Shown: piece after piece, positions 1-64,000 of the stretch | How the letters are laid out: each line of letters begins with the position of its first letter | How positions within the stretch are numbered: the stretch's first letter is position 1 | Assembly (NCBI RefSeq): GCF_963921235.1 | Contig: NC_086107.1 | Location: forward strand, 95,916,001-95,980,000 | Reading direction: 5' to 3' | Source of the DNA: Mobula hypostoma | Lineage: Eukaryota | DNA length: 64,000 nt | Notes under the pieces: model-generated | Told to the model about the DNA's origin: nothing | What the model saw: only the letters and a program-made list of their open reading frames with translations | The model's database searches: none | Made by a program: the position numbers and the translations under genes

Positions 1-379
1 ATGTATAGTTTTTATTACCATGGATTGTCGTGTATTGCTACCGCAATGCAATAAATTTCACGACATATGCCGGTGATATTAAACCTGCTTCTGATTATTT
101 TATTGTTTATTTTACAGACGTTAAAGTTATGTATAATGTATGTATAACTTAACAGAAGTTAAATTATTGGTTGATATCCGGATCTGACGATGACCACCAC
201 GATTCTAGCTGGGCGGACGAGACGGTGTGAATATGTATACAGAGGGGAAGTCTGAAACATGCCACGGCAGAAACTGTTCAGCCTGTGGTGCTGTGGAGAC
301 CGAATCAAGCTGGAGACACTTCATCCGAGTTAGCAATATCTGTGCCGGACCGGACATGAATTATTGTACAATTCTGTAG

Positions 380-830
380 TTGGGCGTGTTGGGGTAACCG
401 GTGCATCGCCGCATTAATTACAGTACAGACTTTCACCCAAGCCGATCGTTTCCTCCGCAGCCGCGGATGCCGGTACAGTACCAGAGCTGCCGGCAGAGGG
501 CAGCCGTGGGCGGCGGCCGGGTCCCACCTGGGCAGGTGACACTCACACCTTCCTGAGGAAACGAAACTGAGCGACAGAGAGAGCGAGAGCAGGGGCGGGA
601 TCGCCCGAGGTCCGAGTCCAGTACAGCCGGCGCCTCCCCAGCCTGCGGACTGAGTGCCGGAGCTTTCAATCGGACCGGGCCGAGTTTTCCAGGATACGGC
701 GAAGAACCCGAGGGAGGGGAGAGCACAAGGCAGGTAGGTGATGGAGGGAATTCCACTGTGGGAGCTTAGCATGGAGCAACGGGAAGCGTGGTCGCCTGTA
801 TCGATCCCGGTTTAGAATTCTGAGTCTCAC
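380..830 (+). promoter_or_regulatory. CpG-rich promoter with putative non-coding first exon ending at 733
   Basis: Strong local CpG enrichment; paired E-boxes CACCTG/CAGGTG (525-538), ISRE (558-568), GC box GGGGCGGGA (592-600), donor CAG|gtaggt at 733/734; no ATG in 570-733. Confidence 0.65.
557..569 (+). promoter_or_regulatory. ISRE / IRF-binding element GGAAACGAAACTG
   Basis: Exact match to GAAANNGAAACT inside the CpG-rich promoter. Confidence 0.6.
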
Positions 831-847
831 GCTCTGAATGATATGAG

Positions 848-2830
848 GTCCCCCACCACCCTCTTCTCTCCGGTACTACCTGCCCGCCCCCCCCCACCCC
901 AACCACCACCTCTCTTCTCTCCGGTACTGCCCCCCCCCCACCACCCCCTTCTCTCCGGTACTGCCCCCACCACCACCCTCTTCTCTCCGGTACTGCCTGC
1001 CCGCCCCCCCCACCCCAACCACCACCTCTCTTCTCTCCGTTACTGCCCCACCCCAACCACCACCTCCCTTCTCTCCGGTACTGCCCCCCCCACCACCCCC
1101 TTCTCTCCAGTACTGCCCCCACCACCACCCTCTTCTCTCCGGTACTGCCTGCCCGCCCCCCCCACCCCAACCACCACCTCTCTTCTCTCCGTTACTGCCC
1201 CACCCCAACCACCACCTCCCTTCTCTCCGGTACTGCCCCCCCCACCACCCCCTTCTCTCCAGTACTGCCCCCACCACCACCCCCTTCTCTCCGGTACTGC
1301 CCCCCCCACCACCCCCTTCTCTCCGGTACTGCCCCCCCACCACCCCCTTCTCTCCGGTACTGCCCGCCCACCCACCCCCACCACCCCCTTCTCCCCGGTA
1401 CTGCCCGCCCACCCCCACCCCCACCCCCACCCCCACCCCCACCATCCCCTTCTCCCCGGTACTGCCCGCCCCACCGCCCCCCTTCTCTCCGGTACTGCCC
1501 GCCCCACCGCCCCCCTTCTCCCCGGTACTGCCCGCCCCACCGCCCCCCTTCTCCCCGGTACTGTCCGCCCCACCGCTCCCCTTCTCCCCGGTACTGCCCG
1601 CCCCCACCCCCTTCTCTCCGGTACTGTCTGCCCCCACCACTCCCTTCTCCCCGGTACTGCCCCCCCACCACCCCCTTCTCCCCGGTACTGCCCCCCCACC
1701 ACCCCCTTCTCCCCGGTACTGCCCCCCCACCACCCCCTTCTCCCCGGTACTGCCCCCCCCACCACCCCCTTCTCCCCGGTACTGCCCCCCCACCACCCCC
1801 TTCTCCCCGGTACTGCCCCCCCCACCACCCCCTTCTTTCCGGTACTGCCCACCCGCCCCCCCCACCACCCCCCCTTCTCTCCGGTACTGCCCGCCCCCAC
1901 CACCCCCCCCTTCTCCCCGGTACTGCCCGCCCCCACCACCCCCCCCTTCTCTCCGGTACTGCCCGCCCCCACCACCCCCCCTTCTCTCCGGTACTGCCCG
2001 CCCCCACCACCCCCCCTTCTCTCCGGTACTGCCCGCCCCCACCACCCCCCCCTTCTCCGGTACTGCCCGCCCCCACCACCCCCTTCTCTCCGGTACTGCC
2101 CGCCCCTCCCCCTCCCCCACCCCCACCCCCCTTCTCTCCAGTACTGCCCGCCCCGACCCCACCCCCCTTCTCTCCGGTACTGCCCGCCCCAACCCCACCC
2201 CCCTTCTCTCCGGTAATGCCCCCCCCACCACCCCCCTTCTCCCCGGTACTGCCCACCCCCACCCCCTTCTCTCCGGTTCTGTCCGCCCCCACCACCCCCT
2301 TCTCCCCGGTACTGCCCGCCCCACCCCCCCTTCTCTCCGGTACTGCCCGCCCCAACCACCCCCTTCTCTCCGGTACTGCCCGCCCACCCCCACCACCCCC
2401 TTCTCTCCGGTACTACCCCCCACCACCCCCTTCTCTCCGGTACTGCCTGCCCCCACCACCCCCTTCTCTCCGGTACTGCCTGCCCCCACCACCCCCTTCT
2501 CTCCGGTACTGCCCGCCCCCACCACCCCCTTCTCTCCGCTACTGCCCCACCCTTCTCTCCTGGTCCCACCTCCCACCACCCCCCTTCTCTCCGGTACTGC
2601 CCGCCCCCACCAACCCCTTCTCTCCGCTACTGCCTGCCCGCCCCCCCACCACCCCCTTCTCCCCAGTACTGCCCGCCCCCACCCCCTTCTCTCCGGTACT
2701 GCCCCACCACCACCCCCCTTCTCTCCGGTGCTGCCCCACCACCACCCCCTTCTCTCTGGTACTGCCCCCCCACCACCCCCTTCTCTCCTGGTACTGCCCC
2801 CCCACCACCCCCTTCTCTCCTGGTCCCACA
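848..2830. repeat. C-rich minisatellite, ~30-36 bp unit (ccccttctctccggtactgcccgcccccaccac)
   Basis: Dozens of tandem copies of the ttctctccggtactgccc core; explains the low-complexity ORFs here. Confidence 0.95.
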
Positions 2831-3583
2831 TTTAACAACAGCAACATCTTGCCTCCCCAGTGCCTTTTGCACCCTGCTCAGGTGGGGGGGGGGGCAGAAG
2901 AAATTGTCTGCGTCCCGTCACCTCTCTTAGGGAAAAAAGACATCTTGGCATCTTACCTTCTCCAAAGGCATATAGGGCTGTGAAAAAAATGGGAGGACGG
3001 ACCAGGTGTGCACCAACTCTGCTGACAGAGCCATCCACCCCCCCCCGCCCACCCCACTCTCCCAGGGCCACTGAGCCAGACTTGCCTCATCCCAGTATCG
3101 GAGTACTAACTCTCCCTGCGGCACCTCTGGGGCAGAGATACACACCTAGAGAGACCAGAACTCCAGTTATGAAGTAAGATTACAGGGAGCTGTGGGAACC
3201 ATAGAGTTGTCATGATCGGGACAAGACCTGAGATAGACAAGGCCTGCCAGTGTGCTAACGGCTTAGGTGGTGTGATCTTTGTCCAGTGTCTTATGGAAAG
3301 TTTCCTCACACTATATATAGAAGGCCAGATGTGATTCTGCCCACAAACAGCATTCTCAAATCAACTTTTTCAAGTTCCTGTATAATACCATAAAAATTTA
3401 CCTTGCCCAAATTTAGAACTTGAATCTGAGGGCTAGATCTGTCCCTTCCAATGATAGTTTAAAACTAATAGAACTCCGGACAGTGGTCCCCCGCCACTGA
3501 ACATCTGAGTCACTTGTCCTGCCCTTCCTCACTGGATTTTTGCTCTCTCCCTGGTAGCATTGTGTGCTGAAATTTCCCTGAAC

Positions 3584-3785
3584 ACACTTCACACAACAAA
3601 TAAACTCTTCTCGGGCTTCCAGCCGGGTACAAGTATCGATTTTAACCGACATTTCAAAGACAGACTCTGCCATCTTCATCAGGATTGATGCCTGGGCATG
3701 TCTAGTCCAGTACCCTCGTTGTCCATCCCTCCTGATTGGTTAGTCCTCATCCAATCAGGTTTCCGCTGTCCCACCTTGTTTACAA
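3584..3785 (-). mobile_element. Second Penelope-like family tail with hammerhead-like motif
   Basis: Minus strand aatc-CTGATGA-agatggcagagtctgtcttt-GAAA-tgtc-ggtt at ~3643-3687. Confidence 0.5.
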
Positions 3786-4934
3786 TTGATCCTTTTATGC
3801 TTCACATATTCTGCCTCATATAAGCTATTAGCACTATCTTGGTCCCAGTCAATTAGGATAATTGAAAACACCAACAACTGCGAAACTATTCTTGCAATTC
3901 TCCACAATCTCTCTCTCTGCATATTTGCCTCACTAACTCCCGTTGACTATTAGATACAATCCCAGCAAGGTGACCATCCCCTTTTTTCCAATCAGCTCCA
4001 TCCATAAGACCTCACGAGGTGATCCCTCACTAGTTTAATCACAGCTACTGCCGCGATGTTCTCTTTAAATGCAACTCTCCCTCCTCTTTTTTTTTCCTCC
4101 ACTTCTGTCCTCATTCATCTGTCAGGGCAATGAGAGTAGACGTCAGGATGCTATGTTGCAGTTGTACAAGAGGGAATTCTGCTGAACACAAGACAAATGG
4201 GCCAAGCTTAGATGGGAGTCGCAGTCGGTAGGTGAGAGTTTGATAGGAACACCTGTTTCTGTGCTGCATAGCCATGACTTTGCCTCTATAACTGAGGAAC
4301 ACAAGGTTCCCCGGAAGGGATGTCACAGATAGAGAAGGTGGTGAAGAAGACTTTTGGTATAATGGCCTTCATCAGTCAGGGCATCGAGTATAGGAGCTGG
4401 GAGCTGGTGGTGCAGTTGTACAAGGCACTGGTGAAGCCATATTTGGAATATTGTGATCATTTTGCTCCTCCTGCTGTAGGAAAGTTGCCATTAAACTGGA
4501 AAAAGTGCAGGGACCTATGCTCACCCATAATAGAAAACATCCTCTCCACATCCACTCTATTTAGCCTTTCAATATTCGATAAATTTCAATGACATGCCCC
4601 CATCATTCTTCTAAACTCCAGTGAGTACAGGTTCGGAGCCATCAAATGCTCCTCCTACGTTAACACTTCCTGGAATCATTCTTGTGAACTTCCTCTGGAC
4701 CCTGTCCAATGCTGGCACATCTTTTCTCAGAACCACGCACAATAGTCCAGGTGTGGTCTGACCAATGGCGTAAAGCCTCAGTATTACATTCCTGCTCTTG
4801 TATTCTAGTCTTTTCAAAAATATATGATAACATTGCATTTACCTTCCTTACCACTGATTCAACCTGCAAGTTAACCCTGCACAAGAACTCCAAAGTCCCT
4901 TTGCAACTTTATTATTTGAATTTTCTCCCTGTTT

Positions 4935-5755
4935 AGATTAGATTAGATTCAACTTTATTGTCATTGTGCCGAGTACAGACAAAGCCAATGAAATGCAGTT
5001 AGCATCTAAGCAGAAATGCAACGAATAGTGTTATTTACAAAATAACTGCAAATAAAAATTAAGTACACAAATATTAAAGTACTGAGACAGTACAATATGG
5101 GTGCAATACTGCTTAGTGCTGTGATGAGAGGTTCAGCAGGGGCACAGCCTCAGGGAAGAAGCTCTTCCTGTGCCTGCTGGTGCAGGAGTGGAGGCTCCTG
5201 TAGCGCATACCGGATGGGAGGAGAGTAAAAAGTCCATGGTTAGGGTGAGATGCATCCCTGATAATGCTTTTCGCCCTGCCCAGGCAGCGTTTATGGTAGA
5301 TGTTCTCAATGGTGGGCAATTGGGTGACGATAATCCACTGGGCAGTTTTCACCACACGCTGGAGTGCTTTGCGGTCCGATACAGGACAATTGCCATACCA
5401 CACTGAGATGCAGTTGGTGAGTATGTTCTCAATGGTACAGCGGTAAAAGGCCGTCAGTATCCTGGGACAGAGGTGAGCTTTCTTGATGCTCCGCAGGAAA
5501 TAAAGGCGCTGTTGTGCCTTTTTGACCAGGATGGAGGAGTTCAGGGACCAGGTGAGATCCTCAGAAATGTGGACACCAAGGAATTTGAAGCATGATACAT
5601 GCTCCACTACAGCTCCATTGATGTAGATGGGGATGTGAGTGTGGGTCCTGGCATGCCTGAAGTCCACAATGATCTCCTTGGTCTTCTGGGTGTTAAGGGC
5701 CAGGTTGTTGTTGGCACACCACGCAGCCAGGTGCTGGACCTCGTCCCTGTAGGCC
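4935..5755 (-). mobile_element. Rex1/Babar-type LINE 3' fragment, nested in CR1
   Basis: FKFLGVHISEDLTWS...KKAQQRLYFLR...FYRCTIE...LLPSG.RYRS; (ATCTA)n tail. Confidence 0.85.
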
Positions 5756-5899
5756 GAAATAATAGATAATGGTCTATGCCTTTATTCCTTCTACCAAATT
5801 GCACTCTCCTACACGATATTCCATTTGCCCATTCTCCCCATCTATCTAAATCCTTCTACTGACTCCCTGCTTCCTTAACACTACCTGTCCCTCCACCTT

Positions 5900-6208
5900 G
5901 TGGACACGTGGCCAAGTGGTTAAGGCACTGGACTACCGACCTGAAGGTCGTGAGTTCGAACCCCAGCCGAGGCAACATGTTGTGTCCTTGAGCAAGGTAC
6001 TTAATCACACATTGCTCTGCGACGACACTAATGCCAAGCTGTATGGGTCCTAATACCCTTCCCTTGGACAACATTGGTATTGTGGAGAGGGGAGACTTGC
6101 AGCATGGGCAACTGCTGGTCTTCCATACAACCTTGCCCAGGCCTGCACCCTGGAGAGTGAAGACTTTCCAGGCGCAGACCCATGGTCTCGCAAGACTAAC
6201 GGATGCCT
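5900..6208 (+). mobile_element. tRNA-derived CORE-like SINE, full length
   Basis: A box TGGCCAAGTGG, B box GTTCGAACC, core gtgtccttgagcaaggtacttaa; nested in a CR1. Confidence 0.85.
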
Positions 6209-9200
6209 CCCACCTAACTCCATGTCATCCGCAAACCTGGCCACAAAGCCATCAATTCAGACATCTAAGTCATTGACATATAATGTGAAAAGGAGCAGTC
6301 CCAATGCAGATCTCTGTAGAACACCACTAGTCATCAGTAGCCAACTAGAATAGGCCCCATTTATTCCCACACTTTGCCTCCTGCCAGTCAGCCCAATTGT
6401 CTGTCCATGCTGGTGTCATTCCTGTAATACCATGGGTTCTGATCTTGTTTTGCAGCCTCATGTGCAGCACCTTATCAAAGGCCTTCTGAAAATCCAAGTA
6501 AACAACATCCACTGACTCTCCTTTGTCTATCCTGCCTGTTATTTCCTCAAACAATTCCAACAGATTTGTCAGGCAATGTTCCCTTAAGGAAGCCATGCTG
6601 ACTTTGGCTTATTTGTCATGCACTGTATCCCAAATATCCCAAAACCTCATCCTTAATAATGGACTCTAATATCTTGCCAACCACTGGAGTCAGGCAAAAG
6701 CAGGATCCAGTCCCCCTCTGATCTCTGAATTCAGCCTCTTAATCCAGGGATGCTTAAGGAACAGCATTTCATCTGAGTAAGTTACAGCCTGCAGCCACAG
6801 CTCCATCTTCCCCTCGACACAGATGTTACCTGACCTGAAACTTAACAGCATTTTCCTTTACTTGATACTCCCAGCAGCTGCAAACTTGCTCTCGCACTTC
6901 CCGAACTGTTTCTTCTCTCCCTGTGCTCTCACACCTCGTCCGGCTAGGCCGCCGTCCTCTCCGGCCTCTCCCCATCAGCACTGCCCCTGCTTCCCGAAGT
7001 CCGTCCGCCTGACTTGCACTCCGCCGCAAAGGGAACCCACTCCTACTTCACCTGTGTGCAGCTCCCTTTCCTGCAGTGGTGAAAGTCCAGAATGGCAAGA
7101 CCAATAAACGAGGAGGGAATGAGGACCATTCAGCCTTCATCTCTGTTGCAGAAACTGAGAGTGTGGAGTTCGCAGGAACCTATACAATTGTAACGGGACC
7201 ATGCAGCCCAGACGCAGAGAGGGTGGTCCCAGTGACTGGGAATTCCAGGATCGGGATTTGGTGTATACTTCTCAGACTGAGATCTAGAAAGATTCCCTCA
7301 TTGGTGGGGGTTGAGCAGTGGAGCTCCCTGCTGCATATGGCTGTGGATGGCATTACATTTAAGGAAGTAGATTTTTATTTTGAGAAACTTGAGATGGCAG
7401 TCACTGGAATCTGGAGCAACACACAGGATACTGAAGGAGCTCGGTGTCGGAGGCGTCTGTGGGGTGATGTCTCGCCCTCCACAGAGATGGGGAGAAAAGT
7501 CCACCATTTCTCCACGGAGGTGACGAGAAAAGCTGGCTGCTTTCCCCTCCGCTGAAGCTGCCTGACCTCCGGCTACCTCTGTTTTAGTTAAAGTTAATGG
7601 AAGTTTCATTGTAGCCCAGAATAACCCAAAACAACCCACTAACCACAGACGTCAATAGATTTCCTGGAGATACTGCTGGCTGACATGATTAATTGCTGTT
7701 GTCATGGTGCTGCCTTGACGTGTGCAACAGGTTCAACAGAAACTGAGCCTCAGAGACGAAGTAACATGGAATCAGCCCCTTTAAGTTTCCAGATCTGGTG
7801 AAATATTTTAAGTATGTGTTCATGGGGCTTAAATTCACAATTCCTAGTCTTGGAACATGACGATTACATCATTAGTTCAACCAGTACCCATCCTGCAACA
7901 TTCAGTCTCTCTCAGAAATATTTAGATTTGGCAAGGACTTGGTGCTGGTAGAGACGTTGTATGTTGGTGTTGGAGCAGACGCCCTGCTTGAAATCTAGAT
8001 CCTGTTAACTCCACGGTTTCCAATGATTTCCAGGGATCCACTTGTTCCCACTGAAGGACGTTTCTACATCAGATATCCACAGATGATCACAGGTTACATG
8101 GACAAAACAGGGATTTTGGAGCCTGCAGAAGGATGGGTCGGAGATGCTGGGAGACCCCACTGCTGAAGTGAGGGCAGGTTTACAGTTCTCACAATGCTGA
8201 GGGCCCTGTTCAAACTTGGGAAGATGTCAGTACGTTAAAGCAGCTGTAACACATGGAGCTGTGTGCATGTGTGTGTAAAAGCATCCAGTGAGGAGCCTTA
8301 CCTGTTGTGACTTTGACTGCCATTTAAACTTAACCAGATGCACAGCCAGTTGCAGAATTACCATTCATCTTTCGTGCTACCTCTCCAGAGATGTGAAGCC
8401 AACGTTGCTTCAGATTCCCAGGAGTTGGTTTCAATAGGCACATTTAATGTCAGGGAAATGTATACAATATACATCCTGGAATTCTTTTCCTTCGCAAACA
8501 CCCGCGAAAACAGAGGAGTGCCCCAAGGAATGAGTGACCATTAAATGTTAGAACTCAAAAGCTCCCCCTCGACTTCCCCCTGCCACGCACAAGCTACAGC
8601 AAAGCAACGACCGTCCCCCTCCCCTGCCAGCAGAAAAGCATCGGCACCCCCACCAAGCACTCAAGCGTGCAGCAAAGCATCAATAAAGACACAGACTTGC
8701 AGTACCCCAAAGACTACTCATTCACCCGGTATTCGACATACCACAGGCTCTCTCTCTCCCTCTGATGCTGTCCCACCATTATCAGGATCACCCTGCAACA
8801 AACGAGGCCTGGTGGCTCAGGGAGAAAGGAGCATCATGGCTAACAGAAAATCTCACCTCCCACATGGGGGCAATGATTACCGTGTTAGCAGCAGTCTGTG
8901 CTAAAGCTGTGCCAAATGATGATCAGCCATGATCACAGTGAATGGCGGTGCTGGCTCGAAGGGCTGAATGCCCTACTCCTGCACCTATTGTCTATTGTGA
9001 AAGCATCCTGGCCTCTGCTGTAGAAAAGCAGCATCCATCATCAAAGATCCTCACCACCCAGGCCTTGCTCTTTTCTCACTGCTGCCATCAGGTAGAAGGT
9101 ATAGGTGCCTCAGGACTCACACCACCAGGTTCAAGAACAGTTATTACCCCTCAACCATCAGGCTCTTGAACAAAAGAGGATAATTACTCTCATTCTATTT

Positions 9201-11449
9201 CTGGTGTTCCCACAACTGATGGTCTCACTTTAAGGACTCTTTATCTTGTTACTTCACACTCCTATTATTTATTGCTATTTACTTATATCAGTATTTGCTC
9301 AGCTTCTTGCTCATTGATCCTGTTTACAGTTACTATTCTGTAGATTTGCTAAGTATGCCCGCAGGAAAAAAAATCTGAGGGTTGTATGTGCTGACATGTA
9401 TGTACTCTGATAATCTATTTTACTTTGAACTTTGGATGTGTAGTCATCCTGTCAAGACCCCTCACTACATTGCACAGCAAGAGTTATCATTACAGTTTGG
9501 CTATTGTTCCCTTGAATTTAGACAGATCTAAGCTAGAGGAATTAAAATTTGACTGCTTTTGGAAAGGTTCATTGATTATGGACATATACTGACCCTGATC
9601 AGAGATCCTCTCTAAGGTGCCACAGATTGAAACCTTCACGTCAGTGGGTGACGTCCCAGAGCCATTTAGTAAGCTCCATGTAGACATTTCCCTGATTCAA
9701 GAGAAAGCAGGCAAGAAAATTATTAAGCGGTAACAAGAGTAGGGTTGTGCAAGCATACAGGAAGCAGATTAAAAAACCTGGTTGAATTGGAGCCATAGCA
9801 ACAACTCTCACTCAAGGTCAGCAAAACCAAAGAGCTGATCATTAACTACGGGAGGAAGATGCGGAAGGTCCATGAGCCCGTCTTCATTAGGGGATTGGAG
9901 GTGGAGAGGGTCCGTAACTTTAAATTCCTTGGCATTACCATACAGCTATCTTTTCTGGGACCAGTGCTTAAGTGCTGTTTGAAAGAAGGCACGACAGCAC
10001 CTCTGCTTTCTTAGAAGTTTGTAAAGTTTTGGCACGTCAGCCAGAACTTTGAAAAACTTCTTCAGATGCACAGTGGGGTGTATTCTGACTGGTTGCATTA
10101 CAGCTTGGTATGGAAACACCAATACCCAGGAACAGACATGTCCACAAAAAGTAGTGTTTCCAGCCCAGTCCACCACAGGCAAAGCCCTCCCTATCAGTGA
10201 GCACATTTACAAGCGCTGCCAGAAGAAAGCAGTATCCATGTCAAAGGTCATGCCCTCTTCTTGCTTCTCCCACCTGTGGAATTCTTTGCCACAGGCAGCT
10301 GTGGAGGCCAAGTATACTTAAGACAGAGGTTGATAGATTCTTGATAAATACTCTACAACTCTTGTTTTCAGTTTTATTGACTGACTTAGTTACTTATTTA
10401 TTTTTGGTTAATCTTTCTGGTTTAAAATGGCGCTATTGAAGTTGGGCGACAGCTTACAGGCAAGAAATACAATGAAATGCTTATAACTTTTTTCTCTGGT
10501 AAATGGTCATCACAAACAATGAAGAGGCGGGCAAAGACAAGGCTGACTCGAGGGTCGAGCCATGCACTGCAATGCAAAGTCAGAGCGTGGTATGTTCGAG
10601 GAGGAGTGAGGTCAAGGTGTGATTGAGACGGTGTTGGAGTTGGAGCGACTGAGTGGGAGAGGAGTCGGTATGGAGGAGTTTCGGGGCCTGTCCGCCTAAA
10701 CCGGGAGTGAGGTTCGATTGATCGAAGCGCCAAGTCGATTTGGAAAGGTCGAGTACGGTCTCGGGCTGGGCGGCAGGGTACAGACCCAGAGCATATCTCT
10801 GTGCCGGAGCCCGGCCAAGTATTTGGATGATTTAAGCGCCAGCCCAGATAGAGCGAAAAGGCAGGGTTGGACCACTTCCGTTAGCTCTTACACGATATTT
10901 ACTCCTTTCTCTGCGACGCTGAGGCTGTGAGACTGATCCAGCTGCTACGTGATCCAAGTTTGCGAGCTTTGCAGTGACTTTCCCACTGTGTGATGAACTG
11001 AGAGTGACACTATGGGCCCACTCTGGCTGCTCCAGGCTCCAGGACTACGGGTTCAATTTGGTTCAGAACGCTGTTGTTTGCATGATTTGTTTTTTTTCTC
11101 TTCCTCTGCACATTGGGTGTTGGTTTTTTAAAGTTGGGGCTCTCTCGTGTTTCTTGCTTTGTGGCTGCCTGTAAGCAGATGAATCGCAAGGTGTATAATT
11201 TGTACATTCTTTGATAATAAATGTACTTTGAATCATTGAATTTACTTATTCATTTATATTATTGTATTTATACCGACTATCTTGTTTTGCACGTTGGTTG
11301 TTTGTCAATCTTTGTGCGTCATTTTTTTCTATTATTGTGTTGTATTTCTTTGTTTTACTGTGAATGCCTGCAAGAAAATTAATTTCAGGGTTGTATATCA
11401 TGACATACATGTACTTTGATGATAAAGACACTTTGATCTTCGAACTGGT

Positions 11450-12600
11450 AGGCCTAAAAGTGGACAATTCCTCTGATCCTGACGGAATGCATCCCAGGGT
11501 GCTGAAAGAGATGGCATAAGTTAAAGTAGAGTTGTTTGTGATAACTTACTAAAAGTCTCCGGACTGTGTGCAGGTCCTGAAGGATTGAAAGACTCTGAAT
11601 TTCACATCACCATTTAAAGAAAGGAGGTAGGCAAAAGGCCAGTTAGCTTAACACCTGCAATCGGGGAAAATGCTCGAAGTGATCATCAAGGAAGAAGTAC
11701 TGAGACATCTGGATAGAAGTGGCTCCATCAGGCACAAACTTACTGGAGTTCATTCAAGACCTAATCTGAGAAATGGACAGAAGGGAATAGGTGGGTGTTG
11801 TATACTTTGGATTTCCAGAAGACTTTCAATTAAGGTGCCGCATAAAGGACTTGCCCATAAGGATGCACGGAGTAGGAGGTAATATATTAGCATATCTAGA
11901 GGGTTGAAAGCAGAGATTTGGGATAAATGTGTGTTTCTCTGGTTGGCAGAGTGCCACAGGTGCCAGTGCTAGGCCCACAATGGTTTACAATATACACTTA
12001 CAATTTGGATGAGGGGACTGAGTTTGCTGATCGCACCAAATTGAGCGGAAAAGCAAATTATTGTACAGAGGATGTTTTAAATAGCATAGTACTCATTTGA
12101 GATGTTTTGTTCTCCATGGCTGCTGCCTGACCTGTTGCTTATTTTCAGAATTTTCTGCTTTAACAAACACACCTGGAAACTCAGGTAGTGCATTCCACGG
12201 ACCAACCACTCTCTGAGTGGAAAAACCTTCCTCTAATATCCCCCTTGAACTTATCAAGTTATTGAAGTTATCAGGATGACAAATAGAAAGTTTGCCTTCA
12301 TTGCCAGAAGGGTTGAATTTAAGAGCAAGGAGTCACTCTGTGGCTGTATGTGCAGTTCAGGGAATGGATCTGGGGCAGAGATGAGGGGGAACTGCTTTAC
12401 CCAGAGAGTATAGAATGTGTGGAATTCTCTGCCCAGGGAAGCAGTAGAGGCAACCTGATGAAATGTATTTAAGACACAATTAGATAGATTTTTGCATAGT
12501 GGGGGAATGAAGGGTTATGGGGAAATAGCAGGCAGACGGAGTTGAGACCGGGGCCAGACCAACTGTGATCTTAATGAACGGTGGAGCAGTCTCAACTGTA
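11450..12600 (+). mobile_element. Degenerate CR1 LINE pieces
   Basis: PDGMHPRVLKE, YFGFPEDFQ (decayed YLDF.KAF) and CR1 3' end motifs. Confidence 0.65.
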
Positions 12601-13789
12601 TTGGTGTTCTGGTCTTGTGTGCCATGATGCAGTGAAAAGTTTGTCTTGCAAACTGCTCATACAGATCAAATCATTACACAGAGCATTAAAGCTCACCTGT
12701 CAGGAAGCATAGAGGAGGCTTAGCCCAGAAGCAGAGCGGCGGAGACGGTACAGTGGTGAACAATATCTCTAATAATAGGCCACAAATAACAAGCCACGAG
12801 GGGCCACAGAGCAAGAGAGAACAGGAACCAAACACAACAGGCAACAAGGTGAACGTCAGGCAGCGAGAGTGACAGCTAGGAGCAACTAGCTGGTTCCACG
12901 AGAGGACAAAGACTGTGGATGAGAGCGAGGGTTAAATAGGCTGCGGGCAATGAGTGGCAGGTGGGGTCGGGGAGGTGCCAGCAGGGTCAGGCCGGGAGCT
13001 GGGCTAACTGTGAACAAGGTAAAACAATATCAGTGCAGAATAAACTACAGAAGCTACAGAGAAAATGGAAGAGAGGGGAGGGGGTGAGTCGAGGAGTGAC
13101 TGATGTCAAACGGAGGGCACTGTAGAAGAAGCGTTTGATGTGTAGGAAGCCCGGAAGACTGTCAGTAGCCCGATCTCCAGGGTGTTGCTGTAACCACTGA
13201 AAAGAAATGTGTTGATGCTTATGTTACAATGCGAAAAGTATATTATATTGCAAAATTACCTCTTGCAGTAAAAGGAGATTATTTTTCATTTCACCACGGT
13301 TGCTAAGGCATTGAATCAGAATAACTGGGAAGCTGTGTCTGAGCTTTGGAGGTGAGTCAGTGACCAGGGGTGGGAGGGAGGGGAGGGGAGGGATGTTGTG
13401 TGTCACTGCCGGAGAGGGAGAGAGAGAGAGAGATGATTAACCAGGTGCAGGGAAAATGCAAGTTTATAATCACCGGCCTCAACCCTCAGCCTCCAGGTAG
13501 GACTGAGGTGTTCACCAATGCTTCTTACCACAGCAACAAGAATTACCTGCAGCCTGGTGTTGAGAGAGGAAGAGATTCTCTTCTGTCTCAAAGTAAATTT
13601 ATTATCAGAGTACACATATGTCACAACGCACAACACACATTTTTCTTGTGGGCATACACAGTAAATCCAAGAAACATAACAGAATGTCAGGAGATGGAAG
13701 GGAGAGTCAGGTCGTGGAGAGCACCCCTGCGGTGCTCCCCCTTAACAATGTACTCCATTTTGAGTACTGCTGGGGGGGACAACCTACCT

Positions 13790-14470
13790 GGGGTTTGTGT
13801 CCACAGGACACTCAAAGCTTCTGCGCCAGTTAACAGGGTTGTTAAGAAGGCGTATGGTGTGTTGGCATTCATCAACCATGGGAATGAGTTCAAATGTCAG
13901 GTAATGTTACAGTCATAGACGACCTTGGTCAGTCCCCACATGAAGTACTGTATTCATTTCTGGTCGCCTCACTACAGGAAGGATGTGGATACTGTAGAGA
14001 GCGTTCAGGGGGAGATTTACAAGGATGGTGCCTGGATTGGAGAACGTGCCTTATGAGAATAGGCTGAATGAACTTGGCCTTTTCTCCTTGGAGCGACGGA
14101 GGGTGAGAGGTGACCTAATAGAGGTATATAAAATGATGAGAGGCATTGATTGTGTGGATAACCAAAAGCTTTTTCCCAGGGTTGAAGTAGCTAACATGAG
14201 GGGACAGAGTTTTTAGGTGCTTGGAAGTAGGTACTGAGGGGATATCAGGGTTAAGTTTTTCACACAGAGAGTGGTGGGTGTGTGGAATGCACTGCCAGTG
14301 ACAGTGGTGGAGACAGATATAATGGGATCTTTTAAGAGGCTCTTGGACAAGTACATGGAGCTTAGAAGAATAGAGGGCAATGTGGTAAGATAATTCTAGA
14401 CAGTTTCAAGAGTAGGTTGCATGGATGGCACAACATTGTGGGCCGAAGGGCCTGTAATGTGTTGTATTTT
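13790..14470 (+). mobile_element. CR1 LINE 3' fragment
   Basis: [43 protein letters not shown]; gggccgaagggcctg 3' end. Confidence 0.85.
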
Positions 14471-15351
14471 TTTAAAGCATCAGTGAAAGACCGCACCCAA
14501 TAGGACGGACAAACAACCAATGTGCAAAAGACGACAAAGTGTGCAAATACAAAAGGAAAAAAAACAGTAAATGAGCAATAAATATTGAGAACATGAGATG
14601 GAGAGTCCTTGTAAGTGATTCAGTAGGATGTGGGAATAGTCCAGTGATGGGGTAAGTGAAGTTATGCCCATTGGTACAAGAGCCTTTTGGTTGAGGGGTA
14701 ATGACTGTTCCTGAACCTGGTGGTGTGCGTTCTGAGGCTCCTGTACTTTCTTCCTAACGGCAGCAGGGAGAAGAGAGCCTTGCCGGCGTGATGCCTTCCT
14801 GCAACGGTGCTCCGTGTAGATGGGCTGAATGGTGGGGAGGGCTGTCGCATTGTCTTGCATCCCCTGTACGAGATCAGCTCCTCACAATCAAGTGATCCTG
14901 TGGCTACCTCCCCGGAGAATAGTGGGCCTGTCTGCTGTAAGGTCTGTGTGCTCACAGAAACGTAGCCAATGAGAGGTCTTCTTTTACTACCGTGTCTGAG
15001 AAATTCTCGCTCTTACTCTGAATAACCTACGTAATTAATCCACCAATACTTGGCAGTTATGAAACAGAGACTCTGTATTCAGTTCAGGCCTGCTGGGAGT
15101 ATTGCTGACTGGATAATGGCCTTGCAATGGAATCTTCAAAACTATTCAGTTTTAAAAAGCTGCCCATGTGTTAAAATGGTTGGAAGTGGTCTAACTTTCA
15201 ACTTTGTTAAGATGTAGATTCATAAATGCCTTCAGTAACTCCACGTACAAAAGCACACTGTCTTTTAATAGCGTCACTCCTGTGGAATGGTGGGCAAAGC
15301 TGCCGGTGAACTGGCTTAATCCCGACCTCGGCTGCTGTTTGGAGTTTGCAC

Positions 15352-15882
15352 CAGGGGTGCAGTGCTAGCCGGAGCGCACCCAGCACATCTTTAAGAAAAA
15401 AGCCGAAATAAACAAGCTAATTAATTAGGTGCTGCCCAGAAGCCAATCTTCATTAGAGGAACTGAGGTGGAGAGGGTCAGTAACTTTAAATTCTTCGGCA
15501 TTAAGGATCGACGTTTCTCTCTCTGAAAAGTGTCAGAGGATCTGTCCTGGGACCAGCATGTAACTGTCATTACAAAGAAAGCCCGGCAACGCCTATACTT
15601 TATTAGAAGTTTGTGTAGATTCAACATGTCACCTCGATCCCGACAGCCCTGTCTTTTCAGCCTGTCTGGGCTGGCGTTTAAATTGACCAAACAATGGAAC
15701 GGCTAAAGGCTCCAGCGCCCTGGAAAGAGGAGTGAACATCGCGTAGAGCAAGTGAAATCGGCAATCGTCTCTGATCTGGGCCGATATTTACGTGCCAGGC
15801 GGCACCTAATTAATTAGCTTGTTTGTTTCGGCTTTTTTCTTAAAGGTGTGCCGGGTGCGCTCTGGCTAACACTGCACTCCTG
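15352..15882. mobile_element. Non-autonomous hAT-type DNA transposon with ~85-bp TIRs and 8-bp TSD, carrying LINE fragments
   Basis: CAGGGGTGCAGTG...CACTGCACTCCTG inverted ends; TSD GTTTGCAC at 15344-15351 and 15883-15890; inserted into a V-SINE-like core. Confidence 0.85.
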
Positions 15883-18800
15883 GTTTGCACGTTCTCCCTG
15901 TGACCACATGCTCTTTCCCATTTCCTCCTCATCCCAAAAACGTGCAGGTTTGTAGGTTAATCGGCTAGTGTAAATTGCCCCAGTGAGTAGGTGGGTGGTG
16001 GGAACTGGGGCAGTTGAGGGCTTTTGAGGAGGATGGACAGTGTAAATGGTGGTAGGTGTAGTTTCAGTGGGTAGGGGAGCTTGTTTCCATGCTGGATGGT
16101 ACCAATTTAAAGATAATTCTTGAGAACCATGGTTACTTCACTGACCATCAGAGACTTTGTGGAATGGAGAAATGGTTCTCCAGATACTTGTAGCTCAGTG
16201 AAGAGTAATAATCAAATATTTTCTGAAGTTCTTTAAACTGTATGCCATGATTTGGTGAGAGAAGGGGAGAGGGTAAGTTGTGTCAGAGGTACCACTAATC
16301 TTCCACCAAACACAGAGCGGTCCTCAGAGACTCAACACAGTCTTAACACCAAACGACTGATTCATAAACCCTATAATCTGTCACTTGTTGAATGTATTCT
16401 GAACTGACTAGTTTGCAAGAGTGAAAAAGTGCTGGTTAAGTGTGAAAACTTTAGTTATAGCGAAAAGAAAAAGTGTTTAATTATTTGGCCTGACAAAAAA
16501 AAATCGAAATCAAAGTTCAGTTTACTGTCATATGCACAAGCACTTGTAGGCAGAGATACAATGAAAAACTTAATTGCAGCAGCATCACAAAGCATCTGAT
16601 AAGCAGCAGTCACAACAAAAGCATAAATTGTACAAAATTGTGCAATAAGGGACACAATTAGAGCACCCATACTAGAGAGACAGCGCTAAGCAATATTGCA
16701 CCCATATTGTACTGTCTCAGTACTTTTATATTTGTGTGCTGTAGTGCTTTTTTATTCGCAGTTATTTTGTAAATAACCCTATTCTTTGCATTTCTGGTCA
16801 GATGCTAAATGTATTTCATTGGCTTTGTATCTGTACTCGGCACAATGACAATAAAGTTGAATCTAATCTAATCTTTAAAAAAAAGGTCCATTGTAGCGCA
16901 GTGGTCACAGTGTTGCTGTGCCTAAGTCATGATTAGGAGTTTGCCCATTGGTTCAAGAACCAGATGGTTGAAGGGAAGATGCTGTGCTTGAACCTGGTGG
17001 TGTGAGACTTCAGGCTTCTGTACCACCTGCCCAGTGGTAGCTGTGAGAAGACGGCATGGTCCAGGTGGGTGGGGATTTTTGAAGCTGCATGTTGCCTTTT
17101 TGAGGCAGTGCCTCCTGTAGATCCTACCGACGGTGGGAAAGGATGTGCCCGAGATGTATCAAACTGAACCCACTACTCTCTGCAGCTACTTGTGTGTCCG
17201 TACATACAAATTGCAGTAGCAGACCATGATCTAACCAGTCAGGATATGTTCAATGGTACATCTGTAGAAATTTATTAACATATTCAATGATAAGCCACTT
17301 TGCCATCCCCTCTACCATCCAATTTCTAAATGGACACTGAGTCCATGAACACTACCTCACCACATTTTTTATTTATTTCTGTTTTTCCCCGTAACGTTAA
17401 CTTAACTATTTAATATACATGTATGAGAAGGAAGCCTTTAACGCCGAGTGGAGTCATCGGGATGCCATCATGACGGCTTTTTTTTAAGCAGGCTTTCTTA
17501 TTTTTATGAGGCCGAGTTGCTAGCTCGATGCTCAAGCCAGCACGGATGGAAAGCGTGCAAGGGAGCCGGTTGGATTCAAACTCGGGAGCCTGCTGGATTT
17601 GAACTCAGGAGCCTTCGCTCCGAAGTTTGGCACTGATGCCACTACGCCACCAGCCAGCCAATATACATATATAATCACTGTAATTCTTTTTTTTTCTATA
17701 TTTATCATATATTACATTGTACTGCTGCCACAAAGTATATATATAATTTTTTTTGTATTTGCACTGTTGTCTTTTGCACACTGGTTGATTGCCTAAGATG
17801 GTGCGGTCTTTCATTGATTCTATTATAGCTATTATTCTATTATGGGTTTATTGAGTACGCCTGCAAGAAGGTAGCATGGCAGTTACCGCGATGCTATTAT
17901 AGCTTGGGGTTTTGGAGTTCGGAGTTCAATTCCGGCATCCTCTGTAAGGACTTTGTACATCCTCCGTGTGGAATGCATGGGTTTTCTTTGGGTACCCCAG
18001 TTTCCTTCCACAATCCAAAGGACTACCAGTTAATTAGTTATTGTAAATTGTGTTTTGACTAGGCTAGGATTCAATCAGGGGTTGTGGCACAGCTTGAAGG
18101 ACTGGAAGGGCTTATTCTGCACCTTATCTGTAAATAAGTAAAAATGAATCTCAGTGGTGTATATGGTGACATAAATGTACTTTGATAAATTGGCGTTGAA
18201 CTTGAGGGCAGGGCGGTAAACATGGTTTATGTCAACCTCAGTAAGGCCTATGATAAAGTTCCGTATGATAGGCCGATCCAGAAGGTTAGATTACATGGAA
18301 TTCAGGGAGAAATGGCTAATTGGATACATAATTGGCTTCATGGAGGAAAACAGAGAGTGAGAGAGGAAGATTTTCTTGGACTTGAGGCCCATGACTAGTG
18401 GTGTACCTCGGGTGAGTGCTGGGTCCATTGTTGCTTGTCATTTATATCAATGATTTGGAAAAGAATGTACAATTGGAATTGGTTTATTATTTTCACAGGT
18501 TTCGAGTTGCAGTGAAAAGTTTGTCTTACATACTGGTAAACAATAAGAGAATGTAGAATAAAGTGCAATGCAGGTAGGTAACAAAGTGCAAAGTCATTGT
18601 GAGGTCAGGAATCTATCTTATACTGGAGTAGAAGCCGCTTTTGAGCCTGGTGGTATGTGCTTTTCAGACTGATGGAGGAGAGAATGTCTGAGGTGGTGAG
18701 GGTCTCTGATTATGCTGAGGAAGCAAGAACTGTAGACAGAGTCCATGGAGGGGAAGCTGGTTTCTGTGATCTGCTGAGCTGTGTCCACAACTCGTCAGTT

Positions 18801-19824
18801 TCTTGTGGTCACATACAGAGCAGTTGCCATATTAAGCCATTATGTATCCAGAGAGGATGCATTCTATGGCACATCAATTAAAAATTGGGAAGTGTCCATG
18901 GCAATATGCCAAACTAGATTGAACAGTAAGATTGTGGGTAATAGTAAAATAGATGGTATAGTGAACAAGGAAGAACATTATCAAAATGACAGTGGGACCT
19001 TGATCAGATGAGTAGTGGGTGAAGGGAATGGCAGAAGGAGTTTAACTGGGAAAAATCCGAGGTGTTGCCTTTTGGAAAGTCAAATACGGATAGACCTTTC
19101 ACAGTGACCGGAAGAACCCCAGGGAGTGCTGTAGACAGAGAGACCTTCTTTACCTGCAACTTCCACTTTCAGGGAAGCGAGTACATGTTTCCCTGAAAGT
19201 GGAAGTCACAGGTAAAGAAGGCTTTCGGCAAGCAGGCCTTCATAAGTCAGGGAGGTGATGGTGCGGTGGTGCAGGACGCTGCAGAGGCCACACTTGGAGT
19301 ATTGTGTTCAGTTTTGGTCGCCTTGCTGTAGGGAAAATGTTATTAAACAGGAAAGAGTGAAACAGGAAACATTTTGCTGGCTGCTGCTGGGACTTAAGAG
19401 CATGATTTATAGCAAGGTGTTGGACCAGGGGTGGCGCTAAGGTGGTGCTAGCTGGTGCTATAGCCCCAGCAGAGATTGCAATGGCACCAGCGTAGCACCA
19501 CCAAGAAATTAACTGAAATTTCACAAACAAATTGCAGCTGCTTTGCTTTCTTTGTATAGTTTTGTTTCTCCAGTTGATCGAGTGAAACAGCGCCCCCAAT
19601 TACCGTAGCACCCACGCAGCAATAAAGTTATAAACTCTGTCAGATCCACTCTACACTTCTGCTTATTCGTTCATTGTCAATGTCTTGCCTTTGCTGTCCT
19701 CAGATCAGTTAAACTGATCTAAGATCACTTATGGTGGTGAGGTCACTCACTCTCACTCATGCGAGAGATTGATAGTATACATCCAGGCGCAGATCCATGG
19801 TCTCATGAGACTAACGGATGCCCT

Positions 19825-19825
<1 letters not shown>

Positions 19826-19864
<39 letters not shown>
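19826..19864. repeat. (CA)n microsatellite tail of a 5'-truncated SINE (19783-19823)
   Basis: Visible directly; preceded by the SINE 3' end gagactaacggatgcc. Confidence 0.9.
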
Positions 19865-19866
<2 letters not shown>

Positions 19867-19921
19867 TGCTTTTACAAGCTACCATGGGCCTGGCACGTGC
19901 ATTATTTTGGCCGGCGTGAAA

Positions 19922-20398
19922 ATGGATCGAGTTTTAGTGAGAAAACGACCTCACCCAGAGGAATCAGTGGTGTTTCAGCCCGAGCATGTCTTAATTGAAA
20001 GTGACTTGCAGGAAGGAGTAAGTGGAGATGAGGACGACAGCAGTTCATCGAAGGAGTGTGAGGGCGAAGTAGAGGAACAAGAAATGGAGCGAGATTCGGA
20101 AGAGAACGTGGATGAAGCTGCTCTTGATGCTAGTGGGAATACTGCTAGCGATGTTAGCCAGCAGCCTGAGGAAGGACCCCGTCAGTCAGCATTGGAAAAA
20201 GTACCCTTCGCTGCTCGCAACAGTTTGGCAATCAGCAAAGGAGTTTTATTCGTGGCTGGTTTATCTGACTGGAATATTCAATCACGAAAGGTACTACGTT
20301 CTGCTTCATATGCAGTCATTTCCTGTGTGGAGGATATAGATTCCATTTTGAGTCTACCTTCACTGTCACCGGTTACCTCAACTGGTGGAAAGCTATAA
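19922..20398 (+). pseudogene. RCC2 (TD-60)-like N-terminal gene fragment nested in intron 1
   Basis: ATG-initiated ORF: RKR, SGDED + acidic tract, then SKGVLFVAGLSDWNIQSRK, resembling recalled RCC2 KGQLLIFGATNWDLIGRK; possible donor AAG|gtacta at 20290; no further RCC1 repeats seen. Confidence 0.45.
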
Positions 20399-21884
20399 CA
20401 GCTTTCAAAATCCACCATACCAGCCAAACAACGGCAGATGGGACTGTCTTGGAGGGTATGTTGGTCAGCATGGGCCAGTTGGGCTGAAGGGCCTGTTCTC
20501 ATACTGTGTGATTTTTGACCAAACGTGGTCGTGTCTGTACTGCCACTTCCTCTGGCAGCTCATTCCTGAGGGTGAATCTCTAACCCTACAGATCTCCTTT
20601 GAATTTCTACCCTCACGTTAAACCTGCTCCCTCTGGTCCCAAACTCCCCTGCTGTGGGGAAGAGAGAGATTCTATCTGTCCTCCTCACCATGAAATAAAT
20701 CTCAGTCTCCTCTTGAGTTTATTTTCCCTTCCCGTGAAAATAAACTCAAGCTATCTAATCTCCCTGACTTCCTGCCCTCCATCCCAGGCGTCATCCTGGA
20801 GATTTGCTCCGCACACTCTTTATCACTGCCACATCCTTGTGGTAGCAAATTTAATTTGGAGGTAGTCCATGCTTGGTATGATTACCTTGGGGTAATCAGT
20901 CTCCCCACCACCCATCATCGCCCCACCACCCATCATCTCCCCAATCACAAACCACCAACATCCCCCTCACCCACCCACTGCTCCACAGCTGACCATTGGG
21001 TCTAGCCGGGTTGCTTGATTACAGTCCACATTCACCCAAGACTGACTGGGAAGAAGGCCAAGTCTGTATGTATATTTCAGGCAGAGGTTGATAAATTCTT
21101 GACTGGTCAGGGCTTGAAGGGATATGGGGAAAAGACAGGAGATTGGGGCTGAGAGGAAAAGTGGATCAGAGGAGACTTGATGGGCCGAATGTCCTAATTC
21201 TGCTCCTATGTTTTTACGGTTCAAGGCAAGGCCCACAGACAAAATTGCATCGGCTCCTCCTCCCTCCCCCTCAGCACAACAATCCTCCACGAGTCCCCTC
21301 TGAAATTCTAAACACGAGTGACAGCCAGTGTGAAGAGGTAATAACCACAGGGCTGTGCTTTCTAACCTGGTGTGCCGGTGTTCGAGTCGATGGTGGAAAG
21401 ACTAAGGGGAGTGTAAACGCCTGTCTTGTCTGCCCTGGGGACGGACTGTTTGTCAGTGCCACCATGGGGGAATACAGCGGGCAGGGAATCAAGCTGGAGA
21501 GTTGCAGCAGAGCTGGGAAACAGGTCTCTGAATGAGCTGCCCAACTGGGATCTCGTTTGGTGTCAAGAAAGGGTAACCTAGCACCTGAAGATAGGGTCCT
21601 AGGGCAATACAGCACAGCTACAGGCTCGTCCCAGTTTCCTGTGTTCAGCCCAGGTCACTCCGAGCCCTGTGCCTCCGAGTAGCTGTCCAACTGTTTCTGA
21701 AATTATAGTATCGTACCTGCCTCACCAGCTATATCTCATTAAGAGTTTGAAGAGATTTGGCATGTCGCCTAGCACACTCGCAAACTTCTACAGATGTGCT
21801 GTGGAGAGCATACAGACGAGCTGCATCACCGTCTGGTATGTGGGGGGGGGGTGGGGGGAGCTACTGCGCAGGATCAAAGTACAG

Positions 21885-22450
21885 TAAGTACTTGGGGTAT
21901 TGTGTGCAGTTTTGGGCTCCTTATTTTAGAAAGGATATACTGACATTGGAGAGGGTTCAGAGAAGATTCACGAGAATGATTCCAGGAATGGAAGGGTTAT
22001 CGTATGAAGAACGTCTGGCAGCTCTTGGGCTGTATTCCCTGGAGTTCAGGAGAATGAGGGGGGACCTCATAGAAACATTCCGAATGTTAAAAGGCCTGAA
22101 CAGATTAGATATGGCAAAGTTATTTCCCATAGTAGGGGAGTTTAGGACAAGAGGACACGACTTCAGGATTGAAGGACGTACGTTTAGAACAGAGATGTAG
22201 AGAAATTACTTTAGTCAGAGGGTGGTAAATCTGTGGAATTTTGTTGCCACGAGCGGCTGTGGAGGCCAAGACGTTGGGTGCATTTAAGGCAGAGATAGAT
22301 AGGTTTTTAAGTAGCCAGGGCATCAAAGGGTATGGGGAGAAGGCAGGGGAATGGTGATGACTGGAAGAATTGGATCAACCCATGATTGAATGGCGGAGCA
22401 GACTCGATGGGCCAAATGGCCTACTTCTGCTCCTATATCTTATGGTCTTA
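21885..22450 (+). mobile_element. Young CR1 3' fragment inserted within a Rex1-type LINE (21720-22875)
   Basis: [30 protein letters not shown]...; Rex1 coding sequence on both sides. Confidence 0.85.
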
Positions 22451-23955
22451 TAAGCTGTAGTGAGTTGTAAACTTAGTCAGCTGCATCATGGGCACTAGCC
22501 TCCGTAGTGTCCAGGACATCTTCAAGGAGCTGTGCCTTAGAAAAGCAACGTCCACGATTAAGGATCCCCACCACCCAGGACGTGCCCTCTTCTCATTGCT
22601 ACCATCAGGAAGGAGGTACAGAAGCCTGAAGATACACACTCAGTGATTCAGGAACAGCTTCTTCCCCTCTGCCATTCAATTTCTGAAAGGACATTGAAAG
22701 GATGAACACCACCTCCCTACTTTTTTAAATTTCTTTTTTTGCACTGCTTGTTTAATTTAAATATTTAATACATGTATACTTACCGTAATTCAGTTTTTTT
22801 CTCTATTATGTATTGTACTGCTGCTGCAAAAGTTAATAAATTTCATGACAAGCGCCAGTGATATTAAATCTGATTCTTTCCTCTAGTCATAGTTATAGTC
22901 ATACTTTATTGATCCCGGGGGAAATTGGTTTTCGTTACAGTTACACCATAAATAATAAATAGTAATAGAAATAGTAATAGTAATATTACTATTAGTAAAT
23001 AGTAATAGTCATAGAAATAATAAATAGTAATAGAAAATAGTAATAAATAGTTAAATAGTAATATGTAAATTATGCCAGTAAATTATGAAATAAGTCCAGG
23101 ACCAGCCTATTGGCTCAGGGTGTCTGACCCTCCAAGGGAGGAGTTGTAAAAGTTTGATGGCCACAGGCAGGAATGACTTCCTATGATGCTCTGTGCTGCA
23201 TCTTGGAGGAATGAGTCTAGCAGCTCATTCTGCATGCTCTCTGTGAAAAATTCACCCCTCAGGTCCCTTTCAAATCTACCTAATCTCATACTAGTTTTGG
23301 TCTCCCCTACCCTGGGGAAAAGACTGTTACTGTCTACTTTGTGTATGTCTGTCATAATTTTAAACATTTCTATACATTTCAGGGAATAAAGACGAGCCAG
23401 GCTGACCTCTCCCTGTAGACTCCAGCGCTCTAGTCCTGGCAAAATCCTTGTAAATCTTTTCTGCATTCCTTCCAGTTTCACCAGGTCTTTGTGATAATAG
23501 GGTGACCAAAACCGTGCACAGCCTCACCAACAACTTGTACAACGGTGGCATAACATCCCGTCTCCTGCCCTGACCGATGAAGACCAGCCTGCGATGATGT
23601 GCTTTCTGCCTCCATTTCAGTTCCCTCCTTTGCACCTGACCCCAGCCCCTGAATGTTCAAGGTGACTGTCCGGATTTGATCCCCATGCCGGGAAAGAAGT
23701 CTCTCTGGATTTCATTTGAGAACAACTCTGGGGTGCCAGGCTCTTTCTGCTGTGCCCAAGGCCCCTCTGCCCACTTCAGAGCCTCCTGGACCCCTGCACA
23801 ATGCTGTCAGTTTAAGTGACAGGCAGGACATCAGGACCTGTTGTCAGGAAAAAAAAACACATGGGAGGTCCTGTTCCTGTCACCAGCACAGCCTCTCTGG
23901 TTGGAAGGGTTAATAACAGGACATGAATGTTCTAGCCACTTCTTTAACTTTTCAG

Positions 23956-24098
23956 GTTTGACCACTGCAAGCTTCTGTGAAAGAAGAAGATGGAGTTTGC
24001 CAGCAGCCACTTCTACATTCGAAGTCCAGCTGACACGAATCACACCAAGCAGCCCGGTGGAATTTGCCCCTCGGGGTCCGAGAGCAGTGATGGGATTG
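23956..24098 (+). CDS. cpras1: First coding exon (5'UTR 23956-23989; ATG 23990; [13 protein letters not shown]...SDGI)
   Basis: Acceptor ttttcag|, donor G|gtaagt (phase 1), upstream in-frame stop at 23978. Confidence 0.8.
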
Positions 24099-27000
24099 GT
24101 AAGTGCCAGCCAGTTGTGTGGCGTTTCAGAGGCTTCACATGCATCTCTATGCCTACCGCTGTTACCATGGTAACTACAGCCATGGTAACTACAGCCATGG
24201 TTCCTGTAGTGACTACAGCCACTGCTGTCATGGTGGCTACAGCTTTGTCGTCATGGTAGCTACGTCTGTTCCCGCAGTAACTTCAACTGTATTATTCACT
24301 GCAGGGCAGGGACTTCCCGTCTACGACCCCGTGGCGACCTGCGGCCCAGCCCCAGAAGGACAACAGCCGGTAACCTCTCCACTCTACGACCAGGTGTATG
24401 AGCCTTGCCGGCTGAATCCATGGGTGTGTGAAGGAGGTGTCGGGGGCGGCGACCCTATCTACCTCAACAGCAACTCCATGCCTGTGGTCACTCCTTCCGC
24501 ACCTGCCGCCGAAAGCGGATTGGGGCTCAGCCCACACACTGGGGGCAAGGACTGCAGCAGTGTTGCTGAAAGTAGGAAGGCTTCAGACCCCCAAGCTGGG
24601 CAGCATTTCTCCGACACACCACCAGTGCCTCCACCCAGACTTCCCCGGCACAGGATAGCCCAAGGTGAGCTCCAGCACATAAACAGTGTTGTAACAGTGT
24701 TGTTGCTTCCTCATCCCAGCCGTTCCCTTGGTTACCGGGCCTCCCTCGCACCATCTTCCTCTGGCCCTTCTCTGTGAGTGGCGAAAGGTCCTCACTCTGC
24801 CCCCCCACCCCGCCCCATGGTATCCCTCCCCTTTCCTCTGCCTTCTTTCACTGCCCTGAATGTCCTCTCCTTTCTTATTCCTTCCTCCCTCTGGCTGTCA
24901 AGACACAGCCCCACACACGCCCACGTCGCCCCAGCAAGCAGGCAACGGGAGGCCAACTCCTGTACGCATTCACCTTCATAACCAGAAGGTAGGATGCAGG
25001 AGTTGGGAAGATCCACTATACCTCGAGTGTGAGTCACCTGAAACAGGGTGTGCTTGTTCCAGAGGGAGTCATCCCTCGACAGCTTCCTGCGGCATGGAAC
25101 TGCCGTTGTGATATCTGTTGTGTATTTAAGTGCTATTTGAGTAATCTTGCAAATCTGTTGTTGATTAAGGATTTCTGTTCAGTTAATTAATTATGGGTTA
25201 CGTGTGAAATACATTAATTGCATACGTCATTACACTACCATGTGATACATGCGCGCCTCGCTGAAAGTAACACCCGTATTTCGGACTACCGTGTCGTCTT
25301 TGAAGTAAATTAATGTTTTGAAGTTACAAAACATAATAATTTCCATCTTGGGTTTCTGGCATTTAGGAAAGTCAAGTGTCATGGGGATCATGCAGGATCA
25401 GAAAGGACCAAGCACTCCACCTAGCTCATGGTCTACATAGAACTGGACTAACCGGCCAATGATATCATTTCTCCCCCTCCCCACTTTTAAATAGCGTAGT
25501 ACTCATCTGAGATGTTTTGTTCTCCATGGCTGCTGCCTGACCGGTTGCTTATTTTCAGAATTTTCTGTTTTAACGAACACACCTGGAAACTTGTTAATTT
25601 CTTCCTTGTGAATCCCATTTTCCTTGATAAAGACCCAGAGGCCTATCGGCTCAGCCTGTTCATGCCAACAAGATGTTGGTCTCAGCTAGTCCCATTTGGC
25701 TCATAATGACCTAAACCTTATTGAGGTTATTATTTGATAAATCTTTGTACACCGTCAGGTTCAATATCAATGCTACGTTGCTGCTGCCTCACCCCAGTGG
25801 CTCAAAGGTTCAATTTAATATCAGGGAATGGATACAGCCTGAAATCCTTACTCTTCACAGGCGTCCACAAAACAGAAGAAAGCCTCAAAGAATGAATGAC
25901 AGAAAACGTTAGAACCCCTAAGCCCCACCTCCCCCCCACGTGTAAGCAGCAGCAAAAAGATCAATCCTTCCCCCCCCCCCCCACTTGCTCCAGCAACGGC
26001 ATCGCCACCCCCTCTACCATGCAAGCAATAGTAAAGCCCCCAGGGACCATAATCTAGTGTCCCTCAAAAACTATTGTCCATCCCAACACTTCGACATCTC
26101 AGACAGGCTCTCTCACTCACGAGCCCCCGACTCAAAGGCCGACAGACTCTCACTCACCGAGAGAGAGTGAGTGTATGGGGGCCTTCTTTCAATAGCAGTG
26201 TACACTTCTGTCTCGAAGTTTCAATCTTCCCCCCCCCCCCGATGCTTCAGTCGGCAACACCGGTGAGGAATTGGATCGTCTGCAGGGCTTCACCCAGAAG
26301 ACTCACGTCTTTTAGGCCTTACCTGAAGATGTTGAACGCCAGGCCACTTGCCGAGATCCGAGAGTAAGAACCCAGCACACATGAAGAACAGTAGTTTGAG
26401 TGCAGCTATAAATTACAGACTCCAACAGGCATTTTCCTACAGGCACCCATCCGATGGAATCCGTTGACGTTCCAGCAACTTGCTGTGTTCAGCCTGCAGG
26501 CTGACTGTCTTGTAGTCTGACCTCAGCGATGGCCCTCGAATCATTCCCTCCATATTGTTACCACCATAATTCAGTGTATCTTGTACACTCTGTTAGCACG
26601 ACACTATTACACCTCCAGATGTTCTGGAGTTCAGAGTTCAATTCCAGCACCGTCTGTAAGGAGTTTGTACATTCTCCCCGTGAACCGTGAATGTTTTCTC
26701 CGGGTGTTCTGGTTTCTTCCCACAGTCCAAAGGCCTTCTGGTTAGTAGGTTAATTGGCCATTGTAAATTGTCCTGTGATTAGGCTGGTGTTATATCAGTG
26801 GGTTGCTGGGTGGTGAGGCTCGGGTGATCAGAAGGGCCAGTTTCGTGCAGTATCTCCAAATTAAAATCAAATAAATCACCACTTCAATTCAATTTACCGC
26901 AAATTCAGGATAGACAGTGGTGAAAAAGGCATTTCGCGTACTGGCCTTTATCAATCAGGGCACTGTGAGTCCTGAGGAAGAGTCTCAGCCCATAACATTT

Positions 27001-30000
27001 CAATAGGTGCTGCCTGCCCTGCTGAGCACAGGAACAGGCCATTCGGCCCACAATGTTGTGCTGAACCAGCTAAAAAGCAAATCAAAACACCCAAACACTA
27101 ATCCCTCCTACGTACACCATGTCCATATCCCTCTATCTTTATTACACCCATGTGCCTATTCAAACACCTCTTAAAAGCCTCTACCGCTGTACCAGGCAGC
27201 ACATTCCAGACATCCCCTACTCTGAGTAAAAAATTTACCCCTCACATCCCCCTTGAACCTACCACCTCTCACCTTCAATGCATGTCCTCCGGTATTATAC
27301 ATTTCAACCCGAGGAAATGATATTCTCTGTCCACTCTATCTATGCCTCTCATAATCTTATAAACTTCTATCAGATCTCCCCTCAGCCTCCGATGCTCCAG
27401 AGAAAACAACCCAAGTTTATCCAGCCTCTCGTGATAGCTCATGCCCTCCAAACCAGGCAGCATCCTGGTAAACCTCTCCACACCTTCTCCAAAGCCTCAA
27501 CATCCTTCCTACAGTGGGGTGACCAGAACTGTACACAAAACTCCACATGTGGCCTCACCAGAGTTTTATAAAGTTGCAACATAACCTCCTGACTTTTGAA
27601 CTCAGTGCCTCAACTACTAAAAGCAAGCATTCAATAAGCCTTCTTAACCAACTTATCGACCTTGTCCTTAACAGTGTACGGTCTCCTTGCATCTTCCCTA
27701 CCGAGGTGCAACACCTCACATTTATCTGGGTTAAGCTCCGCTTGCCATTTCTCAGCCCATATCTGCAACCAATCTATATGGTGCTGTGTTCTTTGCCAGT
27801 CACAACTCCACCCACAACTCCACCAATCTTGGTATCATCTGCAAATTTACTAACCTACTCATTTACATTTTCATCCAGGTCATTTATATATATCACAAAC
27901 AGCAGAGGTCCCAGCACAGATCCCTGTGGAACACCACTAATTACAGACCTCCAGCTTGAATAAGCCCCTTCACCCACTATCCTCTATATTCTATGTGCAA
28001 GCTAGTTCTGAATCCAAACAACCAATTTGCTGTAGACCCCAGGCATCTTGACCTTCAGGATTAGCCTCCCATGAGGGACTTTGTCAAATGCCTTACTAAA
28101 ATTCATGCAGACAACATCCACTGCTCTACCTTCATCAATCTTTCATCACCTTTTCAAGAAACTCAATCAAGTTGGTAAGACCTGACCTGCCCCACACAAA
28201 GTCATGCTGCCTCTCCCTAATTAGCCCAAGGGTTTCCAAATGCTCATATATTCTATCTCCAAGAACTTTCTCCAGAAATTTCCCAACAACTGACGTGAGA
28301 CTCGCCAGTCTAGTTTCCAGGATTTTTCGTTGTTCCCTTCTTTAATTAGAGGTACAACATTAGCTATTTGCCGGTCCTCCGGGACCTCACCTGTAGGTAG
28401 AAAGGACATGAAGATACTGGTCAAGGGCCCAGCAATCTTGTCTCTTGGATCTTTCAATAACCTGAGGTAAATCCCATCAGGCCCTGGGGATTTATCCACC
28501 TCAATGCTCATTAGGAGGTCCAACACTTCCTCCTCCTTGACCTGTAAACAGCCTAACATATTTATACACTCAGCACTGATCTCATAATCCTCTATATCCT
28601 TTTCCTTGGTAAATACTGAAGTAAAGTACTCATTAAGTACCTCACTCACATTCTCAGCGTCCAAGTAAATGTTCCTCCCTTTATCGTTGAGAGGCCCCCA
28701 ACCTCTCCCAAATTATCCTTTTACTCTTGATGTGTGTACAAAATGCCTTGGGATTTACTTTAATCCAACTTGCCAAAGGCTTTTCATGGCCCCTCCTGGC
28801 TTTCTAATTCCCTCCTTTAGTTCTTTTCTGGTTTCTTTATACACCTCACATGTTTTGTTTGATCCTGACTTCTGAAACTTTACATGCATTTCGAGTGTGT
28901 ACCCTTGTGCAGGAGTTGGGACCTTGTGTTGTAGTTGTCCGAGTCACCGGTGAGGCTGTATAGAGTTGTATTAAAGATGTGCTCAAACTGGAAAGACTGC
29001 GGGGAAAGTTTATGAGGATGCAGCGTCCTGAGTTACAGGACAGGTCTTTATTCCTTGGAACACAGAGGAATAAGGGGCAACCTTGCAAAAGTTATGAAGT
29101 TTGAAATTATGAGAGTTTTAGGCAAGGTGGATGGTAAAAGTCTTTTCCTCAGGGTCAGGGGAGTCCAAGACTAGAGGTACAGATTTAGGGTGAGAGGAGA
29201 AAGGTTTAAAAGGAACCTGAGGGACAAACATTTCATGCAGGGGGTGGTGAGCATGTGGAATAAGCTGCCAGAGGAAATGGTTGAAGCAGGGTACATGGAG
29301 GAGCAGGGTTTAGAGGCATATTGTATGGCCAAATACAGAAAATTGGGTCTAACTGGGAGGAGACCATGATTGAACTAAAGGGCCTAAATATGTATTGTTT
29401 AATTGGTGCTGTTTGCTGTATTACTGTAAGTCTCTCACTCTCTTTCTGCACCAGTACTCGGATTACATTTCTCATTTCATTCGTATTCCCTCTACTTCTG
29501 GTGCCTAAAGCTGTCTACCTGTGAGCCTTTCCTCTGGTGTTTGTTTTAGATCTCTCCCTGTTGAACAAGTTGGGTCTTTATTCTTTGGAATGTAGAAGGT
29601 TGAGGGAGGACTTGAGGGAGGTATTTAAAATTATGAGGGGGATAGATAGAGTTGATGTGGATAGGCTTTTTCCATTGAGAGTGGGGGAGATTCAAACAAG
29701 AGGACATGAGTTGAGAGTTAGAGGGCAAAAGTTTAGGGGTAACATGAGGGGGAACTTCTTTACTCAGAGAGTGGTAGCTGTGTGGAATGAGCTTCCAGCA
29801 GAAGTGGTTGAGGCAGGTTCGATGTTGTCATTTAAAGTTAAATTGGATAGATATATGGACAGGGAAGGAATGGAGGGTTATGGGCTGAGTGCAGGTCGGT
29901 GGGACTAGGTGAGAGTAAACGTTCTAGAGGAGCCGAGATGGCCTGTTTCTGTGCTGTAATTGTTAGATAGTTATATGTTGTAATGCTTCCACTCCCAGTC

Positions 30001-33000
30001 TAAAGTCCTTCCGATCCACGCCATCTGCCTTCCCATAAGGACTATTGCAGAGCGAGTGCAGCTCTCTCTTCCAGTCCTGCTACAGGTAGAGCAACACAGT
30101 GGTGTGAGGGGTCGTGCTGCTACCTCACAACTCCAGAGACCACACTTCGATCCCGCACTCGGGTGCTGTCTATGTGGAGTTTGCACGCTCTCCCTATGGC
30201 CATCTGGGTCCCCCCACCCCCGGAGTGCTTTGGTTTCCCAATGATGTGCAGGTCGGTGGATTAATTTATTCATTTATGGGATGTGGGCTTCGCCAGCTAA
30301 GCCAGCATTTATTGCCCATCCCTATTTTAAGAGTCAACCATTGCTGTGGGTCTGGGCCAGACCAGCTGAGGACGGCAGGATTCCTCCCCTAAAGGACATT
30401 GGTGAACCAGATGGATTTTTATGACAATTGACAACTGAGATTTTTTTAATTGAATTCAAATTCACCATCTGCCCTGGTGGGATTTGAACTCATGTCCCCA
30501 GCATATAACTGGGTCTCTGGATGACTGATCCGGTGGCGATTCCCACTACGCCAGATCTCCCCACTAGGTGAGGGTACCGACGGGAATAAAGTGGGCTCGG
30601 GTGGCTCGGTGTAAATGGGTGATTGATGAACAGTATGGACTCAGTGGGCCGAAGGGCCTGTGACCTTGAAGTCAGAAATTCGGTGTGAACCTCCTGGGAA
30701 AAACATTTCCTCTTGGAGAGTCTCGCTCAGTGCAGTGGGGAGGGTTCAGCCTCTCCTCAGTGCACAGCTCGCTCTCTGTAGCCAAGGTCAGCATCCCTCC
30801 CTCATTATAATCATTTAACATTTACTGTCTCACTTGTATTTCAGAAAGGACCCATTTAATCAGCATCAATTGGTTGATTGTAATTTTGAAGCTCAACGGC
30901 GTTAATGTAAACAGGACATAATCCCCTTCTCCTTCATCCCGGAATCCCACTCCATCTCTATTCCCAACATCTCTGTGCCCAGGAACTCTCACCGTCTCAG
31001 GCACTCTGGCCGCTTCCCTGGCTGAGGAATGGGTTTCACCACCCACACTATCCACCCCCTCGTCTCAGTGTGGCACCCAGAGTCAGGGGCCTGAGGCCAG
31101 GGCCTCTCCCCAGAGCAGCTCCCCCTAAGGGTGGGAGGGGTTAGGGACTGGGGGTTGGGGGCGGCGAGAGGCACTTGGAGGGGAGTGGTGTGTAGGGGGT
31201 GTTTGTATGTGGAGGGGGAGATGTGTGGGGTTGTGAGCTGGGGGGATGGGTCGTGAGGGGTACGTGGGTGAGTGGTGTGTGGTCGGGAGTGCAGGGTTGG
31301 GTGGAGCGGGGTTTGCTGAGGCGGTGTGTAAGTGTCCTGTGCAGGTGAGATTGACTCCCTCCCTCACTGTGTTCCAGGTGTGCCGCCTCCCCTCCCGCCC
31401 AGGCCTCCCAACATGAAGAAGGCGGCTGAGTACCTGGAGGTGCTGGAGTCGAGCCCTGGCCCGTGGACCGCCCCAGGAGCCAGGCCCCCGGCGTCCGCAC
31501 CCCCTCTGCCAGATAGACGTGAGTCAGGGTGGAGTACGGCTGCTTGTTTGCTCAGCATTCCTTCGTGCACTGGGGTGCAGGCACTTTGGGAACTCAGCAG
31601 GCCAGCCAGCATCTGCGGAAAAGAGTACAGTTGACGTTTCGGGCCGAGACCCTTCAGCAGGACTTTGGGTGGTCGGTGAGGGAACTACGTTGCCTTGGTC
31701 CCAGATCTATCCTCCCAGAGGGAGAGACCACGACCTCTGCTCTCGGAAATGGCCCCATGGTTCCAGGCACTGGGCATGATGGCAGTCGGGACAGCTCCCA
31801 CAACTCAAACTGGCTCTATGGACCCTGGAACAAGGAAGCCTCACCATTCCCTGTCCATGGATCCTCTGGACGTGGGACAGTTCGGCCACCCACCAACCTT
31901 CTCCCTCCTCTGGTCTGGCCTACCACTTGCCAGCTCAAACTTCTTCCTTCCTCCACCCCCGCCCACCCTTTTATTCTGCCTTCTTTTCCCTTCCTTTCCA
32001 GTCCTGATGAAGAGCCTCGGCCTGAAACAACCCCTCCAGAGATGCTGCCTAACTTGCTGAGTTCCTCCAGCATTTTGTGTGTGTGTAGCTCTGGAAGAGG
32101 CCCTTCAGCCCATTGTGTCTGTGTGGACCGCGACACACCAAATTAAACTGGACCTTTCCGCACTCACCAGCTGTGAGATGGATAGCAGGGAGGCTGGGGA
32201 GGTGGCGTGTGGGTGGTGGGAGGTGGAGAGGGAGAACTTTACACTCCACCAGCAACACTCCTGTGTGGAACAGGATAGTAAAGTCAGCGAGAGGGTCAGG
32301 GATCTTCCAGAGGAGGTGTTCCCTCTCACTGACACTAAGGCTCTTCCAGTCCGTGAACTGCCCTCTCACCTTTCCTTCCCTCTGGATGTTCATCCAATTG
32401 TCCTTGGAAAGCTCCCTCCAACCCACTTCTGCCACTCCTTGTAGTCGCTTGCTGCAGACTACAATTTGTACAATGAAAGGAAAAGTCTCCTCTTCCCCTC
32501 TGTCTTTTGCTCTGTTCCCTGCCACTGGAAACACAATTTCCCCACCCCTTTACCTGCCACACCTGCTCACACTTCAGGCCACCTCCCCTGAACCACAGCT
32601 CATCGTCTTGCCGGGACAGACGTCGCCAAAGCCAAGGCACTCTGGTCAACTCCCTCTGCACTCTGTCCAGGATGGCAATGCCCTTCCCGAAGTGCAGAGC
32701 CCAGCAACCAGTGATGGCCCTGGGGCCAATGATGGTCAATGCTCCTGTGATGGCCATAGTGTTTCCAACGCCTGAGCTGGTGCTTAACCAGACACAGTTA
32801 TGGGTCTCAGCCTGAAACGTCAACTGTGCTCTTTTCCTTAGATGCTGCCTGGCCTGCTGAGTTCCTCCAGCATTTTGTGTGTGTTACTTAGTAACGTTTA
32901 GCATTATTTCCATACTTCAGTGTTTTAGAAAGTCCAGAACGCCTGGAGCTAATCTACCTGAGATCCAGCTCCTGGGCTTCCAGCTTCTCTGGATCAGTGC

Positions 33001-36000
33001 GGCCTCTCCTGATTCGCCCTCTCACTGTATTAGGTTTCAACGTTGTGTGTCTGCCCACTTCACCAGCCTGCCAACGCCCGTGAATTCCGCTGCTGTCAGA
33101 ATCAGGTTTATTATCACTCTCTCGTACGGCGCAAAATGGCTTGCTTCCTGGAAGCAGGACGAACAACAACGATAAAGTTTAAAATAAATGAATAGTGTGC
33201 AAGGAAGGGAATAATGAGGTGGTGTTCGTGGACTGTTCAGAAATCTAATGCTGGAGGGGAAGAAGCTGTTTCTGTAATGATAGATGCCGCCTTCTTGAGG
33301 CACTGTCTCTTGAAGGTGTCATTGATGGTGAGGTGGGTTATGCCCATGATTGAGGAGACTGAGTCTATAACCCTGTCAACCTCTTGCTGTCCTGTGCATT
33401 TGGAGCCACCATTATTGGCAAGGAAGCAACCAGTTGGAATGCTATCTATGGTTCCTCTGTAGAAATCTGCGAGTCTTTGTTGACATACTAAATGTCCCCA
33501 AGCTCCTGATGGAATAGTCACGAACCTGCTGACTTCATGATTGCATTGATATGCTAGGGATATGCTCAGCTCAGGAGAGATCCTCTGCAATACTTACGCC
33601 CAGGAACTTGAAGCTGCTCACCATTTCCATTGCTGACTCCCCAGTAAGGACTGTGACGTGTTCTCTCTGCTCTGCCCTTCCTGAAGTCTTCCAGACGCCA
33701 CTAGTTACAGTGTCACCACAAATGATGTTCCATCGCTCTTATCAGAGTGGGTGCTGGTCTCAGCACAAGCCTCTGAGCAACTTTGGAATTGGTTCATTAT
33801 TGTCATGTGTTTTTGAAGAACTTCTCTCGCACACTATTCATACCGATCAATTCATTACGCAGTGCTTTGATCTTCTGCCCTCAGTCCATTCCCTGCAGTA
33901 AATGACAAGCAAAGGTTGCAAATACTGGAAATATGAAGGAGAAACCAACTGCTGAAACCCTCAGCGGGTCGGGCAGCATCCGCAGAGGGAGGAACATTGT
34001 TAAAAGTCTCTTCTGGCCGTCGGAACAGTAACTCAGTTACTATCTCCACAGAAGCTGCCTTGGGTTTCAACATATCCTGTGTTTAGTTGACCTAACACAT
34101 TTGAACTCAATCTCCCACCCAAACACCACTGGTCCCCATCATTCCCTCATCGCCAATATTGCCAACTATCTTCATGTGTATCAAATACCACCTGCCCAGC
34201 AATCTTGTCACCCTGAACCCTCTGCGGCTTCATTTAAGAACTGAGAGTTCCCAGTCAGATCATTCCATTATACCAGTCAGATCAAATGCTAATTGTTTAC
34301 TTGTTCTCCAGGACTCCTTTGCCTGGAGGCAGTGATCTAACTTTCCCTTGTAACACACACAAAAAATGCTGGCCCGAAACGTCGACTGTACCTCTTCCTA
34401 TAGATGCTGCTTGGCCTGCTGCGTTCCCCAGCAGTCTTTGTGTGTATTGCTTGAATTGCCAGAATCTGCAGATTTCCTCGTGTTAACTTTCCCTTGTGTT
34501 TTCCACAGCAGCTCTGACTCCCAAAGCCCAGGAGTTAACTGAGAATACCAATGTGGTGCTGGTGAATTTGGGAAAACTGGTCGACATCAAGGATGGTAAG
34601 CTTTGCTGATTCCACAGCTGATCATCGCTCTCTGCTATGGGGTTTTAGGGGCCTGTTGACGGGGCAACTGCTCAACTCCTCCATTTCCCACCCCACCCGC
34701 TGCCACGGGAAACCCCTTCTCTCACTTCAACCACCTGTGAACTCACAGAAATGTCATCAGGATGAAAGATCATTGACCTGAAACGTTAATTGTCCACCTC
34801 TTTCCACAGGTACTGCAGAGTTTCAGGGGACGGTGTGTGTGTGGGGGGGGGGTTTGAGGGGACAGTGTGTGTGTGGGGGGTTTGAGGGGAAGGTGTGTGT
34901 GGGGGGGGGTGGTTTGAGGGGACGGTGTATGTGTGGGGGGGTTTGAGGGGACAGTATGTGTGTGGGGGGTGGTTTGAGGGGACGGTGTGTGGGGGGGGTT
35001 GAGGGGACAGTGTGTGTGGGGGGTGGTTTGAGGGGAAGGTGTGTGTGGGGGGGGTGGTTTGAGGGGACGGTGTATGTGTGGGGGGGTTTGAGGGGACAGT
35101 ATGTGTGTGGGGGGTGGTTTGAGGGGACGGTGTGTGTGTGTGGGGGTTTGAGGGGACAGTTTGTGGGGGAGTTTGTGGGGACGGTGTGTGCGGGGGGGTT
35201 TGAGGAGACAGTGTGTGTGGGGGGGTTTGAGGGGACGGTGTGTGTGTGTGGGGGGGTTTGAGGGGACGGTGTGTGTGTGGGGGGAGTTGAGGGGACGATG
35301 TGTGTGGGGGGGGTTTGAGGGGACGGTGTTTGGGGGATTTGAGGGGACGGTGTGTTGGGGGGTTTGAGGGGAAGGTGTGTGTGGGGGGGTTTGAGGGGAC
35401 GGTCTGTGTGTGGGGACGGTGTGTGTGTGGGAGTTTGTGGGGATGGTGTGTGTGGGGGGGTTTGAGGAGACAATGTGTGTGGGGGGGGTTTGAGGGGACG
35501 GTGTGTGTGTGGGGGGGTTTGAGGGGACGGTGTGTGTGTGGGGGGGGTTTGAGGGAACAGTTTGTGGGGAGGTTTGAGGGAACAGTGTGTGGGGGGTTTG
35601 AGGGGACGGTCTGTGTGGGGGAGTTGAAGGGGACGGTGTGTGTGGGGGCGGGTTTGAGGGGAAGGTGTGTGTGTGGGGTGAGTTTGAGGGGACGGTGTGT
35701 GTGGGGGAGGGGGTTTGAGGGGACGGTCTGTCTGTGGGGGGGTTTGAGGAGACAGTGTGTGTGGGGGGGTTTGAGGGGACAGTGTGTGTGTGGGGGAGTT
35801 TGAGGGGACGGTGTGTGTGTGGGGGAGTTTAAGGGGACGGTGTGTGTGTGGGGGCTTTGAGGAGACAGTGTGTGTGGGGGGGGTTTGAGGGGACGGTGTG
35901 TGTGTGTGTGGGGGGGTTTGAGGGGACGGTGTGTGGGGGGGGTTTGAAGGGACAGTCTTGGTGCGGGGCGGGTGTTTGAACGGACACTGTCGGTATGGGG

Positions 36001-39000
36001 TTATATTGAGGCAGGCCATAGATCTGCCATTACCCTGGGTAAAGGCTGCGGAGGTGAGTGTGTGATGTGGGCTGTCACACCTCAGTCATGTTCTAACTTG
36101 GTGCCTTGGTCTACAGTGAAAGGACAGCAGGGATCTCCGACCTACTGCCTGAACTGCTCAGCTGCCACGTCCTCTTGCAGCAGCCTACAGGAGCACCACG
36201 CCACGGTGAGTAGCTTCTCGTTGGCGTGCCCTACGTGCAGCCGTCGGCCCACTCCCTGTGTGTTTCTTGTGACGTAACCCTCTCACGCACCCGTCAGCAC
36301 CCCAAACCTCCACCCTGCATCCCCAACCCCCATCACATGCACGTACTCGGGATAGCTCACGATGGGCCATTAACCCACCAACCCGCGTGTCTGTGGGACC
36401 TTGGAGGAAACCGAAGTGGCCTTCATCGGGAGAAGTTGAAATTGAAATATCTTTACTGTCATTGCATAGTACAGTTGTCATGCACCAATACAGCGAAAAT
36501 GAGTTTGCAACTCTCATACTCAATGCTATAAAAAATAAATAAAATAAATAAACAATAAATAAAATCAAGTAACCAGCCAGTACAAGCAATGTCCAGCAGT
36601 ACAAAAGCACAACTCAGGTGCATGACATCCATAAAACCAGTATTAAAGTAGCAATATAACAAATTATGGATGATGCTTGATCGATTGGTTCGGAGCAATT
36701 ATAGCTCTGGGGAAAAAGCTATTTTTCAGTCTAGAAGTGTGGGCATAGAAAATCTTATAACGTCCGCCAGATGGAAGAAGTTCAAACAGATGATTGCATG
36801 GGTGTGTATTGTCCTTACAGATGCTTGTAGCTTTCCTTAGGCAGCGTGAGCTGTAGGTGTCCTCCAGGGCTGGGAGCTGTGTCCTGATGATCTTCTGTGC
36901 GCTAGAGACGGCCTGCTGAAGTGCTTTCTTATCAGCTGCTGTACAACTGAGATACCACACAGAGATGCAGTATGTTAAGTTGCTCTCTGTGGTGCAGCGG
37001 TAAAAGGTCACCAGCATCTGTTCAGGTAGACCAGCTTTCTTCAGTGCAAAACTCCTCATAGACGGCCTGTGAGGGCCAGGTCGTGCCTGGGTTTCTGGAG
37101 ACATGAGGCAGCGGCACCCCTGTGGGTTTGATGGTGGGGCGGGGGGAGAGGCAGAGGATGCAGCTTGGCCCAGCACAATGATGGCCAACATTGACAGAGG
37201 GGTTACTTCACATGCCAGCTCCGGCCGCAGTGACAGTGATGTTCTTCTTTGAGATGTCCTTGCTGGTCGGGAGGGTTGCACCCGTGGTGAAGCTGCTGGA
37301 TCTACAATCCTCTGCAGCCTCTTGCAACCCCTTCCATTGGACCTTCCATACCAGGCCATGATGCAACCAGTCAGAATGCTCTCCACCGTGCTGGAGTCTT
37401 TGGTGACAGACCAAATTTCCTCAAACTCCAAATGAAGTATAATCATTGGCATGCCTTCTTCATGATTTCATTGAGGTGTTGGGCCCAAAACTGATCCTCT
37501 GAGATGCTTGGCGCCCAAGGATTTGACGCTGCTCAGCTTTTCCACCACTGGCCCCTCAGCGAGGGTTGATGCGTGTGCCCACTGACTTCCAGATTCCAGA
37601 GGAAACTGAGTTGTTTTCTCTGGAGTGTTGGACGCTGAAGGGACAACTGATAGACGTCTATAAGATTGTGAGACACACAGACAGAGGCAAAAGCTGTATC
37701 TTTTACCCAGGATCAAACTGTATAATACTAGAAAACAAGCTTTTAGGGTGAGAGAGGTAAATTTAAGGAAATGTTTGGGGCAAGTTTTTTTTTACACCGA
37801 GTGGTAGGTGCCTGGAATGCACTACCAGGGGTGTTTTGTGGAGGTATATATGATAGAGCTGTTTAAGAGGCTCTGAGATAGACACATGCATGTGCAGAGA
37901 ATGGAGGGATGTGGATTTTGCATAGGCATAACGAATTAGTTAGGCATTTAACTACTACAGTAGATTCTGATTAATTGGGACACATCAGGACCAGTACATT
38001 TTGGCCCAATTAGCCGAAGTTTCATGGAAATAGTTTTTTTAAAAAAAGGTATAAAAAAGACAAACTGAGTAACAAATTATGCATTTTAATGAAATACCGA
38101 AAAAATTAGAACACTACCATGAGTTTTATAGACTACTATAAAACTATTTAATAGTTATCAATCGAGGAATTCATGCAGTGTACACAATGAACAAAGTCAA
38201 CACAGCCACCGAGTGTTGATAATGGACTGCCTTCGTACAAGGCTATCAACGATTACATCTTCCAAATCTTCATTTTCATTGTAACATTCAAGATAATTGT
38301 CGATACCTTCAAATTCTTCGTAGTTCCTAACTTGTAGAAGTAGTGAAATTGTTCCTTTTCCACTCACGGCCGTTTTTGGCATCTCCAAGCCTGAATGCTT
38401 GAAGCTGCAGCAAGCAAAACAATTTGAATTATCTTGCTGCTAATTTCTCACCAACTATCAGTGGCCAAAAAAAAAAGTTTTCTTGAACGCAAACTCATGC
38501 AACTGACTCTATTTAAAAACTGCTCACTGTAAGCTCGATGTGGCATCTAAGGGCCACACAAGTGCCTTTAGTAGCAGACAGAATGGACCCAGTCTGCGTT
38601 GGATCTCACTGATGTAGAGGGGGCTGCATCGGGAGCATGATAGATGACCCTGACAGACTCATGGGTGAAGTGTCACCTCACCTGGAAGGACTGTTTGGGG
38701 CCCAGTGGCGAGAGAGGAGGTGTAGGGGCAGGTGTAGCACATGGCACATTTGCAGGATAAGTACCAGGAGGGAGAACAATGGACAAGGGAGTGCCTCCCC
38801 TTCTCCCTTTTACCATTCCCCATTCTGGTTCCCCTGTTGCTCCTTCTCTTCACCTGCCCCTCACCTTCCTCTGTTGCCCCTTCTTCCTTTCTCCTATGGT
38901 CCCCCGTCCTCTCCTATCAGATTCCTCCTTCAGTCCTTTACCTCTTCCACCCATCACCTCCCAGCTTCTTTCTTCATTCCCCCTCCATCACCCACCCATC

Positions 39001-42000
39001 TGCCTCCTCACCTGGTCTCACCTGTCACCTGCCAGTTTGTACTCCATCCTTTATTCTGGCTTTGTCCCTCTTCCTTTCCAGTCCTGATGAAGGGTCTTAG
39101 CCCAAAACGCGGACTGTCTATTCCTCTCTGTAGACGCCACCTGACTTGCAGATCTCCCCCAGCATTTGGCTGGTGTTGCTCTGAAGGAATTGGTTTCTTT
39201 AGATGAAACCCTTCTAACATTTTAAACCCCTCTGTCAGGCCACCCTGCCATCGCCTCTCCATCTGGAGAAAGTTGTTGAACACTGGACTGCTTGAGCACA
39301 GCCATCGTCAGTATGCAAATAGTAAGTAAATGCATCAGCTGAGGAGCTGTGGGAGGGCCATGGGGCAGGAATATTGGGGACCAAAGTATTGCTTCTAGGG
39401 TTTTAATGGCTAACCTTGCTTTATTTGTCCCAGGCATTTTGGAAGTCACATACCTTCAGTATCCGCTAACGTGGATTCTTCCATTTGCCCTCAGATATGG
39501 AAATGTGAATTCTGCAACCATAGCAATGTCATGGATTATCGGTTTAGCAAAGACACGTGCAGCGATGACCAGCTGTATATTCACATCCCAGACCCGGTGA
39601 TCTCCACGGATAGCGATGATCCGGTGGTTGTGTTCTGCGTGGACATCTCTGGCAGTATGAGTGTGACGTTCGAGGTAAGGGGACTTTGACGAAGGGAGAC
39701 CGCACTTTCTCCCGGTGCCGCAGGTCGTTGACAAGCCGCGCGTGGGTCACGCATTCGGAAAGTAACGCAGCGTGGAAGCAGGCCGTTCAGCCCAACTCAT
39801 CCATGCAGCCCAAGGTGCTTAATTCCATGCGTCTGTGTTTGTTCCATATCCCTCTGGGACCTTCTCAACCCATGAACCTGTGTAAATGTCTTTGAACTGT
39901 TGTAATTGTACACCTCTCTGCATTTCCTCTGGCAGCTCATCCCATACCTCCATCACCCTCTGTGTGGAATAAATTGTCACTTGGGTCCCCTATAAATCTC
40001 TCCCCTTTCACTTTAAACCCTGGGGAAAAAGGCTGTGCTTCTTCATCTTATCTATGCCCTTCATGATTTTGTAAACCTCCATAAAGTCAGCCCTCAGCAT
40101 TCTTCACTCCAGGGAAAACAACCCCAGCTGATCTAGTGTCTTCTTGCAATTCAAGCCCTCCAGTCCTGTGGTGATCAAAGAGTTCAGCTACAAGGTTATG
40201 CCTAGAATGGAGGTTGGGAAGAGGTTTCACTGCCCAAGATTGAGCGGGTTTAGAGCAGGAGCTGCTTAATGGTATTGGTTCATGGATTAATGAAAGGCTG
40301 GGGACTCCTGGCTTAGAGGGAGATTGTGTGAAGACTGTTTTAAATGATGGGGAAAGATTTGATGTGGTGGGCTGGTGGAACGTGAGGAAGATCCTTGTTT
40401 TAAAGCCAAGCTATAAGTTGAGCGGTGAAAACAGCCGCTGAATGTTAATACTTAATAGAGGCTATTGTGCCCAACTTGTCTGTGCTGACCCTCTCTAGAA
40501 TGAGCTCATTCCCATGCTCTTTTACCACATCCCTGCAAATTATTTTCCATCAAGTACCTAACCAATTCCTTTGGAAAGTTCAGACCGACACAGTGGACCA
40601 ATTTGCCTGTTATTCTGATCTTCAGCCAGGGCTTATGCCATCTAGTTAAGGCTTTGCATTTGTAGCAAATAAGCTGTTGGCAAGGGTTTTGTATAGACAT
40701 GTGTGACCGCCACACTTGTCTTTCCAGGATGGAGACCACTCTTCTGGTAGAGAATGCCCCCGTGGCAAAGACGTGACTCTGTGGATGAGGGGTTTCCCCA
40801 GCTCTCCCTGCAGGACAGTGCAATGACATCCATACTCCTACACCAGAACATCACCAGTAGGTCTGACTGCACATTAAGGCTAACCCTGTCTGTACTGCCC
40901 CCATCCCAGGTACCACCTGTGGAGATGTGATGCGATGCATGCTGGATCTGAATTATTTTGTGTCTTACTTTGTTCTGGGAAGGTTTTAACTCTGCCTCAA
41001 GGAAAGTTTTAATGATCCTAACTTTTTTTTTTGCAGCAGGTGACTGGAAAGAGCAACAACAAATCCCTCTACATATCCAGGTTACAGGTATGAAGCTACC
41101 AGCCAGAAATGTCAGCTTGGTGGGCCATGCTGCGGCCCTTGTCCTCAGTCACAGTATCGTACAGCACTGAAACAGGCCCTTCAGCTCATTCTGTCCATGC
41201 TGACCCTTCTTGTCCACCTGCCCAATGCATCTATTGATGGGATATTCGGGAGCCGGTGCTTTCACTATGCTCTGATAATTGGTCGCATTGGTGAACACCA
41301 AAGTGTCTGCAGTCTGGATATAGAACAAAACAAGAGCTCACTCGCTCTTCAGCCATGGGTAGTAGTGTTCTCTACCCAAGGTACTCCGTCCGTGAGAAGC
41401 TGGAGACCGAGTTTAACAGGGTTGTAGCACTTTAAGTGGGTTGATGTATTTGAGTTTGTTCAAGGAGGTGGAACTACAGATCAAGGCCAGCCATGATCTC
41501 ACTAAGTGGGGAGAGGGGCTGATGGCTGAATTCTACCTCGTACCTTTTCAATGGTCTGACACCTGCCTCCTGGAGCAGTGAGTGTCTGGGTGGGAAAATA
41601 AATGTTCAGGGTGGGAGAAAGTCAGTATTTGCAGGTAATTGAAAGTAAGAGTCAGGAAACAAACTTTCAATTGTGGAAAAACTTCTAAGGGAACTAGTAA
41701 AACTAGAGGGAAGTTAAATGTGTGGAACAAATCCCAAAGTCATCAGTCTTTTTGTGTTTTTTTTAAATTACCAAAATAATATTGAAGTTTTTACTTTTTT
41801 TTGTGAACAAGAGGTTGTGCCCACAGTGAGGACCTAGCCATTGCGGAATGCCTTGAGCAGGAATGCGGGAATTAACCCAGGCCAGGTGGTCAAGACATAC
41901 GGGGCCTCGGCCATATGCCAGCTCGACCTGTAAATGGTTACCGTGGCAAAGGTTCCCTCCACTGGCCCGTACCCTCCGCACAGATCTGATGCTTCAGGGA

Positions 42001-45000
42001 GAAAACACTTCAAAAGAAGCTCCCGTCCTTCCTCATAGTCATAATTCATTTATCTGGTAATCTTGGTAGCAACCGATCAGGGCGTGAAGGGTGATGTATT
42101 AATGACAAGGGGAGTTGGGTCAGCTGTACTATTGAAGTTATTTGCCTGCCAGCACCCATGCAATGTAGTGTTTCTGATAATCAACCTGCTCAGGTCTTTG
42201 ACGTTTTTTTGGCTTTACTGTGAATGCCCACAAGAAAATGAATGAAATATATAGTACTTTGATAATAAATGTACTTTGAACTTTAAACATATCTCACTGG
42301 GTCTGGGGTGGTGCTGTGCTCTGTTGCAGGCTGTCCAAGAGGCAGTGAACCAGTCACTCGACTATCTGTTTGAAACGTCACCCAGGACAAGAGTTGCTTT
42401 GGTTACTTTCAACAATGAGGTAGGTAAAGAGGAGTGAGCTGCCCAGATACCTCCCCGTAACGTCTGTTGGGAGACACGTCTCCTGTGCAGTCGTTGACCG
42501 TTGCTCCCTTGCTTCTTGACCGCGGGGTTGTGGGAACAAGTGCTGGGTTCTTTGAGGGCTCCTGCTCACGTGGACAAAGGCTTTACTCTCTTGGAGCCAG
42601 TCAGCCTGTTGAACTTTGCTCTGTGCTTCACACTTCCCTTTGACGTAGGAAGAAGTGGTTATGCACCGAGTCTGCTGGTTCTCCCAGAAGCTACGTTACT
42701 TCGCCCCACTGTAAATGCTTCTCTCACACCAGCCCACCAATTCTCTGCTGCTTCCCCTCCCAGCCACCCATAGTGGGCTTCCTTAATCGCAGCCGATGAC
42801 CCTGCAAGCCGGCATGGTTTTGGAACGTTAGAGGGATGTCTGGGGAAGCCTGTGTGTTCAGAGAGAGAACATTTCAAGCCCTCACAGGCTGTGACAGGGG
42901 TCTTATGTCTGGTCAGGCAGCTGTGCCACATGCCCACCCACGCTGATGATGCTGCAGTCCAGGAAGATGACTTGCTTCTAGATCGTATCTGCACAGCACT
43001 GCTGGGAGCTGTGGTCTGCGACTCACTGAGGTCATAGGTGGGCTTAAACAGCTGAGGTGTTTGGGGCTGTCTTGTCTGAGGTTAACCAGGGTGCGTTCCA
43101 TAACTGAGCAAAGTTTCCAGTGGCCTTCGACCAGAGTCACTGAAGATCAATCATCGTGTCAGTGATGGAGACACAAGTGCAGACTCTGGAACCTGGAACG
43201 TAGAGAGTCTGCTGTTGGAACTCAACGGAATGAGCACCATTTGTGTTGAGACCCTGCATTAGAGTCCTTCTCTCGGTACCCTCTCCCAATGTTGTTAGAG
43301 CTCTCTCTCTCTCTCACATTTCTCCATTTCCCAGACTTCTGCTGTCCCTTCAGATTCCCCTGGTCCTCACCTTCCACCCAACGAGCCTCCACACCCAGCT
43401 CATCATCCTTCATCCTGTCTGTCAGCTTCAGCAACAGTCCACCGCCAACCACCTATCTCCAGTCTGCAGGGATCACTCTCTCTGTGACTCCCTGCTCCCC
43501 TCATCCCTACCCACCCACGCCTCCCTGACCCTCCAACCATCAGAGATGTAATACCTGTCTCTATATCTCCTCCCTCGCCACCATCCAGGGATCTGAACAG
43601 CCCTTCCAAGTGAAGCAAAGGTTCATGTGTATCATCTCTAACCTAATCTACTGCCTTTGGTGTTCCTGATGTGGCTTCCCCTACATCAGTGACACCAAAC
43701 AAAGACTGGACAACGAGAGAGCAGCTACACTCAGTCTGTGACCCCCATCCCAAGCTCCCAGTTATATGCCATATCATCTCACCTTCCTGCTTCCACACCC
43801 AGCTGTCCATCCTTGACCTTATCCACCACCAGGTAAGAATCATGCCAAAGTGGAGGGACAATACCTCGTATTCTGCCTGGATGGTGCACAGCCCAATAGG
43901 ATAAAGATTGAGTTCTTCGATTTAGGCAGTGCTTGCCTGCACTGTCTCCCCAGCTTCTGATCCTGCTCTAGTCATCCCATTTTTGTCCAGTTCCTCGTAC
44001 ACCCCACCAGCTTCCCCCCTCTATCTGCCCAATTTCACCCCTCTCTCCTCCTGGTTTCATCCACCTCCAACCCACACACTTCGCCCTCATCTCCCCTCCC
44101 ACAGCCAGTTCCACCTGCCCTTTGTCTTTCCCCTGGGGTTCCGACTATCAGCTCCCTCAGTTACCAGATTCCAGCACTGGGAGCCTTTGTGTCCTCACCT
44201 ATCACCCACCTGCATCTGTCTCCACCTTAGACCCTCCTTTCCCCTCACCCAGCTCCACCTGCCTCCACCTCTCACCCACCCACCTCTGACTCCCAGCTCC
44301 ACCTCTCCCACTCGCCCACATGACTCCATCTGGCCGTCATCTATAACCGGTCCTCCGTCCACCAATCACCGATTATCCCCAGCCCCACCCCGTCCCTCTC
44401 TTCTTTACACTGACTACCTTCCCTCTTCACTCTCAGTCCTGATGCAGGGCCTCGGCCCAAAACATCGACAGTTCCTTCCCCCTCGGCTGCGTCCTGACCC
44501 GCTGAGTTTCTGCAACTGACTGCTTGTTCCTTCAGGCAAGGGACAAATGAGACACATGGGTGCACTGGAAGGGTTGCTGGATTGTGAGCTTTCTTTTCTG
44601 GTCCAATTTGCATAAAAGGAACCGCAGATCTTCACGTTGACCACATCCAAGGCTTTAATCAGAAACTGCAAACCCACCCAGCTTTTGCTGAAGGGAAGTT
44701 CTTGAACTGTCCTTATGATCAAACCACACAGGCGGGGCTCTGACACCATTCAAACCCACACTGTGTTTGGTAGAATGGTGGTGGTTGTCCATCGTGTCCG
44801 ATGATGATGAGAAACCTGTGTGGGAGAGTTTTTAAAGTGGGAAAGCCGTTGCACTCCTCGACATTGGAAGTCCGGGTCCAGTAGTACGAATAAGCATCAC
44901 AAACAAGGGTTTTCATTAGTTGCAGTGAATGACCGTGACGGCTTCTGTGCCTCGTCGAGCCCTTCACTCCCACACAGCGTTGCGTTACCACCGTCCTAAC

Positions 45001-48000
45001 CTTTGCCGATCCCATCCGCCCAGTCCGCCAGAGCTAACTTCGCATGCTACGACAGGCATGTCCCTCTCTCATCGGGGCATGATGCCTCCAGCCACCCTCA
45101 CCTGGTTTATCCCGCCTGTTGAAGTGGTGTCATGTGCAAACCGGAGATGCTACCCCTCTTTGGGGTACACCCAAACTGGCAGAATAGAAATGACCTTGTG
45201 TAAAGGGGAGGGCAGCAAGATTTGGGGTGGAGGCTCTAGGGCCTAAGGCCAGATTTTAGCCATGTGTAGTGCAGGACCAAATATAACCTCCGTATGAGTC
45301 TGTGTTTCAGGCAGAGTGATTCACCGCAGGGCTGGAGGTGGGGCACACGAATCTGAAACCAAGCCATTTCTGTTCCCCTCAGGTGTTTGTGGTTCAGCAG
45401 AGCCAGAACTAATGTTTCCATTGTTTCCTGGAATAAAGTCTCTGAACTCTTCACCCTCAGTCCTGCTGCTCTTAATTTGAATCAGTCATACAGTAGATGC
45501 AAACCTGAACATGGGTGACATATGCTTTTCCATCCAGTGGTGTCCTAATGCGGCTTTAAATGTATCATTTGAATTCCCTGCACAGAAAGACACCACTGGG
45601 TCCTCTCACCCTCCCGTTCTACACACCTCAGAATCAGAATCAGGTTTAATATCACCGGCATGTGACGTGAAATTTGTTAACTTAGCAGCAGCAATTCAAT
45701 GCAATACATAATCTAACAGAGAGAAAATAAATAAATAAAATAATAATAATAAATGAATAAGTAAACCAATTACATATATTGAATAGATTTTTTTTAAACG
45801 TGCAAAAACAGAAATACTGTATATTTAAAAAAAACAATGTGAGATAGTGTCCAAGGATTTAATGTCTATTTAGGAATCGGGTGGCAGAGGGGAAGAAGCT
45901 GTTCCTGAATCACTGAGTGTGTGCCTTCAGGCTTCTGTATCTCCTACCTGATGGTAACAGTGAGAAAAGGGCATGTCCTGGGTCCTGGGTGCTTCCTCTC
46001 CCTTCGTTCCCCATTACCTTTCCCAGAACCAAACTGTCCCCTGGCAGCAAATCCCGTGTTTTCTTGATCAGAATCAGATTTAATACCACTGGCATATGTC
46101 GTGAAATTTGTTGTGTGGCAGCAGTAAATTGCAAAGCATAATAAACTGTAAATTACAGTATATTAAAAAAAGTTAAATTAGTAGTGCGAAAAGGGAGGAA
46201 AATAAAAAAAGTAGTGAGGTTTTGTTCATGGGTTCAATGTCCACTCAGAAATCAGATGGCAGAGGGGAAGAAGCTGTTCTGAATCACTGCGTGTGTGCCT
46301 TCAGGCTCCTGTACCTCCTTCCTGATGGTAGCAACGAGAAGAGGGCATGTCCTGGGTGGTGGGGATCCTTAGTGATGGACGCCACCTTTTTGAGGCATCG
46401 CACCTTGACGATGTGCTGGATGCTGGGGAGGCTGGTGCCCATGATGGAGCTGACTGAGTTCACAACTTTCTGCAGCTTATTTCAATCCTGTACGGTAGCC
46501 CCCCCCACCAACCCGTCCCCAATACCAGACAGTGATGCAGCCAGTCAGAATGCTCTCCACAGTACTTCTGTAGAAATTTGCGAGTGTCTTTGGTGACATC
46601 CCAAATTTCCTCAAATTCCCAATGAAACAGTCGCTGTCATGTCTTCTTTGTAACTGCATAGATACGTTGGACCCAGGATAGACCCTCAGAGATGTTGACA
46701 CTCATAAACTTGAAACTGCTCACCCTTTCCACTTCTAGTTCTCGATGAGGTGATTGCTGTCTCGCCTTGCCCCTTCTGAAATCCACAATCAAATCTTTGG
46801 TCTTACTGACATTGAGTGCAAGATTGACGTTGAAGTCGATTTGCTGGCTAAAGCTGTTTCTACTAGTTTCTCTGACTGAGTTGAGAGGGACGCCAGTCAC
46901 TGTGCTGCAAGGGCTTCTCTGAGAAGTCGTTCAGTCAGCTTCACTGAGTCCTACAGAGTCGTACAACGAGGAAGCAGATGCTCTGGCTCAGCCTTGAATG
47001 ATTTTGCCTTGGTCCTGTAAATTTTTCTGCTTCCTCTCAACGCCCATCTGCTGTAAATCCACCAACTTCCCTCCGTCCTCCAAGCTTACCACCAGTCCTC
47101 CTTGTGATTCTCTGTTCCAGCGCTTCCATCATTAACCGTGCGTTTCCACCCGTCCCCCTAACATCCCAGCCGCTGCCCAGCGCAATGGGACATCACTGTC
47201 CTTTCCCTGTCCACCCAAACAGGTTGTGCTGCCTTCCTGACTTTAATGCTGCACCACGGGTGCCTTACCCTGTCTCAATCGTGCACTCCAGAAATCCCTC
47301 ACTAACCCTGTCTGCTCCCTCCTCCCGGTTCCTACTCAGGTGCCAAGATGAGGGCCCCCCCCCCGGGGTAGAGGAGCAACACCTTGTATATTCTGTCTGG
47401 GTAGCCTCCAACCTGATGGCATGAATATCGATTTCTCCTTCCAATAAAAAAAATTTCTCTACTCCCCATCACTGTTCCTCTATTCCCTACTCTGACTTTT
47501 ACCTCTTCTCACCTGCCTATTACTTTCCCCTGGGTCTCCTCCTTCCCTTTCTCCTATGGGCCACTCTTCCCTCCTATCACATTCCTATTTCCCTTGACTT
47601 TACCACCGACCTGGCTTCACCTAACACCTTCCAACTGGCCTCTTTCGCTCCCCTCCCCCCCCATCACCATTTTATTCTGGCATCTTCCCCCTTCCTTCTC
47701 AGTCCTGAAGAAGGGTCTCAGCCTGAAACGTTGACTGTTTATTCATTTTCATAGATGCTGCCTGGCCTGCTGAGTTCCTGCAGCATTTTGTGTGCGTGTT
47801 GCTTTAGATTTCCAGCATCTGCAGACTTCCTTGCGTGTATTTTCTCCAGATGTATTCCGAGCCTGTAGATCATAATGCACAAGTCTCGATATTACCAGCC
47901 TCCTTGTCGTGTGGAGTCCAGGGCTCAGATGACCCCACCAGAGTTTCCCAGCATGACGTCTGCTCTCCGGTGCAGGATCTGTAGATCCATCCATTCCAAG

Positions 48001-51000
48001 GGCCCCAGGATCCTGGAGGTCCTCTTGTATCTTCAGACCACTCCCTTCATATGTTTGTCACAGAGTCGTACAGCATAGGAATGGGCCATTTGGCCCATCC
48101 TCTCTATACTAACCCTATCTCTCGGCATTAATTCCATGCCTCTCCATGCATTGCTCTTTCAAGCACCTGTCTCGATACCTCTCAAGTGACATTGCTGTCC
48201 CTTCCTCCATCACCTTCTCGGGCACCTCCCCCCAGGTAACATCTGCTCTGTGTGAGAAACTCGGTCCCCAAATCACTTTAAACCTTCTGCCCCTCGCCAT
48301 AAACCTATACCTTCCTGTTTTAGATACGCCTATCACAGGAAACTGCCCCAGGCTATCGACCTTATCTGCTCCTCTCACAGTTTTATCTACCTCGATCAAG
48401 TCATCTCTCATTCTCCTCTGTTCCGGGGAAAGTAGACCCAGCCTGTCCAATCTCTAGCTGATGACTCTAACCCTCCAGTCCGGGGCAACCTCTTTGTGGA
48501 TCTCTTCAGCAGCATCTGTGGTTTAACCTCATCCTTTGCTGTGGTGTGGTGACCGGAATTGCACACAATACTGTGACAGTAGCCAGTTTGTTACTGGTTT
48601 GTCCCAGATCACCACGAATGTGAGTACAGGTAGCTACCGCGTCCCAGTGAAGTCTGACAGACTACTTTGATCCCCAATAAATTATCTCAGCCCCATAACC
48701 GAACTCTTCTAAATTTGATCGGTTTCTCAGGTAACAATCTATGGGGACGGGCTGGGCACTCCGCGGACCCTGGAGGACTTTGAATTAATCGATCAGGAGT
48801 ACCTGAAGACGAAGGGGGCCGAGGAGGCCCTGCCACAGTGTATCTCGGACAGCAGAGATGCTCTCCGTCGCAGGGTGCAGCTGTGAGTATCCGTCATCCC
48901 TGGGAATTGGATCTGTGTCCCGCTGGAAGTGAGAATGACGGCTATGGCCACTATTAACACGAACGGATGTGACTGGGGATTTCCCCACCAATCAGCATCC
49001 ACAGGGAATAACTGCTGTGATTAGCTTCCAGAAGAACAATTCAGTGCTCTTGGCTCTTCGCCAGCCTGGCTGACCACCCTGTCCACACTCTCTCCAACCC
49101 CTTTCTGCTCTCCTAAGCTGTAGACTTGCTGTTGTTTCTTTCATCGTCACTCCTGGCCTTCAGACTAACTCAAGCCAATGACTCCGTCCTCTCTGCAACA
49201 GTCTTCCCTTTAAAACAACACTGACTGTCCCCAGGCGGCGCAACCAGCCTTCAGTAAATGTTTCACCAACATGGTTTGATTCTCCAATCAGCCTTTGATC
49301 AAAGCCCATGTAGACGCATTCCCCACAGGTTTGCATCGGTCTTATTTCAGTATTCCAGAGATTAGCATGTCAAATCAATGGTCTATTACTGTTGTTTAAA
49401 TGAAACACACCTAAAGAGTTGAAGATAACATTGTCCGTAGCTATGGCGATGGTTCATATCCCTTGTTTTCTTGTTTGTTGCAACCATGTTCCTTCTGTGC
49501 TTCAGTGTGAGTGACCTGTCTCCCTGAGAAGGTGTCCGTGCGTGTGTGATCAACCCATCCATCCTCAGGTGTGTTTGTGTTTGTGGGACTTGACCCCCGA
49601 TGTATGTCTGTGTGTGTGTGGGGCCCGGCCCCTAATGAGGGTCGGTGCGTGTGTGGGACTGTCCCCCAGTGAGGGTCAGTGTGTGTGTGGGACTGTCCCT
49701 CAGTGAGGGTCAGTGTGTGTGTGGGACTGTACCCCAGTTGAGGGTCAGTGTGTGTGTGGGACTGTACCCCAGTTGAGGGTCAGTGTGTGTGTGTGTAGGA
49801 CTGTCCCCCAGTGAGGGTCAGTGTGTGTGTGGGACTGTCCCCCAGTGAGGGTCAGTGTGTGTGTGTGTGTGTGTGTGTAGGACTGTCCCCCAGTGAGGGT
49901 CAGTGTGTGTGTGGGACTATCCTCCAGTGAGGGTCAGTGTGTGTGTGTAGGACTGTCCCCCAGTGAGGGTCAGTGTGTGTGTGGGACTGTCCCTCAGTGA
50001 GGGTCAGTGTGTGCGTGGGACTGTACCCCAGTTGAGGGTCAGTGTGTGTGTGGGACTGTCCCCCAGTGAGGGTCAGTGTGTGTGTAGGACTGTCCCTCAG
50101 TGAGGGTCAGTGTGTGTGTGTAGGACTGTCCCTCAGTGAGGGTCAGTGTGTGTGTGTAGGACTGTCCCCCAGTGAGGGTCAGTGTGTGTGTGTAGGACTG
50201 TCCCTCAGTGAGGGTCAGTGTGTGTGTGTAGGACTGTCCCCCAGTGAGGGTCAGTGTGTGTGTGGTGCCCGTCCCCAGTGAAGGTCAGTGTGTGTGTGTG
50301 TAGGACTGTCCCCCAGTGAGGGTCAGTGTGTGTGTGTAGGACTGTCCCCCAGTGAGGGTCAGTGTGTGTGTGTAGGACTGTCCCTCAGTGAGGGTCAGTG
50401 TGTGTGTGTAGGACTGTCCCCCAGTGAAGGTCAGTGTGTGTGTGGGACTGTCCCTCAGTGAGGGTCAGTGTGTGCGTGGGACTGTACCCCAGTTGAGGGT
50501 CAGTGTGTGTGTGGGACTGTACCCCAGTTGAGGGTCAGTGTGTGTGTGGGACTGTCCCCCAGTGAGGGTCAGTGTGTGTGTGTAGGACTGTCCCTCAGTG
50601 AGGGTCAGTGTGTGTGTGTAGGACTGTCCCCCAGTGAGGGTCAGTGTGTGTGTGTAGGACTGTCCCTCAGTGAGGGTCAGTGTGTGTGTGGTGCCCGTCC
50701 CCAGTGAAGGTCAGTGTGTGTGTGTGTAGGACTGTCCCTCAGTGAGGGTCAGTGTGTGTGTGTAGGACTGTCCCTCAGTGAGGGTCAGTGTGTGTGTGTG
50801 TAGGACTGTCCCCCAGTGAGGGTCAGTGTGTGTGTGTAGGACTGTCCCCCAGTGAGGGTCAGTGTGTGTGTGTGGTGCCCGTCCCCAGTGAAGGTCAGTG
50901 TGTGTGTGTGGGGCCTGTTCCCCCAGTGCAGTAGTTTCAGTGTTTGGGGGGGGCAACCCCAGTGAGGGTCAGTGTGTGTGTGGGACTGTACCCCAGTTGA

Positions 51001-54000
51001 GGGTCAGTGTGTGTGTGTGTGTAGGACTGTCCCCCAGTGAGGGTCAGTGTGTGTGTAGGACTGTCCCCCAGTGAGGGTCAGTGTGTGTGTAGGACTGTTC
51101 CCCAGTGAGGGTCAGTGTGTGTGTAGGACTGTTCCCCCAGTGAGGGTCAGTGTGTGTGTGGTGCCCGTCCCCAGTGAAGGTCAGTGCATGTGTGTGGGGC
51201 CTGTTCCCCCAGTGCAGTAGTTTCAGTGTTTGGGGGGGGCAACCCCAGTGAGGGTCAGTGTGTGGGTGGGACTGTCCCCCAGTAAGGGCCAGTGTTTGTG
51301 TGGGACTGTCCCCCAGTGAGGGTCAGTGTTTGTGTGGGACCGTCCCCCAGTGAGGGTCAGTGTTTGTGTGGGAGTCATCTTCCAGTGAGGGTCAGTGTGT
51401 GTGGGACCGTCCCTCAGTGAGGGTCAGCGTGTGTGTGGGACCGTCTCCAGTGAGGGTGAGTTTTTGTGTGGGACCATCTCCAGTGAGGGTGAGTTTTTGT
51501 GTGGGACTGTCCCCCAGTGAGGGTCAGTGTGTGGGGCTCGTCCCCAGTGAGGGTCAGTGTGTGTGTGGGAGTCATCTTCCAGTGAGGGTCAGTGCGTATG
51601 TGAGCCGTATCTAAGGAGAGCGAAGGGGTGTTTGTGAAAAGTGAACTCTGCCTTATTTTAACAACGGAAGCAGCTTTCTCTGCTGTACTTGTTGACGTCT
51701 TCATTTTAATTCTTTGCTTGTACCTGCAGATTGCAGGAATGTGGTTCCACTGCACTCGGCCCAGCTGCACTCGTATCCATAGCGATGGCCTCGCGGAAAT
51801 CGGGTTCAAAGGTCAGTTGGGTTGCGATGGATTTTCGGTGGCGCCACCTTCCCCCAGTGTAACAGTCCTGCCGAGCTAAACGCCATAATGACCATCCCCT
51901 CTGTGGCTCAGCTAGTGTCACACTCCCTGAGATACTCCTAAATCCCTCCCTGGTGAAAGATTTGTGTCAGGACAGGAGCTTTCCTGCCAGGTGTATGTGG
52001 CCTTCGCCCTGGGGTTATCCTTGCTCTCCTGCATAAATATCATGTCATGATCTGGTCCTCGATGCACTGTTCTACCCCACCCTCTCCCCTCCCATTATCA
52101 CCTCCGTTCGCTGACAGGAGTGTGGTCCTGACGTGCAACGCTGGGCTACGCAGAAGGGAAATTCCCAGCCACGCCCTTGTGAAGCTGGCAGAGCAGGAGC
52201 TTTAGCTGAGACAGTTAACCAGCACTGGGGCAGCCCACAGCCCTGGAAGCTTCCAACTTCATCTCCCTGCTTTTATATTCTGCACCTCTTCACTTGCTCT
52301 TACCATAGCCAGCCTTTGCAGCTGCTCCTCGTCAGATTCCCCTCGTCCTGCTTCCACCTCGGGTTTGATACCTCTTCCCCACGGTGTTTCCGCGTCTCCT
52401 GCCCCGTGCAGGAAGGCCACTTCCTGGGTGCCCTTCGGCGTTCGGGCAGGTCTCCATGTTCTCCTCTCCGGCCAACGCTTCTCAGGAACGGTCACCAACG
52501 CCCATATTGAAGCAGAAGGTTTGGTTGCAGCGAGGATGCAGCCTTCATGAACCAGAACTAGGTTTGGAAACACCAACTGGTGTTCGCCCGACCAAAGCTC
52601 ACTCACCAGCCTACCCGCAAGGAGTCTGTGTTCCTTTGAAACACGCGGCATCATAGAAACCATAGAGAAACTACAGCACAGAAACAGGCCTTCTGGCCCT
52701 TCAGCCCTTCTTGGCTGTGCCGATCCATTTTCTGCCTAGTCCCACTGACCTGCACACGGACCATATCCCTCCATACACCTCCCATCCATGTATCTGTCCA
52801 ATTTATTCTTAAATGTTAAAAGAGAACCCGCATTTACCACCTCGTCTGGCAGCTCATTCCATACTCCCACCACTCTCTGTGTGAAGAAGCCCCTGCTAAT
52901 GTTCCCTTTAAACTTTTCCCCCTCACCCTTAACCCATGTCCTCTGGTTTTTTTCTCCCCTTGCCTCAGTGGAAAAAGCCTGCTTGCATTCACTCTATCTA
53001 TACCCATCATAATTTTATATACTTCTGTCAAATCTCCCCTCATTCTTCTACGCTCCAGGGAATAAAGTCCTAACCTATTCAACCTTTCTCTGTAACTGAG
53101 TTTCTCAAGTCCTGGCAACATCCTTGTAAACCTTCTCTGCACTCTTTCAACCTTATTTATATCCTTCCTGTAATTTGGTGACCAAAACTGAACACAATAC
53201 TCCAGATTCGGCCTCACCAATGCCTCATCATAACATTCCAGCTCTTATACTCAATACTTTGATTAATAAAGGCCAATGTACCAAAAGCTCTCTTTACGAC
53301 CCTATCTACCTGTGACGCCACTTTTGGGGAATTTTGTATCTGTATTCCCAGATCCCTCTGTTCCACTGCACTCCTCAGTGCCTTACCATTAACCCTGTAT
53401 GTTCTACCTTGGTTTGTCCTTCCAACGTGCAATACCTCACACTTGTCTGTATTAAACTCCATCTGCCATTTTTCAGCCCATTTTTCCAGCTGGTCCAAGT
53501 CCCTCTGCAGGCTCTGAAAACCTTCCTCACTGTCTACTACACCTCCAATCTTTGTATCATCAGCAAATTTGCTGATCCAATTTACCACATTATCATCCAG
53601 ATCATTGATATAGATGACAAATAACAATGGACCCAGCACTGATCCCTGTGGCACACCACTAGTCACAGGCCTCCACTCGGAGAAGCAATTCTATTCTACC
53701 ACTCTTTGGCTTCTTCCATTGAGCCAATGTCTAATCCAATTTACCACCTCTCCATGTATACCTAGCGACTGAATTTTCCTAACTAACCTCCCATGCGGGA
53801 CCTTGTCAAAGGCTTTACTGAAGTCCATGTAGACTGCCTTCCCTTCATCCACTTTCCTGGTAACCTCCTCGAAAAACTCGAATAGATTGGTCAAACATGA
53901 CCTACCACGCACAAAGCCATGTTGACTCTCCCTAATAAGTCCCTGTATATCCAAATGCTTGTAGATTCTGTCTCTTAGTACTCCCTCCAATAACTTACCT

Positions 54001-55180
54001 ACTACCGACGTTAAACTTACCGGCCTATAATTTCCCGAATTACTTTTCGATCCTTTTTTTAAACAACGGAACAACATGAGCCACTCTCCAATCCTCTGGC
54101 ACCTCACCTGTAGACAGCGACATTTTAAATATTTCTGCCAGGGCCCCTGCAATTTCAGCACTAGTCTCCTTCAAGGTCCGAGGGAACACCCTGTCAGGTC
54201 CCGGGAACTTATCCACTTTAATTTTCCTCAAGACAGCAAGCACCTCCTCCTTTTCAATGTGTACAGTTTCCATGATCTCACTACTTGTTTCCCTTAATTC
54301 CATAGACTTCATGCCAGTTTCCTTAGTAAATATAGATGCAAAAAACCTATTTAAGATCTCAAGCAACATACATCAAAGTTGCTGGTGAACGCAGCAGGCC
54401 AAGCAGCATCTATAGGAAGAGGTGCAGTCGACGTTTCAGGCCAAGACCCTGACGAAGGGTCTCGGCCTGAAACGTCGACTGCACCTCTTCCTATAGATGC
54501 TGCTTGGCCTGCTGCGTTCACCAGCAACTTTGATGTATGTTGCTTGAATTTCCAGCATCTGCAGAATTCCTGTTGTTTGTATTTAAGATCTCCCCCATTT
54601 CCTTTGGTTCCGCACATAGCCGACCATTCTGATCTTCAAGAGGACCAATTTTATCCCTTACAATCCTTTTGCTCTTAATATATCTGTAAAAGTTCTTTGG
54701 ATTATCCTTCACTTTGACTGCCAAGGCTGTGTCTTCGGGATTGGCCGGATGGTGTGCGCGTCGCACTCTGGTGTTATTGCAATCTCCCAGTGAGTCAGGG
54801 TACGGGGGACTAGCCCCTTCCCAACAAGGCAGCCAGATATCACGACCTGGGCACAAATCGGTCACGATGGGACGGGGCAATATTGCAGTCAATGACCTGG
54901 CAAAAACAGCCTCCAGAAACCTTTTATTTCTGTCCTACACCTGGGGGCAATAGAACCAACTGAAAGCCTGCAAGCAATTAAGGTGAAGGGGGGTAATTTT
55001 AAAGGAGATGTGAGAGGCAATTTTTTTTTTTTTTTTTTACAGAGTGGTGGGTGCCTAGAATGCACTGCCTGGGGTGGTGGTAGAGGCCAGTACATTAGCG
55101 TGAGGAAACCTGAGGGATGTGGACATTGTGTGGGCAGAAGAGATTAATTTAGTTGGCCATTTGATTACCAATTTATTTGA

Positions 55181-55221
<41 letters not shown>

Positions 55222-58200
55222 CCCCGCCCCCGCCCCCGCAGGAACTCAGCAGAGTGTGTTGGTTGGAAATCCAGCATCTGCAGATTTTCTTTGTTACTAA
55301 CTTATTTGGTTCGACACAACATAGTGGGCCAAAGGCCTGTTCCTGTGCCGTACTGTTCTGTGCTCTATTGGATTTTTGGGATCTGGTGGGTGTTAAGGAG
55401 GTTTTACTGTGAACGTTGAATGATGTGAGATGGTTTGTTTGGTTTGAGGTTATAATCTGTACAGACGGCCGAGCAAACACCATCCTGGGCAACCTGGAGG
55501 ATATTAAGGAAGATCTGATTTATCAAAGCTCCAAACGGTTCTACAGTCACCTTGCTGAATACGCAGTGAAGCAGGGGTAAGTGCCCAGTGCAGAACTTCA
55601 GATTTTGTTTCCAATGTTATTTATTTTATTGAGATACAGTGTGGAGTAGGCCTTTCTGGCCCTTTCAGCCATGCTGCCCAACAATCCTCCTGATTTAATC
55701 CTGGCCTAATCATGAGACGGTTTACAATGACCAATTAATCTACCAACCGGTATGTGTTTGGATAGTTGGAGGAAACCAGAGCACCCGGAGGAAACCCACA
55801 CGGTCGCAGGGAGAGCGTACAAACTCCTTACAGGCACCAGCGGGATTTGAACCCTGCACTGTAAGGCGCTGTGCTAACCACTATGCTACCATGCCTCCCC
55901 AAGGTGATCAGAGGGCGTGTCACCTAGGCAGGGCAATGGGTCAAGTGAAGGAGAGAAAGTTCCAAGGTAGCGGTTCTCCGCTGTCTAAGTCCATCCCAGC
56001 TGGAGCTGAATCCCCTCGTCTCACAATTGCTCAATGCTGGAGTTTGATGACCTTGGAGAGGATGATGACGGTGAAGACACAAAGATTCATAATGTTGAGA
56101 TTGGGGAGATGGAGTCGGTCAGCAGGTCCCCACTGGCTTGTTATTGGAGCAGCTGAGCAGAGTGACATCAAAGTCAACCTGAGGTAACGTGCGGGCAAAG
56201 GTTGGGCACCTTCTGTGCAGAGCCAAGACCTGGGGTGTTGACCTTTGACCTGTGCTCCTTTTGTGGAAAGAATGAGCAGCTAGCTCTCCACTACCCCTAC
56301 CTACCCCCCCCGCCACCGAGATCTCTAAATTCCTCACAACCACCCCCCCCACCCCCCAAAAGCAGGCCCTGTTTGAACACTAGAGCGAGGAAGCAATGTC
56401 TCACGATCCACCTGGACCTTTCTTTGCAGGGTGATCATCTCGGTGTTGACAATCAAGGGCACAGATTGCAGGTTACCCGAGCTGGGACAGCTGGCTGACA
56501 AAACAGGAGGAAAGGTGAGTCGGCCTGCGGGGTGGGCGGGGGGAGCTTCAAGGGTGGGAGACGGGGCTGAGCCTGTGAATTGGTGCTGGAGACTAGAACT
56601 GACAGAAACATGGCACAATCAGCTAAGTCGGGAGCAGCGTCTGTCCGGAGGCTGGATTTATGCCTAATTGCCCATGGCTTCAGGTTGATGGGGAAATGAG
56701 ATGAGTGGAGAGTTGCCAAGGTGGAGTGGAGACAGTGGTTACCTAGTGGGTTGTTATCAGAGGAGAAAATGAGAAAGGATGTGTAAGGATTGACTTTCGC
56801 TGCTTCTTCACCTCAGGTGAACATCACCAATCCAGCCAGTTTATACAACGAATTTGAGCTCATTTTAGAAGACGATGTCATTGCCACGAATGTCACTATC
56901 ACCTTCTTCGCTGACGCTGGCCTGTAAGTGTCTGTGATCTGTGGTTTATGATCCAGGTCCGCGCCACGGGGCAAGACGAGGGATTCCGCCTGAGCCAAGG
57001 TGGATCGGGACTGTTTCGGGTATAGCAGTGCCACCTGGCACTCTCAGCTGCTGGAAGAGTAAAGGGCACATTCAGGGGCTGGGGTGGGTGAGGTTACGTC
57101 AGCTGGTGAGTGATACCAGAAATAGTTTTGGTAGCGGGGAAAAAAACTGAAAAACAAAGAATGTAAGAAATGGAACCAGCTGATTCGAAAGACTCCTCCA
57201 TCTCCACCGCAGCACTAACTTTCTGCGTTTACCCCATAGCCTATAATTCCCTTAATGTCAAAGGATTCATCGATCTCCCATGATGGACGTAGTCAGTATC
57301 TGAGTGCTTGGAGGTAGACAGGTTCAGAGATTCAGCCCTCGCTCAGTAAAGACATTTCTCCTGTTTGTTGTTGTAAATGGAGAACCCTTGTGCTGAGACT
57401 GGTCCCCCTCCCACTGTCCTAGACACTCCAGCAAGAGCAAGTAACAACTCTGACAGCCTCCTGTTGAGCCCCTCAGGAATGTTGTAGTTTTAATGAAGCG
57501 TGCCTGATTTCTCTAAACTGGACGGTAAGACCTGTCTGGGGTGTCCTTGTACAACAGTTTCAGCTTTGAGGCAGCTTCCAACGCTCCATTGTAGCATCAG
57601 GTCCAATCCGATTGTTCGCTTGCTGTGCCATTTTGTTTCTAACACTTTTAATTCTAATTAAGCCAATTCCATAGTCCTAGGAGTTTACAAGAGTGGGGGG
57701 CAACCTTACCCATACATATCTGACCCTCGGGTGCCTGACTGGGGAGATGTGGGAGTCACGAGCAAGGGGACATCGTTGGAAAAGAAGAAAATTGGGTCAT
57801 CCAAAATTGGGCTGTGTGGAAATTTCTCTTCTCGGACAATGATGAATCTTTGGAATTCTCTCCAGTAAGGGCACTGGAGGCCAGACACTGGATATAGTTA
57901 AGATGGAGATAGATAAGTATTTGAAAGATTGAGGAATTGAGGTTTAAGGGTAGGAGAGGAGTTGAGGCCAGCAGAGATCATATATAAATAACTGAACACC
58001 CTTGAGGGGCTGAGTGGCCTACTCCTGTTCCTTGTGTGGAATGTTAACTTCCAATTTCCTTGGAGGAATTGAGGTTTAAGGGTAGGAGAGGAGTTGAGGC
58101 CAGCAGAGATCATATATAAATAACTGAACACCCTTGAGGGGCTGAGTGGCCTACTCCTGTTCCTTGTGTGGAATGTTAACTTCCAATTTCCTTGCAGGTA

Positions 58201-60319
58201 TTTTAAGTATGAAGACAACATCAGCAACAAATACGTGAAAGAAATTGGGAATGTGGTCAAAGATATGGCCATCACCTTTGAGTTTGGAATCAAAGACATG
58301 GAGCGAGAGGGTAAGTGTGCCATTTAACAGGCGGAGCCCAGGCTTTAACAAGACTGTAACACTGGGGATGTCTCCAGTTCTCTGCTGTGGACTGGGACAT
58401 CTTGACAAGTCCCTCGGGGTCGAGGGCGACTTCCTCACTCCAGTTCTGTGGTTTCCCAGGTGGACGATAGGGTAACATGGGACTGGACCTGATGATGTGG
58501 CTAGGTAACTGGTGTCCTCCCAACGCTTGGCCTCCGAGTTCTCAGTGCTGTCCGAATGCTTCACTTCCTTTCTAAGCAGATGTGGTCTAGGGATTCCCGT
58601 GAGTCAGTCATAACCTCTTGCCAGGACGGGAGAGTGTGGAAGAGGAGGTCTGTGACGATGCAGCCTGCCCGGAGGAGACAGTGGTGTGTAATTAGGCCGT
58701 CAATCATGGCGATGTCAGCCTGGGAGAGGACTCTGATGCCAGGTTGCTCACTGGCCAGTGGGCGTGGATTTCGGCTTGTGCCGACAACATCGTTGAGACC
58801 TCTCCTGTGCTCTGAAGGGTCTGTGTCTGAAGGAGAGAGGTGAATGGTGATCTCTGCTGGATTTGATGATCAAACACCCTTTCTCCCCAGGTGATCCAAG
58901 ACCACATTGACATAGAGGTGATGGAGGACGCTAGTCTCCCCTCAGATTTTTGCTCACCCACTCCTGGGCATCTCTGTGGGCTTTAGAAATCAGATGCTGG
59001 TGTTGTATGATGGGGGCAGGTTGCTTCAGGAACTTTGTTTGGCAGATGTTTAACATCAGGCCCATGACCTCGTACACTTCAGTGAACATGAAGTGTGCAC
59101 GTGCAAGCTTCGTGTTCACACCACAGCTTCATTACAAACCTTGGTGTGACATTCCTTATGGAGATGATGAGAGTTGAGCTGATTTCCATCTGCCCTGGAG
59201 ATCCAATCCACTCCTTCACTGAAGTGCCGCAGACTGGGGAGGGGAGGCTAAGCAAAGTATTGGGTCCACGTGGCCTTGCCTGAAAACTGGCTCCGACGGG
59301 CACCTCTTGATGCGCCAAAACAAAGACAATATGTAGCGAAGGGAAATTTGAGAAGGATATTCCACAGTCTTGCCCTCAGTGAGGTGGGAAAAGGCCCTTG
59401 TGGTTGGTGCTGCTCTTCTTGTTTCTCCGAAAGTTATCCTGTGGTGAAATCACGTTCACTCTGCCTCAAGACGCGCTGCCACTGGGAAGTGAGCGTCTAA
59501 TCCAGCTCCAGAGATGCTGTGCTCATAAAACAGTGGCTGCGCTCAAGTCAGCACTAAGGCATCCATTAGTCTTGCGAGACCATGGATCTGCGCCTGGAAA
59601 GTCTTCACTCTCCAGGGCGCAGGCCTGGACAAGGTTGTATGGAAGACCGGCAGTTGCCCATGCTGCAAGTCTCCCCTCTACACAAGACCGATGTTGTCCA
59701 AGGGAAGGGCATTAGGACCCAAACAGCTTGGCACCGGTGTCATCGCAGAGTAATGTGTGATTAAGTGCCTTGCTCAAGGACACGTTGCCTCGGCTGGGGC
59801 TCGAACTCACGACCTTCAGGTCGCTAGTCCAATGTCTTAACCACCTGGCCACGTGCCCACACCAGCGAAGGGAAATTACAGCACTAAGTGTTGTTGAAAG
59901 GCACCAGTGGTTCATTAGAAATTCAGGTACTAAAGGGATTTGAGGAGAAGGCGATGTGAAAGCTGCCTCTGGGGTGTAGGCTCGGGTCGTCTTACAAACA
60001 GAGCCTGGAGAATATTCACCAGACCTGAATGTGAACAATTCTGCAAAGTGAACCAGCTGACAGGTGTATGTAACACAGTTCCTTCAGCAGATGGTTTATT
60101 GCTCCAGCTTCCAACCGCAGCCCAGTCTCGAATCAAAACTGGAGACCGAGGAGGGTGTTCATTTTAATGTGTTAGAATTTGTTTTAATGTCCCTTCCTGT
60201 TCCCCAGAACTTCTGAAGAAAACTGCACTCCCCTTCCAACTTCAGCTGGGCTTTGCACTCCCAGACGGACGCCATGTCTACAGGATCGTTACTCAGGAAA
60301 AGCCTATGACCAGCCACAG
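23990..60319 (+). CDS. cpras1: Spliced gene: circularly permutated Ras protein 1-like (Pro/Tyr-rich N-term + Sec23/24-type Zn finger + vWA + beta-rich domain); 3'-incomplete. join(23990-24098,24305-24664,[30915-31130],31378-31518,34509-34595,36117-36205,39495-39674,41037-41087,42330-42419,48731-48882,51730-51811,55449-55576,56430-56514,56817-56923,58198-58310,60208-60319,...)
   Basis: All exons have AG/GT boundaries with matching phases and give one open frame of 2102 nt (~700 aa). An in-frame TGA lies 12 nt upstream of the ATG. Motifs: MEFA start, [13 protein letters not shown], CxxC...[68 protein letters not shown]. Family name is from recall. Confidence 0.85.
24161..24174. promoter_or_regulatory. 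Palindromic RFX X-box GTTACCATGGTAAC
   Basis: Exact match to GTTRCCATGGYAAC, followed by degenerate 15-bp repeats of the half-site. Confidence 0.5.
24305..24664 (+). CDS. cpras1: Coding exon, Tyr/Pro-rich ([10 protein letters not shown]...[15 protein letters not shown])
   Basis: ttcactgcag| and G|gtgagc; 360 nt, phase 1-1, open. Confidence 0.75.
25116..25338 (+). mobile_element. Possible solo LTR
   Basis: TGTTGTGT...ACATAATA imperfect inverted ends; imperfect 5-bp TSD ATATC/ATTTC. Confidence 0.4.
27025..28890 (-). mobile_element. CR1 LINE fragment (RT region, degenerate)
   Basis: [12 protein letters not shown]...[10 protein letters not shown]...[32 protein letters not shown]. Confidence 0.85.
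29560..29980 (+). mobile_element. Young CR1 3' fragment
   Basis: [27 protein letters not shown]...[14 protein letters not shown]. Confidence 0.85.
30915..31130 (+). CDS. Possible (cassette) Pro-rich coding exon (HNPLLLHPG...PRAAPPK)
   Basis: aaacag| and AAGG|gtggga; 216 nt, phase 1-1, open; both splice sites are weak. Confidence 0.45.
31378..31518 (+). CDS. cpras1: Coding exon ([23 protein letters not shown]...PPLPDR)
   Basis: gttccag| and C|gtgagt; 141 nt, phase 1-1. Confidence 0.8.
34352..34483 (+). mobile_element. Short Penelope-tail insertion with 14-bp TSD in the 3' splice region
   Basis: TSD TAACTTTCCCTTGT at 34338-34351 and 34484-34497. Confidence 0.8.
34509..34595 (+). CDS. cpras1: Coding exon ([28 protein letters not shown])
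   Basis: ttccacag| (NAGNAG alternative 3 nt downstream) and G|gtaagc; phase 1-1. Confidence 0.85.
34825..35955. repeat. G-rich minisatellite, ~28-32 bp unit (gggggtttgaggggacggtgtgtgtgt)
   Basis: Tandem copies visible directly. Confidence 0.95.
36117..36205 (+). CDS. cpras1: Coding exon, first half of Zn finger ([19 protein letters not shown]...)
   Basis: ctacag| and |gtgagt; branch-point-like ttctaac upstream; phase 1-0. Confidence 0.85.
36432..37060 (-). mobile_element. Rex1/Babar-type LINE 3' fragment
   Basis: LKKAGL...FYRCTTES...[16 protein letters not shown]; (TTTCAA)n tail. Confidence 0.8.
37958..38565 (-). mobile_element. Tigger/pogo-type DNA transposon remnant
   Basis: TA|CAGTAGATTC terminus; acidic transposase-C-terminus-like peptide on the minus strand. 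Confidence 0.5.
38570..39180 (+). mobile_element. Penelope-like element fragment with inverted 5' part
   Basis: 38570-38790 is an antisense GIY-YIG remnant, followed by the sense tail with a decayed hammerhead (39079-39116). Confidence 0.6.
39495..39674 (+). CDS. cpras1: Coding exon, second half of Zn finger + vWA start ([11 protein letters not shown]...[17 protein letters not shown])
   Basis: ccctcag| and |gtaagg; 180 nt; WxCxFC and DxSxS motifs. Confidence 0.92.
41037..41087 (+). CDS. cpras1: Short coding exon ([17 protein letters not shown])
   Basis: cctaac branch point + poly-T + gcag|CAG (NAGNAG, alternative start 41040); |gtatga; phase 0-0. Confidence 0.85.
42330..42419 (+). CDS. cpras1: Coding exon, vWA ([30 protein letters not shown])
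   Basis: gttgcag| and |gtaggt; 90 nt; RVALVTF strand typical of vWA/Sec23-24 trunk. Confidence 0.9.
43150..44520 (+). mobile_element. Degenerate Penelope-like element (Zn knuckle + GIY-YIG endonuclease remnant, pyrimidine-rich 3' region, hammerhead remnant)
   Basis: 43545-43920 translates to [34 protein letters not shown]; tail family shared with 39000-39180 and 47650-47850. Confidence 0.7.
45628..46830 (-). mobile_element. Two stacked Rex1-type LINE 3' fragments
   Basis: (TTCTGA)n tails at 45628 and 46068; [32 protein letters not shown]. Confidence 0.8.
47320..47850 (+). mobile_element. Penelope-like element 3' part with hammerhead ribozyme motif
   Basis: EEQHL...[14 protein letters not shown] endonuclease C-terminus, then the family tail. 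Confidence 0.75.
47700..47737 (+). ncRNA. Minimal type I hammerhead ribozyme motif (PLE type)
   Basis: cagtc-CTGAAGA-agggtctcagcct-GAAA-cgtt-gactg: stem I cagtc/gactg, conserved core, palindromic ACGT stem III, GUU cleavage triplet. Confidence 0.65.
48731..48882 (+). CDS. cpras1: Coding exon, vWA ([25 protein letters not shown]...RRRVQ)
   Basis: tttctcag| and CT|gtgagt; phase 0-2. Confidence 0.9.
49635..51597. repeat. Minisatellite, ~34-40 bp unit (cagtgagggtcag(tg)n-aggactgtcccc)
   Basis: Tandem copies with variable (TG)n and repeated variant blocks. Confidence 0.95.
51730..51811 (+). CDS. cpras1: Coding exon, vWA ([27 protein letters not shown])
   Basis: cctgcag| and |gtcagt; phase 2-0; GSTALGPA carries the MIDAS Thr. 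Confidence 0.9.
52656..54722 (-). mobile_element. Young CR1 LINE fragment (RT domain with frameshifts)
   Basis: [61 protein letters not shown]. Confidence 0.92.
54361..54579 (+). mobile_element. Young 5'-truncated Penelope-like insertion with inverted terminal segment (hairpin) and 13-bp TSD
   Basis: ~90-bp near-perfect inverted arms centred near 54453; TSD TATTTAAGATCTC at 54348-54360 and 54580-54592; interrupts a CR1. Confidence 0.85.
55449..55576 (+). CDS. cpras1: Coding exon, vWA ([18 protein letters not shown]...YAVKQG)
   Basis: Unusual tttgag| acceptor, GG|gtaagt donor; phase 0-2; TDG carries the MIDAS Asp. Confidence 0.88.
56430..56514 (+). CDS. cpras1: Coding exon, vWA ([28 protein letters not shown])
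   Basis: tttgcag| and |gtgagt; phase 2-0; LAxxTGG motif. Confidence 0.9.
56817..56923 (+). CDS. cpras1: Coding exon ([35 protein letters not shown])
   Basis: cctcag| and CT|gtaagt; phase 0-2. Confidence 0.9.
57931..58194. repeat. Apparently perfect 132-bp tandem duplication abutting a 3' splice site
   Basis: 57931-58062 matches 58063-58194. Confidence 0.93.
58198..58310 (+). CDS. cpras1: Coding exon ([37 protein letters not shown])
   Basis: ccttgcag| and G|gtaagt; phase 2-1. Confidence 0.88.
58480..59530 (-). mobile_element. Degenerate RTE-clade LINE fragment
   Basis: [25 protein letters not shown] resembles the RTE RT C-terminal motif. Confidence 0.5.
59557..59862 (-). mobile_element. 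Same tRNA-derived SINE family, full length
   Basis: Reverse complement of 5900-6208. Confidence 0.85.
60208..60319 (+). CDS. cpras1: Last coding exon recognised in the window ([36 protein letters not shown])
   Basis: ttccccag| and AG|gtaact; phase 1-2; resembles the Sec23/24 beta-sandwich pattern FQ...Y..dG....RV.T. Confidence 0.87.
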
Positions 60320-61227
60320 GTAACTGGAACCGAGTGCTGATGGCAGCCACTGTATACAAGCAGGGTGCTCCTGTAGCATGTAGAAGGAGCAGGAGCCCGC
60401 ATCCTGCCCCTGTCACACTGCTCTTTGCTTAGTCCAAAGACTCTCTGTCACCTTGAGCTCCCAGCTCCCTTACCAATGGTCCTCGTGATCCAATCCCTTC
60501 TCCAGTTACCATGCACTAAGGGGCTCAGACTGTACAGCCTCACAACTCTTGAGGTTGGGGTTGGGGGGGCGGGGGTGGTAATGACCTTCTTCGCACAATT
60601 CAACATCCCTCACATTTAATGTCTCTCTTCTCCCTATCACGTTGTTTCCTAATTTATCGCCACCATCGTGGTGCAAAGACTGAAGTGAAGAAAGACCCCC
60701 ATGTGTATTGGGGGTTAGAGTCATAGAACACTACAGCACAGAAACAGGCCCTTCAGCCCATCTACTCCATGCCAAAGTATTAAGCCACCTAGTCCCATCG
60801 ACCTGCGCCATGGTCCTCTGTACTCATCCCATCCGCGTACCTATCCTCGCTTTGTATTTCTGGAAAACCCAGCGTTTTTGGTGATTGTCTTGCTCACGAC
60901 TGCCTCTAATACCCAATAAGCCCATCCCTCTGCCTTTACAAAGACCAAGTCCAATCCATCTATTAGCCCACACTGCCATAGAATATTTGATCCAAATCCA
61001 GTCCAGTACCTACATTAAATGTCACCGGGCCTTGGCCAGAGGAGCCAGCCATTAAGTGACCTGAAGATGGAGTACTCCAGAGAGTTGTCTCCCTTGTAAT
61101 GGCTGTATTGACCACCCTGCAGATTTCCATCAAACTCAGTGGAAACACCTAAGGGTCTGTCTTAATCCTCTCCATAACAGAGAGTGGTGAAGTTTCACAG
61201 GAGTAAAGACATCACAGTTGCGACAAT

Positions 61228-63100
61228 TTGAATCAAGTTGAGTTTATTGTCGTTTAACTATATACATGAATATAACCTATATCAGGTATATAGAAACGAT
61301 TTGTTTCTCTGAACCAGGGTGTAAAACACAGTAGTACACATAACACACAACAACTTATGAAGGTACGGATAAAATCTACAGATGACTGACACATAAATAA
61401 GAAAGCATAATGTATCAATAACGTAAATATTGCCATGCACGGAACAGATTAACCAGTGACACTTTAAATGCGATAAGGCAGGAAGTTCAGAAGTCTAACG
61501 GCCTGGGAGAAGAAACTGTTTCCCATCCTGACTGTTCTTATTTTTATGTCTAATGGCAGAAAGTCAAAGAGGATGGATGGGTGGGATCCTTAATGATACT
61601 AAGGGCCGTTAAATGTCCCGATGGATAGTAGCAGGGGGGCCTCTATAATCCTCTCAGCTGTTCTCAAAATCCTTTGTAGGGACTTTTGGTCTGATGCTTA
61701 ACTGCTCCCGTACCAGATAGAGATACAACTTGTCAGGATGCTGTCAGTGATGCTCCTGTAAAACACTGTTAAGATGGGGGTTGGGAGCCTCGCTTGCCTC
61801 ATTCTGCTTAGGAAATGGAGGTGCTGCTGTGCTTTCTTGTTCAGGGAGGTCATATTAAGGGACCAGGGGAGGTCATCTGTGATGTGAATTCCCAGGAACT
61901 TAACTCTCTCTAGTGTTGGCGCGTGGCCAAGCGGTTAAAGCGTTCATCTAGTGATCTGAAGGTGGCTAGTTCAAGCCTTGGCCGAGGCAACGTGTTGTGT
62001 CCTTGAGCAAGGCACTTAACCACACATTGCTCTGCGACGACACTGGTGCCAAGCCCAATGGGTCCTAATGCCCTTCCCTTGGACAACATCGGTGGCGTGG
62101 AGAGGGGAGACTTGCAGCATGGGCAACTGCTGGTCTTCCATACAACCTTGCCCAGGCCTGCACCCTGGAAACCTTCCAAGGCACAAATCCATGGTCTCAT
62201 GAGACTAATGGATGCCTATAAACCTCTCTGCAGAGGAGCCATGCATCCGCAGAGGGGGATGGTTCGTCTGCACCTTCCTGAAGTCCACAATGATTTCCTT
62301 GGTCTTCTCCACATTCAGGGTTGGGTTGTTCTGAGACCAATCCACCAGTTGCTCCACTTGCTCTCTATACTCTGTCTTGATGCCTCAGAGATGTAACCAA
62401 AGGGATCTCTGTACAATGACCATTTCAGGCCACAGCTGTGTTTCTTGGTGCGCCGTATTCCCTTGGTAAACGTTGGCAGCTTCTAATAGGCGCGGTAACT
62501 GATTGAGGGATGCTGAGGAGCAGCTGAAGCTGAGTTTCTGCTGCAGTTCCTGTCTAGCTCTCTGTCTGCTGCCTCCTCGGTCCAGCCTTTTGGGCTGCGA
62601 CAGTGACCGTGAAGGGAGGTGGTTTACAGAGAAAAAGTAAGTGGTCAGAATATCCAAGGTGGAGGTGAGTAGCTGCTTTATATCAGCCAGGTCTAATGTG
62701 CCCCCACCTCTGGCAGCAAAGTCAACATCGTGATAGATTTTAAACAGGATTGTTTCTAAGTTAGCATGGTTGACATTGGCAGCAACAATAAAGAAACCGT
62801 CAGCATGTGTGCCGTCGTAGACCTCAAGTAGCGCTTCCCCAACTTTAGCACAGAGGGGCTGTATACAGTCACAATGATGGTGAACCCCTTCGGTAAACAG
62901 AAAGGCCAGCACCTCACCATTAAAATCTCCACCAGAGATGAACAGTGTGCCATCACTATGAAGCATTCACACTTTGCTGCTAGAGCTTGGGGCACATTAG
63001 ACCTGGTTGATACCAATATCTGTGGTACTTTCAAAGCAGCTTCTCACCCCCACCTTGGATACTCTGACCACTTACCTGTTATGCCAGTTCTTATTAACTT
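61228..63100. mobile_element. Rearranged Rex1-type LINE fragments (RT C-term; APE pieces GDFN, HLGYSDH)
   Basis: KFLGIHITDDL.W on the minus strand; GDFN and SDH motifs at 62760-63090. Confidence 0.6.
61913..62217 (+). mobile_element. Same tRNA-derived SINE family, inserted in a Rex1-type LINE
   Basis: Aligns by eye to 5900-6208. Confidence 0.85.
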
Positions 63101-63431
63101 ACATAAACAGTCCTACCCCACGGATCTTACCAGAGATTGCGGAAGTTCTGTTGGCCTGAAAAGAGATGAAACCTTCTCTGGCCTCGTGCGGTATCCTGGA
63201 GCCATGTTTCCATTAGGAAGGGCACGCAGCAGTCTCATCTCATGCTGATTCAGTTGGAGACGCAGATACTCAGTTTACTCTCTAGCAATCTGACATTTGA
63301 AAGCAGAATCGATGGGTCAACTGGACTGTAGGGTTTCGCCTTTTGTCTTGCACAAATGCCAGCATGTTTACCGTGCTTCCGTTTCTGACACCTCTACCCC
63401 TGGTGGCACCATATGCAAAAACCCATTATGC

Positions 63432-64000
63432 ACAAAGGAGCAAATTAGGCCATTCTGCCCATTGAGTCTGCTCTGCCATTCCATCACAGCTGATTTATTA
63501 TCCCTCTCAACCCCATTCCCCTGCTTTCTCCCCTGTAACTTTTGACATTCTGACTAATCAGGAATCTATCAACCTCTGCCTTAAGTACATCCAATAACTT
63601 GGCCTGCACAGTCGTCTATGGCAATGAATTCCACAGATTCACCACCCTCTGGCTGTAGAAATTCCTCCTCATCTCTGTCCAAAATGGATGTCCATTTCTA
63701 ATCTGAGGCTGTGCCCTCTGATCCTAGACTCCCGGACTGTATGAAACATCCTCTCCACATCCACTCTACATTGGCTTTTCAATATGTGATGGGTTTCAAT
63801 GAGATTTCACCCCCCCCCCCCATTCTTCTAAACTGCAGAGAGTACAGGCCCAGAGCCATCAAAAACTCCTCAGACTTAACCTTTCATTCGTGGAATCATT
63901 CTTGTGAACGTCCTCTCCAATGTCATCACATCTTTTCTTAGAATAGGGGCCCAAAACTCCAAGTGCGGTCTGACCAATGCCTTATAAAGCCTCAGCATTA
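63432..64000 (-). mobile_element. CR1 LINE 3' end, continuing off the window
   Basis: Reverse complement of a CR1 3' UTR and RT C-terminus, similar to 4530-4800. Confidence 0.8.

What the first reader, a model, noticed from the sequence alone, without database searches (positions are those of the whole stretch)
23990..60319. Ras-less 'cpras1-like' protein: signalling-adaptor N-terminus fused to a Sec23/24-like core with an intact MIDAS
Seen: the reconstructed ~700 aa have no P-loop or other G motifs. The N-terminal ~275 aa are low-complexity and carry Tyr motifs ([21 protein letters not shown]) and Pro motifs ([21 protein letters not shown]). These are followed by CxxC/WxCxFC, a vWA domain with D-I-S-G-S, T (GSTALG) and D (CTDG), and a beta-rich region. 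Established: the Zn finger-vWA trunk-beta-sandwich order is the Sec23/Sec24 COPII architecture; pY-x-N and PxxPxR are SH2 and class II SH3 ligands; DxSxS/T/D is a metal-binding MIDAS. Inference: this is a poorly characterised COPII-like fold repurposed as a phosphotyrosine-regulated scaffold, with a ligand-binding metal site that canonical Sec23/24 do not use.
Basis: partly seen in the sequence, partly recalled or inferred. Interest (0 to 1): 0.75.

Follow-up and report, generated by a model that had tools for sequence, protein, structure and literature searches.

The report
Ras-less Sec24-like MIDAS protein gene
This is a real, expressed ray gene whose database name is misleading: it has no Ras domain but combines a disordered tail of docking motifs with a Sec23/24-like, metal-site-bearing core, and it belongs to an annotated but unstudied family.

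Summary
Window 23990-60319 carries the first 15 of 19 GT-AG coding exons of a 759-aa protein. Four more exons lie up to 11.7 kb beyond the window. It is about 97% identical to Mobula birostris 'circularly permutated Ras protein 1-like'. Spliced contigs from four sequencing runs join the Pro-rich exons to the zinc-finger/vWA exons. An in-frame TGA 12 nt before the ATG, no P-loop and no Ras-like exon nearby make it Ras-less.

The core is homologous to Sec23/24: Pfam Sec23_trunk scores above cut-off, and the family profile hits solved Sec24 at E about 1e-13, collinear from zinc finger to the start of the helical domain. All five MIDAS residues are kept in 119 of 123 relatives. Yeast Sec24 lacks two of them. 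No gelsolin domain was detected.

In the disordered N-terminus, PPP[LV]PxR, YxN/YDN, YDxV and Y[LVI]x[VLI] motifs are conserved far above shuffles across two vertebrate paralogue clades.

Phosphotyrosine regulation remains inference. Ras-less relatives were already noted in 2008, and in true CPRas proteins the Ras domain is N-terminal, not downstream. Verdict: new member of a known, uncharacterised kind; moderate interest.

The parts
23978..23980 (+). in-frame TGA stop, 12 nt upstream of the start codon and inside the same transcribed exon
   Evidence: spliced contigs cover from 23953 onwards
23990..24098 (+). coding exon 1 (aa 1-37); invariant N-terminal MEF and conserved Tyr9
24305..24664 (+). 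coding exon 2 (aa 37-157), disordered; carries [16 protein letters not shown] and PPVPPPR
31378..31518 (+). coding exon 3 (aa 157-204), disordered; carries [13 protein letters not shown] and PPLPDR, the best-conserved short motifs
34512..34595 (+). coding exon 4 (aa 204-232); conserved [11 protein letters not shown] segment just before the zinc finger
36117..36205 (+). coding exon 5 (aa 232-261); first CxxC of the zinc finger (C242, C245)
39495..39674 (+). coding exon 6 (aa 262-321); WxCxFC second zinc knuckle (C265, C268) and MIDAS D311-I-S313-G-S315
41037..41087 (+). coding exon 7 (aa 322-338)
   Evidence: a 50-nt gap in contig coordinates between exons 6 and 8 fits it
42330..42419 (+). coding exon 8 (aa 339-368), trunk/vWA
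48731..48882 (+). coding exon 9 (aa 369-419), trunk/vWA
   Evidence: homology and GT-AG only
51730..51811 (+). coding exon 10 (aa 419-446); MIDAS Thr426 in GSTALG
55449..55576 (+). coding exon 11 (aa 447-489); MIDAS Asp452 in CTDG
56430..56514 (+). coding exon 12 (aa 489-517), end of the trunk
56817..56923 (+). coding exon 13 (aa 518-553), beta-sandwich region
58198..58310 (+). coding exon 14 (aa 553-591), beta-sandwich region
60208..60319 (+). coding exon 15 (aa 591-628), end of the beta-sandwich (the Q..Q...R..R[IV].T pattern shared with Sec23/24); the gene continues beyond the window

Best explanation
The locus is an intact, transcribed gene for a 759-aa cytosolic protein. It is the ray orthologue of vertebrate 'circularly permutated Ras protein 1-like' (paralogue clade A).

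It has two parts:
- Residues 1 to about 205 are a fast-evolving, Pro/Ser/Gly-rich disordered tail. Its few conserved islands are short linear motifs: two PPP[LV]PxR (PxxPxR-type SH3 ligands), YDxV and YxN Tyr motifs, and Y[LVI]x[VLI].
- Residues from about 215 to 759 are a folded core of zinc finger (C-x2-C-x19-C-x2-C), vWA 'trunk' with a complete MIDAS (D311, S313, S315, T426, D452), a beta-sandwich and a C-terminal helical region. This core is homologous to the Sec23/Sec24 inner-coat core and to the C-terminal half of CPRas1, but has no gelsolin domain and no Ras domain.

Most likely mechanism (inferred): a scaffold or adaptor. The MIDAS-bound Mg2+/Mn2+ captures an acidic side chain of a protein ligand, as in other MIDAS vWA domains. 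The tail recruits SH3-domain proteins constitutively and, if its tyrosines are phosphorylated, SH2 proteins.

My odds:
- identity and architecture: about 0.95
- MIDAS functional in ligand binding: about 0.6
- Pro motifs are SH3 ligands: about 0.55
- Tyr motifs used as phosphotyrosine sites: about 0.3
For: Gene and transcript:
- There are 19 coding exons, all GT-AG, with a TGA stop. 738 of 759 residues are identical to P0001, with one 4-residue gap (my count on the alignment).
- Contigs of 3180 and 3193 nt in runs X2 and X3, plus partial ones in X1 and X4 (all one study), are collinear and intron-less over exons 1-6 and 8, with 0 differing letters.
- No retrocopy was found in the genome: 2 places only, this gene and its paralogue.

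Ras-less:
- In-frame TGA before the ATG and no P-loop.
- tblastn with four cpRAS N-termini found nothing at E<0.01 in the window or the 40 kb downstream; the best match (E 0.039, 39444-39527) lies on the zinc-finger-encoding region.
- 0 of 23 vertebrate members scanned have a Pfam Ras hit.

Core:
- Sec23_trunk scores 34.5 bits against a cut-off of 27, and VWA_2 27.4 against 27.
- The profile of 123 relatives hits solved Sec24 at E 1e-13. It aligns zinc finger plus the start of the trunk, and then trunk, beta-sandwich and the start of the helical domain.
- The vertebrate profile hits Sec23A at E 5.5e-6 in three collinear pieces.
- The four Cys are invariant or nearly so, and all five MIDAS residues are present in 119 of 123 relatives.
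- Yeast Sec24 aligned there has DVSQS but Phe for the Thr and Gly for the Asp.

Tail:
- Mean conservation is 0.36 against 0.62 for the core, with islands at MEF, Y9, Y43-D44, Y64-D65, PPPLPPRP, Y175 and PPLPxR.
- Sequences carrying each motif, against the mean number of sequences in shuffles: PP[LVI]Px[RK] 23/24 and 23/23 (0.34, 0.25); YxN 22/24 and 23/23 (8.9, 5.1); YDx[VIP] 17/24 in clade A (2.2); Y[LVI]x[VLI] 22/24 in clade A (5.4).
- Both paralogues share the identical intron-phase series, including the tail exons. The tail therefore predates their duplication.

Established knowledge:
- GRB2 SH2 reads pYxNx and its nSH3 reads PxxPxR (PMC10968029, passages).
- Nephrin YDxV motifs are Tyr-phosphorylated (PMC11247170, abstract).
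Against: - The fold, the exposure of the MIDAS and the disorder of the tail therefore rest on sequence alone.
- zf-Sec23_Sec24 (15.5 bits against 25) and Sec23_BS (14.5 against 33.5) are below Pfam cut-offs in P0001, and no Sec23_helical hit was returned.
- No data on phosphorylation, metal binding, partners or localisation exist for any member: no study of the vertebrate genes' function turned up in the library searches.
- Tyr motifs of the form YxxΦ and PPP-containing motifs have non-phospho readings (see rivals).
- The most widely conserved Tyr site (YDN) is absent at its aligned position in this very lineage.
- One clade-A sequence (P0033) has none of the motifs.
- The sequencing runs are labelled RNA only by guess. 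Their RNA nature is inferred from the intron-less contigs.
Confidence: 0.5

Rival explanations
1. It is a COPII-associated accessory factor. The PPP-containing motifs of the tail bind the gelsolin domain of Sec23, as those of TANGO1, cTAGE5, Sec31 and Sec16 do. The Sec24-like core acts at ER exit sites as an alternative cargo or adaptor module. No tyrosine phosphorylation is involved.
For: - The core is homologous to Sec23/24.
- Both conserved Pro motifs contain PPP in most orthologues.
- Triple-proline motifs in disordered Pro-rich regions bind the Sec23 gelsolin domain (PMC7594496, passages).
Against: - The Arg/Lys at the end of PP[LVI]Px[RK] is conserved in 46 of 47 vertebrate N-termini. 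An SH3 class II ligand requires it; a PPP motif does not.
- The second motif in this protein is APPLPDR, with only two prolines in a row.
- The core lacks the gelsolin domain and keeps a MIDAS that Sec24 lacks.
- No amniote appears among the 110 named rows of the 120 best hits, which would be odd for a core COPII factor.
Confidence: 0.15
2. The tail motifs are read without phosphorylation. YDPV, YDQV and YLEV act as YxxΦ-type sorting signals or other aromatic-acidic motifs for clathrin-adaptor or endocytic proteins. The Pro motifs bind SH3, WW or EVH1 domains of endocytic or cytoskeletal proteins. The protein would link a MIDAS ligand to vesicle or actin machinery.
For: - YDPV, YDQV and YLEV all fit Y-x-x-hydrophobic.
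- The core comes from a vesicle-coat superfamily.
- PPLP and PxxxPR readings of the same Pro motifs are possible (own knowledge, not from a call).
Against: - YxxΦ signals normally sit in tails of membrane proteins (own knowledge).
- The best-conserved Tyr site across both paralogues is YDN (23 of 23 in clade B). It fits pYxN but is not YxxΦ in most sequences (YDNR).
Confidence: 0.2
3. It is a ubiquitin- or proteasome-linked vWA protein, like Rpn10 or the WAV3-type RING-vWA ligases. The core would bind a substrate or a ligase rather than act in signalling or trafficking.
For: - One true CPRas relative carries a C-terminal RING (P0134; Naegleria case in PMC2430557).
- Language-model neighbours of residues 526-763 include Vwaint (0.90) and VWA_3_C (0.84) clusters, and neighbours of residues 205-763 include a RING-vWA cluster at 0.88. 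These are leads only.
- PSMD4 appears at E 0.09 in the PDB search.
Against: - There is no RING, UIM or other ubiquitin-related domain in this protein or in the 23 vertebrate members scanned.
- The scores cited above are at lead level only.
Confidence: 0.05
4. The gene model is an artefact or a pseudogene: the Pro-rich exons belong to another transcript, or the ORF is decaying.
For: None found.
Against: - Single contigs join exons 1-6 and 8.
- The 759-codon ORF is open and all 18 introns are GT-AG.
- The core is 93% identical to Hemitrygon and 84% to Pristis.
Confidence: 0.01

Closest known systems
Predicted 'circularly permutated Ras protein 1-like' proteins of cartilaginous fishes, lobe-finned fishes, amphibians and basal ray-finned fishes (clade A; e.g. 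Mobula birostris P0001)
   Same: It is an orthologue: about 97% identical to P0001, with the same length, motifs and domain order. It sits in a clade with SH-aLRT 95.
   Different: Nothing of substance differs. These are automatic annotations with a misleading name, and no study of their function turned up in the library searches.
Vertebrate paralogue 'circularly permutated Ras protein 1' (clade B; UniRef name Si:dkey-9k7.3; P0208 in Mobula birostris)
   Same: - About 49% identical in the core.
- It lies on the same chromosome, 43 Mb upstream, on the same strand.
- It has 19 coding exons with the identical intron-phase series.
- It shares the PPP[LV]PPR and YDN motifs.
   Different: - The tail is shorter (121-200 aa).
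- It has no Y[LVI]x[VLI] motif (0 of 23) and almost no YDx[VIP] (1 of 23).
- Clade B is the clade that holds Danio, Oncorhynchus, Thunnus and Melanotaenia, whereas the only teleosts in clade A are Megalops and Paramormyrops.
CPRas1-type proteins (cpRAS-VWA; Elias & Novotny 2008, PMC2430557)
   Same: The zinc finger plus vWA/Sec23_trunk half is homologous, and the MIDAS is also intact (P0079, P0134, P0143, P0161).
   Different: True CPRas proteins carry an N-terminal circularly permuted Ras domain (Pfam Ras in two stretches). Here that position is taken by a disordered motif-bearing tail. The 2008 paper already noted Ras-less relatives in Dictyostelium, Entamoeba, Lottia, Capitella, sea urchin and ciliates as a separate group.
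Sec24 / Sec23 (COPII inner coat)
   Same: - A zinc finger with the W-x-C-x-F-C knuckle, the trunk, the beta-sandwich with the Q...R..R[IV].T pattern and the start of the helical domain align collinearly.
- The Pfam Sec23_trunk hit is above cut-off.
   Different: - No gelsolin domain: no hit, and only about 130 residues follow the beta-sandwich.
- The MIDAS is complete here, whereas yeast Sec24 has Phe and Gly at the Thr and Asp positions.
- There is no evidence for Sar1 binding or Sec23 pairing.
- No amniote among the 110 named rows of the 120 best hits.
Archaeal ArnA/ArnB (Sulfolobus; PMC12852372)
   Same: By the paper's description, ArnB is a vWA with a metal-occupied MIDAS plus a beta-sandwich and a helical C-domain, with a zinc finger docking on it. 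There is no gelsolin domain and regulation is by phosphorylation. The authors say Sec23/24 share this arrangement (abstract and passages).
   Different: - The zinc finger is on a separate chain (ArnA), and the phospho-reader is an FHA domain reading pThr.
- ArnB was not among the PDB sequence hits at E<=1.
- The resemblance was not tested structurally here.
Docking regions with multiple Tyr and Pro motifs (nephrin YDxV sites; the Sos1 Pro-rich peptide for Grb2 nSH3)
   Same: The motif grammar is the same: YDxV, YxN and PxxPxR in a disordered region.
   Different: There is no homology, and no phosphorylation or binding data exist for this protein.

Membership tests
CPRas (cpRAS-VWA) proteins | N-terminal circularly permuted RAS GTPase domain (G3-G4-G5-G1-G2) | tested here: not met
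   - No Pfam Ras hit at E<=0.1 and no P-loop.
- In-frame stop 12 nt before the ATG in the transcribed exon.
- No Ras-like exon in the window or the 40 kb downstream.
CPRas (cpRAS-VWA) proteins | Conserved C-terminal half with a four-Cys zinc finger and a vWA/Sec23_trunk domain | tested here: met
   phmmer finds true CPRas proteins at E 5e-69 to 3e-58. The Cys and MIDAS columns are shared.
Sec23/Sec24 (COPII inner coat) | Sec23/Sec24 zinc finger | tested here: inconclusive
   Four invariant or near-invariant Cys and the WxCxFC knuckle align to Sec24 and Sec23A. Pfam zf-Sec23_Sec24 scores 15.5 bits in P0001, below the cut-off of 25; it passes in some relatives (26.6-28.3 bits).
Sec23/Sec24 (COPII inner coat) | Trunk (vWA-fold) domain | tested here: met
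   PF04811 scores 34.5 bits against a cut-off of 27, over residues 340-525 of P0001.
Sec23/Sec24 (COPII inner coat) | Beta-sandwich domain | tested here: inconclusive
   PF08033 scores 14.5 bits against a cut-off of 33.5. The family profile nevertheless aligns through the Sec24 and Sec23A beta-sandwich.
Sec23/Sec24 (COPII inner coat) | Helical domain followed by a gelsolin-like domain | tested here: not met
   - No Sec23_helical or Gelsolin hit.
- The alignment to yeast Sec24 ends at its residue 677 of 926, while only about 130 residues remain here.
- A helical region is likely, but a gelsolin domain does not fit.
Sec23/Sec24 (COPII inner coat) | Sec23-Sec24 heterodimer and Sar1 binding | not testable with these tools
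vWA domains with a functional MIDAS | DxSxS + Thr + Asp metal ligands | tested here: met
   D311, S313, S315, T426 and D452 are present here. All five are present in 119 of 123 relatives.
vWA domains with a functional MIDAS | Bound divalent cation and metal-dependent ligand binding | not testable with these tools
   No structure model could be made, and there is no experiment.
ArnB-like vWA + beta-sandwich + helical modules | Structural superposition on ArnB or ArnE | not tested
   Only the paper's description was read. No model was available for a fold search.
Phosphotyrosine/SH3 docking proteins | Conserved PxxPxR and pY-type motifs in a disordered region | tested here: met
Phosphotyrosine/SH3 docking proteins | Tyrosine phosphorylation and SH2/SH3 partner binding | not testable with these tools
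   No data; no study of the vertebrate genes' function turned up in the library searches.

The most novel reading that the evidence does not exclude
The family is a switchable MIDAS adaptor whose input module has been exchanged in evolution. In CPRas proteins it is a covalently attached Ras-like GTPase, echoing Sar1 with Sec23/24. In vertebrates it is a phosphotyrosine/SH3-read tail. In the boldest form, the conserved Tyr-Asp motifs are intramolecular pseudo-ligands of the MIDAS metal. Tyrosine phosphorylation or SH2 capture would release them, giving a phosphotyrosine-gated metal-dependent adaptor. This would parallel the phosphorylation-driven ArnA/ArnB switch of archaea. No amniote member was seen among the hits listed here.
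Probability: 0.06. Interest if true: 0.75.

Novelty: new member of a known kind. Interest (0 to 1): 0.35.

Why it matters
Practical value:
- The database name 'circularly permutated Ras protein 1(-like)' is wrong for vertebrates. None of the 23 vertebrate members scanned has a Ras domain.
- The proteins are better described as Sec23/24-related zinc finger-vWA(MIDAS) proteins with a motif-bearing tail.

Biological value:
- This is a wholly uncharacterised two-gene vertebrate family, conserved from chimaeras to amphibians and ray-finned fishes.
- No amniote appears among the 110 named rows of the 120 best hits.
- It keeps a complete metal site that Sec24 has lost.
- Its docking motifs have been conserved since before the two paralogues split; both clades include cartilaginous and bony fishes.

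This makes a concrete, testable candidate for a link between SH3 or phosphotyrosine signalling and a coat-like binding module. The orthologues listed for Danio and Xenopus would make zebrafish (clade B) and Xenopus (clade A) natural systems for the tests. It is not a new kind of system. The Ras-less relatives were noted in 2008, and Pfam already labels the trunk domain.

Tried and rejected
No model, no pLDDT and no fold search were therefore possible.
- Complex prediction (a homodimer of residues 215-706) was 'not available'.
- The look-up of sequencing runs listed no holder on record as RNA. The four best holders were laid anyway, and their intron-less contigs are what is used.
- The search of earlier findings returned nothing by place, by words or by sequence.
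- A search for Ras-like exons with four cpRAS N-termini found nothing.
- I tried to read the MIDAS positions of Sec23 from an intronless Sec23-like retrocopy of this genome (L011). The family HMM did not align across those motifs, so Sec23 was not assessed and only yeast Sec24 is quoted.
- ESM Atlas: it holds no structure for P0001. The feature neighbours (Asgard, ciliate and plant Sec23_trunk/VWA clusters at 0.91-0.97; Vwaint 0.90) are kept as leads only.
- Pfam on 18 long ORFs in flanks and introns gave only repeat-type hits (RVT_1, ALKBH8_N), and no second gene was seen.
- The reading 'Ras domain downstream' was rejected, because in true CPRas proteins the Ras domain is N-terminal.

Full report
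**What is there.** The window is G000:C45:95916001-95980000 of a 3.48-Gb genome. A translated ORF fragment at 39414-39689 finds twelve proteins. The best is Mobula birostris 'circularly permutated Ras protein 1-like isoform X2' (P0001, 763 aa), followed by other rays and sharks.

tblastn of P0001 places residues 1-631 on 23990-60317 of the + strand. Residues 632-763 fall on four further exons in the 20 kb that follow the window (L003 and L004). A junction search that required GT..AG, a kept frame and the best fit to P0001 gave 19 coding exons, 2277 nt, 759 aa and then TGA. By my count on that alignment, 738 of 759 residues are identical to P0001, with one 4-residue gap.

Two of its size estimates are not. 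The window encodes 628 residues rather than about 700. The low-complexity part ends near residue 205-215 rather than 275.

**Is it expressed as one transcript?** Four runs of one study hold exon 6 completely. Their contigs were laid on 23900-43899.
- Single contigs of 3180 nt (X2) and 3193 nt (X3) run without introns through 23953-24097, 24304-24662, 31376-31518, 34509-34594, 36116-36204, 39494-39672 and 42327-42422. They show no differing letter, and a 50-nt gap in contig coordinates fits exon 7.
- X1 and X4 give the same joints in pieces.
- These are the predicted splice sites, so the Pro-rich exons are joined to the zinc-finger and vWA exons.
- The runs are labelled RNA only by guess. The genome shows no retrocopy of the gene, only two places (this gene and its paralogue), so the intron-less form is best read as mRNA.
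- About 152 nt of each contig lie upstream of 23953 as 5'UTR.
- Exons 9-19 rest on homology, splice signals and the contig length only.

**Ras-less?** Yes.
- The transcribed exon has an in-frame TGA at 23978-23980, 12 nt before the ATG.
- The protein has no GxxxxGK[ST] motif.
- Pfam reports no Ras family on P0001 at E<=0.1.
- The N-terminal 300 residues of four true CPRas proteins find nothing at E<0.01 in the window or the 40 kb downstream; the best match (E 0.039, 39444-39527) lies on the zinc-finger-encoding region.
- In true CPRas proteins the permuted Ras domain is N-terminal to the zinc finger and vWA (PMC2430557, passages read). Of 39 phmmer hits scanned, the 4 with Ras (P0079, P0134, P0143, P0161) carry it at residues of about 9-182.
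- None of the 23 vertebrate members scanned has a Ras hit.
- The same 2008 paper already noted relatives 'lacking even vestiges' of cpRAS in several taxa.

**The core.**
- Pfam on P0001: Sec23_trunk 34.5 bits (cut-off 27; residues 340-525); VWA_2 27.4 (cut-off 27); zf-Sec23_Sec24 15.5 (below 25); Sec23_BS 14.5 (below 33.5).
- phmmer against 1.84 billion representatives finds 1813 proteins at E<=0.001 and 548 at E<=1e-30.
- A profile of 123 of them (A1) hits solved Sec24 chains at E about 1e-13. The two collinear stretches cover the zinc finger plus the first trunk strand, and then the second half of the trunk, the beta-sandwich and the start of the helical domain.
- A vertebrate-only profile (A2) hits human Sec23A at E 5.5e-6 in three collinear pieces.
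- The W-x-C-x-F-C knuckle and the Q...R..R[IV].T pattern of the beta-sandwich are shared with both Sec23 and Sec24.
- In A1 the four Cys are present in 122-123 of 123 sequences, and all five MIDAS residues in 119 of 123.
- Yeast Sec24, aligned to the same columns, has D-V-S-Q-S but Phe at the Thr position and Gly at the Asp position. Sec24 therefore lacks two of the five ligands. Sec23 could not be assessed.
- After the beta-sandwich only about 130 residues remain, and no gelsolin or Sec23_helical hit is reported. A gelsolin domain is absent.
- The arrangement zinc finger + vWA(MIDAS) + beta-sandwich + helical domain without gelsolin is what a 2026 paper describes for archaeal ArnA/ArnB. Its authors say Sec23/24 share that arrangement (PMC12852372, abstract and passages).
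- Language-model neighbours include Asgard and ciliate Sec23_trunk/VWA clusters (0.96-0.97), and Vwaint, VWA_3_C and Sec23_BS clusters for the C-terminal part. These are leads only.
- I could not fold the protein.

**The tail.**
- Residues 1-205 are 68% disorder-promoting residues, with Pro the commonest at 39 of 205.
- Across 22 clade-A orthologues mean column conservation is 0.36, against 0.62 for the core. Identity to P0001 falls to 15-28% in bony vertebrates, against 38-54% in the core.
- The conserved islands are MEF and Tyr9, Y43-D44, Y64-D65, PPPLPPRP, Tyr175 and PPLPxR.
- Motif counts in the N-termini of 24 clade-A and 23 clade-B proteins, against 300 shuffles:

| Motif | Clade A | Clade B | Shuffle mean (sequences) |
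|---|---|---|---|
| PP[LVI]Px[RK] | 23/24 | 23/23 | 0.34 / 0.25 |
| YxN | 22/24 | 23/23 (nearly always YDNR) | 8.9 / 5.1 |
| YDx[VIP] | 17/24 | 1/23 | 2.2 / 0.8 |
| Y[LVI]x[VLI] | 22/24 | 0/23 | 5.4 / 2.3 |

- The widely conserved YDN site is replaced by PAAESG in Mobula and in this window, leaving IYLN as the only YxN.
- Known readers of such motifs: GRB2 SH2 for pYxNx and its nSH3 for PxxPxR (PMC10968029, passages); a Sos1 Pro-rich peptide binds Grb2 nSH3 (PMC6934455, abstract); nephrin YDxV motifs are Tyr-phosphorylated (PMC11247170, abstract); the link of YDXV to Nck I saw only as a title in a reference list.
- That these motifs are functional is well supported. That they work through phosphotyrosine is inference.

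**Family context.**
- A tree of 54 proteins shows two vertebrate clades. Clade A is this gene (SH-aLRT 95) and holds cartilaginous fishes, coelacanth, lungfish, salamanders, frogs, bichir, paddlefish, bowfin, tarpon and a mormyrid. Clade B (SH-aLRT 99) holds cartilaginous fishes, coelacanth, lungfish, caecilians and ray-finned fishes, including Danio, Oncorhynchus, Thunnus and Melanotaenia.
- Tunicate proteins lie outside both clades. CPRas proteins were used as the outgroup.
- The clade-B gene of this genome lies 43 Mb upstream on the same chromosome and strand. It has 19 coding exons and the identical intron-phase series. 14 of 18 introns fall in the same alignment column and phase, 2 within one column, and 2 in the unalignable tail.
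- Tail and core were therefore already one gene before the duplication.
- Of the 120 best hits to the core, the 110 with names are all from fishes and amphibians, with no amniote. This suggests loss in amniotes but does not prove it.
- No study of the vertebrate genes' function turned up in the library searches. 'Circularly permutated Ras protein' occurs in 4 papers (search listing and abstracts seen; one occurrence each, none in a title or abstract). 'dkey-9k7.3' has 0 occurrences in the 15 papers listed of 55.

**How it most likely works.**
- Shown: the gene, its transcript over exons 1-8, the absence of Ras, the homology of the core, and the conservation of the MIDAS, the zinc finger and the tail motifs.
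- Inferred: the core binds a protein ligand through a metal-coordinated acidic side chain. The tail brings in SH3 proteins and, if phosphorylated, SH2 proteins. Together they would form a scaffold.
- Rivals: (1) PPP motifs that bind the Sec23 gelsolin domain, as in TANGO1, cTAGE5, Sec31 and Sec16 (PMC7594496, passages), making it a COPII accessory; the conserved terminal Arg, the missing gelsolin domain and the kept MIDAS speak against this. (2) Non-phospho YxxΦ or endocytic readings. (3) A ubiquitin-system vWA protein.

**Verdict.** This is a new member, an orthologue, of a known, database-annotated and functionally unstudied kind. Its name should be read as 'Ras-less'.

Noticed in passing
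window 1019-2820: A C-rich 33-bp minisatellite of about 56 copies (79% matches). It explains the GC of 0.60 and the GC skew of -0.44 in the first 4 kb.
   Followed up: no
window 34820-35953 and 49576-51602: G/T-rich minisatellites inside introns 4 and 9 (29 bp x 39 copies; 36 bp x 57 copies). They create the long stop-free 'PHTHT...' and '[12 protein letters not shown]...' pseudo-ORFs on both strands.
   Followed up: no
window 57931-58062 and 58063-58194: A perfect (100%) 132-nt tandem duplication ends 3 nt before the acceptor of exon 14. The repeat period continues to 58202 by TRF. The exon's frame is open upstream only to 58124, so a stop lies in that frame about 75 nt before the exon and use of the copied upstream site would not be coding.
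   Followed up: partly
window 53214-54170 (-) and 5113-5781 (-): Reverse-transcriptase fragments (RVT_1, 55.6 and 65 bits) lie in intron 10, and an ALKBH8_N-type repeat ORF lies upstream of the gene. No second host gene was seen among the 18 long ORFs scanned.
   Followed up: partly
G000:C45:52510357-52567280 (+) (L007-L010, L012-L017): The clade-B paralogue ('circularly permutated Ras protein 1', P0208-like) lies on the same chromosome 43 Mb upstream. It has 19 coding exons and the identical intron-phase series.
   Followed up: yes
window 24305-24664, 31378-31518, 34512-34595 (exons 2-4): The exons that encode the tail and the pre-zinc-finger segment are all phase 1-1 and multiples of 3 (360, 141, 84 nt), so they are cassette-compatible. 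Annotated shark isoforms lack the exon-4 segment (P0004) or the exon-3 segment (P0005) in the alignment.
   Followed up: partly
window 24490-24520 region (aa ~100-110): The YDN(R) site is conserved in most clade-A orthologues and in all 23 clade-B proteins. In Mobula and in this window it is replaced by PAAESG.
   Followed up: partly
window 23990-24016; L004:1604-1693: Two conserved ends remain unexplained. The N-terminus MEF is invariant in 18 of 18 vertebrate sequences of both clades, and Tyr9 is conserved in about 90% of 22 clade-A sequences. The C-terminal tail is polybasic (LKNAKKKMFKKPKF; 8 K/R in the last 20 residues) and conserved in clade A.
   Followed up: no
L011 (G000:C52:97925001-97930000), about 1506-3758: An intronless Sec23-like copy is spread over three different reading frames. 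It looks like a processed pseudogene of Sec23.
   Followed up: partly
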